The notes under the pieces were generated by a model. That model was given only the letters and a program-made list of their open reading frames with translations. It was not told the DNA's origin and made no database searches. Shown here piece after piece: positions 1 to 64,000 of a DNA stretch of 64,000 bases. The stretch comes from Leucoraja ocellata (taxonomy: Eukaryota), in the NCBI GenBank assembly GCA_036785375.1, contig JAWMAR010000070.1, positions 4,588,001 to 4,652,000 on the forward strand, given 5' to 3'. Made by a program: the position numbers and the translations under genes. Every line of letters starts with the position of its first letter. The stretch's first letter is position 1.

Positions 1-169
1 ATTCTGTCACCCTAGACTTGACTCTCAGGCTGAAGAAGGGTCTCGACCCGATTCTACCCCCATTCCTTCTCTCGAGAGATGCTGCCTGCCCTGCAGAGTT
101 ACTCCAGCATTTTGTGTCTATCTTAAAGGGATCGTAATTAATTTTCGCCTTTAAATTCCAAGGCATTGA

Positions 170-910
170 ACAGGGTTTTTGGTACGCTGGTCTTCATCAG
201 TGAGAACATTCAGAACATAATTTGAGATATTCTGCTTCAGACGTGCAGATGTTGAGTCCACGCTTTGGGAATTATGTTCAGCTTTAGTCCCTCAGTTCCA
301 AGAAAAGTGCCGTTGAGGTGGACAGCGTGCAGAAAGGTTTTAGGGCGACGCTGCCTGGACAGGATGTGATTGACGCAGGGAGCGATTGGACAAACTCAGA
401 CTTCATTCCTTGGTGTGGAAATGATTGAGCGAGGAACTTATAGAAATATATCAATCACGAGAAGCATGTTCATTTTCCCACGATGTGTGGGATGAGGAAG
501 TGGAGGACAGAGGTAATGGGAACTATTTAAAGAGGGGGGAATAGTAAGGTGTCACTTACTGTAAATGGCATGTAAGGTGTCACTTACTGTAATGGCATGT
601 TTCGTACAGATGAGTGGCCGAAGCTGAACACAATTCGCCCAAGTTCGACCTCAACAACATATGTACAACTGAAACATAACATCCCAACTTCTGTTCTGAG
701 GGACAACATTGTCCACGCATTGGGTGATATTTATATGGAACCTGCTGCCAGAGGAAGTTGTTGAGGCAGTTAGAATATTAGCAGTTAAAATACATTTTGG
801 ACAGTTGCGTAGATTGGGATCATTGCGAGTGATGAGGGAGAAACGTGGACATATGGCTATGGACTAGAAAGACATGTTGGTCGGCATGAATGAGCTGTTG
901 TGATGGGCAT
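170..910 (+). mobile_element. Old degenerate CR1-type LINE 3' region (copies at about 18270-18980, 40780-41500, 44895-45610)
   Basis: Decayed similarity to the better-preserved CR1 at 57008-57649 (e.g. tgttcagctttagtccc, atatggaacctgctgccagaggaagttgttgaggcag). Confidence 0.6.
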
Positions 911-1095
911 ATTTCGGTTCTCTATAACTCTAACCTTCTTCGGTTTCTGGGCTTCGCACACTCACAGAGATGTAGATGAGCCGGTGAGATATCAACCGGA
1001 CGGTTCGGGCTGAGATAAAGGGCTGCTGAGATTTAGCATGTGTTTGGTTTTTAACTGTTCATACAGGTGACTGAATGTTTGCTCCATTCCCACAG

Positions 1096-1416
1096 AACCC
1101 GTGTCTGCTCCTGTGCTCAGATATCTGTCACCAGCAAATGCCTCACGTCTCGGAGGCTCAGTGTCAGTGTCCTGTGCGTCTGTCAGTGGATCCCTTCCTA
1201 TCCGTTACACATGGTGTGAGAAGAACGAGCATGGGTGGTCAACGATCTTGTATGGCAATCAACTGGATCTGAGTTGTGAAATCCTCGCCGGCCAACACCG
1301 TCAATATTACTGCACAGCCTCAAATAATCATGGGACAAAATCCAGTGAAATACTCAACGTGAAAGTCTTCAAACGAGAAGGAACGTGCATTTATGTGACA
1401 GAAATGAACAATGCAG
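1096..1416 (+). CDS. Gene A exon: C2-type Ig domain (FcRL/PECAM-like)
   Basis: cccacag|AA CCC GTG ... GCA G|gtgagt; 321 nt, phase 1-1; SVSC...GSLPIRYTW...YYCTASN. Confidence 0.88.
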
Positions 1417-4400
1417 GTGAGTGTTAACTCATTCACCCTTGGGTGAACCATTCACCAGTTTAAGAAGCACTGGCCTAGGCCACAGTTTCGCTGAACACTT
1501 GTGCTTGGTCTGTCATGACCCAGAATCCCGCTTGAAAGACACCCCATTTTCAACCTCCCCCGCTGATGCAGAGCAGCAGCAGTTTACACCATCTGCACGA
1601 TGCACTGCAGCAACTCACCAAGACTCCCTAGACAGCGCCTTCCAATTGCAACAGGCTCCGTGTCCAATGCATCATTCTTCACCATTCACACCCACATTGG
1701 CTGGGAAGCGCTTTGGAACGACCTGTACAGGTGGTAAGGGACAGTGTACAGTAACTGTCTCTCATCGCAATCTAGGTGGAATTCAACACAGCTAAGAAAA
1801 TGATTGGGCGGAGTCCCTTGTATACTAGAATGTGTATGTTTGTGAAAGGCTAATTTTGCTCTTCAATTTATCAAAGATGCTTCCTTTAGTTTCAGGTGCA
1901 CTATGGGCTGAGAGCGAAGTAAGAGGGGTTGTGGGAAGAGCGATCACAATCGATTTTCACTATGCAGCAGTGTACCGCTCACACACAAAATACTGGTGCC
2001 GTGGGACAAGTCGCCAGTGTACACATGTAGGTGAAACAAATGGGAAGAGCGGAAGAGCGTCAATCACAGATAACCCGGAACGAGGAATATTTACTGTGAC
2101 TGTGGAGGATCTTCACTCTGCTGATACAGGATGGTACAGATGTGGAATTACTGCACCTGGCGAACCAACATTTAAAGTATATCTCCAAGTATCTGAAGGT
2201 AGGTTTCTCAATGAGTGACTTTATGTCTCCACTTTGGCAACGCATAAAACATTTGTTAGGTGGGAATCTGGTGCACAGTTCTGGTCGCCGCTTTATAAAA
2301 CAAAAGATGTGGAAGGTTTGGAGAGGTTACAGAAAAGGTTCACCGGGATGTTTAGTTGTAGTTTACAAATGCAACTTGGAAACGGATCCTTCGGCCCACT
2401 GAGTCCACACCGACTAGCGATCACCGGTCACACTAGTTCTATGTTATTCCACTTCCCCATTCGCTCCCTACACACAATTCTACAATACCGTCATTCACAC
2501 ACATCATTAGTTCAACAGTATCACCATCAACAATTTTATACAAGGAAATTAAAAAGTTGTTGAGAGTGATACTGTTGCACTAATGAGGTGTTTGAATATT
2601 GATATTTTAGAATTGTGGCAGTTTCAGATTACAAATACTGCAGATTCTGGAAATATTAAACAAATAGAGATGGTGCTGCTGTGTACTGGTCCAGTGGCTG
2701 ACATGGTAGTTCTTTCAGAGAGGAGGATGGAGAGCCACAGAGATGTACAAATCTGGTAAATGGATTGTGAGGAGAAGGAGCTTTCTGACTGGCAATTTGG
2801 CTGTCGCTTTGAAATGTAGCATCTGAGTAGCTGACATTGTCCTCATCTGTACCGGAGTGTGTCCATGTCGATTCCCTTCAAAATTGCGCTCCAGCATACA
2901 CAGTTTGATTTTGATTAGACAAATGGGCAGCATCCTTGTTCTTTTCAATGTCTAACAGTGTTGCATAAACGATGCTCCCTTTTTCCTGCTGGTAATTCCT
3001 GAAATGTATAAGAGAATCCAAGATGTGTCTGATGATTTGTCTGATTTGTGTTCAGTTTTAGTTGGATAGGGTGCAGAATAGATTTACAAGGATGTTGCGA
3101 TGACTTGAGGGCCTGACTTCGAGGGACGGGTTATAGACAATAGACAATAGACAATAGAAAATTGAGCAGACTAGGACATTATTTCTTGGAGCGCAGTAGG
3201 AAGAAGGATGATCTTATGGCAGCTACAAAATCATGTGATGAATAGATCGAGTAAATGCACAGAGTCTTTTGCCCCGAGTAGGGGAATCTAGAACCAGAGG
3301 ACATAGTTTTAAGATGAGGGGGGAATGATTTAACAAGAACCTGGGGAGTAACGATTTTACACAAAGGTTGGTAGGTCTATGAAACGAACAGCCGACAGAT
3401 GTAGTTATGGCAGGTACTATCACAACCTTTAAGAATAATTTGGACAGGTACATGAATAGTATAAGTTTAGAGGGTTAAGGGCCAAGCAAGGGCAGGTGGA
3501 ACTAGTGCAGATTGGGAGTGTTGGTCAGTGCGGGCAGGTTTGACTGAAAGGCCTGTTTCTACGCTGTATGACTCTATGATTATATGTAGATGGATGGATC
3601 AGATTCCAACCCGGCGGCTCTGGCTAGGATACAGAGATGGTGGATATTGGCGAGTGTTTGATTTTCAGATGTTCATTCAGTATCTGACTGTTTGCTCCTT
3701 TCCCACAGAACCCGTGTCTGTTCCTGTGCTTGGATTTCTGTCACCAGCCAATGCTTCCTGTCTCGGGGGCTCAGTGACAGTGTCCTGTGAGTCGGTCCGG
3801 GGATCGCTTCCCATTAGGTACATCTGGTATGAAAAGACCCCATCTGGGGATTCAAAGATCTCAGACAACAAGAACCTGGATCTACGTTGTCAATCCTTCA
3901 AACACCAGCACCATCAATATTTCTGCACAGCTTCAAATCAACATGGATCAAAATCCAGTGAAATGGTCAACATGTCCATCTCCAGCAGTGACGTGCCCTG
4001 TAGTTTCCTGGTAAAAATCAACGGCACTGGTAAGTAGTGAAGGGAATGGGGAGAAGAAGGGGAAGTGGGGGTGGGGTTGTCCATAAAATCACAAGTGATA
4101 GAAGCAGAAATAGACCATTCAATCATGGCTGATCTATCTTCCCCTCTTCACCCCATTCTCCTGCCTTCTCCCCAAACCCCCGACACCCTGAAATCCATGC
4201 ACATTATTTAATTAATTTATCAAGATTAAAATGATGAAATTATGGCCCATTTGTCAATACTTGGTTGCTGGGCTCCAGAATTAGATTTCCCAGTGCTGGT
4301 GTAGGCCAGCTTCCCGGCTAGAACTTCCTCTTATGTTTACACAGCTTTAAACTAGGTTTGCAGTGACATCAGTCCAAGCACTTTCACTTTCCATCATCTC

Positions 4401-7400
4401 CACATGACCGACACTCAAATATGGGAAGGGAACAGAAATTATCCGTATATGTGACCACAGTTAACTTCTAGACTCTATCAGATTTGGTCCACTGTGTTAC
4501 CATTAAGTACCATCGATACTTATCCCATTTTTACCAGCCGCTCATCCATAGTCTTCTTAGACTTGGCAATTCAAGTGCCCTCACCATCTCGGTTTAAAAA
4601 TATTTCTTGCTCACATACCCTCCAAATATTCCACTGCTTAACCCAACCCTATGTTCTCCATTTCTATGCACATCTGCTGTGCTGATTTCCCACGAAATAC
4701 CCTATCTATGTTCCTCATAGCTTTGCACACCTGCAATAGCTTCCTCATTCCTCTCCAGTGTGGAATGAAAGTCCCATTTATCCAGTTTAGTTTAGAGATC
4801 CAGCGTGGAAGCAGCTGCCTTTCACCGGTACACAAATTCTACAATTAGGAACAATTCTAAACTAAGGGACAATTTACAGAACCCAATTAACCTACAAACC
4901 TACACGTCTTTAGTTTAGAGATACAGCGCGGAAACAAGCCCTTTGGCCCACCGGGTCCGCGCCGACCAGCAAGGACCCGCCGACCTGAGATCCATCCCCG
5001 CATATTAACACCATCCTACACCCACTAGGGATCATTTTTACATTTACCAAACCAATGTAACCTACAAACCTGCACGTCTTTGGAGTGTGGGAGGAAACTG
5101 AAGATCTCGGCGAAAACCCACGCAGGTCACGGGGAGAACGTACACACTCCGTATAGACAGCACCCGTAGTCGGGATCGAACTTGGGCTGCATTCGTTGGC
5201 AGCAACTCTACCACTGTGCTGCCGTATTGTTGGCGACCTGAGTTGTAACCAGTGCTCCAGCTTATCTTGACAACATCTCCCATTTGCTGCAAATTACAAT
5301 GAAGAAACATTGCCCTGTCTATTAAGCCTATAAACTCTTTACATCGGACAATCATGCTCTCTTGTTCAACTGCAAGCAAAAAGCAGTGAAACTGATTTTT
5401 ATTTCCTTGTTCCAACAGGACCTGAATATTCTTGTGAAACTTCGAAAGGATCCGAAGATTCTTCAAGGTAAACTACTCTGTTTCCAATGAAAGGTGCTAT
5501 ATACTAATTGCTGGTGTTTTGATTGTGATTGCTTCAATTGGGAAATTGGGAGAGTTGTGTCTTCCGTTCACTGGCATTAAAGGCCAGTTGGAGTATTAAT
5601 CTGAATACACAGTGACACAGCCAGTAGAATCACAGCCTCACAATGCCAGGACACTGATCTTATGACCTTATTCTATAATAATATAAGTATATAATTTGAA
5701 ACCAGATAATACTTAACAAATCAGAAGGGAAATTGCACTGGTTTACATCTCATTGTGTTGTGTATATGCTTGGGTGATAAGAACAAATTCCTCCATTTGT
5801 TGCCCTTCAGAGGGCGTTCCCTGCAGTATTCACCATGACATCTCCATCACTAACCTCATCCCATGGTGTGAGATGAGTATAGTTGTCAAACCCAATTATT
5901 GTTGTTTTGCCTTGCTGTGACCTGTTCTGGCGTGGTACTGATAGGAAAATGCATAGTGAATTATGGGCTAAAACACCACCTTTGATATCACTTATGGCAT
6001 GACCTTGCTGAGTTGGTCAAAGTCTCAATGTCAGTCACTCCAACAGCAGGAAGTGTCTCCACCTAGAACGTGACCCTGGGAGGGAGGCACGTTAGGTCAC
6101 ACTGCTGACCTTGAGATGGTTATGGTGAGCCACCTTCTGGATATGTTGAAGGTTTGTAGGTTAATTGACTTCTGTAAATTGTCTCTAATGTTTAGCGTAG
6201 ATCTAGTGTATAGGGATTGCTGGCCGATGAAGACTTGGTGTGCCGAAAAGCCTGTTTCCATGCTGTACCTCTAAACTAAACTAAACTAAATCAAACTCAG
6301 CTGAACTAAACTAAACTAATCATTGCAAACAAGTGTTTAACAGTTCCCACGCATCTTTCCTTAATGGTTGGACGCAATTGCTCTTCAACCAATTTCACGA
6401 TCGTTGGCCAATGTCACCTTACTGAGAGCAGATTAGTTGCTGCATTACCCACCGAAACAGACTCTTCATTTCCTTTGCTACACACTTCAAAAAAATCATG
6501 AAAGGTGCCGTATAAATGCTTGACTTGTGTTCTTTACTGAAGGCCAAGAATCAATGATGAGCCATACCTCACCCTTCCCTATTCTCTGTCTGACAGGATC
6601 ATTTACATAGTTGCGTCTGGTGTCACTGTGCTTCTCCTGATTCTCATCATTGCCTTCTTTTGGTACCGAAAGCGTAAAACCAAGGGTGAGTTTTTGATTT
6701 CCCTTAAATAATTTCACAATACATGCCTCGGTTCCTTGCAGAATGTCAAGAGATTTAATTCTGTTCTAATCAACAAATGCCCTGCATTAAAGTAATAAAG
6801 TGTAGGAGGAAGCATGAATGATCAATAATGCTATTATGTTTGATGCTATCATGGTGAGTCGGTGACAAAAACTGTTCTTTTAACATCATTGCACAGAAAC
6901 TGTCTGACCTTATATTTAGGAGTATCTCCTAAATAAAAGGTCTTCCACACAACACGTAGATGTTTCTGTGTGTTGGAAGGAACTGCCGATGCTGGTTTAC
7001 AATGAAGATAAACACAAAATGCTCAAACAGTTCAGCGGGTCAGGGTGCGCCTCTCCAGAAGAGGAATGGGTGAGGTTTAGAGTCGAGACCCTTCTTCAGA
7101 CTGAGAGTCAGGGGAAAGGGAAATGAGAGATCTAGAAGGTACATAGAACAAATGAATGAAATATGTGAATGAATGATGTTTAAACCTGTTCCTGATATGG
7201 CCCTATCGACATCATATTTTGCAGAATCCAAGTGCAATACATCACGCGGTGAAGACAACAATGAAACCCAGGTAAAACTGTGAAGTATAAATTCTCTGAG
7301 TGTTGAAGAATATATAGTATTGAATTATCTGTGTTTACACATGTCGTTTAGCAACACCAGTCCACTCCAGTTAAGAGATCCATTGCAGAAGCACGCCCTT

Positions 7401-7966
7401 CGGCCCACAGAGTCAACGCTGCCCGGAGAACCCTGCACACTAACACTATCCTACACACACTAGGGGCAATTTGCAATTATGCCAAACCATTTAACCTACA
7501 AACCTGTTGTAGGCACTGTCAGGCAACAACTCTACCGCTGCTCTGCCGAGCTGCGCTATCTTTGTGTTGTAAACAGCAGCCAATGGCTTGTACTGTACAC
7601 TGAACAGTTTGAGGCCTACTTTGTAATAGACATCTGTTGAGGACCTATCAGATCTATTAGGTTGTAAAATTGAATTTTGATATATTTTAGGAAATGACAG
7701 CATTGGAAGGGACTGACATTTATGCAAATCTGCAGCAACCTGGAAACAACAGGGCAGGTGGCCATTTGGATAACAATGAAGGTGGAATCACGTATGCAGT
7801 GGTGAATTGTCAAAGGAAGTCGAGATCAAGGGAGCATGTGACTGACAACGATGTCGTCTACGCAGATGTCAATTTTCATCGCAACTGCCCAAAGGGCAAT
7901 CGGAAACCCCACTCTACTGTGACTCCAGAGAACACTGAGTCAATCTATGCCTCTGTTGTTTCTTAG
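1096..7966 (+). CDS. Gene A (5'-partial): CD300/pIgR-like multi-Ig inhibitory receptor (MDIR-like); visible exons C2-V-C2-stalk-TM-cyt1-cyt2
   Basis: Exons 1096-1416, 1896-2198, 3709-4029, 5419-5467, 6597-6685, 7225-7271, 7691-7966 all have AG/GT boundaries and join in one open frame (phases 1,1,1,2,1,0). The 5' exons lie upstream of the window. Confidence 0.88.
1896..2198 (+). CDS. Gene A exon: CD300/pIgR-like V domain (B-strand Cys replaced by Phe)
   Basis: tttcag|GT GCA CTA TGG ... GAA G|gtaggt; KYWC-x6-C second disulfide, DTGWYRC; alternative in-frame acceptor at 1890. Confidence 0.88.
2715..2998 (-). pseudogene. Antisense relic of an ITIM-bearing terminal exon (copy 1)
   Basis: Minus strand: tctcttatacatttcag|GAATTACCAGCAGG..., encoding GSIVYATL...QTVYAGAQF...DNVSYSDATF with frameshifts. 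Confidence 0.65.
3060..3580 (+). mobile_element. Degenerate CR1-type LINE 3' end (copies at about 25890-26410, 48855-49330)
   Basis: gaaccagaggacatagttttaagatgag...gcaggtactatcacaacc...ggcctgtttctacgctgtatgactctatg tail. Confidence 0.65.
3709..4029 (+). CDS. Gene A exon: membrane-proximal C2-type Ig domain
   Basis: cccacag|AA CCC ... ACT G|gtaagt; 321 nt; EPVSVPVLGF...VSC...W...YFC. Confidence 0.88.
4912..5225 (-). mobile_element. tRNA-derived SINE (HE1/V-SINE-like); copies at about 27737-28050 and 50670-50906
   Basis: Reverse complement of the motif ggcacagcggtagagttgctgcc...gttcgatcc...ggagtttgtacgttctccccgtgacc...cccacactccaaagacgt, repeated many times in the window. Confidence 0.7.
5419..5467 (+). 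CDS. Gene A exon: short stalk (GPEYSCETSKGSEDSSR)
   Basis: ttccaacag|GA...TCA AG|gtaaac; 49 nt, phase 1-2; bridges C2 to the TM frame; present in genes B and C. Confidence 0.8.
6597..6685 (+). CDS. Gene A exon: transmembrane (IIYIVASGVTVLLLILIIAFFWY-RKRKTK)
   Basis: ctgacag|G ATC...AAG G|gtgagt; uncharged hydrophobic helix followed by a basic stop-transfer. Confidence 0.9.
7225..7271 (+). CDS. Gene A exon: cytoplasmic 1 (ESKCNTSRGEDNNETQ)
   Basis: ttttgcag|AA...CAG|gtaaaa; 47 nt, phase 1-0. Confidence 0.8.
7691..7966 (+). CDS. Gene A terminal exon: ITIM-bearing tail
   Basis: attttag|GAA ATG...TAG; motifs DIYANL, ITYAVV, VVYADV, SIYASV. Confidence 0.9.
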   Translation, partial: EMTALEGTDIYANLQQPGNNRAGGHLDNNEGGITYAVVNCQRKSRSREHVTDNDVVYADVNFHRNCPKGNRKPHSTVTPENTESIYASVVS

Positions 7967-10096
7967 GAGCAATTTTCAATTTGGTGTAAGTTTTTGGCAA
8001 TACTCGCTTCACCACTGTATTCAGATTACACTGCTTTAATCTGTTCTATACTTTGCCAAAGATGGACACAAAATGCTGGAATAACTCAGCAGGTCAGGCA
8101 GCATCTCTGGAGAAAATGGACAGGTGGCCTTTGAGGTTGGGATCCTTCTTCAGATGGTCTGTGGAAAGGTCCGGACCATAAATGGTACCAATCCATTTTC
8201 GCCAGAGATGTTTCTTGACCATCTGAGTTACTCTAGCATTTTGGGTTAGTCTTTGGTATAAACTGGCATCTTTTTATAGCTCTACTTTGTCAAACTCTTT
8301 CTGAATGGTTTTGTTCAATTCATCAGGTGTCAGGGGTGATGGGGAGAAGGCAGGAGAGTGGTGTTTGGAGGGAGAGGTAAATCAGCGATGATTGAATGGT
8401 GGAGTAGCCTTGATGGGTCAAATTGTCTGCTCCTATCACTAATGACCTTATGAATTCCACTCCCATCACCAATCTATTTCATCCGCAAGTATAATGAATG
8501 GGCCTAGACCATGCATACAAATGATAAAATGGCACTGCTTCCCATTCTTGTCATACCCACCCTCATTCCCTCCACCCACAAGTTCCCCAACCCTCTCATC
8601 ATCATTCCTTGCAAGCGGCAGCCTAGGCACACCACACCCCATTGTCTATGGGCCAAAATATAGTGTGTTCAAGTCCATAAAGGGGCAATGGATCAAGCAA
8701 GAACATGGGTTCAAGTGGATAGTTGGCTCAGGCAGATAAGCCACGATGTAACACACGTAAGTTCAATTGGAAATGTTGATCTTTGCAGCATTGCTACAGG
8801 ACCTCTTCTCAAATCTAGAGGTACTCTGTTAGAAAGATACAAAGTTCTTACAGAGCAGCAGAGTGCAGGTGAAGGGATGAGGTTTTCCTTGTCTCAATTA
8901 TCCAGACGCAGTGAGGGGGGTTAAGTAAGGCCATAGGGCCTGTTTCGGCGTGGTATGAATCTATGACTCCAATACAATCTAGCCTGGGAACAATTGTTCC
9001 TTAGATATCAAAGGATCTATGGAAATAGAACTAGTACAGGTTGTTGTCATGATAATGGATAAGCTATGATTTTAATGCATAGTGTCGTCATGAAAGACCT
9101 AGTGGGGACTGACATATTTGTACATTAATTTTTTCACCCTACAATACACATTTATTTGTGTACAACACATTTCCAGTCAATGCACCAACACATCAAAGGC
9201 CAACGTGCTATGGAATGAAACATTGAGTGTGAGCTGCATCTTGCTGGTGGCAACGTGCTTCCAGTTAATATGAGCAGTTGAGCAAAACACACAAAAAAAA
9301 CACTTCAGTGGGTCAAGCAGCATCTCTGAAAGGAAGTGGACAGATGACATTTCAGGCCAGGACCCTACTCTAGACTGGTGTTACTTTTCTCAGAATATGA
9401 CTGCAGCAGAAATTCCCAAACAACCAATGTTCATAGGTTCATACGTTTTAGTGCAGAATTAGACCTTTCGGCCATTCAAGTCTACTCCACAATTCAATCA
9501 TGGCTGATGTATCTTCCCCTCCCAACCCCATTCTAATGCCTTCTCATTATAACCCCTGACACCCACACTGATAAGGAATCTGTCAATATCTGCCTCAGAT
9601 ATATCCATTGACTTGGCATCTGCAGTTTTCTGTTAAAATAAATTCCACAGATTCACCACCTTCTAACGAACGAAATCTAGCCCATATCTCTCTAAACCCA
9701 TCCTGTCCAGCTTCCCTCAGGTTCCTATGAAACCTTTGCCCCTCGCCTTAAATCTATGTCCTCTGGTTCTCAAACTATGTCCTCTGGTTCTCAGGTATTC
9801 AGCAAGAACATGTAGAATATAACAATGTTAGCTCAGGGAGAGCACCTTGCCCTGGCAGGTCAGTGGGTTTCAGGTAGAACACAGTGGCACAGCGGTAGAG
9901 TTGCTGCCTTACAGCGCCTGATACCCAGGTTCGATGCTGACTTCAGGTGCTGTTTGTATGGAATTTGTTCATTCCCCCTGTGTCCGGATAAGTTTTCTCT
10001 GGGTGCTCCAATTTCCTCCTACTCTACAAAGACATACAGACCATCGACTTAACTTTGCAGTTTACTTGCCGGTTTGCAAGCACGAGTAGAGGAGGG

Positions 10097-10788
10097 TGGG
10101 GTTTTAAGAGTTAATGTGTACATAACAGATTGTAATTTGCGCGTGGTGAGTCTGCTTTACTTATTTAGAATTGCTAACTAATAATGGTTTTGCAGAACTG
10201 CAAACGGTGTTATGACTAAAAAGGGAAGAGACCCGATACCAAATAGTACTGCAGAGAAAAACACATCTGTTCTAAACCGGTGCAGAAATGTGCTGATTGT
10301 GTGATTAACTGGACCCGTGCTACTCATGTATAAATATACTGCCTGTGCACAGAATAATTGAGTGGGACCGCGATGGGCAACGATTATGTAACCAGACTCG
10401 TGGATGCTCTCCCACTCCCGCATGCGCAATAAAGGACAATTGTTACATTCTTAAAATGTGGTTTGTTGTTTGATAGCGAGGATAGAAATTTAACATTGGT
10501 GTAGTTGGCAGGATCTCGCTGGGACCATCTCCGACGACTGAGTAAGCGGCTGCTGTCTGGCCGGGATCTCGAGGGGTGTGAAAAGTGCACTATCGGATCC
10601 ATTAAGTCTTAACTCCCGAACGAGTTCCCGGGAAACCGCGGTCCCCGAGGTTGATCTGGCTTCCAGCCGAGATCCACAAGAACCAGAAGTAAGAGAAACA
10701 TCGTTATAATCGACAAGGGGTAGGTTAATTGAACATTCAGACGAAGAAGAATGGGGTCTGTGTAAATTAAGATATTAATTGGACACTC
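10097..10788 (+). mobile_element. Endogenous retrovirus fragment: LTR, tRNA-Ser PBS and leader
   Basis: TATAAATA 10329-10336; AATAAA 10428-10433; LTR ends ...TAACA at 10495; PBS TGGTGTAGTTGGCAGGAT 10497-10514, the complement of the tRNA-Ser 3' end with two CpG>TpG changes; 5' boundary uncertain. Confidence 0.75.
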
Positions 10789-12719
10789 CCATCGTAATTC
10801 CTTACAAAGGTCTGTCTAAGCACACCACAACTCATTGTCTCTGGGCTAAAATATTGTGGATTCAAATCTGTAAAGGGGCAATGGATCAGGCAAGAATATA
10901 GGTTCAAGTGGATAGTGGGTTAAGGCAGATAAGCCCAAGACGTAAAATGATCGTAAAACCTAGGTAAGTGGCCTCACTGAAACTTGGTCTAGTGTGGATT
11001 TTACCTGCCTCAGTGACCAGTTGCAAATAAAATGATCTTAATTGAGCCCATCCCTAGATAGTGTCTAGCTAAGGGGAAATGGGGAGTTGGAGCGGAGTAA
11101 TGTAGCGTGGAACTGCATAACTATTCATAGCTTTTATAGCCTATTAGTGCAAGAAGTGAGTCAAGTGTGTTTTATTGTCATACAGTATGTACTTGCAGCA
11201 GCACAACAGAGTAATATACATGAATTCCTTTATCTTTTCTACTCACTCAGAATGCAAGTTGGAGGTAGGAGAGGAAGGTAATGTAGATGTGGTTGTGTAA
11301 AATGCACTGAATGTTTTGTATCTGAGGACATCAGCCCCAGGACATGTGTAACCAAAGTTGGCCAATTTGTAATAAAAATAATTGGTTCTGAAAACAATCC
11401 CAGAGTCCACGTGAAATGTTCCCGTCACAACGTCCCTCCCCAGTAAATGAGCACATGACCTACGAGCACCACAGTGCCAACTGGTAGAGTACGTCACTGC
11501 CTGAACTGCACTTTTCTGGGTGAGATCCGAAACCAAGAAGATTCAACTGTCATGACCACAGAAACCATCCCACAAAAAAAAAGGCAATTTCTGTAGCAGA
11601 AGTAAGTTCGATTGGAAATGCTGGTCTTAGCAGCATTGCTACAGGACCTCGTCTCAACTCTAGAGGTTCAAAATATACAAAGTTGTTCCAGAACAGGAGA
11701 GTGCAGGTGAAGGGATGAGGTATTCCTTGGCTCAATTGTCCAGATGCATTCAGGAGGGGTAAGTTGGGCCGAAGGGCCTGTTTCTGCGTTGTGTGACTCT
11801 ATGACTCCAATACAATCTAGCCTGGGAACAATTGTTTGTTAGATATTACGGGATCTATGGAAGTAAAACTAATATTGGATATTGACACGATGAAGGATAA
11901 GCTATGATTGTAATGCGTCGTGTAGTTATGAAGGGCCGAATGGAGCCTGACATATTTGTTCCTTAATTTGTTCAGCCAAAAATACATTTGTTTTGAACAC
12001 ATTTCCAGTCAGTGTGCAAACACATCAAAGGCCAACGTGCTATGGAAATAAATATTAGGTGCTGAGTCAAATGTGTGAGCTGCATCTTGCTGTGGTCAAC
12101 GTGCTTCCTGTTAAAATGAGCAGTGAGCAAAACACAAAAAAACACTTCAGTGGGCCAAACAGCATCGTTGAAAGGAAATGGACAGTTGACATTTCTAGTA
12201 AGGACCCTACTTCAGACTGGCGTTATTTTACTCAGAATATGACGGCAGCAGAAACCCACAAACATACAATGTGCATAGGTTCATAAGTTCTACGTGCAGA
12301 ATTAGGCTTTTCAGCCCATCAAGTCTATTCCGCCATTCCTTCATGGCTGATCTATCTACCCCTCTCAACTCCATTCACCTTGCTTCACCCATAACCCCTG
12401 ACTCCCAAACTAATCAGGAATATGCCAATCTCTGCCTAAAAAAATATCAATTGAATTGCCTTCCATGGTCGTCTATTGAAATAAATTCCGCAAATTCACC
12501 ACCCTCTGACTAAGGAAATTTGGCCCATATCACTCTAAATCCTGTCCAACTTCCTTCAAGTTCCTATCAAATCTTTTCCCCCTCACCCTAAACCAATGTC
12601 CTCAGCTTCTCCAACTATGTCCTCTGGTTCTCAAGTATTCAATATGAACATGTAGAGTATAAGAATGTTAGCTCAGGGAGAGCACCTTGCCCTGGCAGGT
12701 CAGTGGGATTCATGTAGAA

Positions 12720-12970
12720 CACAGTGGCACAATGGTAGAATTGCTGCAGTACAGCGCCTGAGACAAAGGTGCGATGCTGACCTCGGGTGTCTATGTGGAG
12801 GTTGTACGTTCTCCTTGTGTCCGCATGGGTTTTCTCTGGGTGCTCCGGCTTCCACCCACACTCCAAAGACATACAGGTTTGTAGGTTGATTTGCACAGTG
12901 AAGTGTATACGGGGTGAACACTGGTAGGCGCGGAGTCGGTGGGCCGAAGAGCCTGTTTCCACGCTGTGTT
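12720..12970 (+). mobile_element. tRNA-derived SINE (HE1/V-SINE-like); other + copies at about 9880-10040, 32700-32862, 35545-35790, 53480-53800, 60755-61010, 61325-61582, 62213-62510
   Basis: Pol III A/B-box-like head (tggcacaatggtaga...gttcgat), shared core, CR1-like tail (gggccgaagagcctgtttcc). Confidence 0.7.
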
Positions 12971-14023
12971 TATTTAAATTTATCTTGCCGATTGCACACT
13001 ACAGAAGTAGATGGATAACAGAACGAAATCGTTGCAGCAGATGTACAAAGTCAGCAAATGACATGTACATGAACACGACCCTGATCATTTATTAGCTCTG
13101 GATTGCAAAGACAAGTTACCAATTCAATTCACCGTGCATATTCTATCTTGCTTTAACTTCACTAAGTGTATCACTTCGCCCTTTTTTGAGTTACATTACA
13201 CATGTCAGTTACATTCCACATCCCGCTTTCCCAGCTGATCTCCGTCCTGTGGTAATTCTAGACAAACTTCTTCACAGTCCACCACACCATTAATTGTAAT
13301 TTTCAAAACGTGAATATCATGACAATAGTGTTTCAAAGTTTAAATTGAAGAGTTGAAGCAGAGAGGAGAGCGTCAAACTCCAATTAATCTCAGCCGATTT
13401 CAGGTGAAAATCCCCTAGTTCCTCCCACCAGCTTCCTGCTTTGCCCCTTGTCAACAGCAATATGCCACAACAAAAGTTTCAATGATTATATTTTTGATCT
13501 GCCGGTCCACGTACAAAATCATCAAGAGGGAAGGATCCGGAAGTGTACACATCTTAGACGTTTCTACTCTTCTCAATGTCATATTTTATGCAACGTCTCA
13601 TTGTTTACATGAAGGGTCCCGACCCAAGACGTCACCTATCCACTTTCTCCAGAGGTGCTGCCTGGCCCGCAGAGTTGCTCCTGCATTTTTTTTTGCCTGT
13701 CATTATTCCCACCACCGTTCAGTGTTAACAGTATTTGAGTACAGAGATAACCGCCGCTCCATCCCTACGGATACATCACACTTGACGAGTGGCTAAAGCA
13801 GCTGAAATACAAACGTGTATAGGTCCATGGATAGGGAAGGTTTGGGGAGATATGGATCGAACGTGGGCAAATTTGACTAACTTAGATGAACATATTGGTC
13901 TAACGCGTTGGGGAGAAGGGCCTGTTTCCTGCTGTATGACTCTGTGAACATCTGGCCCAACCATTTGTTAAATATAACCCTGAGCCTTTCACACCACATC
14001 ATGTCGAGCTGCTACTGGCTCGC

Positions 14024-14064
14024 TGTGGTTCAGGATCTGACGTCCTGTTCCCTTCTTCCTCATT
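14024..14064 (+). promoter_or_regulatory. Putative proximal promoter motifs of gene B (RUNX TGTGGTT, CRE-like TGACGTC, PU.1/ETS TTCCTC)
   Basis: Within about 115 bp of the ATG; the same cluster is at 36838-36878 (gene C), and the cctgttc.cttcttcctcatt block is kept in divergent gene D (about 63256-63276). Confidence 0.4.
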
Positions 14065-14138
14065 ACTATTTGGGAGATGCGGTTGCATCTGAGAGCTCAG
14101 AGCTGAGCGACAGGCAGACAAGTGCTGGCCTTGTCACT

Positions 14139-14187
14139 ATGGATAAAACAATGTGGATTCCCATTCTTCTCATCTCCTCGCTGCCCG
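14139..14187 (+). CDS. Gene B leader exon (MDKTMWIPILLISSLP)
   Basis: ATG...CCC G|gtgagt; hydrophobic signal peptide completed by (VS)GA at the start of the next exon. Confidence 0.88.
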
Positions 14188-17100
14188 GTGAGTGAAAGCC
14201 AGATGTTGATATTCCAATGTTCAATGTTAGTTGGGGTCCCGTGCACCCTTTCCACAGCACAGATGGTTAAGTGTGTGTAGACATGTAATGGGGGAAATGG
14301 AACTCAGTGCATTGTGGTGTTGGATCTGAAATCACATTTGAATATCTAGACTATGTTCGTGTTTAACAACTCTCTAATTGCATTATGATGCTAGTTTAAA
14401 TTGAGAATATAAACTGTCCCAGATGAGCAGCGGGCCATTTGGCTCCCAATTCAGTTTAGTTTATTGTCACGTGGACCGAGGTCCAGTGAAAAGCATTTTT
14501 GTTGCTTGCTAACCAGCCAGCAGAAAGACAATACGTGATTACAATCGATGCTCATACAGTGCATAGGAAGGAAATAACGTTTAGTGTAAGATATAGTCAG
14601 CAAAGTATGATCAAGGGCAGTCCGAGGGTCATCAGAGAGGTTAGATGGGAGTTCAGCACCGCTCTCTGTTCCCGGTTGGATGATTCAGATGCCTGATAAC
14701 AGCTGGGAAGAAACTGTCCCTGAATCTGGCGGTGTGCGTTTTCACGCTAGTAACGCTCTCCAGTAAGGGACCCGCTAAATTGTAACCCGTCCGTCCTCTG
14801 TCCTCAGTCAGGGCGTTGTAAAGGCGGTGAATGTCTAAACACGGGTCCGGCCCAGTGTCGGTTGAGAGATGAATGTTGGCAGCGCAGCCGGCGGCACCGC
14901 CAATGAAATAGCAAAGTGGAGTCTTTCTGTGGGGTGAGAGGCCGGGCACCGCCTGGGATTGTTGAAAGGCAGCTCCTGCAACACTGCCGCGCTCCCTTAG
15001 TACCGCACTGCGATCCCAGCCCAGTTTCTGCTCAGGGATCTGGAGTGGGAAGTGAACCCAAATTGTACTGATCCGGGGACAGAACACTGACACAACTGGT
15101 TCAACAGCAGCACTGCCTGCACTTCAGACCGGAGGCATTGGCCGTGAAGCAATATGACACATCATGGAACGTCTTAAGTTTTCTTTCATGTAATCTTCAA
15201 AATTTATCTATTTCCATTAAGCAGTTCATTTGCTCTCCATCTGAAAGTTTCTCCCCTCAGTTTCAGGTGCAATGTGGGGAGAGAGGGAGGAGGTAAGAGG
15301 AGATGTGGGAAGAGCGATCACAATCGATTGTCACTATGCAGCAGAGTACCGCTCACACACAAAATACTGGTGCGATGGGTGGACTATCCAATGTACAGTT
15401 TTAGTGGATACAAATGGACAACCCGGACGGAGTGGAAGAGTGTCAATCACAGATAACCCGGCACGAGGAACATTTACTGTGACTGTGGAGGATCTTCAGT
15501 CTGGAGATACAGGATGGTACAGATGTGGAATTTATACAGATGGCACGGATCCATACTTTATCGTAAATCTCCAAGTATCTGACGGTACGTTTCGCAGCGA
15601 TTGACTTGAAGTCTCCACTGAAATGCCTGATCCATGTTTTCTCCGGGAAGTGTCACTTCAAGTGGGATGCTCAGCACATTTTCCTGCCTCTGAACTGTAA
15701 AAAAAAGTCACCCTGTCAGAGGTTTGCATTCCCACTCAAACTAATAAACCGACAGGTACAGATCAGTGACAAACAAGTGTTGCTCGTGGTCTGAACACCC
15801 GGAGAATCATAAACAGGGAATGTGTCCCCAGAACTCAACAGACTGCGTTCAGTGCTCGAGGGGCAGAGCAGCCCGTTCCCCGCCCCCACCTCAGGATCAG
15901 TCACTTCCTCCCAACCGTCCAGTTGATATCTCACCGGCTCATCTACAGAGATGTAGATGAGCCGGTGAGATATCAACTGGACGGTTCAGGCTGAGATAAA
16001 GGGCTGCTGAGATTTATCAAGTGTTTGGTTTTGAACTATTCGTACAGTTGACTGAATGTTTGCTCCATTCTCACAGAACCAGTGTCTGCTCCTGTGCTCA
16101 GATATCTGTCACCAGCAAATGCCTCACGTCTCGGAGGCTCAGTGTCAGTGTGGTGTGAGTCTGTCAGTGGATCCCTTCCCATCAATTACACATGGTGTGA
16201 GAAGAAAGAGCATCGGTGTTCAACGATCTTGTCTGACAATCAACTGGACCTGAGTTGTGAAATCCTCGCCGGCCAACACCGTCAATATTACTGCACAGCC
16301 TCAAATAATCATGGGACAAAACCCAGTGAAATACTCAACGTGAAAGTCTTCAAACGTGAAGGAACGTGCAGTTATGTGACAGAAATGAACAAAGCAGGTG
16401 AGTGTTAACTCATTCACCCTTGGGTGAACCATTCACCAGTTTAAGAAGCACTGGCCTAGGCCACAGTTTCGCTGAACACTTGTGCTTGGTCTGTCATGAC
16501 CCAGAATCGCGCTTGAAAGACACCCCATCCTCAACCTCCCCAGCTGATGTAGAGCAGCAGCAGTTTGCACCATCTGCACGATTCGCTGCAGCAACTGACC
16601 AAGACTCCCTAGACAGCGCCTTCCAATTGCAACGGGCTCCGTGTTCAATGCATCATTCTTCACCAATCATACCCACATTGGCTGGGAAGCGCTTTGGAAC
16701 GACCTGTGCAGATGGTGAGGGACAGTGTACAGTATATGTCTCTCATCGCAATCTAGGTGGAATTCAACACAGCTAAGAAAATGATTGGGCGGACTCCCTT
16801 GTATACTAGAATGTGTATGTTTGTGAAAGGCTAATTTTGCACTTCAATTTATCAAAGATGTTTCCTTTACTTTCAGGCGCACTGTGGGCTGAGAGCGAAG
16901 TAAGAGGGGTTGTGGGAAGAGCGATCACAATCGATTGTCACTATGCAGCAGTGTACCGCTCACACACAAAATACTGGTGCCCTGGGACAAGTCGCCAGTG
17001 TACACATGTAGGTGAAACAAATGGGAAGAGCGGAAGAACGTCAATCACAGATAACCCGGCACGAGGAATATTTACTGTGACTGTGGAAGATCTTCAGTCT

Positions 17101-20100
17101 GGAGATACAGGATGGTACAGATGTGGAATTTATACAAATGGCACGGATCCATTGTTTAACGTACATCTCCAAGTATCTGACGGTACGTTTCGCAGCGATT
17201 GACGAAGTTTCCACTAAAATGCCTGATCCATGTTTTCTCCGGGAAGTGTTACATCAAGTGGGATGCTCAGCACATTTTCCTGCCTCTGAACTGTAAAAAA
17301 GTCACCCTGTCAGAGGTTTGCATTCCCACTCAAACTAATAAACCGACAGGTACAGATCAGTGACAAACAAGTGTTGCTCGTGGTCTGAACACCCGGAGAA
17401 TCATAAACAGGGAATGTGTCCCCAGAACTCAACAGACTGCGTTCAGTGCTCCCGGGGCAGAGCAGTCCGTTCACCGCCCCCACCTCAGGGTTCAGTCACT
17501 TCCTCCCCACATCGCATTCTCTCTCCCTCTGCCCCGTCAATGCGCCCCCACCCCCAGCAGCCACTGTCCACCCAGTCCTTCTAAGGACTCCAACAGTCTT
17601 TTCGGGTGAAGCAGAGGTTCACTTGAATCTTCTCTAAACGTCTACTATATCCGCTGTTCCAGGTGTGAACAAGATGGGAGACCAAGCGCAGACTCGGCGA
17701 TCGTTTCGCTGAACAACTCCGATCAGTCTGCCTCGGCCTACGCTAATTCCCGTTTGCTAAACACTAACACCCCCTCCCATTCCAAAACTCATCTTTCTGT
17801 CCTGGACCTCCTCCACTGAGTGAGGCCAAACGCAAATTGTATGAACAGCGCCTCATATTTCGCTTGGGCAGCTTACAACCCAGCGGTTTAAATATTGACT
17901 TCTCAAACTTCAAGTAACCGTTGTTGTACACCTGTCTCAATCCCGCCCTAGTTCTCCATTTAGATTCACTGTCCTCTTCATTATATTTTACTGACTGTAT
18001 GCCTCGTTGTCACCTTCCCTTCGTCTGACAATGATCCATTCTGCATTTTCGTTTAACATAGTCAACTTTTAGCACTTGTTTTCCCTCCTTACTCTTCCAT
18101 TACTCTTCTGTCACCCTAGACTTGACTCTCAGGCTGAAGAAGGGTCTCGACCCGATTCTTCACCCATTCCATCTCTCGAGTGATGCTGCCTGCTCCGCTA
18201 TGATACTCCAGCCTAGTGTGTCTAGCTTAAAGGGATCGTTATTAGTTTTCGCCTTTAAATTCCAAGGCATTGAATAGGGATTTTGGTACGCTGCTCTTCA
18301 TCAGTAAAAACATTCAGAACATAATCTGAGATAATCTGCTTCAGACGTGCAGATGTTGAGTCCACATTTTGGGAATTGTGTTCAGCTTTAGTCCCTCAGC
18401 TCCAAGAAAAGTGCCGTTGAGGTGGACAGCGTGCAGAAAGGTTTTAGGGCGACGCTGCCTGGACAGGATGGGATTGACGCAGGGAGCGATTGGACAAACT
18501 CAGACTTCATTCCTTGGTGTGGAAATGATTGAGCGAGGAACTTATAGAAATGTATCAATCACGAGAAGCATGTTCATTTTCCCACGATGTGTGGGATGAG
18601 AAAGTGGAGGACAGAGGTAATGGGAACTATTTAAAGAGGGGAGAATAGTAAGGTGTCATTGACTGTAATGGCATGTTTTGTACAGATGAGTGGCCGAAGC
18701 TGAACACAATTCGCCCCAGTTTTACCTCAACAACATATGTACAACTGAAACATAACATCCCAACTTCTGTTCTGAGGGACAACATTGTCCACGCATTGGG
18801 TGATATTTATATGGAACCTGCTGCCAGAGGAGGTTGTTAAGGCAGTCAGAATAATAGCATTTAAAATACATTTTAGGACAGTTGCGTAGATTGGGATCAT
18901 TGCGAGTGATAAGGGAGAAACGTGGAATATAGCTATGGCCTAGAAAGACATGTTGGTCGGCATGAATGAGCTGTTGTGATGGGCATCTTTCGGTTCTCTA
19001 TAACTCTAACCTTCTCCAGTTTCTGGGCTTCGCACACTCAGAGAGATGTAGATGAGCCGGTGAGATATCAACCGGACGGTTCGGGCTGAGATAAAGGGCT
19101 GCTGAGATTTAGCATGTGTTTGGTTTTTAACTGTTCATACAGGTGACTGAATGTTTGCTCCATTCCCACAGAATCAGTGTCTACTCCTGTGCTCAGATAT
19201 CTGTCACCAGCAAATGCCTCACGTCTCGGAGGCTCAGTGTCAGTGTCGTGTGAGTCTGTCCGTGGATCCCTTCCCATCCATTACACATGGTGTGAGAACG
19301 TGTATGGGTGTTCAACGACCTTGTCTGGCATTCAACTGGTTCTGAGTTGTGACATCCTCGGAGGTCCACACCGTCAATATTACTGCAGAGCCTCTAATAA
19401 TCGTGGGATAAAATACAGTGAAAATCTCAATGTGAAAGTCTTCAAAGGAGCAGGAACGTGCAGTTATGTGACAGAAATGAACAATACAGGTGAGTGTTAT
19501 TTTCCCGTGGGAATACTGTTTCACAATTCCTCTCGTGTTCTTGTAGCTGCTGCTTTTCACCTTGTGGTGATGGTCGTGGGTTTCTAGGTATTTGCAGGCG
19601 GCATCATTGCAGCCACCGTGAGCTCATGGTGTAAAATGTGGGAGTTTGTTTGGAGGACTGACAAATAATTGCCTGTTGCTTTCACCTGGGAGGTGTTGAG
19701 CTTCAAAAGAAGATAGAGACCGGCACTTATCACAACGGGTTGAGAGCATTCCATCAAATGTCTGCCTTCTGCCTTAAAAATGATTTTCTGGCTGCAATTA
19801 AAGATCTCACAATCACTTTGAGACAGAGAAAGCACCAAATGTCACTGGAATTCCAGTAATCTCACAAAATTTAGGTGGATTCTACTTGGCCGTCACTCCA
19901 TCAGGTGTAACCCTTACATTTGTCAAAGAGAATTTTGGAATGACACTCCCGGTGGGTGTGGAGACGCTCACAGTCCAGAAGAGAGTGTGGGAGGTTTACA
20001 TCAGCGAGACTGAGTGCAGCCAAGGCCAGTGCATCTTAAATATTTCAGTGTCATTCACCCTTGAGTCTTTATCACAAAATTTCATCAGTTTAAGAAGCAC

Positions 20101-23100
20101 TGGCCTAGGCCACCGTTTCGCTGAACACTTGTGCTTGGTCTGTCATGACCCAGAATCGCACTTGATAGACACCCCATCCTCAACCTCCCCCGCTGATGCA
20201 GAGCAGCAGCAGTTTGCACCATCTGCACGATGCACTGCAGCAACTCACCAAGACTCCCTAGACAGCGCCTTCCAATTGCAACAGGCTCCGTGTTCAATGC
20301 ATCATTCTTCACCATTCACACCCACATTGGCTGGGAAGCGCTTTGGAACGACTTGTGCAGATGGTGAGGGCCGGTGTACAGTATCTGTCTCTCATCGCAA
20401 TCTAGGTGGAATTCAACACAGTTAAGAAAATGATTGGGCGGACTCCCCTGTACACATTGATGAATACTATAATGTGTATGTTTGTGAAAGGCTAATTTTG
20501 CTCTTCAATTTATGAAAGATTTTACCTTCAGTTTCAGGTGCACTGTGGGCGGAGAGCAAAGTAAGAGGGATTGTGGGAACAGCGATCACAATCGATTGTC
20601 ACTATGCAGCAGTGTACCGCTCACACACAAAATACTGGTGCAATGGGACAAGTCGCCAGTGTACACATGTAGTGGAAACAAATGGGAAACATGGACAGAG
20701 CGGAAGAGTGTCAATCACAGATAACACGGCACAAGGAATATTTACTGTGACTGTGGAGGATCTTCACTCTGGAGATACAGGATGGTACAGATGTGGAATT
20801 ACTGCATCTGGCGAACCAACATTTAAAGTACATCTCCAAGTATCTGAAGGTAGGTTTCTCAATGAGTGACTTTATGTCCCCACTTTGGCATCCGCACAAA
20901 CCATTTGTTAGGTGGGAGTCTGGTGCACAGTTCTGGGCCCCGCTTTATAAAACAAAAGATGTGGAAGCTTTGGAGAGGTTACAGAAAATGTCACCGGGAT
21001 ATTTAGTTGTAGTTTACAAATGCAACATGGAGACGAATCCTTTGGCCCACCGAGTCCACACCGACGTGAGATCACCGGTCACACTAGTTCTATGTTATTC
21101 CACTTTCCCATTCGCTCGCTACACACAATTCTACAATACCGGCATTCACGCACCTCAATAGTGCAACACTAGATGGGTGACCAAGCGTAGACCCGGGGAA
21201 ACATGACATGAGTCCCCATAACTCAACAGACTGCGTTCGGTCCTCCCGGAGCAGGCCAGCTCATTCCCAGCCCACACCTCAGGGATCACGTCCCCCCCCC
21301 CCCCAACACCACCCCCCCCCCCCCCCACCCCCACCCGCACCCCCCCCCCCCCACCCCCCACCCCCACCCCCCCCCCCCCCTCCCTACCTCGCTCTCTCTC
21401 ACCCTTCCTCTGACCCGTCAATGCGTCACATCTTTCCATCTCCACCGCTTTCTGCTTTCCGAAGAGATCGTTCCCTCAGCAACTCCCTGGTCAACTCGTG
21501 CTTTCCCACCCGAAACTCAATAACATATGTACAACTGAAACATAACATCCCAAACTCCGTTTTGATGGTCAACATTGTCCACACATTGGGTGATATTTAT
21601 ATGGAACCTGCTGCCAGAGGAAGTTGTTTAGGCAGTTAGAATAATAGCAGTTAAAATACATTTTGGACAGTTGCGTAGATTGGGATCATTGCGAGTGATA
21701 AGGGAGAAACGTGGACACATGGCTATGGCCCAGAAAGACATGTTGGTCGGCATGAATGAGCTGTTGTGATGGGCATCTTTCGGTTCTCTATATCTCTAAC
21801 CTTCTTCGGTTTCTGGGCTTCGCACACTTACAGAGATGTAGATGAGCCGGTGAGATATCAACCGGACGGTTCGGGCTGAGATAAAGGGCTGCTGAGATTT
21901 AGCATGTGTTTGGTTTTTAACTGTTCATACAGGTGACTGAATGTTTGCTCCATTCCCACAGAACCCGTGTCTGCTCCTGTGCTCAGATATCTGTCACCAG
22001 CAAATGTCTCGCGTCTCGGAGGCTCAGTGTCACTGTCGTGTGAGTCAGTCCGTGGATCCCTTCCCATCAATTACACATGGTGTGAGAAGAAAGAGCATGG
22101 GTGGTCAACGATCTTGTCTGGCAATCAACTGGATCTGAGTTGTGAAATCCTCGCCGGCCAACACCGTCAATATTACTGCACAGCCTCAAATAATCATGGG
22201 ACAAAACCCAGTGAAATACTCAACGTGAAAGTCTTCAAAGGAGCAGGAACGTGCAGTTATGTGACAGAAATGAACAATGCAGGTGAGTGTTAACTCATTC
22301 ACCCTTGGGTGAACCATTCGCCAGTTTAAGAAACACTGGCCTAGGCCACAGTTTCGCTGAACATTTGTGCTTGGTCTGTCATGACCCAGAATCGCGCTTG
22401 ATAGACACCCCACTGTCCCTCTACTTGAGGGACAGTGTACAGTATCTGTCTCTCATCGCAATCTAGGTGGAATTCAACACAGCTAAGAAAATGATTGGGC
22501 GGACTCCCTTGTATACTAGAATGTGTATGTTTGTGAAAGGCTAATTTTGCTCTTCAATTTATCAAAGATGTTTCCTTTAGTTTCAGGTGCACTGTGGGCG
22601 GAGAGTGATGTAAGAGGGGTTGTGGGAAGAGCGATCACAATCGGTTGTCACTATGCAGCAGTGTACCGCTCACACACAAAATACTGGTGCCGTGGGACAA
22701 GTCGCCAGTGTACAAATGTAGTGGAAACAAATTGGAAACATGGACAGAGCGGAAGAGCGTCAATCACAGATAACCCGGCACGAGGAATATTTACTGTGAC
22801 TGTGGAGGATCTTCACTCTGGAGATACAGGATGGTACAGATGTGGAATTACTACATCTGGCGAACCAACATTTAAACTACATCTCCAAGTATCTGAAGGT
22901 AGGTTTCTCAATGAGTGACTTTATGTCGCCACTTTGGCAACGCATAAAACATTTGTTAGGTGGGAGTCTGGTGCACAGTTCTGGTCCCCGCTTTATAAAA
23001 CAAAAGATGTGGAAGGTTTGGAGAGGTTACAGAAAATGTCACCGGGATATTTAGTTGTAGTTTACAAATGCAACATGGAAACGAATCCTTTGGCCCACCG

Positions 23101-26100
23101 AGTCCACACCGACTTGAGATCACCGGTCACACTAGTTCTATGTTGTTCCACTTTCCCATTCGCTCGCTACACACAATTCTACAATACCGGCATTCACGCA
23201 CCTCAATAGTGCAACTCTAGATGGGTGACCAAGCGTAGACCCGGAGAAACATGACATGAGTCTCCAGAACTCAACGGACTGCGTTCGGTCCTCCCGGAGC
23301 ACGCCAGCCCATTCCCCGCCCACACCTCAGGGATCACCCCCCCCCCCCCCCCCCCCCCTCCCCACCTCTCTCTCTCACCCTTCCTCTGACCCGTCAATGC
23401 GCCACATCTTTCCATCTCCACCGCTTTTTGCTTTCCGAAGAGATCATTCCCTCAGCAACTCCCTGGTCAACTCGTCCTTTCCCACCCGAACCACCCGTGC
23501 CCAGGTACCTTCCCCGACAACTGCAGCGGATGCAACACCTGTCCCTATACCTCCTCCGTCCATTCCGTCCAAGGACTCCAGCAGTCTTGTCAGGTGAGGC
23601 AGAGGTTCACTTGCATCTCCTCTAGCCTCATCTATTCTATCCGCTGTTCCAGGTGTGAACAAGCAGATTCAGTAGATGGGAGACCAATAATATATGTACA
23701 ACTGAAACATAACATCCCAAATTCTATTTTGAGGGACAACATTGTCCACGCGTTGGGTGATATTTATATGGAACCTGCTTCCAGAGGAAGTTGTTGAGGC
23801 AGTTGGAATAACAGCATTTAAAATACATTTTGGACAGTTGCGTAGATTGGGATCATTGCGAGAGATAAATGAGAAACGTGGACATATGGAAATGGTCCAG
23901 AAAGACATGTTGGTCGGCATGAATGAGCTGTTGTGATGGGCATCTTTCGGTTCTGTATAACTCTAACCTTCTTCGGTTTCTGGGCTTCGCACACTCACAG
24001 AGATGTAGATGAGCCGGTGAGATATCAACCGGACGGTTCGTGCTGAGATAAAGGGCTGCTGAGAATTATCAAGTGTTTGGTTTTTAACTGTTCATACAGG
24101 TGACTGAATGTTTGCTCCATTCCCACAGAACCCGTGTCCGCTCCTGTGCTCAGATATCTGTCACCAGCAAATGCCTCACGTCTCGGAGGCTCAGTGTCAG
24201 TGTCGTGTGAGTCTGTCCGTGGATCCCTTCCCATCAATTACACATGGTGTGAGAAGAACGAGGATGTGTCTTTAACGATCTTGTCTGGCAATCAACTGGA
24301 TCTGAGTTGTGAAATCCTCGCCGGCCAACAACGTCAATATTACTGCACAGCCTCAAATAATCATGGGACAAAACCCAGTGAAATACTCAACGTGAAAGTC
24401 TTCAAAGGAGCAGGAACGTGCAGTTATGTGACAGAAATGAACAATGCAGGTGAGTGTTAACTCATTCACCCTTGGGTGAACCATTCACCGGTTTAAGAAG
24501 CACTGGCCTAGGCCACAGTTTCGCTGAACACTTGTGCTTGGTCTGTCATGACCCAGAATCGCGCTTGAAAGACACCCCATCCTCAACCTCCCCCGCTGAT
24601 GCAGAGCAGCAGCAGTTTGCACCATCTGCACGATGCACTGCAGCAACTCACCAAGACTCCCTAGACAGCGCCTTCCAATTGCAACAGGCTCCGTGTTCAA
24701 TGCATTATTTTTCACCATTCACACCCACATTGGCTGGAAAGCGCTTTGGAACGACCTGTGCAGGTGGTGAGGGACAGTGTACAGTATCTGTCTCTCATCG
24801 CAATCTAGGTGGAATTCAACACAGCTAAGAAAATGATTGGGCGGACTCCCTTGTATACTAGAATGTGTATGTTTGTGAAAGGCTAATTTTCCTCTTCAAT
24901 TTATCAAAGATGCTTCCTTTAGTTTCAGGTGCACTATGGGCTGAGAGCGAAGTAAGAGGGGTTGTGGGAAGAGCGATCACAATCGATTGTCACTATGCAG
25001 CAGTGTACGGCTCACACACAAAATACTGGTGCCGCGGGACAAGTCGCCAGTGTACACATGTGGGTGAAACAAATGGGAAGAGCGGAAGAACGTCAATCAC
25101 AGATAACCCGGCACGAGGAATATTTACTGTGACTGTGGAGGATCTTCACTCTGGAGATACAGGATGGTACAAATGTGGAATTACTGCACCTGGCGAACCA
25201 ACATTTAAAGTACATCTCCAAGTATCTGAAGGTAGGTTTCTCAATGAGTGACTTTATGTCTCCACTTTGGCAACTCATAAAACATTTGTTAGGTGGGAAT
25301 CTGGTGCACAGTTCTGGTCGCCGCTTTATAAAACAAACGATGTGGAAGGTTTGGAGAGGTTACAGAAAAGGTTCACCGGGATGTTTAGTTGTAGTTTACA
25401 AATGCAACATGGAAACGGATCCTTCGGCCCACCGAGTCCACACCGACTAGCGATCACCGGTCACACTAGTTCTATGTTATTCCACTTTCCCATTCGCTCC
25501 CTACACACAATTCTACAATACCGCCATTCACACACCTCATTAGTGCAACAGTATCACCATCAACAATTTTATACAAGGAAATAAAAAAGTTGTTGAGAGT
25601 GATACTGTTGCACTAATGAGGTGTTTGAATATTGGTATTGTAGAATTGTGGCAGAGTTTCAGATTTCAAATACTGCGGATTCTGGAAATATTAAACAAAT
25701 AGAGATGGTGCTGCTGTGTACTGGTCCAGTGGCTGACATGGTAGTTATTTCAGAGGGGCAGCATCCTTGTTGCTTTCAATGTCTAGCAGTGTTGCATAAA
25801 CAATGCTCCCTTTTCCTGCTGGTAATTCCTGAAATGTATAAGAGAATCCAAGATGTGTCTGATGATTTGTCTGATTTGTGTTCAGTTTTAGTTGGATAGG
25901 GTGCAGAATAGATTTACAAGGATGTTGCGATGACTTGATGGCCCGACTTCGAGGGACGGGTTATAGACAATAGACAATAGACAATAGAAAATTGAGCAGA
26001 CTAGGCCATTATTTCTTGGAGCGCAGTAGGAAGAAGGATGATCTTATGGCAGCTACAAAATCATGTGATGAATAGATCGAGTAAATGCACACAGTCTTTT

Positions 26101-29100
26101 GCCCCGAGTAGGGGAATCGAGAACCAGAGGACATAGTTTTAAGATGAGGGGGGAATGATTTAACAAGAACCTGGGGAGTAACGTTTTTACACAAAGGTTG
26201 GTAGGTATATGAAACAAACAGCCGACAGATGTAGTTATGGCAGGTACTATCACAACATTTAAGAATAATTTGGACAGGTACATGAATAGTATAGGTTTAG
26301 AGGGTTAAGGGCCAAGCAAGGGCAGGTGGAACTAGTGCAGATTGGGCGTGTTGGTCAGTGCGGGCAGGTTTGACTGAAGGGCCTGTTTCTACACTGTACG
26401 ACTCTGTGATTCTATGTAGATGGATGGATCAGATTCCAACCTGGCGGCTCTGGCTAAGATACAGAGATGGTGGATATTGGCGAGTGTTTGATTTTCAGAT
26501 GTTCACTCAGTGTCTGACTGTTTGCTCCTTTCCCACAGAACCCGTGTCTGTTCCTGTGCTTGGATTTCTGTCACCAGCCGATGTCTCCTGTCTCGGGGGC
26601 TCAGTGACAGTGTCCTGTGAGTCGGTCCATGGATCGCTTCCCATTAACTACACCTGGTATGAAAATACCCCATCTGGGGATTCGAAGATCTCAGACAACA
26701 ATGCTCTAGATCTACATTGTCAATCCTTCAAACACCAGCACCATCAATATTATTGCACAGCCTCAAATCAACATGGATCAAAATCCAGTGAAATGGTCAA
26801 CATGTCCATCTCCAGCAGTGACGTGCCCTGCAGTTTCCTGGTGAAAATCAACGGCACTGGTAAGTAGTGAAGGGAATGGGGAGAAGCAGGGGAAGTGGGG
26901 GTGGGGTGGTTCATAAAATCACAAGTGATAGAAGCAGAAACAGACCATTCAATCATGGCTGATCTATCTTCCCCTCTTCACCCCATTCTCCTGCCTTCTC
27001 CCCAAACCCCCGACACTCTGAAATCCATGCACATTATTTAATTAATTTATCAAGATTAAAATGATGGAGTTATGGCCCATTTGTCAATACTTTATTGCTG
27101 GGCTCCAGAAACAGATTCCCCAGTGCTGGTGTAGGCCAGCTCCCCGGCTAGAACTTCCTCTTATGTTTACACAGCTGTAAACTAGGTTTGCAGTAACATC
27201 AGTCCAAGCACTTTCACTTTCCATCATCTCCACATGACCGACACTCAAATATGGGAAGGGAACAGAAATTATCCGTAAATGTGGCCACAGTTAACTTCTA
27301 GACTATCAGATTTGGTCCACTGTGTTACCATTAAGTACCATCGATACTTATCCCATTTTTACCAGCCGCTCACCCATAGTCTTCTTAGATTTGGCAATTC
27401 AAGTGCCCTCACCATCTCGGTTTAAAAATATTTCTTGCTCTGATACCCTCCAAATATTCTACTGCTCAACCCAACCCTATGTTCCCCATTTCTATGCAAT
27501 CAGCTGTGCTGATTTCCCACGAAATACCCTATCTATGTTCCTCATAGTTTTGCACACCTGCAATAGCTTCCTCATTCCTCTCCTGTGTGGAATAAAAATC
27601 CCATCTATCCAGTTTAGTTTAGAGATCCAGCGTGGAAGCAGCTGCCTTTCACCGGTACACAAATTCTACAATTAGGGACAATTCTAAACTAAGGGACAAT
27701 TTAAAGAACCCAATTAACCTACAAACCTACACGTCTTTAGTCTAGAGATACAGCGCGGAAACGAGCCTTTTGGCCCACCGGGTCCGCGCCGACCAGCAAG
27801 GACCCGCCGACCTGAGATCCATCCCCACATATTAACACCATCCTACACCCACTAGGGATCATTTTTACATTTACCAAACCAATGTAACCTACAAACCTGC
27901 ACGTCTTTGGAGTGTGGGAGGAAACTGAAGATCTCGGCGAAAACCCACGCAGGTCACGGGGAGAACGTACACACTCTGTATAGACAGCACTCGCAGTCGG
28001 GATCGAACTTGGGCTGCATTCGTTGGCAGCTACGCTACCAATGCGCTGCCGTATTGTTGGCGACCTGAGTTGTAACCAGTGCTCCAGCTTATCTTGACAA
28101 CATCTCCCATTTGCTGCAAATTACAACGAAGAAACATTGCCCTGTCTATTAAGCCTATAAACTCTTTACATCGGACAATCATGCTCTCTTGTTCAACTGC
28201 AAGCAAAAAGCAGTGAAACTGATTTTTATTTCCTTGTTCCAACAGGACCTGAATATTCTTGTGAAACTTCGAAAGGATCCGAAGATTCTTCAAGGTAAAC
28301 TACTCTGTTTCCAATGAAAGGTGCTATGTACTAATTGCTGGTGTTTTGATTGGGATTGCTTCAATTGGGAGAATTGGGAGAGTTGTGTCTTCTGTTCACT
28401 GGCATTAAAGGCCAGTTGGAGTATTGATCTGAATACACAGTGACACAGCCAGTAGAATCACAGCCTCACAATGCCAGGACACTGATCTTATGACCTTATT
28501 CTATAATAATATAAGTATATAATTTGAAACCAGATAATACTTAACAAATCAGAAGGGAAATTGCACTGGTTTACATCTCATTGTGTTGTGTATATGCTTG
28601 GGTGATAAGGACAAGTTCCTCCATTTGTTGCCCTTCAGAGGGCGTTCCCTGCGGTATTCACCATAACATCTCCATCACTAACCTCATCCCATGGTGTGAG
28701 ATGAGTATAGTTGTCAAACCCAAGTATTGTTGCTTTGCCTTGCTGTGACCTGCTTTAGTGTGATACTGATAGGAAAATGCATAGTGAATTATGGGCTAAA
28801 ACACCACCTTTGATATCACTTATGGCAACACCTTGCTGAGTTGGTCAAAGTCTCAATGTCAGTCACTCCAACAGCAGGAAGTGTCTCCATCTAGAACGTG
28901 ACCCTGGGAGGGAGGCACGTTAGGTCACACTGCTGACCTTGAGATGGTTATGGTGAGCCACCTTCTGGATATGTTGAAGGTTTGTAGGTTAATTGACTTC
29001 TGTAAATTGTCTCTAATGTTTAGCGTAGATCTAGTATATAGGGATTGCTGGCCGATGAAGACTTGGTGTGCCGAAAAGCCTGTTTCCATGCTGTACCTCT

Positions 29101-30786
29101 AAACTAAACTAAACTAAATCAAACTCAGCTGAACTAAACTAAACTAATCATTGCAAACAAGTGTTTAACAGTTCCCACGCATCTTTCCTTAATGGTTGGA
29201 CGCAATTGCTCTTCAACCAATTTCACGATCGTTGGCCAATGTCACCTTACTGTGAGCAGATTAGTTGCTGCATTACCCACCGAAACAGACTCTTCATTTC
29301 GTTTGCTTCACACTTCAAAAAAATCATGAAAGGTGCCGTATAAATGCTTGACTTGTGTTCTTTACTGAAGGCCAAGAATCAATGATGAGCCATACCTCAC
29401 CCTTCCCTATTCTCTGTCTGACAGGATCATTTACATAGTTGCGTCTGGTGTCACTGTGCTTCTCCTGATTCTCATCATTGCCTTCTTTTGGTACCGAAAG
29501 CGTAAAACCAAGGGTGAGTTTTTGATTTCCCTTAAATAATTTCACAATACATGCCTCGGTTCCTTGCAGAATGTCAAGAGATTTAATTATGTTCTAATCA
29601 ACAAATGCCCTGCATTAAAGTAATAAAGTGTAGGAGGAAGCATGAATGATCAATAATGCTATCATGTTTGATGCTATCATTGTGAGTCGGTGACAATAAA
29701 TGTTGTTTTAACATCATTGCACAGAAACTGTCTGACCTTATATTTAGGAGTACCTCCAAAATAAAAGGTCTTCCACACAACACGTAGATGTTTCTGTGTG
29801 TTGGAAGGAACTGCCGATGCTGGTTTACAATGAAGATAAACACAAAATGCTCAAACAATTCAGCGGGTCAGGGTGCGCCTCTCCAGAAGAGGAATGGGTG
29901 AGGTTTAGAGTCGAGACCCTTCTTCAGACTGAGAGTCAGGGGAAAGGGAAATGAGAGATCTAGAAGGTACATAGAACAAATGAATGAAATATGTGAATGA
30001 ATGATGTTTAAACCTGTTCCTGATATGGCTCTATCGACATCATATTTTGCAGAATCCAAGTGCAATACATCACGCGGTGAAGACAACAATGAAACCCAGG
30101 TAAAAATGTGAAGTATAAATTCTCTGAGTGATGAAGAATATAGAACATTGAATTATCTGTGTTTACACAGGTCGTTTAGGAACACCAGTCCACTCCAGTT
30201 AAGAGATCCATTGCAGAAGCAGGTCCTTTGGCCCACAGAGTCCACGCCATCCGGAGAACCCTGCACACTAACACTATCCTACACACACTAGGGGCAATTT
30301 GCAATGATGCCAAACCATTTAACCTACAAAGCTGTTGTAGGCGCTGTCAGGCAACAACTCTACCGCTGCTCCACCATGCTGTGCTATCGTTGTGTTGTAA
30401 ACAGCAGCAAATAGCTTGTACTGTACACTGAACAACTATTTTGTAATAGACATCTGTTGAGGACCTATCAGCTCTATTAGGTTGTAAAATTGAATTTTGT
30501 TATATTTTAGGAAATGACAGCGTTGGAAGGGACCGACATTTATGCAAATCTGCAGCAACCTGGAAACAACAGGGCAGGTGGCCATTTGGATAACAATGAA
30601 GGTGGAATCACGTATGCAGTGGTGAATTGTCAAAGGAAGTCGAGATCAAGGGAGCATGTGACTGACAACGCTGTCGTCTACGCAGATGTCAATTTTCATC
30701 GCAACTGCCCAAAGGGCAATCGGAAACCCCACTCTACTGGGACTCCAGAGAACACTGAGTCAATCTATGCCTCTGTTGTTTCTTAG
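14139..30786 (+). CDS. Gene B (complete): 10-Ig-domain CD300/pIgR-like inhibitory receptor, leader-(V-C2)x5-stalk-TM-ITIM tail, about 1220 aa
   Basis: 15 exons sum to 3663 nt using the distal V acceptors, with no in-frame stop seen; all Ig exons are phase 1-1. Confidence 0.85.
15267..15584 (+). CDS. Gene B exon V1 (N-terminal CD300-like V domain)
   Basis: cctcag/tttcag tandem acceptors (15261 or 15267); GAC G|gtacgt; IDCHY, KYWC-x6-C, DTGWYRC. Confidence 0.9.
15913..15986. repeat. Perfect 35-bp inverted repeat with a 4-nt GAGA loop
   Basis: aaccgtccagttgatatctcaccggctcatctaca-gaga-tgtagatgagccggtgagatatcaactggacggtt. Confidence 0.95.
16077..16397 (+). CDS. Gene B exon C2-1
   Basis: tcacag|AA CCA...GCA G|gtgagt; 321 nt. 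Confidence 0.88.
16877..17182 (+). CDS. Gene B exon V2 (chimeric V)
   Basis: tttcag|GC GCA CTG...GAC G|gtacgt; 306 nt. Confidence 0.88.
17380..18230 (+). mobile_element. Degenerate Penelope-like element fragment (GIY-YIG region and 3' repeat); related pieces at about 21180-21515, 23220-23690, 38700-39500, 40200-40740, 43850-44860
   Basis: Translates piecewise to QRFTC...IRCSRC...ETKRRLGDRFAEH...HLIFRLGSL. Confidence 0.7.
19172..19489 (+). CDS. Gene B exon C2-2
   Basis: cccacag|AA TCA...ACA G|gtgagt; 318 nt. Confidence 0.88.
20538..20849 (+). CDS. Gene B exon V3
   Basis: tttcag|GT GCA CTG...GAA G|gtaggt; 312 nt (alternative acceptor 20532). Confidence 0.88.
21291..21384 (+). repeat. Poly-C-rich tract (shorter tracts at about 23337-23365, 43954-43977, 59151-59186; poly-G at 53417-53441)
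   Basis: Seen directly in the sequence. Confidence 0.9.
21962..22282 (+). CDS. Gene B exon C2-3
   Basis: cccacag|AA CCC...GCA G|gtgagt; 321 nt. Confidence 0.88.
22587..22898 (+). CDS. Gene B exon V4
   Basis: tttcag|GT GCA...GAA G|gtaggt; 312 nt (alternative acceptor 22581). Confidence 0.88.
24129..24449 (+). CDS. Gene B exon C2-4
   Basis: cccacag|AA CCC...GCA G|gtgagt; 321 nt. Confidence 0.88.
24929..25231 (+). CDS. Gene B exon V5
   Basis: tttcag|GT GCA CTA...GAA G|gtaggt; 303 nt (alternative acceptor 24923). Confidence 0.88.
25745..25828 (-). pseudogene. Antisense ITIM exon relic (copy 2, internally deleted)
   Basis: tttcag|ELPAGKGSIVYATLLDIESNKDAAPLK*; about 200 bp deleted relative to copy 1. 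Confidence 0.6.
26539..26859 (+). CDS. Gene B exon C2-5 (membrane-proximal type)
   Basis: cccacag|AA CCC...ACT G|gtaagt; 321 nt. Confidence 0.88.
28246..28294 (+). CDS. Gene B stalk exon
   Basis: aacag|GA CCT GAA...AG|gtaaac; same sequence as the gene A stalk. Confidence 0.8.
29425..29513 (+). CDS. Gene B transmembrane exon
   Basis: gacag|G ATC ATT...G|gtgagt; uncharged TM. Confidence 0.9.
30053..30099 (+). CDS. Gene B cytoplasmic exon 1
   Basis: ttttgcag|AA TCC...CAG|gtaaaa. Confidence 0.8.
30511..30786 (+). CDS. Gene B terminal ITIM exon
   Basis: ttttag|GAA ATG...TAG; DIYANL, ITYAVV, VVYADV, SIYASV. Confidence 0.9.
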   Translation, partial: EMTALEGTDIYANLQQPGNNRAGGHLDNNEGGITYAVVNCQRKSRSREHVTDNAVVYADVNFHRNCPKGNRKPHSTGTPENTESIYASVVS

Positions 30787-32918
30787 GAGCTATTTTCAAT
30801 TCGGTGTGAGTTTTGGGCAATACTCGCTTCACCACTGTATTCAGATTACACTGCTTTAATCTGTTCTATACTTTGTCAAAGAAGGACACAAAATGCTGGA
30901 GTAACTCAGCAGGTCAGGCAGCATCTCTGGAGAAAATGGACAGGTGGCCTTTGAGGTTGGGACCCTTCTTCAGATGGTCTGTGGAAAGGTCCGGACCATA
31001 AATGGCACCAATCCATTTTCGCCAGAGATGTTTCTTGACCATCTGAGTTACTCTAGCATTTTGGGTTAGTCTTTGGTATAAACTGGCATCTTTTTATAGC
31101 TCTACTTTGTCAAACTCTTTCTGAATGGTTTTGTTCAATTCATCAAGTGTCATGGGTGATGGGGAGAAGGGAGGAGAGTGGTGTTTGGAGGGAGAGGTAA
31201 ATCAGCGATGATTGAATGGTGGAGTAGCCTTGATGGGTCAAATTGTCTGCTCCTATCACTAATGACCTTATGAATTCCATTCCCATCACCAATCTCTTTC
31301 ATCCGCAAGTATAATGAATGGGCCTAGACCATGCATACAAATGATAAAATGGCACTGCTTCCCATTCTTGTCATACCCACCCTCATTCCCTCCACCCACA
31401 AGTTCCCCAACCCTCCCATCATCATTCCTTGCAAGGGGCAGCCTAAACACATCACACCCCATTGTCTCTGGGCCAAAATATAATGTGTTCAAGTCCATAA
31501 AGGGGCAATGGATCAAGCAAGAACATGGGTTCAAGTGGATAGTGGGCTAAGTCAGAGATGCCCAAGATGCAGCAGACGTAAGTTCAATTGGAAATGTTGA
31601 TCTTTGCAGCATTGCTACAGGACCTCTTCTCAAATCTAGAGGTACTCTGTTAGAAAGATACAAAGTTCTTACAGAGCAGCAGAGTGCAGGTGAAGGGATG
31701 AGGTTTTCCTTGTCTCAATTATCCAAACGCAGTGAGGGGGGTTAAGTAGGGCCAAAGGGCCTGTTTCGGCGTTGTATGAATCTATGACTCCAATGCAATC
31801 TAGCCTGGGAACAATTGTTTCTTAGATATCAAAGGATCTATGGACATAGAACTAGTACAGGTTATTGTCATGATAATGGATAAGCTATGATTTTAATGCA
31901 TAGTGTCGTCATGAAGGACCTAGTGGGGCCTGACATATTTGTACATTAATTTTTTCACCCTACAATACACATTTATTTGTGTACAACACATTTCCAGTCA
32001 ATGCACCAACACATCAAAGGCCAACGTGCTATGGAATGAAACATTGAGTGTGAGCTGCATCTTGCTGGTGGCAACGTGCTTCCAGTTAATATGAGCAGTT
32101 GAGCAAAACACACAAAAAAAAACACTTCAGTGGGTCAAGCAGCATCTCTGAAAGGAAGTGGACAGATGACATTTCAGGCCAGGACCCTACTTCAGACTGG
32201 TGTTACTTTTCTCAGAATATGACTGCAGCAGAAATTCCCAAACAACCAATGTTCATAGGTTCATACGTTTTAGTGCAGAATTAGACCTTTCGGCCATTCA
32301 AGTCTACTCCACAATTCAATCATGGCTGATGTATCTTCCCCTCCCAACCCCATTCTACTGCCTTCTCGTTATAACCCCTGACACCCACACTGATAAGGAA
32401 TCTGTCAATATCTGCCTCAGATATATCCATTGACTTGGCATCTGCAGTTTTCTGGTAAAATAAATTCCACAGATTTACCACCTTCTAACGAACGAAATCT
32501 AGCCCATATCTCTCTAAACCTATCCTGTCCAGCGTCCCTCAGGTTCCTATTAAATCTTTGCCCCTCACCTTAAATCTATGTCCTCTGGTTCTCAAACTAT
32601 GTCCTCTGGTTCTCAGGTATTCAGCAAGAACATGTAGAATATAAGAATGTTAGCTCAGGGAGAGCACCTTGCCCTGGCAGGTCAGTGGGTTTCAGGTAGA
32701 ACACAGTGGCACAGCGGTAGAGTTGCTGCCTTACAGCGCCTGATACCCAGGTTCGATGCTGACTTCAGTTGCTGTTTGTATGGAATTTGTTCATTCCCCC
32801 TGTGTCCGGATAAGTTTTCTCTGGGTGCTCCAATTTCCTCCTACTCTACAAAGACATACAGGCCATCGACTTAACTTTGCAGTTTACTTGCCGGTTTGCA
32901 AGCACGAGTAGAGGAGGG

Positions 32919-33610
32919 TGGGGTTTTAAGAGTTAATGTGTACATAACAGATTGCAATTTGCGCGTGGTGAGTCTGCTTTACTTATTTAGAATTGCTAAC
33001 TAATAATGGTTTTGCAGAACTGCAAACGGTGTTATGACTAAAAAGGGAAGAGACCCGATACCAAATAGTACTGCAGAGAAAAACACATCTGTTCTAAACC
33101 GGTGCAGAAATGTGCTGATTGTGTGATTAACTGGACCCGTGCTACTCATGTATAAATATACTGCCTGTGCACAGAATAATTGAGTGGGACCGCGATGGGC
33201 AACGATTATGTAACCATACTCGTGGATGCTCTCCCACTCCCGCATGCGCAATAAAGGGCAATTGTTACATTCTTAAAATGTGGTTTGTTGTTTGATAGCG
33301 AGGATAGAAATTTAACATTGGTGTAGTTGGCAGGATCTCGCTGGGACCATCTCCGACGACTGAGTAAGCGGCTGCTGTCTGGCCGGGATCTCGAGGGGTG
33401 TGAGAAGTGCACTATCGGATCCATTAAGTCTTAACTCCCGAACGAGTTCCCGGGAAACCGCGGTCCCCGAGGTTGATCTGGCTTCCAGCCGAGATCCACA
33501 AGAACCAGAAGTAAGAGAAACATCGTTATAATCGACAAGGGGTAGGTTAATTGAACATTCAGACGAAGAAGAATGGGGTCTGTGTAAATTCAGATATTAA
33601 TTGGACACTC
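32919..33610 (+). mobile_element. Second copy of the ERV LTR-PBS(Ser) fragment (within the segmental duplication)
   Basis: PBS at 33319-33336; near-identical to 10097-10788. Confidence 0.75.
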
Positions 33611-36600
33611 CCATCGTAATTCCTTACAAGGGTCTGTCTAAGCACACCACAACTCATTGTCTCTGGGCTAAAATATTGTGGGTTCAAATCTGTAAAGAGG
33701 CAATGGATCAGCAAGAACATAGGTTCAAGTGGATAGTGGGTTAAGGCAGATAAGCCCAAGACGTAAAATGATCGTAAAACCTAGGTAAGTGGCCTCATTG
33801 AAACTTGGTCTAGTGTGGATTTTACCTGCCTCAGTGACCAGTTGCAAATAAAATGATCTTAATTGAGCCCATCCCTAGATAGTGTCTAGCTAAGGGGAAA
33901 TGGGGAGTTGGATGGGAGTAATGTAGCGTGGAACTGCAGAACTATTCATAGCTTTTATAGCCTATTAGTGCAAGAAGTGAGTCAAGTGTGTTTTATTGTC
34001 ATACAGTATGTACTTGCAGCAGCACAACAGAGTAATATACATGAATTCCTTTACCTTTTGTACTCACTGAGAATGCAAGTTGGAGGTAGGAGTGGAAGGT
34101 AATGTAGATGTGGTTGTGTAAAAGGCACTGAATGGTTTGTATCTGAGGGCATCAAGCCCAGGACATGTGTAACCAAAGTTGGCCAATTTGTAATTAAAAT
34201 ATTTTTTTCTGAAAACAAGCCCGGAGTCCATGTGAAATGTTCCCGTCTACAACATCCCTCCCCAGTAAATGAGCACATGACCTACGAGCAGCTCAGTGCC
34301 AACTGGTAGAGTACGTCACTGCCTGAACTGCAAGTTTCTGGGTGAGATCCGAAACCAAGAAGATTCAACTGTCATGACCACAGAAACCATCCCACAAAAA
34401 AAGGCCATTTCTGTAGCAGAAGTAAGTTCGATTGGAAATGCTGGTCTTAGCAGCATTGCTACATGACCTCGTCTCAACTCTAGAGGTTCAAAATATACAA
34501 AGTTGTTTCAGAACAGGAGAGTGCAGGTGAAGGGATGAGGTATTCCTTGGCTCAATTGTCCAGATGCATTCAGGAGGGGTAAGTTGGGCCGAAGGGCATG
34601 TTTCTGCGTTGTGTGACTCTATGACTCCAATACAATCTAGCCTGGGAACAATTGTTTGTTAGATATTACGGGATCTATGGAAGTAGAACTAATATTGGAT
34701 ATTGACATGATGAAGGATAAGCTATGATTGTAATGCGTCGTGTAGTTATGAAGGACCGAATGGAGCCTGACATATTTGTTCCTTAATTTGTTCACCCAAA
34801 AATACATTTGATTTGAACACATTTCCAGTCAGTGTGCAAACACATCAAAGGCCAACGTGCTATGTAAATAAAATGTTAGGTGCTGAGTCAAATGTGTGAG
34901 CTGCATCTTGCTGTGGTCAACGTGCGTCCTGTTAAAATGAGCAGTGAGCAAAACACAAAAAAAAAACACTTCAGTGGGTCAAACAGCATCGTTGAAAGGA
35001 AATGGACAGTTGACATTTCAGGTCAGGACCCTACTACAGACTGGTGTTATTTTTCTCAGAATATGACGGCAGCAGAAACCCACAAACATACAATGTGCAT
35101 AGGTTCATAAGTTCTACGTGCAGAATTAGGCTTTTCAGCCCATCAAGTCTATTCCGCCATTCCTTCATGGCTGATCTATCTACCCCTCTCAACTCCATTC
35201 ACCTTGCTTCACCCATAACCCCTGACTCCCAAACTAATCAGGAATATGCCAATCTCTGCCTAAAAAAATATTAATTGAATTGCCCTCCATGGTCGTCTAT
35301 TGAAATAAATTCCACAAATTCACCACCCTCTGACTAAGGAAATTTGGCCCATATCATTCTAAATCCTGTCCAACTTCCTTCAAGTTCCTATCAAATCTTT
35401 TTCCCCTCACCCTAAACCAATGTCCTCAGCTTCTCCAACTATGTCCTCTGGTTCTCAAGTATTCAGTAAGAACATGTAGAGTATAAGAATGTTAGCTCAG
35501 GGAGTGCACCTTGCCCTCGCAGGTCAGTTGGATTCAGGTAGAACATAGTGGCACAATGGTAGAATTACTGCAGTACAGCGCCTGAGACAAAGGTGCGATG
35601 CTGACCTCGGGTGTCTATGTGGAGCTTGTACGTTCTCCTTGTGTCCGCATGGGTTTTCTCTGGGTGCTCCGTCTTCCACCCACACTCCAAAGACATACAG
35701 ATTTGTAGGTTGATTTGCACAGTGAAGTGTATACGGGGTGAACACTGGTAGGCGCGGACTCGGTGGGCCGAAGAGCCTGTTTCCACGCTTGTTTGTATTT
35801 ATTTAAATTTGTCTTGCCAACTGCACACTACAGAAGTAGATGGATAACAGAACGAAATCGTTGCAGCAGATGTACAAAGTCAGCAAATGACATGTACATG
35901 AACACGACCCTGATCATTTATTAGCTCTGAATTGCAAAGACAAGTTACCAATTCAATTCACCGTGCATATTCTACCTTGCTTTAACTTCACTAAGTGTAT
36001 CACTTCACCCTTGTTTGAGTTACATTACACATGTCAGTTACATTCCACATCCCGCTTTCCCAGCTGATCTCCATCCTGTGGTAATTCTAGACAAACTTCT
36101 TCACAGTCCACTACACCATTAATTGTCATTTTCAAAACGTGAATATCATGACAATAGTGTTTCAAAGTTGAAGCAGAGAGGAGAGGGACAAACTCCAATT
36201 AACCTCAGCTGATTTCAGGTGAAAATCCCCTAGTTCCTCCCACCAGCTTCCTGTTTTGCCCCTAATCAACAGCGATATGCCACAACAAAAGTTTCAATTA
36301 TTATATTTTTGATCTGCCGGTCCACGTACAAAATCATCAAGAGGGAATGATCCGGAAGTGTACACATCTTAGACGTTTCTACTCTTCTCAATGTCATATT
36401 TTATGCAACGTCTCATTGTTTACATGAGGGGTCCCGACCCAAGACGTCACCTATCCACTTTCTCCAGAGGTGCTGCCTGGCCCTCAGAGTTGCTCCTCCA
36501 TTTTTTTTGTCTGTCATTATTCCCACCACCGTTCAGTGTTAACAGTATTTGAGTACAGAGATAACCGCCGCTCCATCCCTACGGATACATCATACCTGAC

Positions 36601-36952
36601 GAGTGGCTAAAGCAGCTGAAATACAAACGTGTATAGGTCCATGGATAGGGAAGGTTTGGGGAGATATGGATCGAGCGTGGGCAAATTTGAATAACTTAGA
36701 TGAGCATATTGGTCTAACGCGTTGGGGAGAAGGGCCTGTTTCCTGCTGTGTGACTCTGTGAACATCTGGCCCAACCATTTGTTAAATATAACCCCGAGCC
36801 TTTCACACCACATCATGTCGAGCTGCTACTGGCTCACTGTGGTTCAGGATCTGACGTCCTGGTCCCTTCTTCCTCATTACTATTTGAGAGATGCGGATGT
36901 ATCTGAGAACTCAGAGCTGAGCGACAGGCAGACAAGTGCTGGTCTTGTCACT

Positions 36953-37001
36953 ATGGATAAAACAATGTGGATTCCCATTCTTCTCATCTCCTCGCTGCCC
37001 G
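36953..37001 (+). CDS. Gene C leader exon (MDKTMWIPILLISSLP)
   Basis: ATG...CCC G|gtgagt; same peptide as the gene B leader. Confidence 0.88.
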
Positions 37002-40000
37002 GTGAGTGAAAGCCAGATGTTGATATTCCAATGATCAATGTTAGTTGGGGTCCCGTGCACTTTTTCCACAGCACAGATGGTTAAGTGTGTGTAGACATGT
37101 AATGGGGGAAATGAAACTCAGTGCATTGTGGTGATGGATCTGAAATCACATTTGAATATCTAGACTATGTTCGTGTTTAACAACTCTCTAATTGCATTAT
37201 GAGGCTAGTTTAAATTGAGAATATAAACTGTCCCAGATCAGCAGCGGGACATTTGGCTCCCAATTCAGTTTAGTTTATTGTCACGTGCACCGAGGTACAG
37301 TGAAAAGTATTTTTGTTGCTTGCTAACCAGCCAGCAGAAAGACAATACGTGATTACAATCGATGCTCATACAGTGCATAGAAAGGAAATAACGTTTAGTG
37401 TAAGATAAAGTCAGCAAAGTATGATCAAGGGCAGTCCGAGGGTCATCAGAGAGGTTAGATGGGAGTTCAGCGCCGCTCTCTGTTCCTGGTTGGATGATTC
37501 AGATGCCTGATAACAGCTGGGAAGAAACTGTCCCTGAATCTGGCGGTGTGCGTTTTCACGCTAGTAACGCTCTCCAGTAAGGGACCCGCTAAATTGTAAC
37601 CCGTCCGTCCTCTGTCCTCAGTCAGGTCGTTGTAAAGGCGGTGAATGTCTAAACACGGATCCGGTCCAGTGTCGGTTGAGAGATGAATGTCGACAGCGTA
37701 GCCGGCGGCACCGCCAATGAAATAGCAAAGTGGGGTATTTCTGTAGGGTGAGAGGCCGGGCACGGCATGGGATTGTTGAAAGGCAGCTCCTGCAACACTG
37801 CCGCGCTCCCTCAGTACCGCACTGCGATCCCAGCCCAGTTTCTTCTCAGGGATCTGGAGTGGGAAGTGAACCCAAATTGTACTGACCCGGGGACAGAACA
37901 CTGACACAACTGGTTCAATAACAGCACTGCCTGCACTTCAGACCGGAGACATTGGCCGTGAAGCAATATGACACATCATGGAACGATTTAAGTTTTCTTT
38001 CATGTAATCTTCAAAATGTATCTATTTCCATTAAACAGTTCATCTGCTCTCCATCTGAAAGTTTCTCCCCTCAGTTTCAGGTGCAGTGCGGGGAGAGACG
38101 TATGTAACAGGAGTTGTGGGAAGAGCGATCTCAATCGATTGTCACTATGAACAATGGTACCGCTCACACACAAAATACTGGTGCGGCTGGAGTGGTGGCC
38201 GATGTACAATTATAGTGGAAACAAATGGGCAACACGGACGGAGTGGAAGAGTGTCAATCACAGATAAACCGGCACTAAGAATATTTACTGTGACTGTGGA
38301 TGATCTTCACTCTGGAGATACAGGATGGTACAGATGTGGAATTACAACATCTGGCGTTAATCCAATGTTTGACGTACATCTCCAAGTATCTGACGGTACG
38401 TTTCGCAGCGATTGACTTGACGTCTCCACTGAAATGCCTGATCCATGTTTTCTCCGGGAAGGGTCAGGGCAGCACCGATATCCCGAGGCTCCGCAGCAGT
38501 GCAGAGACCTGCGGGGAGCGGGCGGGGGTCGGGAAACCCCACTCATGTTGCTCTCATCCAGTGCGGGCTCTGTCCCACTGAGCGGCCACCCACTTCAAGT
38601 GGGATGCTCAACACATTTTCCTGCCTCTGAACTGTATGAAATGTCACCCTGTCAGAGGTTTGCATTCCCACTCAAACTAATAATCCGAGAGATCAGTGAG
38701 AAACAAGTATTGCTTACGGTCTGAATACCCGGAGAATAATAAACCGGGCATCAGTCCCCAGAGCTCAACAGACTGCGTTCAGTCCACCCGGGGCAGGCCA
38801 ACCCGCTCCCCGCCCACACCTCAGGGATCAGTCACTTCCTCCCCACCCCGCGCTCTCTCTCTCCCTCTGCCAGGTCAATGCGCCCCCACCCCCACAGCCA
38901 CTGTCCACCCACCGCCCGGCAGTCAGCCAGCCTCTCCACACGGACATTTCCCCGGTGGTAATTCATCTTTCGCCCCATCAGCCGTCGCACACAGCACACA
39001 GTCCTCCGAAATTTTCGCCACCTCCAACGGGATCCCACAACTAGCCACATCTTCCATCTCCACCGCTTTCTGCTTTCCGATGACATCGTTCCCACCGCAA
39101 CTCCCAGGTCAACTCGGCTTTACTCACCCAAACCACCCCGTCCCCAGGTGCCTTCCCCTACAACTGCAGCAGATGCAACACCTGTCCCTATACCTTCTCC
39201 GTCTACTCCGTCCAAGGATACAAACAGTCTTTTCGGGCGAGGCAGAGGTTCACTTGCATCTCCTCCAACCTCATCAACTACATCCGCTGTTCCAGGTGTG
39301 AACTCCTATATATCGGCGAGACCACGCGCAGACTCCGCTCAGTCAGCCTCAAACTACGCTATGTCCCGATTGCTAAACAGTTTAATTCCCCCTCTCATTC
39401 CCAAACTCACCTTTCTGGCCTGGACCTCCTCCACTGTCAGAGTGAGGTCAAAGACAAATTGGAGGAACAGAACCTCATATTTCTCTTGGGCAGCTTACAC
39501 CCCAGTGCTTTGAGCGACAGGATACAAGACAAGTCAAGTTTATTTGTCACAAGATGTGCAGTGAAATGAAAGTGTCAATGCCAGCGGATTGTGCACAAAC
39601 TGCACAACAGAATAGAATAGAATCAGTATTTACATGTTAGAAAAGATTTTTTTTGTAAAGCCACAACACAACAGTAAACTAGTCCCTGGTGAGATAAGAC
39701 TTTAAAGTCCTGATGGCCTGTGAGAAGAAACTCCGTCTCATCCTCTCTGTTTTCACAGCATGACAGCGGTGGCGTTTGCCTGACCGTAGCAGCTGAAACA
39801 GTCCGTTGTTGGGGTGGTAGGGGTCCCCCAGAATGTTGCTGGCTCTGGATCTGCACCTCCTGGTGTCTACGTCCTGCAGGGGGGCGAGTGTAGTTCCCAT
39901 AGTACGTTCGGCCGAACGCACTGCTCTCTGCAGAGCTTTCCTGTCCAGGGTAGAGCTGTTCCCAAACCAGACTGTGATGTTGCCGGACAAGATTCTTTCT

Positions 40001-43000
40001 ACAGCCAGAGTCGAAGCGCTGGAGGATCCTCAGAGAGACTCTGAATTTCCTCAGCTGCCTGGGGTGGTAAAGGCGCTGCCTTGCCTTACTCACCAGTGCG
40101 GCAATGTGTGTTGTCCATGTCAGATCCTCCGTGATGTGGACTCCCAGGTGTTTAAAGCAGCTCGTGTGCTGGCCTTGTCATTATGGATAAAACAATGGAC
40201 TTCAAGTAACTCTTGCTTTACTCCTCTCCATCCCGCCCCATCCTAGTTCTCCAATTAGTTTCACTGTCATCCTGGTTATATTTTACTGATTGCATGCCTC
40301 GTTGTCACCTTCCCTTCAATCAACAATGATCCATTCTACATTTTCTTTTAACTTTGTCACCTTCGATCACTTGTTTTCACACCTTACCCTTCCATTTCTC
40401 CCTGTCCCTGTCCCACGACTCTCATAGAAACATAGAAATTAGGTGTAAGAGAAGGCCATTCGGCCCTTCGAGCCTGCAACGCCATTCAATATGATCATGG
40501 CTGATCATCCAACATATAGCATCCCGTACCTGCCTTCTCCCCATACTCCCTGATCCCTTTAGCCACAAGGGCCACATCTAACTCCCTTTTAAATATAGCC
40601 AATGAACTGGCCTCAACTACCTCCTGTGGCAGAGAATTCTCAAGCTGAAGAAGGGTCTGGACCCGAAACGTCACCCATTCCTTCTCTCGAGAGATGCTGC
40701 CTACTCCGCTGAGTTACTCCAGCATTTTGTGTCTATCTTAAAGGGATCGTAATTAATTTTCACCTTAAAATTCCAACGCATTGAACAGGATTTTTGGTAC
40801 GCTGGGCTTCATCAGTGAGATCATTCAGAACATAATTTGAGATAATATGCTTCAGATTTGCAGATGTCGAGTCCACACTATGGGAATTGTGTTCAGCTTT
40901 AGTCCCTCAGCTCCAAGAAAAGTGCCGTTGAGGTGGACAGCGTGCAGAAAGGTTTTAGGGCGACGCTGCCTGGACAGGATGTGATTGACGCAGGGAGCGA
41001 TTGGACAAACTCAGACTTCATTCCTTGATGTGGAAATGATTGAGCGAGGAACTTATAGAAATGTATCCATCACGTGAAGCATGTTCATTATCCCACGATG
41101 TGTGGGATGAGGAAGTGGAGGACAGACGTAATGGGAACTATTTCAAGATGAGGGAATAGTAAAGTGTCACTTACTGTAATGGCATGTTTTGTACAGATGA
41201 GTGGCCGAAGCTGAACACAATTCGCCCAAGTTCGACCTCAACAACATATGTACAACTGAAACATAACATCCCAACTTCTGTTCTGAGGGACAACATTCGC
41301 TACACATTGGGTGATATTTATATGGTACCTGCCGCCAGAGGAAGTTGTTGAGGCAGTTAGAATAACAGCAGTTAAAATACATTTTAGGACAGTTGCATAG
41401 ATTGGGATCATTGCGAGTAATAAGGGAGAAACGTGGACATATTGCTATGGCCTAGAAAGACATGTTGGTCGGCATGAATGAGCTGTTGTGATGGGCGTCT
41501 TTCGGTTCTCTATAACTCTAACCTTCTCCAGTTTCTGGGCTTTGCACACTCACAGATGAGCCGGTGAGATATCAACCGGACGGTTCGGGCTGAGATAAAG
41601 GGCTGCTGAGATTTAGCATGTGTTTGGTTTTGAACTGTTCATACAGGTGACTGAATGTTTGCTCCATTCCCACAGAACCCGTGTCTGCTCCTGTGCTCAG
41701 ATATCTGTCACCAGCAAATGCCTCACGTCTCGGAGGCTCAGTGTCAGTGTCGTGTGAGTCTGTCAGTGGATCCCTTCCCATCAATTACGCATGGTGTGAG
41801 AGGAACGAGCGTGGGTGTTCAACGACCTTGTCTGGCAATCAACTGGACCTGAGTTGTGAAATCCTCGGAGGTCAACGTCGTCAATATTACTGCACAGCCA
41901 CAAATAATGTTGGGATAAAATACAGTGAAATACTCAACGTGAAATTCTTCAAAGGAGCAGGAACGTGCAGTTATGTGACAGAAATGAACAATGCTGGTGA
42001 GTGTTATTTTCCCGTTGGAATATTGTTTCACAATTCCTCTCGTGTTCTTGTAGCTGCTGCTTTTCACCTTGTGGTGATGGTCTAAATGTTCTTATGTTTT
42101 TTTGGTCATTTTCGTCTTATTCTCTCTTGTGTATAATTCTTTATATAATTTATTTAGTCACATGAGCAAAAAACATAATCACTCAAAATAATTTCATTCA
42201 CCCTTGGGTGAACCATTCATCAGTTTTAAGAAGCACTGGCCTAGGCCACAGTTTCGCTGAACACTTGTGCTTGGTCTGTCATGACCCAGAATCGCGCTTG
42301 ATAGACACTCCATCCTCAACCTCCCCGCTGATGCAGAGCAGCAGCACTTTGCACCATCTGCACGTGGACTCACCAAGACTCACAAAGACTCCCTAGACAG
42401 CACCTTCCAATTGCAACAGGCTCCGTGTTCAATGCATCATTCTTCACCATTCACACCCACATTGGCTGGGAAGCGCTTTGGAACGACCTGTGCAGATGGT
42501 GAGGGACGGTATACAGTATCCGTCTCTCATCGCAATCTAGGTGGAATTCAAGGTTACACAGAAAAGCTGGAGAAACTCAGCCGGTGCAGCAGCATCTATG
42601 GAGCGAAGGAAATAGGCAACGTTTCGGGCCGAAACCCTTCTTCAGACTGATCGGGGGTGGGGGTGGGTGGGGACAAGAAAGGAAAAGGAGGAGTAGCCAG
42701 AAGGCTGGAGGGTGGGAGGAGACAGCAGGGGAGCTGAGGAAGGGGAGGAGACAGCAAGGACTAACAGAATTGGGAGAATTCGATGTTCATGCCCCCGGGG
42801 TGCAGACTCCCCAAACGGAATATGAGGTGCTGTTCCTCCAATTTCCGGTGCTGCTCGCTGTGGCCATGGAGGAGGCCCAGGACAGAGAGGTCGGAGGCGG
42901 AGTGGGAGGGGGAGTTGAAGTGCTGAGCCACCGGGAGGTCAGCTTGGTTATTGCGGACCGAGCGGAGGTGTTCGGCGAAACGATCGCCCAACCTCCGCTT

Positions 43001-46000
43001 GGTCTCACCGATATAGATCTGCTGACATCTAGAGCAGCGGACGCAATAGATGAGGTTGGAAGAGATGCAGGTAAGCTAGGTGGAATTCAACACAGTTAAG
43101 AAAACGATTGCGCGGACTCCCATGTACACATTGACGCATACTATAATGTGAAAGGCTAATTTTGCTCTTCAATTTATGAAATATGTTTCCTTCAGTTTCA
43201 GGTGCACTGTGGGCGGAGAGCGAAGTAAGAGGGATTGTGGGAAGAGCGATCACAATCGATTGTCACTATGCAGCAGTGTACCGCTCACACACAAAATACT
43301 GGTGCCATGAGACAAGTCGCCAGTGTATACATGTAGGTGAAACAAATGGGAAACGTGGACAGAGAGGAAGAGTGTCAATCACAGATAACCCGGCACGGGG
43401 AATATTTACTCTGACTGTGGAGGATCTTCACTCTGGAGATACAGGATGGTACAGATGTGGAATTACTACACCTGGCGAACCAACATTTAAAGTACATCTC
43501 CAAGTATCTGAAGGTAGGTTTCTCAATGAGGAACTTTATGTCTCCACTTTGGCATCCGCACAAACCATTTGTTAGGTGGGAGTCTGGTGCTCAGTTCTAG
43601 TCCCTGCTTTATAAAACAAAAGATGTGGAAGCTTTGGAGAGGTTACAGAAAATGTCACCGGGATATTTAGATGTAGTTTACAAATGCAACATGGAAACGA
43701 ATCCTTTGGCCCACCGATCCACACCGACTTGAGATCACCGGTCACACTAGTTCTATGTTGTTCCACTTTCCCATTCGCTCGTTACACACAATTCTAAAAA
43801 ACCGGCATTCACGCACCTCAATAGTGCAACACTAGATGGGTGACCAAGCGTAGACCTGGAGAAACATGACATGAGTCCCCAGAACTCAACAGACTGCGTT
43901 CTGTCCTCCCGGAGCAGGCCAGCCCATTCCCCGCCCACACCTCAGGGATCACGCCCCCCCCCCCCCCCCCCCCCCCCGATCTCCACCTCGCTCTCTCTCT
44001 CACCCTCCCTCTGACCCGTCAATGCGCCACATCTTTCCATCTCCACCGCTTTTTGCTTTCCGAAGAGATCGTTCCCTCAGCAACTCCCTGGTCAACTCGT
44101 CCTTTCCAACCCGAACCACCCCGTGCCCAGGTACCTTCCCCGACAACTGCAGCGGGTGCAACACCTGTCCCGATACCTCCTCCGTCCATTCCGTCCAAGG
44201 ACTCCAACAGTCTTTTCAGGTGAGGCAGAGGTTCACTTGCATCTCCTCTATCCTCATCTATTCTATCCGCTGTTCCAGGTGTGAACAAGTAGATACAGTA
44301 GATGGGAGACCAAGCGCAGACTCGGCGATCGCTTCGCTGAACATCTCCGCTTAGTCTGCCTCGGCCTACGCTACTTCCCGATTGCTAAACACTTTAATCC
44401 CCCCCTCCCATTCCCAAACTCACCTTTCTGTTCAGGGCCTCCTCCACTGTCAGAGTGAGGTCAAACGAAAATTGGCGGAACAGCACCTCATAATTCGCTT
44501 GGGCAGTTTACAATCCAGCGGTTAGAATATTGACTTATCTAACTTCAAGTAACCCTTGCTTTACCCCAGTCTCCGTCCCGCCCCGTCCTAGATTGCCATT
44601 TAGTTTCACTGTCCTCCTGATTATATTTTACTGATTGTATGCCTCGTTGTCACATTCCCTTCAGCTGACAATGATCCATTCTACATTTTATTTTTACATT
44701 TTCACCTTTGATCACTTGTTTTCACACCTTACCATTCCATTTATCTTCTGTCTCCCTTTCTCATGACTATCGGGCTGAAGAAGGTTCACGGCCCGAAACG
44801 TCCCCCATTCCTTCTCTCGAGAGAACCAAACACAAATTTACTCCAGCATTTTGTGTCTATCTTAAATGGATCGTAATTAATTTTCGCCAAGGGATTGAAT
44901 AGGGTTTTTGGTACGCTGGTCTTCATCAGTAAGAACATTCAGAACAAAATTTGAGATAATCTGCTTCAGACGTGCAGATGTTGAGTCCACACTTTGGGAA
45001 TTGTGTTCAGCTTTAGTCCCTCAGCTCCAAGAAAAGTGCCGTTGAGGTGGACAGCGTGCAGAAAGGTTTTAGGGCGACGCTGCCTGGACAGGATGTGATT
45101 GACGCAGGGAGCGATTGGACAAACTCAGACTTCATTCCTTGGTGTGGAAATGATTGAGCGAGGAACTTATAGAAATGTATCAATCACGAGAAGCATGTTC
45201 ATTTTCCCACGATGTGTGGGATGAGGAAGTGGAGGACAGATGTAACGGGAACTAGTTAAAGAGGGGGGAATAGCAAGATGTAATTTACTGTAATGGCATG
45301 TTTCGTACAGATGAGTGGCCAAAGCTGAACACAATTCGTCCAAGTTCGACCTCAACAACATATGTACAACTGAAACATAACATCCCAACTTCTGTTCTGA
45401 GGGACAACATTCGCTACACATTGGGTGATATTTATATGGAACCTGCTGCCAGAGGAAGTTGTTTAGGCAGTCTGAATAACAGCATTTAAAATACATTTTA
45501 GGACAGTTACGTAGATTGGGATCATTGCGAGTGATAAGGGAGAAACGTGGACATATGGCTATGGCCTAGAAAGACATGTTGGTCGGCATGAATGAGCTGT
45601 TGTGATGGGCATCTTTCGGTTCTCTATAACTCTAACCTTCTCCAGTTTCTGGGCTTCGCACACTCACAGAGATGTAGATGAGCTGGTGAGATATCAACCG
45701 GACGGTTCAGGCTGAGATAAAGGGCTGCTGAGATTTAGCATGTGTTTGGTTTTTAACTGTTCATACAGGTGACTGAATGTTTGTTCCATTCCCACAGAAC
45801 CCGTGTCTGCTCCTGTGCTCAGATATCTGTCACCAGCAAATGCCTCACGTCTCGGAGGCTCAGTGTCAGTGACGTGTGAGTCTGTCCGTGGATCCCTTCC
45901 TATCCGTTACAGATGGTGTGAGAACGAGGATGGGTGTTCAACGACCTTGTCTGGCAATCAACTGGATCTGAGTTGTGAAATCCTCGGAGGTCGACACCGT

Positions 46001-49000
46001 CAATATTACTGCAGAGCCTCAAATACTCGTGGGATAAAATACAGTGAAAATCTCAACGTGAAAGTCTTCAAAGGAGCAGCCACGTGCAGTTATGTGACAG
46101 AAATGAACAATACAGGTGAGTGTTATTTTCCCGTGGGAATACAGTTTCACAATTCCTCTCGTGTTCTTGTAGCTGCTGCTTTTCACCTTGTGGTGATGGT
46201 CGTGGGTTTCTAGGTATTTGCAGGCGGCATCATTGCAGCCACCGTGAGCTCATGGTGTAAAATGTGCGAGTTTGTTTGGGGGACTGGCAAATAATTGCCT
46301 GTTGCTTTCACCTGGGAGGTGTTGAGCTTCGAAAGGAGAGAGAGACCGGCACTTATCACAACGGGTCGAGAGCATTCCACCAAATTTCTGCCTAAAAATG
46401 ATTTTCTGGCTGCCGCTTAAGATCTCACATTCACTTTGAGACATCGAAAGCAATCAAATGCATTCTGTTTGGATCCATCATCATTTATAACCAAGGATGT
46501 ACAATTTCATCATCATGTTCATATTTTTCACTCTGTTAATTTGTGTGAATCACACGAACTCCAGTAATCTCACAAAATTAAAGTGGAATCTACTTGGCCG
46601 TCACTCCATCAAGTAGGTGTGGAGACGCTCACAGTCCAGAATAGAGTGTGAATGGTTTACAACAGCGAGACCAAGCGCAGCCAAGGCCAGTGCTTCTTAA
46701 ACTATTTCAGTTTCATTCACCCTTGAGTCTTTATCACAAAATTTCATTCACCCTCGACTAAATTTTCTTATGTTTTTTTGGTAATTTTCGTCTTATTCTC
46801 TCTTGTGTATAATTCTTTATATAATTTATTTAGTCACATGAGCAAAAAACATAATCACCCCAAAATAATTTCATTCACCCTTGGGTGAACCATTCATCAG
46901 TTTAAGAAGCACTGGCCTAGGCCACAGTTTCGCTAAACACTTGTGCTTGGTCTGTCATGACCCAGAATCGCGCTTGATAGACACCCCATCCTCAACCTCC
47001 CCCGCTGATGCAGAGCAGCAGCAGTTTACACCATCTGCACGCTGCACTGCAGCAACTCACCAAGACTCCCTAGACAGCGCCTTCCAATTGCATCAGGCTC
47101 CGTGTTCAATGCATCATTCTTCACCATTCACACCCACATTGGCTGGGAAGCGCTTTGGAACGACCTGTGCAGGTGGTGAGAGATGGTGAACAGTATCTGT
47201 CTCTCATCGCAATCTAGGTGGAATTCAACACAGTTAAGAAAATGATTGGGCGGACTCCCCTGTACACATTGATGTATACTATAATGTATATGTTTGTGGA
47301 AAGTTAATTTTGCTCTTCAATTTATGAAATATGTTTCCTTCAGTTTCAGGTGCACTGTGGGCTGAGAGCAAAGTAAGAGGGGTTGTGGGAAGAGCGATCA
47401 CAATCGATTGTCACTATGCAGCAGTGTACCGCTCACACACAAAATACTGGTGCCCTGGGACAAGTCGCCAGTGTACACATGTAGATGAAACAAATGGGAA
47501 ACATGGACAGAGCGGAAGAGTGTCAATCACAGATAACCCGGCACAAGGAATATTTACTGTGACTGTGGAGGATCTTCACTCTGGAGATACAGGATGGTAC
47601 AGATGTGGAATTACTGCACCTGGCGAACTAACATTTAAAGTATATCTCCAAGTATCTGAAGGTGGGTTTCTCAATGAGGGACTTTATGTCTCCACTTTGG
47701 CATCCGCACAAAACAGTTGTTAGGTGGGAGTCTGGTGCACAGTTCTGGTCCCCGCTTTATAAAACAAAAGATGTGGAAGGTTTGGAGAGGTTACAGAAAA
47801 TGTCACCGGGATATTTAGCTGTAGTTTACAAATGCAACATGGAAACGGATCCTTCGGCCCACCGAGTCCACACCGACTAGCGATCACTGGTCACACTAGT
47901 TCTATGTTATTCCACTTTCCCATTCGCTCCCTACACACAATTCTACAATACCGCCATTCACACACATCATTAGTGCAACAGTATCACCATCAACAATTTT
48001 ATACAAGGAAATTTAAAAAGTTGTTGAGAGTGATACTGTTGCACTAATGAAGTGTTTGAATGTTGGTATTGTAGAATTGTGGCAGAGATTCAGATTAAAA
48101 GATTAATTGTAGGAATTGTAAAACAAAGAGAGATGGTGCTGCTGTGTACTGGTCCAGTGGCAGACATGGTAGTTCTGGCACCTGGGAGAATGGAGAGACA
48201 CAGAGATGTATAAATCTGGTAAATGGATTGTCAGTCGATGGATCTTTCTGAAGGACAATTTGGCTGTTGCTTTGAAATGTAGTATCTGAGTAGCTGACAT
48301 TGTCCTCATCTGTGCTGGAGTGTGTCCCTGTCGATTTCCTATGAAATTGCATTTCTGCAACAGTTTGATTTTGATTCGACATATGGGCAGCTTCCTTGTT
48401 GCTTTGAATAGCCAACACTGTTGCATAAACGATGCTCCCTTTTCATAGTTATCCATATGCAAGGATATGGGGGAAGTTTTTTAGGACCGAGATGAGAAAA
48501 ACATTTTTCACACAGAGAGTGGTAAATCTCTGGAACTGTCTGCCACAGAAAGTAGTTGAGGCCAGCTCATTGGCTCTATTTAAGAGGGATTTAGATGTGG
48601 CCCTTGTGGCTATATGTATCAGGGGGTATGGAGAGAAGGCAGGTACAGGATACTGAGTTGGATATTCAGCCATGATCATATTGAATGGCGGTGCAGGCTC
48701 GAGGGGCTGAATGGCCTACTCCTGCACCTATTTTCTATGTTATATGTTTTCCTGCTGGTAATTTCTGAAATGTAAAAGAGAATCTAAGATTGTCTGATGA
48801 TTTGTCTGATTTGTGGTCAGTTTAAACCACCATGTTATCGGAAAGATGCTGACAAGTTGGATAGGGTGCAGAGAAGACTTAGAATGACTTGAGGGCCCGA
48901 CCTAGAGGGAGGAGTTGAGCAGTCTAGCACTTTACTTTTGGAAGCGCAGGAGGATGAGGGATGATCTTCAGGCAGGTAAAAAAAAAAACATGCAACGAAT

Positions 49001-52000
49001 AGGTCGAGTAAATGCACAGAGTCTGTTGCCCAGAGTAGGGGAATCGAGAACCAGAGGACATAGTTTTAAGATGAGGAGAATGATTTAACAAGAATCTGGG
49101 GAGTAACGTTTTTACACAAGGTTGGTAGGTATATGAAACGAACTGCTGACGGAAGCAGTTATTGCAGGTACTATCATAACATTCAAGAAACATTTGAACA
49201 GGTACATGAATAGGATTAGTTTGGAGGGTTAAGGGCCAAGCATGGGCAGGTGGAACTAGTGTAGATAGGGCGTGTTGGTCAGTGCGGGCAAGTTAGAGAG
49301 AAGGAACTGTTTCTACGCTGCATGACTATGGTTATATGTAGATGGACGGGTCAGATTCCAACCTGGCGGCTCTGGCTATGATACAGAGATGTTGGATATT
49401 GGCGAGTGTTTGATTTTCAGATGTTCACAGTATCTGACTGTTTGCTCCATTCCCACAGAACCCGTGTCTGTTCCTGTGCTTGGATTTCTATCACCAGCCA
49501 ATGTCTCCTGTCTCGGGGGCTCAGTGACAGTGTCCTGTGAGTCGTTCCGGGGATCCCTTCCCATTAACTACACCTGGTATGAAAAGACCCCATCTGTGGA
49601 TTCAAAGATCTCAGACAACAATGCCCTGGATCTACATTGTCAATCCTTCAAACACCAGCACCATCAATATTATTGCACAGCCTCAAATAAACGTGGATCA
49701 AAATCCAGTGAAATGGTCAACGTGTCCATCTCCAGCAGTGACGTGCCCTGCAGTTTCCCAGTGAAAATCAACGGCACTGGTAAGTAGTGGAGGGAATGGG
49801 GAGAAGAAGGGGAAGTGCGGGTGGGGTGGTTCATAAGATCACATGTGATATAAGCAGTAATAGACCATTCAATCATGGCTGATCTATCTACCCCTCTTCA
49901 CCCCATTCTCCTGCCTTCTCCACATAACCCCCAACACCCTGAAATCCATGCACGTTATTTAATTTTTATCAAGATTAATATGATGGAATTATGGCCCATT
50001 TGTCAATACTTGGTTGCTGGGCTCCAGAAACAGATTTCCCAGTGCTGATGTAGGCCAGCTTCCCGGCTAGAACTTCCTCTTATGTTTACACAGCTTTAAA
50101 CTAGGTTTGTAGTGACATCAGTCCAAGCACTTTCACTTTCCATCATCTCCACATGACCGACACTCAAATATGGGAAGGGAACAGAAATTATCCGTAAATG
50201 TGACCACAGTTAACTTCTAGACTCTATCAGATTTGGTCCACTGTGTTACCATTAAGTGCCATCGATACTTATCCCATTTTTACCAGCTCCTCATCCATAG
50301 TCTTCTCAGAATTGACAATTCAAGTGCCTTCACCATCTAGGTTTAAAAATATTTCTTGCTCAGACACCCTCCAAATATTCTACTCCTAAACTCAACGCTA
50401 TGTTCTCCACGTCTATGCACATCTGCTGTGCTGATTTCCCACGAAGTACCTTATCTATGTCCCTCATAGCGACATTACAGGCACACATGTATTAGCTTCC
50501 TGGTTCCTCTCCTGTGTGGAATAAAACCCCAGCTATCCAGCCAGTTTAGTTTAAAGATCCAGCGTGGAAGCAGTTGCCTTTCACCGGTACACCCATTCTA
50601 CAATTAGGGACAATTCTAAATTAAGGGACAATTTACAGAAGCCAATTAACCTACAAACCTGCACGTCTTTAGTTTAGAGGTACAGTGCCTAAACAAGCCC
50701 TTCAGCCCACCGGGTCTGGGCCGACCAGCGATCCCCGCACATTATTAACCATCCTACACCCACTAGGGATATTAACCAAAGGCAATTAACCTACAAACCT
50801 GTACGTCTTTGGGGTGTGGGAGGAAACCGAAGATCTCGGAGAGAACCCACGCAGGTCACGGGGAGAACGTACAAACTCCATACAGGCAGCACCCGTGGTC
50901 GGGATCATTGCCCTGTCTATTAAGCCTATAAACTCCTTACATCGGACAAGCATGCTCTCTTGTTCAGCTGCAAGTGAAAAGCAGTGAAACTGATTTTTTA
51001 TTTCCTTGTTCCAACAGGACTTGAATATTCTTGTGAAACTTCAAAAAGATCCAAGTATACTTCAAGGTAAACTGTTTAAGAATTAACTGCAGATGGTGGA
51101 AAATCGAAGGTAGACAAAAGTGCTGGAGAAACTCAGCGGGTGCAGCAGCATCTATGGAGCGAAGGACATAGACAACGTTTCGGGCCGAAACCTTTCTTCA
51201 GACTGATGGATGGTCTGATGAACGGCTTCGGCCCAAAACGTTGCCTATTTCCTTCGCTCCATAGATGCTGCTGCACCCGCTGAGTTTCACCAGCACTTTT
51301 GTCTACCTTCAAGGTTAACTACTCTGTTTCCAATGAAAGGCGCCATGTACTAATTGCTGGTGTTTTGATTGGGATTGCTTCAATTGGGAGAAGTTTGTGT
51401 CTTCCGTTCACTGGCATTCAAGGCCGGTTGGAGTATTGATCTGTACGCACAGTGACACAGCCAGTGGAACCACAGCCTCACAAAGCCAAGACCCTGAACT
51501 TAGGTGCCGTCTATGTGTGTTCTGCATATTTTGCTTTCATTGTGTTGGAAGGAACTGCAGATGCTGGTTTAAACTGAATATAGATACAAACAACTGGAGT
51601 AACTCATCGGGTCAGACAGCATCTCTGGAGAAAAGGGATAGGTGACGTTTCGGGTTGAGACCCTTCTTCAGATTGAGAGTCAGGGTAACGAGAGCGATAT
51701 CGACGGTGATATAGAAAGATATAAAACAATGAATGAAACATATGCAAAAAAGTAACGATGATCAAGGAAACGATCCATAGGTAGCTGTGGGTTAGGTGAA
51801 AACGAGTTATACAGACAATGAGACACTACAAGACAACAGTGAAATTCATACCACGACTAGAGTGGGGGGAGGACATAGAGAGAGGGGATGCAAGGGTAAT
51901 TTAAAGTTAGAGAAATCAACATTTATGCTGCTTGGCAGTAAGCTGCCCAAGAGAAGTATGAGGTGCTGGTCCTCTAATTTGCATATGGCCTCACTCTGGC

Positions 52001-55000
52001 AATGGAGGAAGCCCAGGACAGAACAGTCAGTTTGGGAATGGGCGGGGGAGTTAAAGTGTTTAGCAACTGGGAGATCATATAGTGCCAGGAGGACTGAGCA
52101 TAAGTGTTCAGTGAAACGATCGCCCAGTCAACGTTTGGTCCTGCTGATGTATAAGAGTCCACACCTCATACAGTAGATGAGGTTGGATGAGGTTCAAATG
52201 AACTCAATCCTGAAAGGACAGTTGAGGTCCTTGGACAGAGTCGAGGGAGGAGGTACGGGGACAGGTGTTGCGTTTCCTGTGGTTGAAAGGGAAGGTATTG
52301 GGGAGAGCTATTGGATGGGAAAAGATGAGATAACCAGGGAGGTATACGGGACCTCAAACATACGTAATAGTGAAAGGCTTGTATAGAGTGTATGTGGGGA
52401 GGATGTTTCCACCAGTGGGAGATTCTAGGACTAGAGGTCACAGCCTCAGAATGAGATGTTCTTTTAGGAAGAAGATGAGGAGAAAATCCTTTAGTTTGAG
52501 GGTGAATCTGTGGAATTATTTGCCTCGGAATTCTGTGGAGGCTAATCAGTGGATATTTTTAAGGCAGAGATAGCTAGATTCTTCATTAGTACGGGTGTTA
52601 GAGGTTATGGGGAGAAGGCAGGACAATGGAGTTTGGAGGCAGAGATAGATCAGTCATGATTGAATGGCGGAGTAGATGTGATGGGCCAAATTCCCTAATT
52701 CTTCTCATATTGCTTATGTATATGACTTGCAAACCAGATATTAGTTAACTCACCAATAGTGAAATTGCGCTGGTTTGCATCTCATTGTGTTGTGTATATG
52801 TTTGGGTGATAAGAACACTTCCTCCATTTGTGGTACCTGTACTCCCTGCGGTATTCACCATGACTTCTCCATCACTAACCTCATCCCATGGTGTGAGATG
52901 AGTATAGTTGCCAAACCCAAGTATAGTTGCTTTGCCTTGCTGTGACCTGCTCTGGCATGGTACTGATAGGAAAATGCATAGTGAATTATGGGCTAAAACA
53001 CCACCTTTGATATCACGTATGGCAACACCTTGCAGAGTTGGTCAAAGTCTCAATGTCAATCACTCCAACAGCAGGAAGTGTCTCCACCTAGAACCTGACC
53101 CTGGGATGGTAGGCATGTTAGATCACACTGCTGACCTTGAGATGGTCATGGTGAGCCGTCTTCTAGATATGTTGAAGATGTTTCATATTCCAGACGGCTC
53201 TTAGCGAACAGTCACTGTCCAAACCCAATGTTGGTGGAGGTGAAGATGGAGTTGTAAATGGCATTGTGGTGAGATTTGTTGTGAACCAAGTGCATTGTTT
53301 TCTCTTTGGCCTGGTGTTCTCTCCACCGAGGTTGGAACAAGGTTGTAGAACTGTATTCACACAGTGGTGGTTTCAATGATAGCTGCAAATATTTGGTTAA
53401 TACACTGCAGTATTGAGGGGGGGGGGGGGGGGGGGGGGGGGCAGCATGCTGGCAGTCAGATATGAAAACTCTAAAAACAGTGGCATGGAGGCACAGCGGT
53501 AGAGTTTCTGCCTTATTGCCCCAGACACGTGTTCGATCCCGACAACGGATGCTGTCTGTACGGAGTTTGTTCGTTCTTTCAGTGACCACAGGGGTTTTCT
53601 CCAGTTTTCTCTGGGTGTTCCAGTTTTCTCCCACATTCCAAAGACGTGCAGGTTTGTAGGTTAATTGGCTTCAGTAAATTGTCTCCGATGTTTAGGACGG
53701 ATCTAGTGTATGGGGATTGCTGACCGATGCAGACTTGGTGGGCCGAAAGGCCTGTTTCCATGCTGTATCTCTAAACTCAACTAATCTAATCGAAACTCAA
53801 CTCAACTAATCATTGCAATAAAAGTGTAACAGTTCCCATACATTGTTTGTCAAGGAGGAGGGAGGGTTCCTTAATGGTTGGACGCATTTGCTCTTCAACC
53901 AGTTTCACGATCGTTTGTGAATGTCACCTTACTGTGAGCAGATTAGCTGCTGCATTACCCACCGAAACAAACTCTACACCTCATTTCCTTTGCTGCACAC
54001 TTCAAAAAAATCATGAAAGGTGCCATATAAATGTTTGACTTTTGTTCTTTACTGAAGTCCAAGAATCAATGATGAGCCATGTATCACCCTTCCCTATTCT
54101 CTGTCCAACAGGATCATTTACATAGTTGCGTCTGGTGTCACTGTGCTTCTCCTGATTCTCATCATTGCCTTCTTTTGGTACCGAAAGCGTAAAACCAAGG
54201 GTGAGTTTCTGATTTCACTTAAATAATTTCACAATACATGTCTGAGTTCCTTGCAGAATGTCAAGAGATTTAATTATGTTCTAATCAACAAATACCCTGC
54301 ATTAAAGTAATAAAATGTAGGGAGAAGCATGGATGATCAATAATGCTATCATGTTTGATGCTTTCATGGTGACTCAGTGAAAAACTGTTCTTTGAACATC
54401 ATTTTACAGAAACTGTCTGAGTGTGAAATGGCAGAGATGTGTGAGAACTAAGAGGCCAGGTAGAAGTAAGATTTACATAGATACTCTCATCCTCTCAGCT
54501 GTTAGAATATGCTTTGTGTGATTAGCTGTTGTATTTCGATTCAGGTGAAGTCGTGTTTATTGTCACATGCACAAGCATGGTGAAGTACAGTTACAATGAA
54601 GATCACGCCTGCAGCCTCACATGGACATAGACAACGTACAACATACCTGCATCACAGAGGGCGGTGGGTATATGGCAGAAGCTGCCAGAGGAGGTAGTTG
54701 AGGCAGAGCTGGTCTAGCTAGGACAGGTAATCCAAGATGTGAACGCCCATGAACTTGAAGCTGCCAACTATCTTCACCGCCGATGATGGTAGATGGATGG
54801 GCCGATTAGCATAATTCTGCTCCTATCACTTACTGAACTTATGAAAACCTGTTTTAGCAAATAAGGTTAGGACAATAGACACAAATGCTGGAGTAACTGA
54901 GTGGAACGTGCAGCATCTCTGGAGAGAAGGAATGTGTGACATTTCGGGTCAAGACCCCTTTTCAGACTGATGTCAGGGGAGTTGGTAGTACAGAGATAAA

Positions 55001-56391
55001 ATGTAGTCGGAGGCAGTAAGACTAGTCAAAGAACTGGGAATGGGGAGGGGATGGAGAGAGAGGGAAAAACAAGGGTTACTTGAAGTTAGAGAAGTCAATG
55101 TTCATACCGCTGGGGTGTAAGCTGCCCAAGCAAAATATGAGGTGCTGTTCCCCCAATTGGTGCTGGGTTTCACTCTGACAATGGAGGAGGCCCAGGACAG
55201 AAAGGTTAGTGTGGGAATGGGGGGAGGAGTTAAAGTGTTGAGCAACCGGGAGATCGGGTAGGTTTAGGCATCTGTTAGGAGGGATGGGTAGAGCACAGGG
55301 AATATGATACAGCAACCAGAACAACAGGGCTGATTCTTATTCCGTACGTGCAGTACTTTTGACCTAAATATAAGGTCTTGCACACAACACGTAGATGTTT
55401 CTGTGTGTTGGAGGGAACTACAGATGCTGGTTTACAATGAAGATAAACACAAAATGTTCAAGCAATTCAGCGGGTCAGGGTGCGTCTATGCAGAAGAGGA
55501 ACAGGTGACGTTTCGAGTCGAGACCCTTCTTCAGACTGAGAGTCAGGGGAAAGGGAAACAAGAGATCTCGAAGATACATAGAACAAATGAATGGAATATA
55601 TGAATGAATGATGTTTAAACCTGTTCCTGATATGGCTCTATCGACAACATATTTTCCAGAATCCAAGCGCAATACATCACACGGTGAAGACAACAATGAA
55701 ACCCAGGTAAAAATGTGAAATATAAATTCTCTGAGTGATGAAGAATATATAGCATTGAATTATCAGTGTTTACACAGGTCGTTTAGCAACACCAGTCCAG
55801 TCCAGTTAAGAGATCCAGCGCAGAAACAGGCCCTTTGGCCCACAGAGTCTAGGCCGACTAACGAACCCTGCACATGTACAGTATCCTACACACACTAGGG
55901 GCAATTTGCAATTATGCCAAACCAATTAGCCCACAAGCCTGTTGTAGGCGCTGTCAGGCAGCAACTCTACTGCTGCTCCACCGTACTGCACTATCTTTGT
56001 GTTGTAAACAGCAGCAATGGCTTGTTCTATACACTGAACAGTTTGAGACCTACTTTGTAATAGACCTCTGTTGAGGACCTTTCAAATCTATTAGGTTGTA
56101 AAATTGGATTGTGTTACATTTTAGGAAATGGCAGTGTTGAAAGAGGACCACGTTGATGCAAATCTGGAAAACAACAGGGCAGGTGACCATTTGGATAACA
56201 ATGAAGGTGGAATCACGTATGCAGTGGTGAAATTTCAAAAGAAGACGAGACCAAGGCAGCATGTGGCTGAAAACGCTGTCGTCTACGCAGATGTCAAGTT
56301 TCATCGCAACTGCCCAAAGGGCATTCGGAAACCCCAATCTCCTGGGACTCCAGAGAACCCTGAGTCAACCTATGCCTCTGTCGTTTCTTAG
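36953..56391 (+). CDS. Gene C (complete): 6-Ig-domain CD300/pIgR-like inhibitory receptor, leader-(V-C2)x3-stalk-TM-ITIM tail, about 799 aa
   Basis: 11 exons sum to 2400 nt in one open frame with canonical splice sites. Confidence 0.87.
38081..38395 (+). CDS. Gene C exon V1
   Basis: tttcag|GT GCA GTG...GAC G|gtacgt; 315 nt (alternative acceptor 38075). Confidence 0.9.
39520..40160 (-). mobile_element. 5'-truncated Rex1/Babar-like non-LTR retrotransposon
   Basis: Minus ORFs KARQRLYH..RQLRKF / SGNITVWFGNSS..DRKALQRAVRSAER...SFFSQAIRTL; (cttga)n-type 3' tail. Confidence 0.8.
40425..40640 (-). mobile_element. CR1-type LINE 3' tail
   Basis: catagaaacatagaaatt...ggccattcggcccttcgagcctg; reverse complement of the tail at about 48530-48748. 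Confidence 0.7.
40645..40672 (+). ncRNA. Minimal type-I hammerhead ribozyme-like motif (Penelope type)
   Basis: CTGAAGA-A-GGGTC.TG.GACCC-GAAAC-GTC. Confidence 0.55.
41676..41996 (+). CDS. Gene C exon C2-1
   Basis: cacag|AA CCC...GCT G|gtgagt; 321 nt. Confidence 0.88.
42552..43075 (-). mobile_element. Young Penelope-like element fragment with a 15-bp TSD
   Basis: TSD ctaggtggaattcaa at 42537-42551 and 43076-43090; minus ORF GDRFAEHLRSV...HLIFRLGSLHPGGMNIEFSQF (GIY-YIG C-terminus); empty site in paralogous introns. Confidence 0.88.
42618..42645 (-). ncRNA. Minimal hammerhead ribozyme-like motif
   Basis: Minus strand: CTGAAGA-A-GGGT(TTCG)GCCC-GAAAC-GTT, at the 3' end of a young Penelope copy. 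Confidence 0.6.
43202..43513 (+). CDS. Gene C exon V2
   Basis: tttcag|GT GCA...GAA G|gtaggt; 312 nt. Confidence 0.88.
45798..46115 (+). CDS. Gene C exon C2-2
   Basis: cccacag|AA CCC...ACA G|gtgagt; 318 nt. Confidence 0.88.
47350..47661 (+). CDS. Gene C exon V3
   Basis: tttcag|GT GCA...GAA G|gtgggt (weaker donor); 312 nt. Confidence 0.85.
48170..48764 (-). pseudogene. Antisense ITIM exon relic (copy 3, split by a CR1 3'-end insertion at about 48445-48748)
   Basis: GSIVYATV...QTV-AEMQF...DNVSYSDTTF; acceptor tttcag immediately before 48764. Confidence 0.62.
48445..48748 (+). mobile_element. CR1-type LINE 3' end insertion
   Basis: FRTEMRKTFFTQRVVNLWNCLP; tail ggctgaatggcctactcctgcacc; absent from paralogous introns. 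Confidence 0.8.
49459..49779 (+). CDS. Gene C exon C2-3 (membrane-proximal type)
   Basis: cccacag|AA CCC...ACT G|gtaagt; 321 nt. Confidence 0.88.
51018..51066 (+). CDS. Gene C stalk exon (GLEYSCETSKRSKYTSR)
   Basis: aacag|GA CTT...AG|gtaaac; 49 nt. Confidence 0.8.
51106..51310. repeat. Palindromic Penelope-derived element (two inverted arms of about 98 nt, each with a hammerhead-like motif)
   Basis: Arms 51106-51203 and 51213-51310 are reverse complements with a few mismatches. Confidence 0.85.
51540..52350 (-). mobile_element. Penelope-like element fragment (followed by a CR1 3' fragment at about 52370-52720, +)
   Basis: Minus-strand GIY-YIG-like remnants, same family as 42552-43075. Confidence 0.7.
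54112..54200 (+). CDS. Gene C transmembrane exon
   Basis: caacag|G ATC ATT...G|gtgagt; appears nucleotide-identical to the TM exons of A and B. Confidence 0.9.
54875..55265 (-). mobile_element. Penelope-like element 3' fragment
   Basis: Minus ORF PDLPVAQHFNS..HLIFCLGSLHPSGMNIDFSNFK. Confidence 0.75.
55660..55706 (+). CDS. Gene C cytoplasmic exon 1 (ESKRNTSHGEDNNETQ)
   Basis: tttccag|AA TCC...CAG|gtaaaa. Confidence 0.8.
56125..56391 (+). CDS. Gene C terminal ITIM exon
   Basis: ttttag|GAA ATG GCA...TAG; ITYAVV, VVYADV, STYASV; first Tyr motif lost (HVDANL). Confidence 0.9.
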   Translation, partial: EMAVLKEDHVDANLENNRAGDHLDNNEGGITYAVVKFQKKTRPRQHVAENAVVYADVKFHRNCPKGIRKPQSPGTPENPESTYASVVS

Positions 56392-56533
56392 GAGAGATTT
56401 TTAATTTGGTGTGAGTTTTTGGCAATACTTGCTTTACTGCATTAATCTGTTCAATACTTTATCAAAGATGGACACAAAATGCTGGAGTAGCTCAGCAGGT
56501 CGGGTAGCATCTCTGGAGAAATTGGACAGGTGG

Positions 56534-57649
56534 TGATACTAAGGTAATACTAAGATAGGTGGTGTTGTGGATAATGAAGTCGATTTTCAAAGTCTACAGA
56601 GAGATTTAGGCCATTTGGAAGAGTGGGCTGAAAGATGGCAGATGGAGTTTAATGCTGATAAGTGTGAGGTGCTACATCTTGGCAGGCCAAATCAAAATAG
56701 GACGTACATAGTAAATTGTAGCGAATTGATGAATGCAGTTGAACAGAGGGATCTAAGAATAACTGTGCATAGTTCCCTGAAGGTGGAATCTCATGTAAGT
56801 CAAGTCAAGTTTATTCGTCACATACACATACGAGATGTGTAGTGAAATGAAAAGTGGCAATGCTCGCGACTTTGTGCAAAAAGACAAACAACCAAACAAA
56901 CTACAAACAGAATGTAACAGAATCACATATTCTTTTCCATATTAAATATTGTGGGCGGAAGGAAAAAGGGAACAAAAACACAGCAATTTAAAAAAATATA
57001 TAGGATGGATAGGGTGGTAAAGAAAGCTTTTGGTGTGCTGGCCTTTATAAGTCAGAGCATTGAGTATAGAAGTTGGGATGTAATGTTAAAATTGTACAAG
57101 GCATTGGTGAGGCCAATTCTGGAGTATGGTGTACAATTTTGGTCGCCTAATTATAGGAAGGATGTCAACAAAATAGAGAGAGTACAGAGGAGATTTACTA
57201 AAATGTTGCCTGGGTTACAGAAAGGTTGAACAAGTTAGGTCTTTATTCTTTGGAGCACAGAAGGTTAAGGGGAGACTTGATAGAGGTCTTTAAAATGATG
57301 AGAGAGATAGACAGAGTTGACGTGGATAAGCTTTTCCCATTGAGAGTAGGGACGATTCAAACAAGAGGACATGACTTGAGAATTAAGGGACAGAAGTTTA
57401 GGGGTAACATGAGGGGGAACTTCTTTACTCAGAGAGTGGTGGCTGTGTGGAATGAGCTTCCAGTGGAAGTGGTGGAGGCTGGTCCGATTTTATCATTTAA
57501 AAATAAATTGGATAGGTATATAGACGGGAAAGGAATGGAGGGTTATGGTCTGAGTGCTGGTAGATGGGACATGGGGAAAATAAGTGTTCGGCACGGACTT
57601 GAAGGGTCGAGATGGCCTGTTTCCGTGCTGTAATTGTTATATGGTTATA
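56534..57649 (+). mobile_element. 5'-truncated CR1 (HER1-like) LINE ORF2 3' end in the gene C 3' region, with a nested insertion at 56798-57007
   Basis: LQRDLGHLEEWAERWQMEFNADKCEVLHLG / LYKALVRPILEYGVQFWSP / NFFTQRVVAVWNELP; absent at the paralogous site in A and B. Confidence 0.9.
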
Positions 57650-58460
57650 GGAGGCCTTTGAGGTTGGGACCCTTCTTCAGAGAAAGGTTCTGACCCAAAA
57701 TAGTACCAATCCATTTCCGCCAGAGATGTTTTTTGACCATCTAAGTTACTCCAGCATTTTGGGTTTGTCTTTGGTATAAACCGGCATTTATTATAGCTAT
57801 TTCTGAGCGGTTTGGTTCAATTCGTCGGGTGTCAGGGGTGATGGGGAGGAGGCAGGAGGGAGAGGTAGATTAACGATGAAGGAATGGTGGAGTAGCCTTG
57901 AATAACCAAATTGGCTGCTCCTATCACAAATGGCTTTATGAATTCCACTCCCATCACCAATCTCTTTCATCCGCTAGTATAATGAATGAGCCTAGATCAT
58001 GCATACAAATGATAAAATGGCGCTGCTTCCCATTCCTATTATACCCACACTCATTCCCCCCACCCACAAGTTCCCCAACCCTACCATCATCATTCCTTGC
58101 AAGGGTCTGCCTAAGCGCACCACACCCCATTGTCTCTGGGGCAAAATATTGTGGGTTCAAGTCTGTAAAGGGGCAATGGATCAAGCAAGAAAATGGGTTC
58201 AAGTGGATAGTGGGCTAAGGCAGATAAGCCCAAGATGTAAAATGATCCTCAAGCCTGGGTAAGGGGCCTCACTGAAACTTGGTCAAGACTGGATTTTACC
58301 TGCCTCAGTGACCAGTTGCAAATAAAATCTTAAGTGAGACCATCCCTAGATACTGCACAGCCAAGGGGAAATGGGGAGAGGGAGCACAGTAATGTAGCGT
58401 GGAACTGCAGAACTATTCATAGCTTTTATAGCCTATTAACAGTGCAAGAAGTGAGTCAAG

Positions 58461-59306
58461 TATGCAGATGGTACAACGGTGATTGGCCTCATCAGCAACA
58501 TCGATGAGCTGGCCTACAGGGAGGAGGTCCAGCACTTAGCAGCATGGTGCGCTGACAACAACCTGGCCCTTAACTCCAAGAAGACCAAGGAGCTCATTGT
58601 AGACTTCAGGAAGTCCAGAGGCGGCACGCACACCCCCATCCACATTAACGGGATGGAGGTGGAACGTGTTTCTAGCTTCAGGTTCCTGGGAGTCAACATC
58701 TCCGATGACCTCTCTTGGACCCACAATACCTCTACTCTGATCAAGAAGGCTCATCAGCGTCTCTTCTTCCTGAGGAGACTGAAGAAGGTCCATCTGTCTC
58801 CTCAGATCCTGGTGAACTTCTACCGCTGCACCATCGAGAGCATCCTTACCAACTGCATCACAGTATGGTATGGCAACTGCTCTGTCTCCGACCGGAAGGC
58901 ATTGCAGAGGGTGGTGAAAATTGCCCAACGCATCACCGGTTCCACGCTCCCCTCCATTGAGTCTGTCCAAAGCAAGCGCTGTCTGCGGAGGGCGCTCAGC
59001 ATCGCCAAGGACTGCTCTCACCCCAACCATGGACTGTGTACCCTCCTACCATCCGGGAGGCGCTACAGGTCTCTCCATTGCCGAACCAGCAGGTCGAGGA
59101 ACAGCTTCTTTCCGGCGGCTGTCAACAACGTACCTCGGTGACTGCCAATCACCACCCCACCCCCCCCCCCCCCCCCCCCCCCCCCCGGACACTTATTATT
59201 TTTTATTCAAATCGTTTGCTATGTCGCTCTTCAAGGGAGATGCTAAATGCATTTTGTTGTCTCTGTACTGTACAATGACAATTAAAATTGAATCTGAATC
59301 TGAATC
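58461..59306 (+). mobile_element. 5'-truncated Rex1/Babar-like LINE with TSD
   Basis: RT C-terminus YADGTTVIGLIS...KTKELIVDFRK...SFRFLGVNI; (gaatct)n tail; TSD tgagtcaag at 58452-58460 and 59307-59315; empty site at about 11157-11165. Confidence 0.9.
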
Positions 59307-62300
59307 TGAGTCAAGAGAGTTTTATTGTCTTAGAGTATATACTTGCAGCAGCACAACAGAGTAATATACATGAATTCCTTTATCTTTTGTACTCACTGAG
59401 AATGCAAGTTGGAGGTAGGAGAGGAAGGTAATGTAGATGTGGTTGTGTAAAAGGCACTGAATGTTTTGTATCTGAGGGCATCAACCCCAGGACATGTGCA
59501 ACCAAAGTTGGCCAATTTGTAATTAAAATAATTGGTTCTGAAAACAATCCCAAAGTCCATGTGAAATGTTCCCGTCTACAACGTCCCTCCCCAGTAAATG
59601 AGCACATGACCTACGAGCACCACAGTGCCAACTGGTAGAGTACGTCACTGCCTGAACTGCACATTTCTGGGTGAGATCCGAAAACAAGAAGATTCAACTG
59701 TCATGACCACAGAAACCATCCCACAAAAAAAGGCCATTTATGTAGCAGAAGTAAGTTCGATTGGAAATTCTGGTCTTAGCAGCATTGCTACAGGACCTCT
59801 TCTCAACTCTAGAGGTACTCTGTTCGAAATATGCAAAACTCTTACTGGGCAGAAGAGTGCAGGAGAAGGGATGAGGTTTTCTTTGGCTCAATTGTCCAGA
59901 CGCAGTGAGGAGGTGTAAGTTGGGCTGAAGGGCCTGTTTCTGCGTTGTATTGCTCTATGACTACAATACAATCTAGCCTGGGAACAATTGTTTCTTAGAT
60001 ATTAAAGGACCTATGGAAATAGAACTAGCACTGGATATTGACATGATGGATAAGCTATGATTTCAATGCATAAAGGACAAATGGGGACTGACATATTTGT
60101 TCATTAATTTGTTGACCCTACAATACATATTCATTTGTTATGAACACATTTCCAGTCAATGTACAAACACATCAAAGGCCAACGTGCCATGGAATGAAAC
60201 ATTGAGTGTGAGCTGCATCTGGCTGTGGTTTACGTGCTTCCTGGCTGAGCAAAACACAAAAAGGAAATGGACAGATGACATTTCAGGTCACGACCCTACT
60301 TCAGACTTTTCTCAGAATATGACTGCAGCAGAAAGCCACAAACAAACAATGTTCATAGGTTCATAAGTTCGAAGTGCAGAATTAGGCCTTTCGGCCCATC
60401 AAGTCTACCATTCAATCATGGCTGATGTATTTTCTCCTGCCTTCTCCCCATAACCCCTAACACCCCCTCTAATCAGGAATCTGTCAATCTCTGCCTAACA
60501 ATATTCATTGACTTGGCTTCCACAAATTCACCATCCTTTGACTAAAGAAATTTGGCCCATATCTCTGTAAACCCATCCTGTCCAGATTCCCCCAGGTTCC
60601 TATTAAATCTTTCCCCCTCACTATAAACCTATGTCCCCTGGCTCTCAAACTATGTCCCCAGATTCTCAAGTATCCAGTAAGAACATGTAGAGTATAAGAA
60701 TGTTAGCTCAGGGAGAGCACCTTGCCCTGGCAGGTCAGTGGGTTTCAGGTAGAACGCAGTGGCACAATGGTAGAGCTGCTGCCTTTCAGCGCCAGAGACC
60801 CAGGTTCAATGCTGACTTCGGGTGCTGTCTGTATGGAGTTTGTACGTTCTCCCTGTGTCCGCATGGGTTTTCACTGGGTGCTCCGGTTTCCTCCCACACT
60901 CCAAAGACGTACAGGTTTGTAGGTTAATCTGCTCAGTAAATTGTATACGGGGTGAACACTGGTTGGCATGGTCTCAGTGGGCCGAAGAGCCTGTTTCCAT
61001 GCTGTATCTATAAAGTTTTCTTGCCAATTGCTCACTACAGAAATAGATGGATAACAGTTTTGTCCAGAGCACAGCTGCCTTGTGTAGCTCTGTGGTTGTG
61101 CAACACAATGCAATGCAAAAAGGATCTGACTTTGGAGCCCTTCCCACCAACACACAAGGAAGGATGTTCACAGTCGGCTTGCAAAATCATCGGGGAGGAA
61201 GTACCTTAGACTTAACCCTGCGGTTTGCTTGCTAGTTTGCAGGCATGCAGCTCCCATGGTGCTAACCAGAGTTCAATCCTTGTTCTTGCCTGCAAGGTAA
61301 GTTGAAGGATATGTCAGACAATCACAGGTAGAGCCGCTACCTCACAGCATCCGAGTCCCGGGTTCGATCCTGACCTTGTGTGCTGTCTGTGTGGAGTTCG
61401 CACGTTCTCTGTGTACCATGTTCGTTTCCTCCGGGTGTGCGTATTTCCTCCCACATCCCAAAGACGTGTGGATTTGTAGGTTAATTGGCCCTCTGCAAAT
61501 TCACCCTCGTGGGTAGAGTGGATGCGAAAGTGGTCGGTGTGGACTTGGTTGTCCGCTGGGCCTTTTCCATGCTGTATCGCTCTATAAATGAGTTTACCGA
61601 GTGCAGTTTAATGTGCATTGTGATATTTAGATGATCTTAAATTGTTGGTGGGAGGAAGATGATAATTTACACAAGAGACATCTGGAACAGCCAACACACT
61701 GGATGGAAATGCATTTCGGTAACAGATGGGATGAGACAGTGATGAAAGACTAATACATGGGAGACTGTGTTGACTATGAGAATGATCATTAGCGCAGGCC
61801 TTGAGCCCAGAGATAAATATAATCCAAACTTTATGTATAAGAAGGAACTGCAGATGCTGATTTTAATCAAAGATAGACACAAAATGCTGGAGTAACTCAG
61901 TGGGAGAAGCAGCATCTTTGGAGATTCCTCCCCTCTAGAGTTGCTGCCTATCCTGCTGAGTTACTCCAGCATTTTGTGCCTATCCAAGCTTTATGTAGTC
62001 TGGTTTACTGGCATTCCATACAGCTGTACCTGCAGTAATCATGCAATTAATTGCTGCGACATTAACAACACCAAGAGTGAATATATTTTGAATTTAGCTT
62101 TTATTTTGACATGTGCCTGTGATGCTGCTGTAAGTAAGATTTTCATTGTACCTGTGCTTCGCTGTTCTTGTGCACATCACAATACATTTGGCTTGACTTG
62201 GCTGTTAGGGGTGGGACAGTGGAGCAGCGGTAGAGCTGCTGCCTCACAGCGCCAGAGACCTAGATTCAATCCCGACTATGGGTGCTGTCTGTGTAGAGTT

Positions 62301-62779
62301 TGTACATTCTCCCTGCGACTGCATGGGTTTCCTCCGGGTGCTCCGGTTTCCTCCCACATCCCAAAGACGTACAGGTTTGTAGATTGATCACCTTTGGTAA
62401 GAAAAATTGTAAACTGTTTCTAGAGTGTAGAATGGTGCTAGTGTACGGGGTGATCGCTGGTCGGTGCGGATTCAGTGGGCCAAAGGGCCTGTTTCCACAA
62501 GTATCTCCAAAAGTAAAAAATAAAAAAATAAAAGGCTGGACTACTTTCATCAGTCAATGAAAATTGGATTACTTTTATTTTACACTCCAAAGACGTACAG
62601 GTATGTAGGTAAATTGGCTTGGTAAAAGTAAAAAAAAACTGTTCCTAGTGTGTGTAGGATAGTGTTAATGTGCAAGGATTGCTGATCGGCATGGACTCGG
62701 TGGGCTGAAGGGCCTGTTTACTAAACTAATCAGAACTAAATTTAACTGACTAAACAGAACTAAATCTAACTTTGATTAA

Positions 62780-63175
62780 ACACCTCCGAACACCTCCGCT
62801 CGGTCCACAAGAACCTACCTGACATCCCGTGGCTCAGCACTTCAACTTCCCCTCCCATTCCCATTCCGACCTCTCTGTCCTGGGTCTCCTCCATTGCCAG
62901 AGTGAGCAACACCGGAAATTGGAGGAACAGCACCTCATATTTCGCTTGGGGAGTCTGCATCCTGCGGGCATGAACATCGAATTTTCCCAATTTTGTCAGC
63001 CCTTGCTGTCTCCTCCCATCCCCCAGCCCTCGGACTCCTCCTCCTCCTTTTTCCTTCCTTCTCCCCGCCACCCCCTATCAGTCTGAAGAAGGGTTACTGC
63101 CCGAAACGTTGCCTATTTCCTTCGCTCCATAGATGCTGCTGCACCCGCTGAGTTTCTCCACCATTTTTGTGTACC
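62780..63175 (+). mobile_element. Penelope-like element 3' fragment directly upstream of the gene D leader
   Basis: EHLRSV...VAQHFNFPSHSHSDLSVLGLLHC...HLIFRLGSLHPAGMNIEFSQF; hammerhead motif at 63083-63110. Confidence 0.85.
63083..63110 (+). ncRNA. Minimal hammerhead ribozyme-like motif (others at 44775-44802 +, 51174-51201 -, 51644-51671 -, 55507-55534 -)
   Basis: CTGAAGA-A-GGGT(TACT)GCCC-GAAAC-GTT. Confidence 0.55.
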
Positions 63176-63347
63176 TTAAATTTAACTGAGACAACTTCAA
63201 ATTCTAAAGTTTCATATTTTATCATCAGTCTCATTCTGGTTTCACAATCAGGTTTCCTGTTCTCTTCTTCCTCATTCTTAATACATGCCATATTTGACAG
63301 ACTGTTCAGTCTGAGGACTAAGAGCTGAGCAGCAGGTCAGTGCTAAC

Positions 63348-63405
63348 ATGGTCTCCTTGGATAAAACTATGTGGATTCCAATGCTGCTCATTTATTCCAT
63401 GCCCG
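63348..63405 (+). CDS. Gene D leader exon (MVSLDKTMWIPMLLIYSMP); divergent paralog, remainder beyond the window
   Basis: Homologous to the B/C leader (DKTMWIP.LLI.S.P); phase-1 donor G|gtaagt; not in the ORF track. Confidence 0.8.
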
Positions 63406-64000
63406 GTAAGTAACAGCTTGATTTGGACGGTCATGTGACCAGACTCTACGGGAAGTACGAGATAATCACAAAGTGCTGGAGTAACTCAGCGGGACAGCCT
63501 GAAGAAAAGTCTCGACCCGAAATGTCACCCATACCTTCTATCCAGTGATGCTGCCTGTCCCTCTGAGTTACTACAGCATTTTGTGTCTATCTTTGGTGTA
63601 AACCAGCATCTGCAGTTCCTTCCTTTACATATGTTGGAAATACTTAGCAGGTGTGCCGAGAAAAAGAGTTACCCTTTTAGATCAGAGATCCTTTGACCTA
63701 AAACCTAACTCTATCTCTCCCCACAGATGCGCCCTGACCACCTGATTATTTTTTTGTTTTCGTGTTAGATTTTGTTAACCTCCATAGTTTTATTTTGATA
63801 TTCATTTTGGTGACCAGAATGTATCTGGGTCTTGTGTACCATTTCTGCAGTGGAGATAGTTAAATGCTTGCAGATGTAAAGATAACTGAACAATATTGGG
63901 GCGTGGATCAAGAAAGAGGAACTCAGCGGGTCAGCCAGCATCTGTGAATGTGAAGAGGACCCTGTATCGGGACTGAGCAAGGGAGGCAGGAAAGGTTGAA

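What the first reader, a model, noticed from the sequence alone, without database searches (positions are those of the whole stretch)
1096..63405. Cluster of long alternating (V-C2)n inhibitory Ig receptors with variable ectodomain length
Seen: three paralogs share leader, stalk, TM and ITIM-tail exons but carry different numbers of a two-exon module made of a CD300/pIgR-type V domain and an FcRL/PECAM-like C2 domain. Gene B has 5 modules (10 Ig domains), gene C has 3, and gene A has at least 2. A fourth, divergent leader follows. Known: the WC-x6-C second disulfide marks CD300/TREM/pIgR-family V domains, and skate MDIRs combine such V domains with C2 domains. Mammalian CD300s have a single V domain and pIgR has only V domains. 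Inference: a strictly alternating V-C2 polymer of up to 10 domains on an ITIM tail looks like a lineage-specific receptor system in which reach and valency change by module copy number. I do not recall such an architecture being described, but I cannot search.
Basis: partly seen in the sequence, partly recalled or inferred. Interest (0 to 1): 0.85.

Follow-up and report, generated by a model that had tools for sequence, protein, structure and literature searches.

The report
Skate MDIR inhibitory receptor gene cluster
Three neighbouring skate immune-receptor genes of the already described MDIR family build their outer part from alternating V and C2 immunoglobulin domains, one of them with ten, so this is a longer member of a known family and not a new kind of receptor.

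Summary
The + strand holds 19 intact Ig exons (9 V, 10 C2), all phase 1-1 with AG/GT. They alternate strictly and form three tandem genes that share leader, stalk, TM and a three-ITIM tail: B has 10 Ig exons, C has 6, and A is cut by the window start. V is pIgR/CD300-type and C2 is FcRL5-type.

It is not a new architecture. The genes belong to the MDIR family of the clearnose skate. MDIR3 (ABC86797.1, V-V-C2-V-C2, same tail) and MDIR5 (ABC86800.1, V-C2-V-C2) share all four domain subfamilies with the window. RefSeq models of skates, rays, sharks and a chimaera already show (V-C2)1-4 with TM and ITIMs. The unit that changes in number is an internal C2-V cassette between a variable N-terminal V1 and a fixed membrane-proximal C2.

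New here in degree: a 5-module, about 1220-aa gene model, and strong diversifying selection on V1 (dN/dS 4.3). I found no transcript evidence for the 10-domain form; the only runs found were DNA-like. This scan had noted parts of this cluster before, in this window and in the two adjoining ones.

Verdict: new member of a known kind, moderate interest.

The parts
1096..1416 (+). Gene A (5' part lies upstream of the window): internal C2 exon
   Evidence: tblastn E 4e-59; 321 nt, AG/GT, open
1896..2198 (+). Gene A internal V exon; the canonical first Cys is Phe (TGT>TTT). A second AG lies 6 nt upstream
3709..4029 (+). Gene A membrane-proximal C2 exon (C2m subfamily)
5419..5467 (+). Gene A stalk exon (contains a Cys)
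6597..6685 (+). Gene A transmembrane exon, no charged residue in the helix
7225..7271 (+). Gene A short cytoplasmic exon
7691..7966 (+). Gene A tail exon with three ITIM-consensus sites and the stop codon
14139..14187 (+). Gene B leader exon (ATG to GT donor, phase 1)
   Evidence: 16 of 16 residues identical to the MDIR3 and XP_055510907.1 leaders
15267..15584 (+). Gene B N-terminal V exon (V1 subfamily, hypervariable)
16077..16397 (+). Gene B internal C2 exon 1
16877..17182 (+). Gene B internal V exon 2. It is the only V exon without the upstream AG, and its 3' end resembles V1 of gene B
19172..19489 (+). Gene B internal C2 exon 2
20538..20849 (+). Gene B internal V exon 3
21962..22282 (+). 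Gene B internal C2 exon 3
22587..22898 (+). Gene B internal V exon 4
24129..24449 (+). Gene B internal C2 exon 4
24929..25231 (+). Gene B internal V exon 5
26539..26859 (+). Gene B membrane-proximal C2 exon (C2m)
28246..28294 (+). Gene B stalk exon
29425..29513 (+). Gene B transmembrane exon
30053..30099 (+). Gene B short cytoplasmic exon
30511..30786 (+). Gene B tail exon with three ITIM-consensus sites and the stop. By reading, it is identical to the tail of XP_055510908.1
36953..37001 (+). Gene C leader exon
38081..38395 (+). Gene C N-terminal V exon (V1 subfamily, hypervariable)
41676..41996 (+). Gene C internal C2 exon 1
43202..43513 (+). Gene C internal V exon 2
45798..46115 (+). Gene C internal C2 exon 2
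47350..47661 (+). Gene C internal V exon 3
49459..49779 (+). Gene C membrane-proximal C2 exon (C2m), 100% identical to residues 548-653 of XP_055510907.1
51018..51066 (+). Gene C stalk exon
54112..54200 (+). Gene C transmembrane exon
55660..55706 (+). Gene C short cytoplasmic exon
56125..56391 (+). Gene C tail exon with three ITIM-consensus sites and the stop, 100% identical to the tail of XP_055510907.1
63348..63405 (+). Leader exon of a fourth gene that continues beyond the window

Best explanation
The window holds three tandem paralogs, and the start of a fourth, of the modular domain immune-type receptor (MDIR) family of cartilaginous fishes. They are of the inhibitory MDIR3 type. The source is Leucoraja erinacea or a very close relative.

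Each gene encodes a type I membrane protein built as follows:
- signal peptide
- a variable N-terminal V domain (V1) of pIgR/CD300 type
- n copies of an internal cassette, FcRL-type C2 plus a conserved internal V (n = 4 in gene B, 2 in gene C)
- a distinct membrane-proximal C2
- a Cys-containing stalk
- an uncharged TM helix
- a tail with three ITIM-consensus tyrosines

Shown here: the exons, their phases and splice sites, the domain families, the identity with MDIR cDNA-derived proteins, the recent segmental and intragenic duplications, and the excess of amino-acid-changing substitutions in V1.

Inferred:
- V1 at the tip binds a fast-evolving ligand.
- The tail, once phosphorylated, recruits SH2 phosphatases and dampens the cell, as established for ITIM receptors in general.
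- Unequal crossing-over between the near-identical phase-1 cassettes changes ectodomain length.
- The same phase symmetry lets cassettes be skipped in splicing.

Whether all ten Ig exons of gene B enter one mRNA is not shown. I put it at about even odds that the full-length form is a main product.
For: Exon anatomy:
- 19 of 19 Ig exons are intact, phase 1-1 and strictly alternating.
- The small exons have canonical sites, and the chains are in frame at 15 and 11 exons.

Domain families:
- Pfam V-set at 45-49 bits (cutoff 26); Ig_2, Ig_3 and Ig_C17orf99 for C2.
- PDB profile searches: pIgR 1.4e-62, CD300f 2.4e-22, NKp44 2.5e-10 and TREM2 about 1e-7 for V; FcRL5 1.9e-57 for C2.
- Single exons: V1 against pIgR D1 gives i-E 3e-13, and a C2 exon against its best single FcRL5 domain gives i-E 3.6e-07.

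Family membership:
- A search with a Rhinoraja relative returns MDIR3 (701 aa) and MDIR5 (501 aa) of Raja/Rostroraja eglanteria among 86 hits. MDIR2 (416 aa) came.
- By my reading of the sequences and by HMM annotation, MDIR3 is L-V-V-C2-V-C2m-stalk-TM-tail with the same three ITIMs, and MDIR5 is V-C2-V-C2m.
- The window tail is 77-78% identical to the MDIR3 tail, and the leader matches 16 of 16. Internal V exons are 83-90% identical to MDIR3.
- In the trees, V-internal (99/99), C2-internal (100/100) and C2m (100/98) each form one supported skate clade. Each clade holds window, Leucoraja, Amblyraja, Rhinoraja and MDIR3/5 domains.

Duplication:
- 2925-15655 matches 25756-38466 at 96.5% over 12.7 kb. 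Cassettes are 90-95% identical with their introns.

Selection:
- V1 of B against C: 46.4 non-synonymous and 3.6 synonymous differences, dN/dS 4.3, Fisher p = 0.005.
- The V1 exon is 266/315 identical while the adjoining intron is 1042/1079 identical, p = 9e-13.
- C2m shows dN/dS of 0.42-0.43.
- There is no stop in the 14 internal Ig exons, where a neutral star-tree simulation expects about 7.8. The joint probability is about 3e-4, the product of the V-internal and C2-internal group probabilities printed. Every length difference is a multiple of 3.

Tail: three sites fit [SIVL]xYxx[IVL] in A, B and C (my reading of the translations).
Against: - There is no RNA evidence for these genes. The only runs that hold the stretch behave as DNA: short contigs lie over the introns, and none of the listed joints coincides with an exon boundary (57 more joints were not shown).
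- Internal cassettes compared pairwise have dN/dS of about 0.7-1.9, and one pair reaches 4.4 at p = 0.2. Purifying selection on them is therefore not shown by that measure.
- The stop-codon argument counts shared changes more than once, so it overstates significance.
- RefSeq models of L. erinacea carry only 2 or 3 modules together with these same tails (XP_055510908.1, XP_055510907.1). Either shorter products, another haplotype or exon skipping is plausible.
- Most window exons are 84-94% identical to those models, not 100%, so the species or haplotype is not settled.
- One V exon of gene A lacks the canonical Cys.
- The ligand, the cell type and the signalling are untested.
Confidence: 0.85

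Rival explanations
1. The Ig exons are alternatively used cassettes. Mature mRNAs usually carry only 1-3 V-C2 pairs, and the 10-domain protein is rare or absent. On this reading the array is a menu of exons, not a polymer.
For: - Every Ig exon is phase 1-1, so any subset stays in frame.
- 8 of 9 V exons keep the same tandem acceptor as V1.
- The retrieved MDIR proteins have 2, 4 and 5 Ig domains.
- RefSeq isoforms X1 and X2 of one L. erinacea gene share their first three Ig domains and then differ.
- Among the 271 fetched proteins, none with 5 or more modules has a TM.
- Internal cassettes have dN/dS near 1.
Against: - There are no stops or frame-breaking indels in the 14 internal exons.
- Splice sites are intact at all of them.
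- (V-C2)4 models with TM and ITIMs exist in three other genera.
- Gene predictions are not transcripts, so they cannot count for either side.
Confidence: 0.4
2. Part of the repeat structure is an assembly artefact. Either cassettes were over-expanded, or two haplotypes were laid in tandem (the 96.5% A/B to B/C duplication).
For: - The 12.7-kb duplicate is very similar.
- RefSeq models of the nearest species have fewer modules.
- Contigs of the runs laid on 14130-20129 are short and many differ from the window.
Against: - Copies differ by 3.5-10% along their whole length, with different intron sizes. For example, the V1-to-C2 intron is 0.5 kb in B and 3.3 kb in C.
- Several contigs from the runs match unique intron stretches of gene B without a difference (table 8). 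These runs may be the assembly's own source.
- RefSeq also annotates several adjacent paralogs, XP_055510906 to XP_055510908.
- The order of B's cassettes differs from C's.
Confidence: 0.07
3. The internal cassettes of the long genes are recent, functionally neutral duplications on their way to decay, so the long genes are young pseudogenes or hitch-hikers.
For: - dN/dS is about 1 in many internal pairs.
- The canonical Cys is lost in one V exon of gene A.
- The copies are young, with dS of 0.01-0.09.
Against: - Zero stops against about 7.8 expected.
- Only in-frame indels.
- The internal V and C2 subfamilies are conserved across four skate genera.
- Differences among internal V exons sit in loop positions, by my reading of alignment A1.
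Confidence: 0.1
4. These are the cartilaginous-fish orthologs of pIgR, or of FcRL5, as the automatic names say. On this reading they transport or bind immunoglobulin.
For: - RefSeq names the relatives 'polymeric immunoglobulin receptor-like' and 'Fc receptor-like protein 5'.
- The domain-level similarity is strong.
Against: - Solved pIgR chains match the V profile in 4-5 stretches and show no C2-type domain.
- The FcRL5 chain matches the C2 profile in 6 stretches.
- The window's genes interleave both domain types, carry ITIMs, and form a large fast-evolving multigene cluster with a hypervariable tip. That is the habit of paired innate receptors, not of a single-copy transporter.
- No Ig binding has been tested.
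Confidence: 0.04

Closest known systems
MDIR3, modular domain immune-type receptor 3 of the clearnose skate (ABC86797.1 / A0S0E9, 701 aa)
   Same: - Same leader: 16 of 16 residues.
- Same four domain subfamilies: V1, internal V, internal C2 and C2m.
- Same stalk with a Cys, same uncharged TM, and same tail with three ITIMs. Tail identity is 77-78%.
- Internal V exons are 83-90% identical.
   Different: MDIR3 is V-V-C2-V-C2m: 5 domains, with two N-terminal V domains and one cassette. Gene B is V1-(C2-V)4-C2m and gene C is V1-(C2-V)2-C2m. It comes from a different skate genus.
MDIR5 (ABC86800.1, 501 aa) and MDIR2 (A0S0E-series UniRef entry, 416 aa) of the same skate
   Same: MDIR5 is V-C2-V-C2m, the same alternation with one cassette. 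MDIR2 is V-C2 with ITIM-like sites.
   Different: MDIR5 has a different TM and a short tail without ITIMs. Both are shorter than the window's genes.
RefSeq gene models named 'polymeric immunoglobulin receptor-like' or 'Fc receptor-like protein 5' in elasmobranchs and Callorhinchus (for example XP_055510907.1 and XP_055510908.1 Leucoraja erinacea, XP_078277138.1 Rhinoraja, XP_051890649.1 Pristis, XP_059509193.1 Stegostoma, XP_042198175.1 Callorhinchus)
   Same: - They show (V-C2)n with TM and ITIM-like tails for n = 1-4.
- Gene C's C2m, stalk, short cytoplasmic exon and tail are 100% identical to XP_055510907.1.
- Gene B's tail matches XP_055510908.1 by my reading of the sequences.
   Different: - They are predictions with unverified exon choice.
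- None of those fetched has 5 modules with a TM.
- The two longest, P0154 (5 modules) and P0153 (6 modules), lack a TM. P0154 contains C2m domains in mid-chain, so it looks like several genes read together.
DICPs (diverse immunoglobulin domain-containing proteins) of bony fishes
   Same: - A multigene family of inhibitory, activating and secreted receptors.
- Ectodomains are D1-D2 or D1a-D2a-D1b-D2b, one Ig domain per exon.
- Repeats are thought to arise from the clustered genes.

Source: bioRxiv 10.1101/2021.06.11.448072, passages read.
   Different: - That paper reports them from teleosts, holosteans and coelacanth, with at most four domains.
- I held no DICP sequence, so homology of D1/D2 with the MDIR V/C2 domains was not tested here.
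Mammalian pIgR, CD300/CMRF35 family, NKp44, TREM
   Same: The V domain type with the extra C-C' disulfide motif; sequence matches.
   Different: pIgR is all-V. The CD300/CLM, NKp44 and TREM chains that matched carry a single V, and none interleaves C2 domains. That these proteins are single-V as whole molecules is established knowledge, recalled.
Human FcRL5
   Same: - The C2 domain type: six matched stretches, including the exon-start motif.
- A long ectodomain (860-residue chain).
- ITIM signalling. This point is established knowledge, recalled.
   Different: FcRL5 has no pIgR-type V domains interleaved.

Membership tests
MDIR (modular domain immune-type receptors, clearnose skate) | Significant full-length sequence similarity to named MDIR proteins | tested here: met
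   MDIR3, MDIR5 and MDIR2 were retrieved with relatives of the window's genes. Window exons are 68-90% identical to MDIR3/5 domains. The tail is 70-78% identical and the leader matches 16 of 16.
MDIR (modular domain immune-type receptors, clearnose skate) | Ectodomain assembled from a small set of distinct Ig-domain subfamilies in varying number. That the original paper names four subfamilies and 1-6 domains is my recollection of its abstract; the paper was not held. | tested here: met
   Three supported skate clades (internal V 99/99, internal C2 100/100, C2m 100/98) plus a looser V1 group. Each contains both MDIR and window domains.
MDIR (modular domain immune-type receptors, clearnose skate) | V-type domains related to CD300/CMRF35, pIgR, TREM and NKp44, and other domains related to FcR homologs | tested here: met
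MDIR (modular domain immune-type receptors, clearnose skate) | Inhibitory members with cytoplasmic ITIMs and an uncharged TM (MDIR2/3 type) | tested here: met
   Three [SIVL]xYxx[IVL] sites in the tails of A, B and C, and no charged residue in the TM. The same sites are in MDIR3.
MDIR (modular domain immune-type receptors, clearnose skate) | Large clustered multigene family | tested here: met
   Three genes plus a fourth leader in 64 kb. Earlier notes of this scan place more members in both adjoining windows (not checked by me).
MDIR (modular domain immune-type receptors, clearnose skate) | Expression as spliced mRNA in immune tissue | not testable with these tools
pIgR | Ectodomain made only of pIgR-type V domains, with no ITIM tail, acting as a single transport receptor | tested here: not met
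   FcRL-type C2 exons alternate with the V exons. The tail has ITIMs. The genes form a tandem multigene family.
CD300 / CMRF35-like molecules | Single V domain on a stalk | tested here: not met
   Gene C has 6 Ig exons and gene B has 10.
FcRL | Ectodomain of C2-type domains only | tested here: not met
   Half of the domains are V-set of pIgR/CD300 type.
DICP | D1 and D2 domains that group with DICP D1/D2 in a phylogeny | not tested
The architecture is compared only from the text read.

The most novel reading that the evidence does not exclude
Skate MDIR genes behave as length-adjustable inhibitory receptors.

- Unequal crossing-over among near-identical phase-1 C2-V cassettes makes paralogs, and possibly haplotypes, with 1 to at least 4 cassettes. 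That gives up to 10 or more Ig domains and about 1220 aa on one ITIM tail, longer than any MDIR or MDIR-like model with a TM that I could retrieve.
- Cassette skipping adds further length variants from one gene.
- Only the tip domain V1 is under diversifying selection.

If so, reach from the membrane and recognition specificity would evolve separately in one receptor family that joins pIgR/CD300-type and FcRL-type domains. The family would date back to the chondrichthyan ancestor, which bears on the origin of both mammalian families.
Probability: 0.3. Interest if true: 0.55.

Novelty: new member of a known kind. Interest (0 to 1): 0.35.

Why it matters
MDIRs were described once, from cDNA of one skate. 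In the paper library searched here they are mentioned in a single later paper. Their genomic organisation seems not to have been written up: three full-text searches found nothing.

This window gives a clean genomic picture:
- One Ig domain per symmetric phase-1 exon.
- A fixed frame (V1 ... C2m-stalk-TM-ITIM tail) with a variable number of internal C2-V cassettes.
- Very recent segmental duplication.
- A tip domain under strong diversifying selection.

It also shows at domain level that cartilaginous fishes carry both pIgR/CD300-type V and FcRL-type C2 domains. This runs against a published survey that found no pIgR or FcRL homologs in sharks (PMC4016189, passages read). The automatic RefSeq names ('pIgR-like', 'FcRL5', 'titin-like', 'CXADR-like') hide one family.

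For comparative immunology this is a useful annotation and a testable case of length variation in an inhibitory receptor. It is not a new principle.

Tried and rejected
- RNA evidence. The look-up of sequencing runs listed three holders of unknown kind and one guessed RNA run of another organism. Laid on 14130-20129, the three behave as DNA: contigs lie over the introns, depth is huge in repeats, and the listed joints fall only inside repeats, none at an exon boundary (57 more joints were not shown). The fourth run laid one repeat fragment. So there was no test of splicing.
- Short-protein search with one C2 exon. It gave 2 hits among 4 candidates. One is a 183-aa ENA fragment (56% identical) that reads like an unspliced genomic exon with its flanks. 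It gave no junction evidence.
- The MDIR paper (PMC3701310, PubMed 16738934) is not held. What I say of its abstract is recalled.
- Extra or decayed Ig exons were searched for at E <= 50 and none was found.
- Rfam gave no match at gathering thresholds. The tandem-repeat scan found only small arrays and a C-rich tract.
- A first version of the neutral-stop simulation used a gapped DNA consensus that was out of frame for the V exons. I discarded it and redid it codon-wise.
- PECAM likeness of the C2 domain was rejected for lack of any PECAM match. One Scyliorhinus relative is merely named PECAM-like by RefSeq.
- Structure prediction and fold search were not run. Sequence matches to solved pIgR, CD300 and FcRL5 chains already settle the folds, and the tool returns no inter-domain geometry that I could use.
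- I did not ask for supplementary files. The supplements of the bowfin DICP preprint may hold DICP sequences and exon tables that bear on the DICP comparison.
- Rows dropped. The trees used domains of 10 of the 225 proteins then held, chosen to span skates, a sawfish, two sharks and a chimaera. The dN/dS table lists 15 chosen pairs, not all pairs.

Full report
**What is in the sequence.**
The window has no N and about 45% G+C. I translated one V exon and one C2 exon, taken by coordinates, and searched them against the window with tblastn. This gave 19 matches at E <= 1e-3: 9 V and 10 C2, all on the + strand, in strictly alternating order. A relaxed search (E <= 50) found nothing further better than E = 0.5 on either strand.

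All 19 exons are open, 303-321 nt long (each a multiple of three), flanked by AG and GT, and in phase 1 at both ends. Using the leader, TM and tail as queries, and using two database proteins as guides, I placed the remaining exons with canonical splice sites:
- a 49-nt leader
- a 49-nt stalk with a Cys
- an 89-nt TM exon without a charged residue
- a 47-nt cytoplasmic exon
- a tail exon with the stop

This gives gene A (start outside the window; C2, V, C2m, stalk, TM, two cytoplasmic exons), gene B (15 exons, 14139-30786, ten Ig exons), gene C (11 exons, 36953-56391, six Ig exons) and the leader of a fourth gene (63348-63405). The exon lengths add up in frame, to 1220 and 799 codons. I added lengths only.

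**What the domains are.**
- Pfam calls the V exons V-set (45 and 49 bits, cutoff 26). It calls the C2 exons Ig_2, Ig_3 or Ig_C17orf99, just above their cutoffs.
- A profile of the nine V exons matches solved pIgR chains at 1.4e-62 (five stretches), CD300f/CLM-1 at 2.4e-22, CD300a at 3.1e-19, NKp44 at 2.5e-10, the IgM receptor FAIM3 at 8.6e-09 and TREM2 near 1e-7.
- A profile of the ten C2 exons matches human FcRL5 at 1.9e-57 (six stretches). Titin follows far behind at 1e-14, then FcRL4 and CD22 near 1e-5. PECAM does not appear.
- Single exons give the same picture. V1 against pIgR D1 has i-E 3e-13 and CLM-1 scores 5.6e-19. A C2 exon against its best FcRL5 domain has i-E 3.6e-07, and the two share the exon-start motif.
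- All nine V exons have the W-C-x6-C motif of this V type. That this motif marks the extra disulfide of pIgR/CD300 domains is established knowledge that I recall, not something tested here.

**What family it is.**
A profile search of 1.84 billion representatives gave 3303 proteins at E <= 0.001. The top hits are RefSeq models from skates, rays and sharks. Searching the 5.8-billion-protein collection with the Rhinoraja relative P0003 gave 86 hits at E <= 1e-20. Among them were 'modular domain immune-type receptor 3' and '5' of Raja (Rostroraja) eglanteria (accessions ABC86797.1 and ABC86800.1). A second search added MDIR2.

Read directly and annotated with HMMs built from the window's exons, the architectures are:
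- MDIR3: leader-V-V-C2-V-C2m-stalk-TM-tail
- MDIR5: V-C2-V-C2m-TM
- MDIR2: V-C2-TM-tail

MDIR3 has the same leader (16 of 16 residues), and its tail is 77-78% identical to the tails of genes A and B, with the same three ITIM-consensus sites. Internal V exons of the window are 83-90% identical to MDIR3's internal V.

Maximum-likelihood trees of the domains show that in skates the internal V (99/99), the internal C2 (100/100) and the membrane-proximal C2 (100/98) are three separate supported clades. Each holds domains from the window, Leucoraja, Amblyraja, Rhinoraja and MDIR3/5. The N-terminal V domains fall outside the internal-V clade in looser groups.

So the window's genes are MDIR genes of the inhibitory MDIR3 type. 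A more exact formula than (V-C2)n is V1-(C2int-Vint)n-C2m, with n = 4 in gene B, 2 in gene C and 1 in MDIR5.

My recollection of the abstract of the MDIR paper (Cannon et al. 2006, Immunogenetics 58:362) is that it describes four domain subfamilies and one to six domains. I could not read the paper. PMC3031540, of which I read passages, confirms the family name, the species, the accessions and the likeness to CD300, TREM, FCAR and pIgR.

**How widespread the architecture is.**
Of those, 97 are strictly (V-C2)n: 43 with n = 1, 32 with n = 2, 16 with n = 3, 4 with n = 4, one with n = 5 and one with n = 6.
- The four n = 4 models have a predicted TM and 1 to 3 ITIM-like sites (Pristis, two Mobula, Stegostoma).
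- The n = 5 model (L. erinacea XP_055510906.1) and the n = 6 model (Mustelus 'titin-like') have no TM. The former has C2m domains in mid-chain, so it probably reads several genes together.
- Every hit with a C2 domain whose source name I saw is from a cartilaginous fish, Callorhinchus included.
- The bony-fish, turtle and other hits whose names I saw are V-only arrays.

Alternation and variable module number are therefore properties of a chondrichthyan-wide family, not of this locus. A published survey reported no pIgR or FcRL homologs in sharks (PMC4016189, passages read). At domain level the present data disagree with that.

**Which genome.**
Gene C's C2m, stalk, cytoplasmic exon and tail are 100% identical to L. 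erinacea XP_055510907.1. By my reading of the sequences, gene B's tail is identical to that of XP_055510908.1. Most Ig exons are only 84-94% identical to the L. erinacea models. The window is thus from that species (another haplotype or paralog block) or from a close relative; I cannot say which.

The two RefSeq isoforms are worth noting. They share their first three Ig domains. X2 then ends in a gene-B-type C2m, TM and tail, while X1 goes on to three more Ig domains and a gene-C-type tail. This means either read-through between neighbours or a prediction artefact.

**How the cluster evolved.**
Self-comparison shows a 12.7-kb segmental duplication, 2925-15655 against 25756-38466, at 96.5% identity. 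It carries the 3' end of one gene, the spacer, and the leader and V1 of the next gene. Cassettes, introns included, are 90-95% identical within and between genes, in an order that differs between B and C. That is the signature of repeated unequal crossing-over.

Inside the 96.5% block the V1 exon stands out. It is 266/315 identical, against 1042/1079 in the adjoining intron (Fisher p = 9e-13). It has 46.4 non-synonymous and 3.6 synonymous differences, giving dN/dS 4.3 and p = 0.005. Because dS (0.05) equals the intron divergence, diversifying selection fits better than conversion from a distant donor.

By my reading of alignment A1 and of the alignment to pIgR D1, the changes lie mainly in four places: the first strand, the stretch after the first Cys, the C-C' loop and the stretch after the last Cys. 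That these stretches are the CDR-like loops of pIgR D1 is recalled knowledge.

C2m is under purifying selection (dN/dS 0.42-0.43). The internal cassettes give 0.7-1.9, with one pair at 4.4 (p = 0.2), which cannot be told apart from neutrality.

Against decay: none of the 14 internal exons has a stop, where a neutral simulation expects about 7.8. The joint probability is about 3e-4, the product of the V-internal (0.043) and C2-internal (0.0078) group probabilities. This is overstated, because shared changes are counted repeatedly. All length differences are in frame.

**How it most likely works.**
Shown: a type I membrane protein with a long Ig ectodomain, an uncharged TM and three sites that fit the ITIM consensus. 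Established for ITIM receptors in general: tyrosine phosphorylation recruits SH2 phosphatases that damp activating signals.

Inferred here:
- V1 at the membrane-distal tip is the main recognition site and is chasing a variable ligand.
- The conserved internal cassettes act as spacers, and perhaps as extra binding sites for a conserved ligand.
- The stalk Cys may allow dimers.
- Cassette number sets the reach of the receptor.
- Because every Ig exon is phase 1-1, and 8 of 9 V exons keep the same double acceptor (two AGs 6 nt apart) as V1, cassettes can be skipped without loss of frame. MDIR3 and MDIR5 contain the two extra residues of the upstream acceptor.

Earlier notes of this scan place activating counterparts in the next window. 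I did not check them. The family's paired inhibitory and activating habit is also what I recall from the MDIR paper.

**What is not shown.**
No transcript of these genes was seen. The runs that hold the stretch are DNA-like, and none of the listed joints lies at an exon border; 57 more joints were not shown. The 10-domain product is therefore a gene model. I give it about even odds of being a main product, and 0.07 to an assembly artefact.

**Verdict.**
This is a new, long member of a known family. It comes with a useful genomic anatomy and a clear case of diversifying selection on the tip domain. Three full-text searches found no paper that describes the genomic organisation of MDIRs or such long members; the library lacks most subscription journals. 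Interest: 0.35.

Noticed in passing
window 15267-15584 against 38081-38395: The N-terminal V exons of genes B and C differ at 49 of 315 aligned bases, while the flanking intron is 96.6% identical. dN/dS is 4.3 (p = 0.005). This points to diversifying selection on the tip domain.
   Followed up: yes
window 1955-1957 (in V exon 1896-2198 of gene A): The canonical first Cys of the Ig fold is Phe (TGT>TTT). The closest RefSeq counterpart (XP_055511094.1) and all eight other V exons have Cys. This could be a polymorphism, a damaged exon or a base error.
   Followed up: partly
window 40168-40236: A decayed leader-like stretch with a stop lies in the long first Ig intron of gene C (3.3 kb, against 0.5 kb in gene B). 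It suggests that gene C arose by fusing a leader-V1 unit to a downstream gene.
   Followed up: partly
window 2761-2982 (-) and 48098-48442 (-): On the opposite strand, in the last V-to-C2m intron, lies a tail-like exon with ITIM-like sites. It resembles the C-terminal tail of Rhinoraja XP_078277136.1. It is interrupted by a stop in gene A's copy and open (115 codons) in gene C's copy. Pfam finds nothing in it.
   Followed up: partly
window, 6 nt upstream of the V exon starts (1890, 15261, 20532, 22581, 24923, 38075, 43196, 47344): 8 of 9 V exons have a second AG 6 nt upstream of the AG used in my coordinates. The MDIR3/5 and RefSeq proteins contain the two extra residues, so the upstream site is probably the one used. 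V exon 16877 lacks it.
   Followed up: partly
window 16877-17182: This internal V exon has the short internal-V form in its middle, but its 3' end resembles V1 of gene B. It looks like a crossover inside the exon (alignment A1).
   Followed up: partly
window 2925-15655 and 25756-38466: A 12.7-kb segmental duplication at 96.5% identity whose unit is out of register with the genes: the 3' end of one gene, the spacer, and the leader and V1 of the next.
   Followed up: yes
RefSeq proteins XP_055510907.1 / XP_055510908.1 (P0155, P0171): Two isoforms of one annotated L. erinacea gene share three Ig domains and then end in gene-C-type and gene-B-type tails respectively. This is either read-through splicing between neighbouring MDIR genes or a prediction artefact.
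   Followed up: partly
window 42764-43075 (-), 58455-59138 (+), 21292-21384: The introns and spacers are full of repeats. There are GIY-YIG (Penelope-like) remnants, which also recur between C2 and V exons, a reverse-transcriptase fragment, and a 93-nt C-rich tract. Rfam finds no RNA family.
   Followed up: partly
literature, PMC4016189: A 2014 survey states that sharks have no homologs of pIgR or FcRL. The MDIR domains match both at E below 1e-40 for whole chains.
   Followed up: partly
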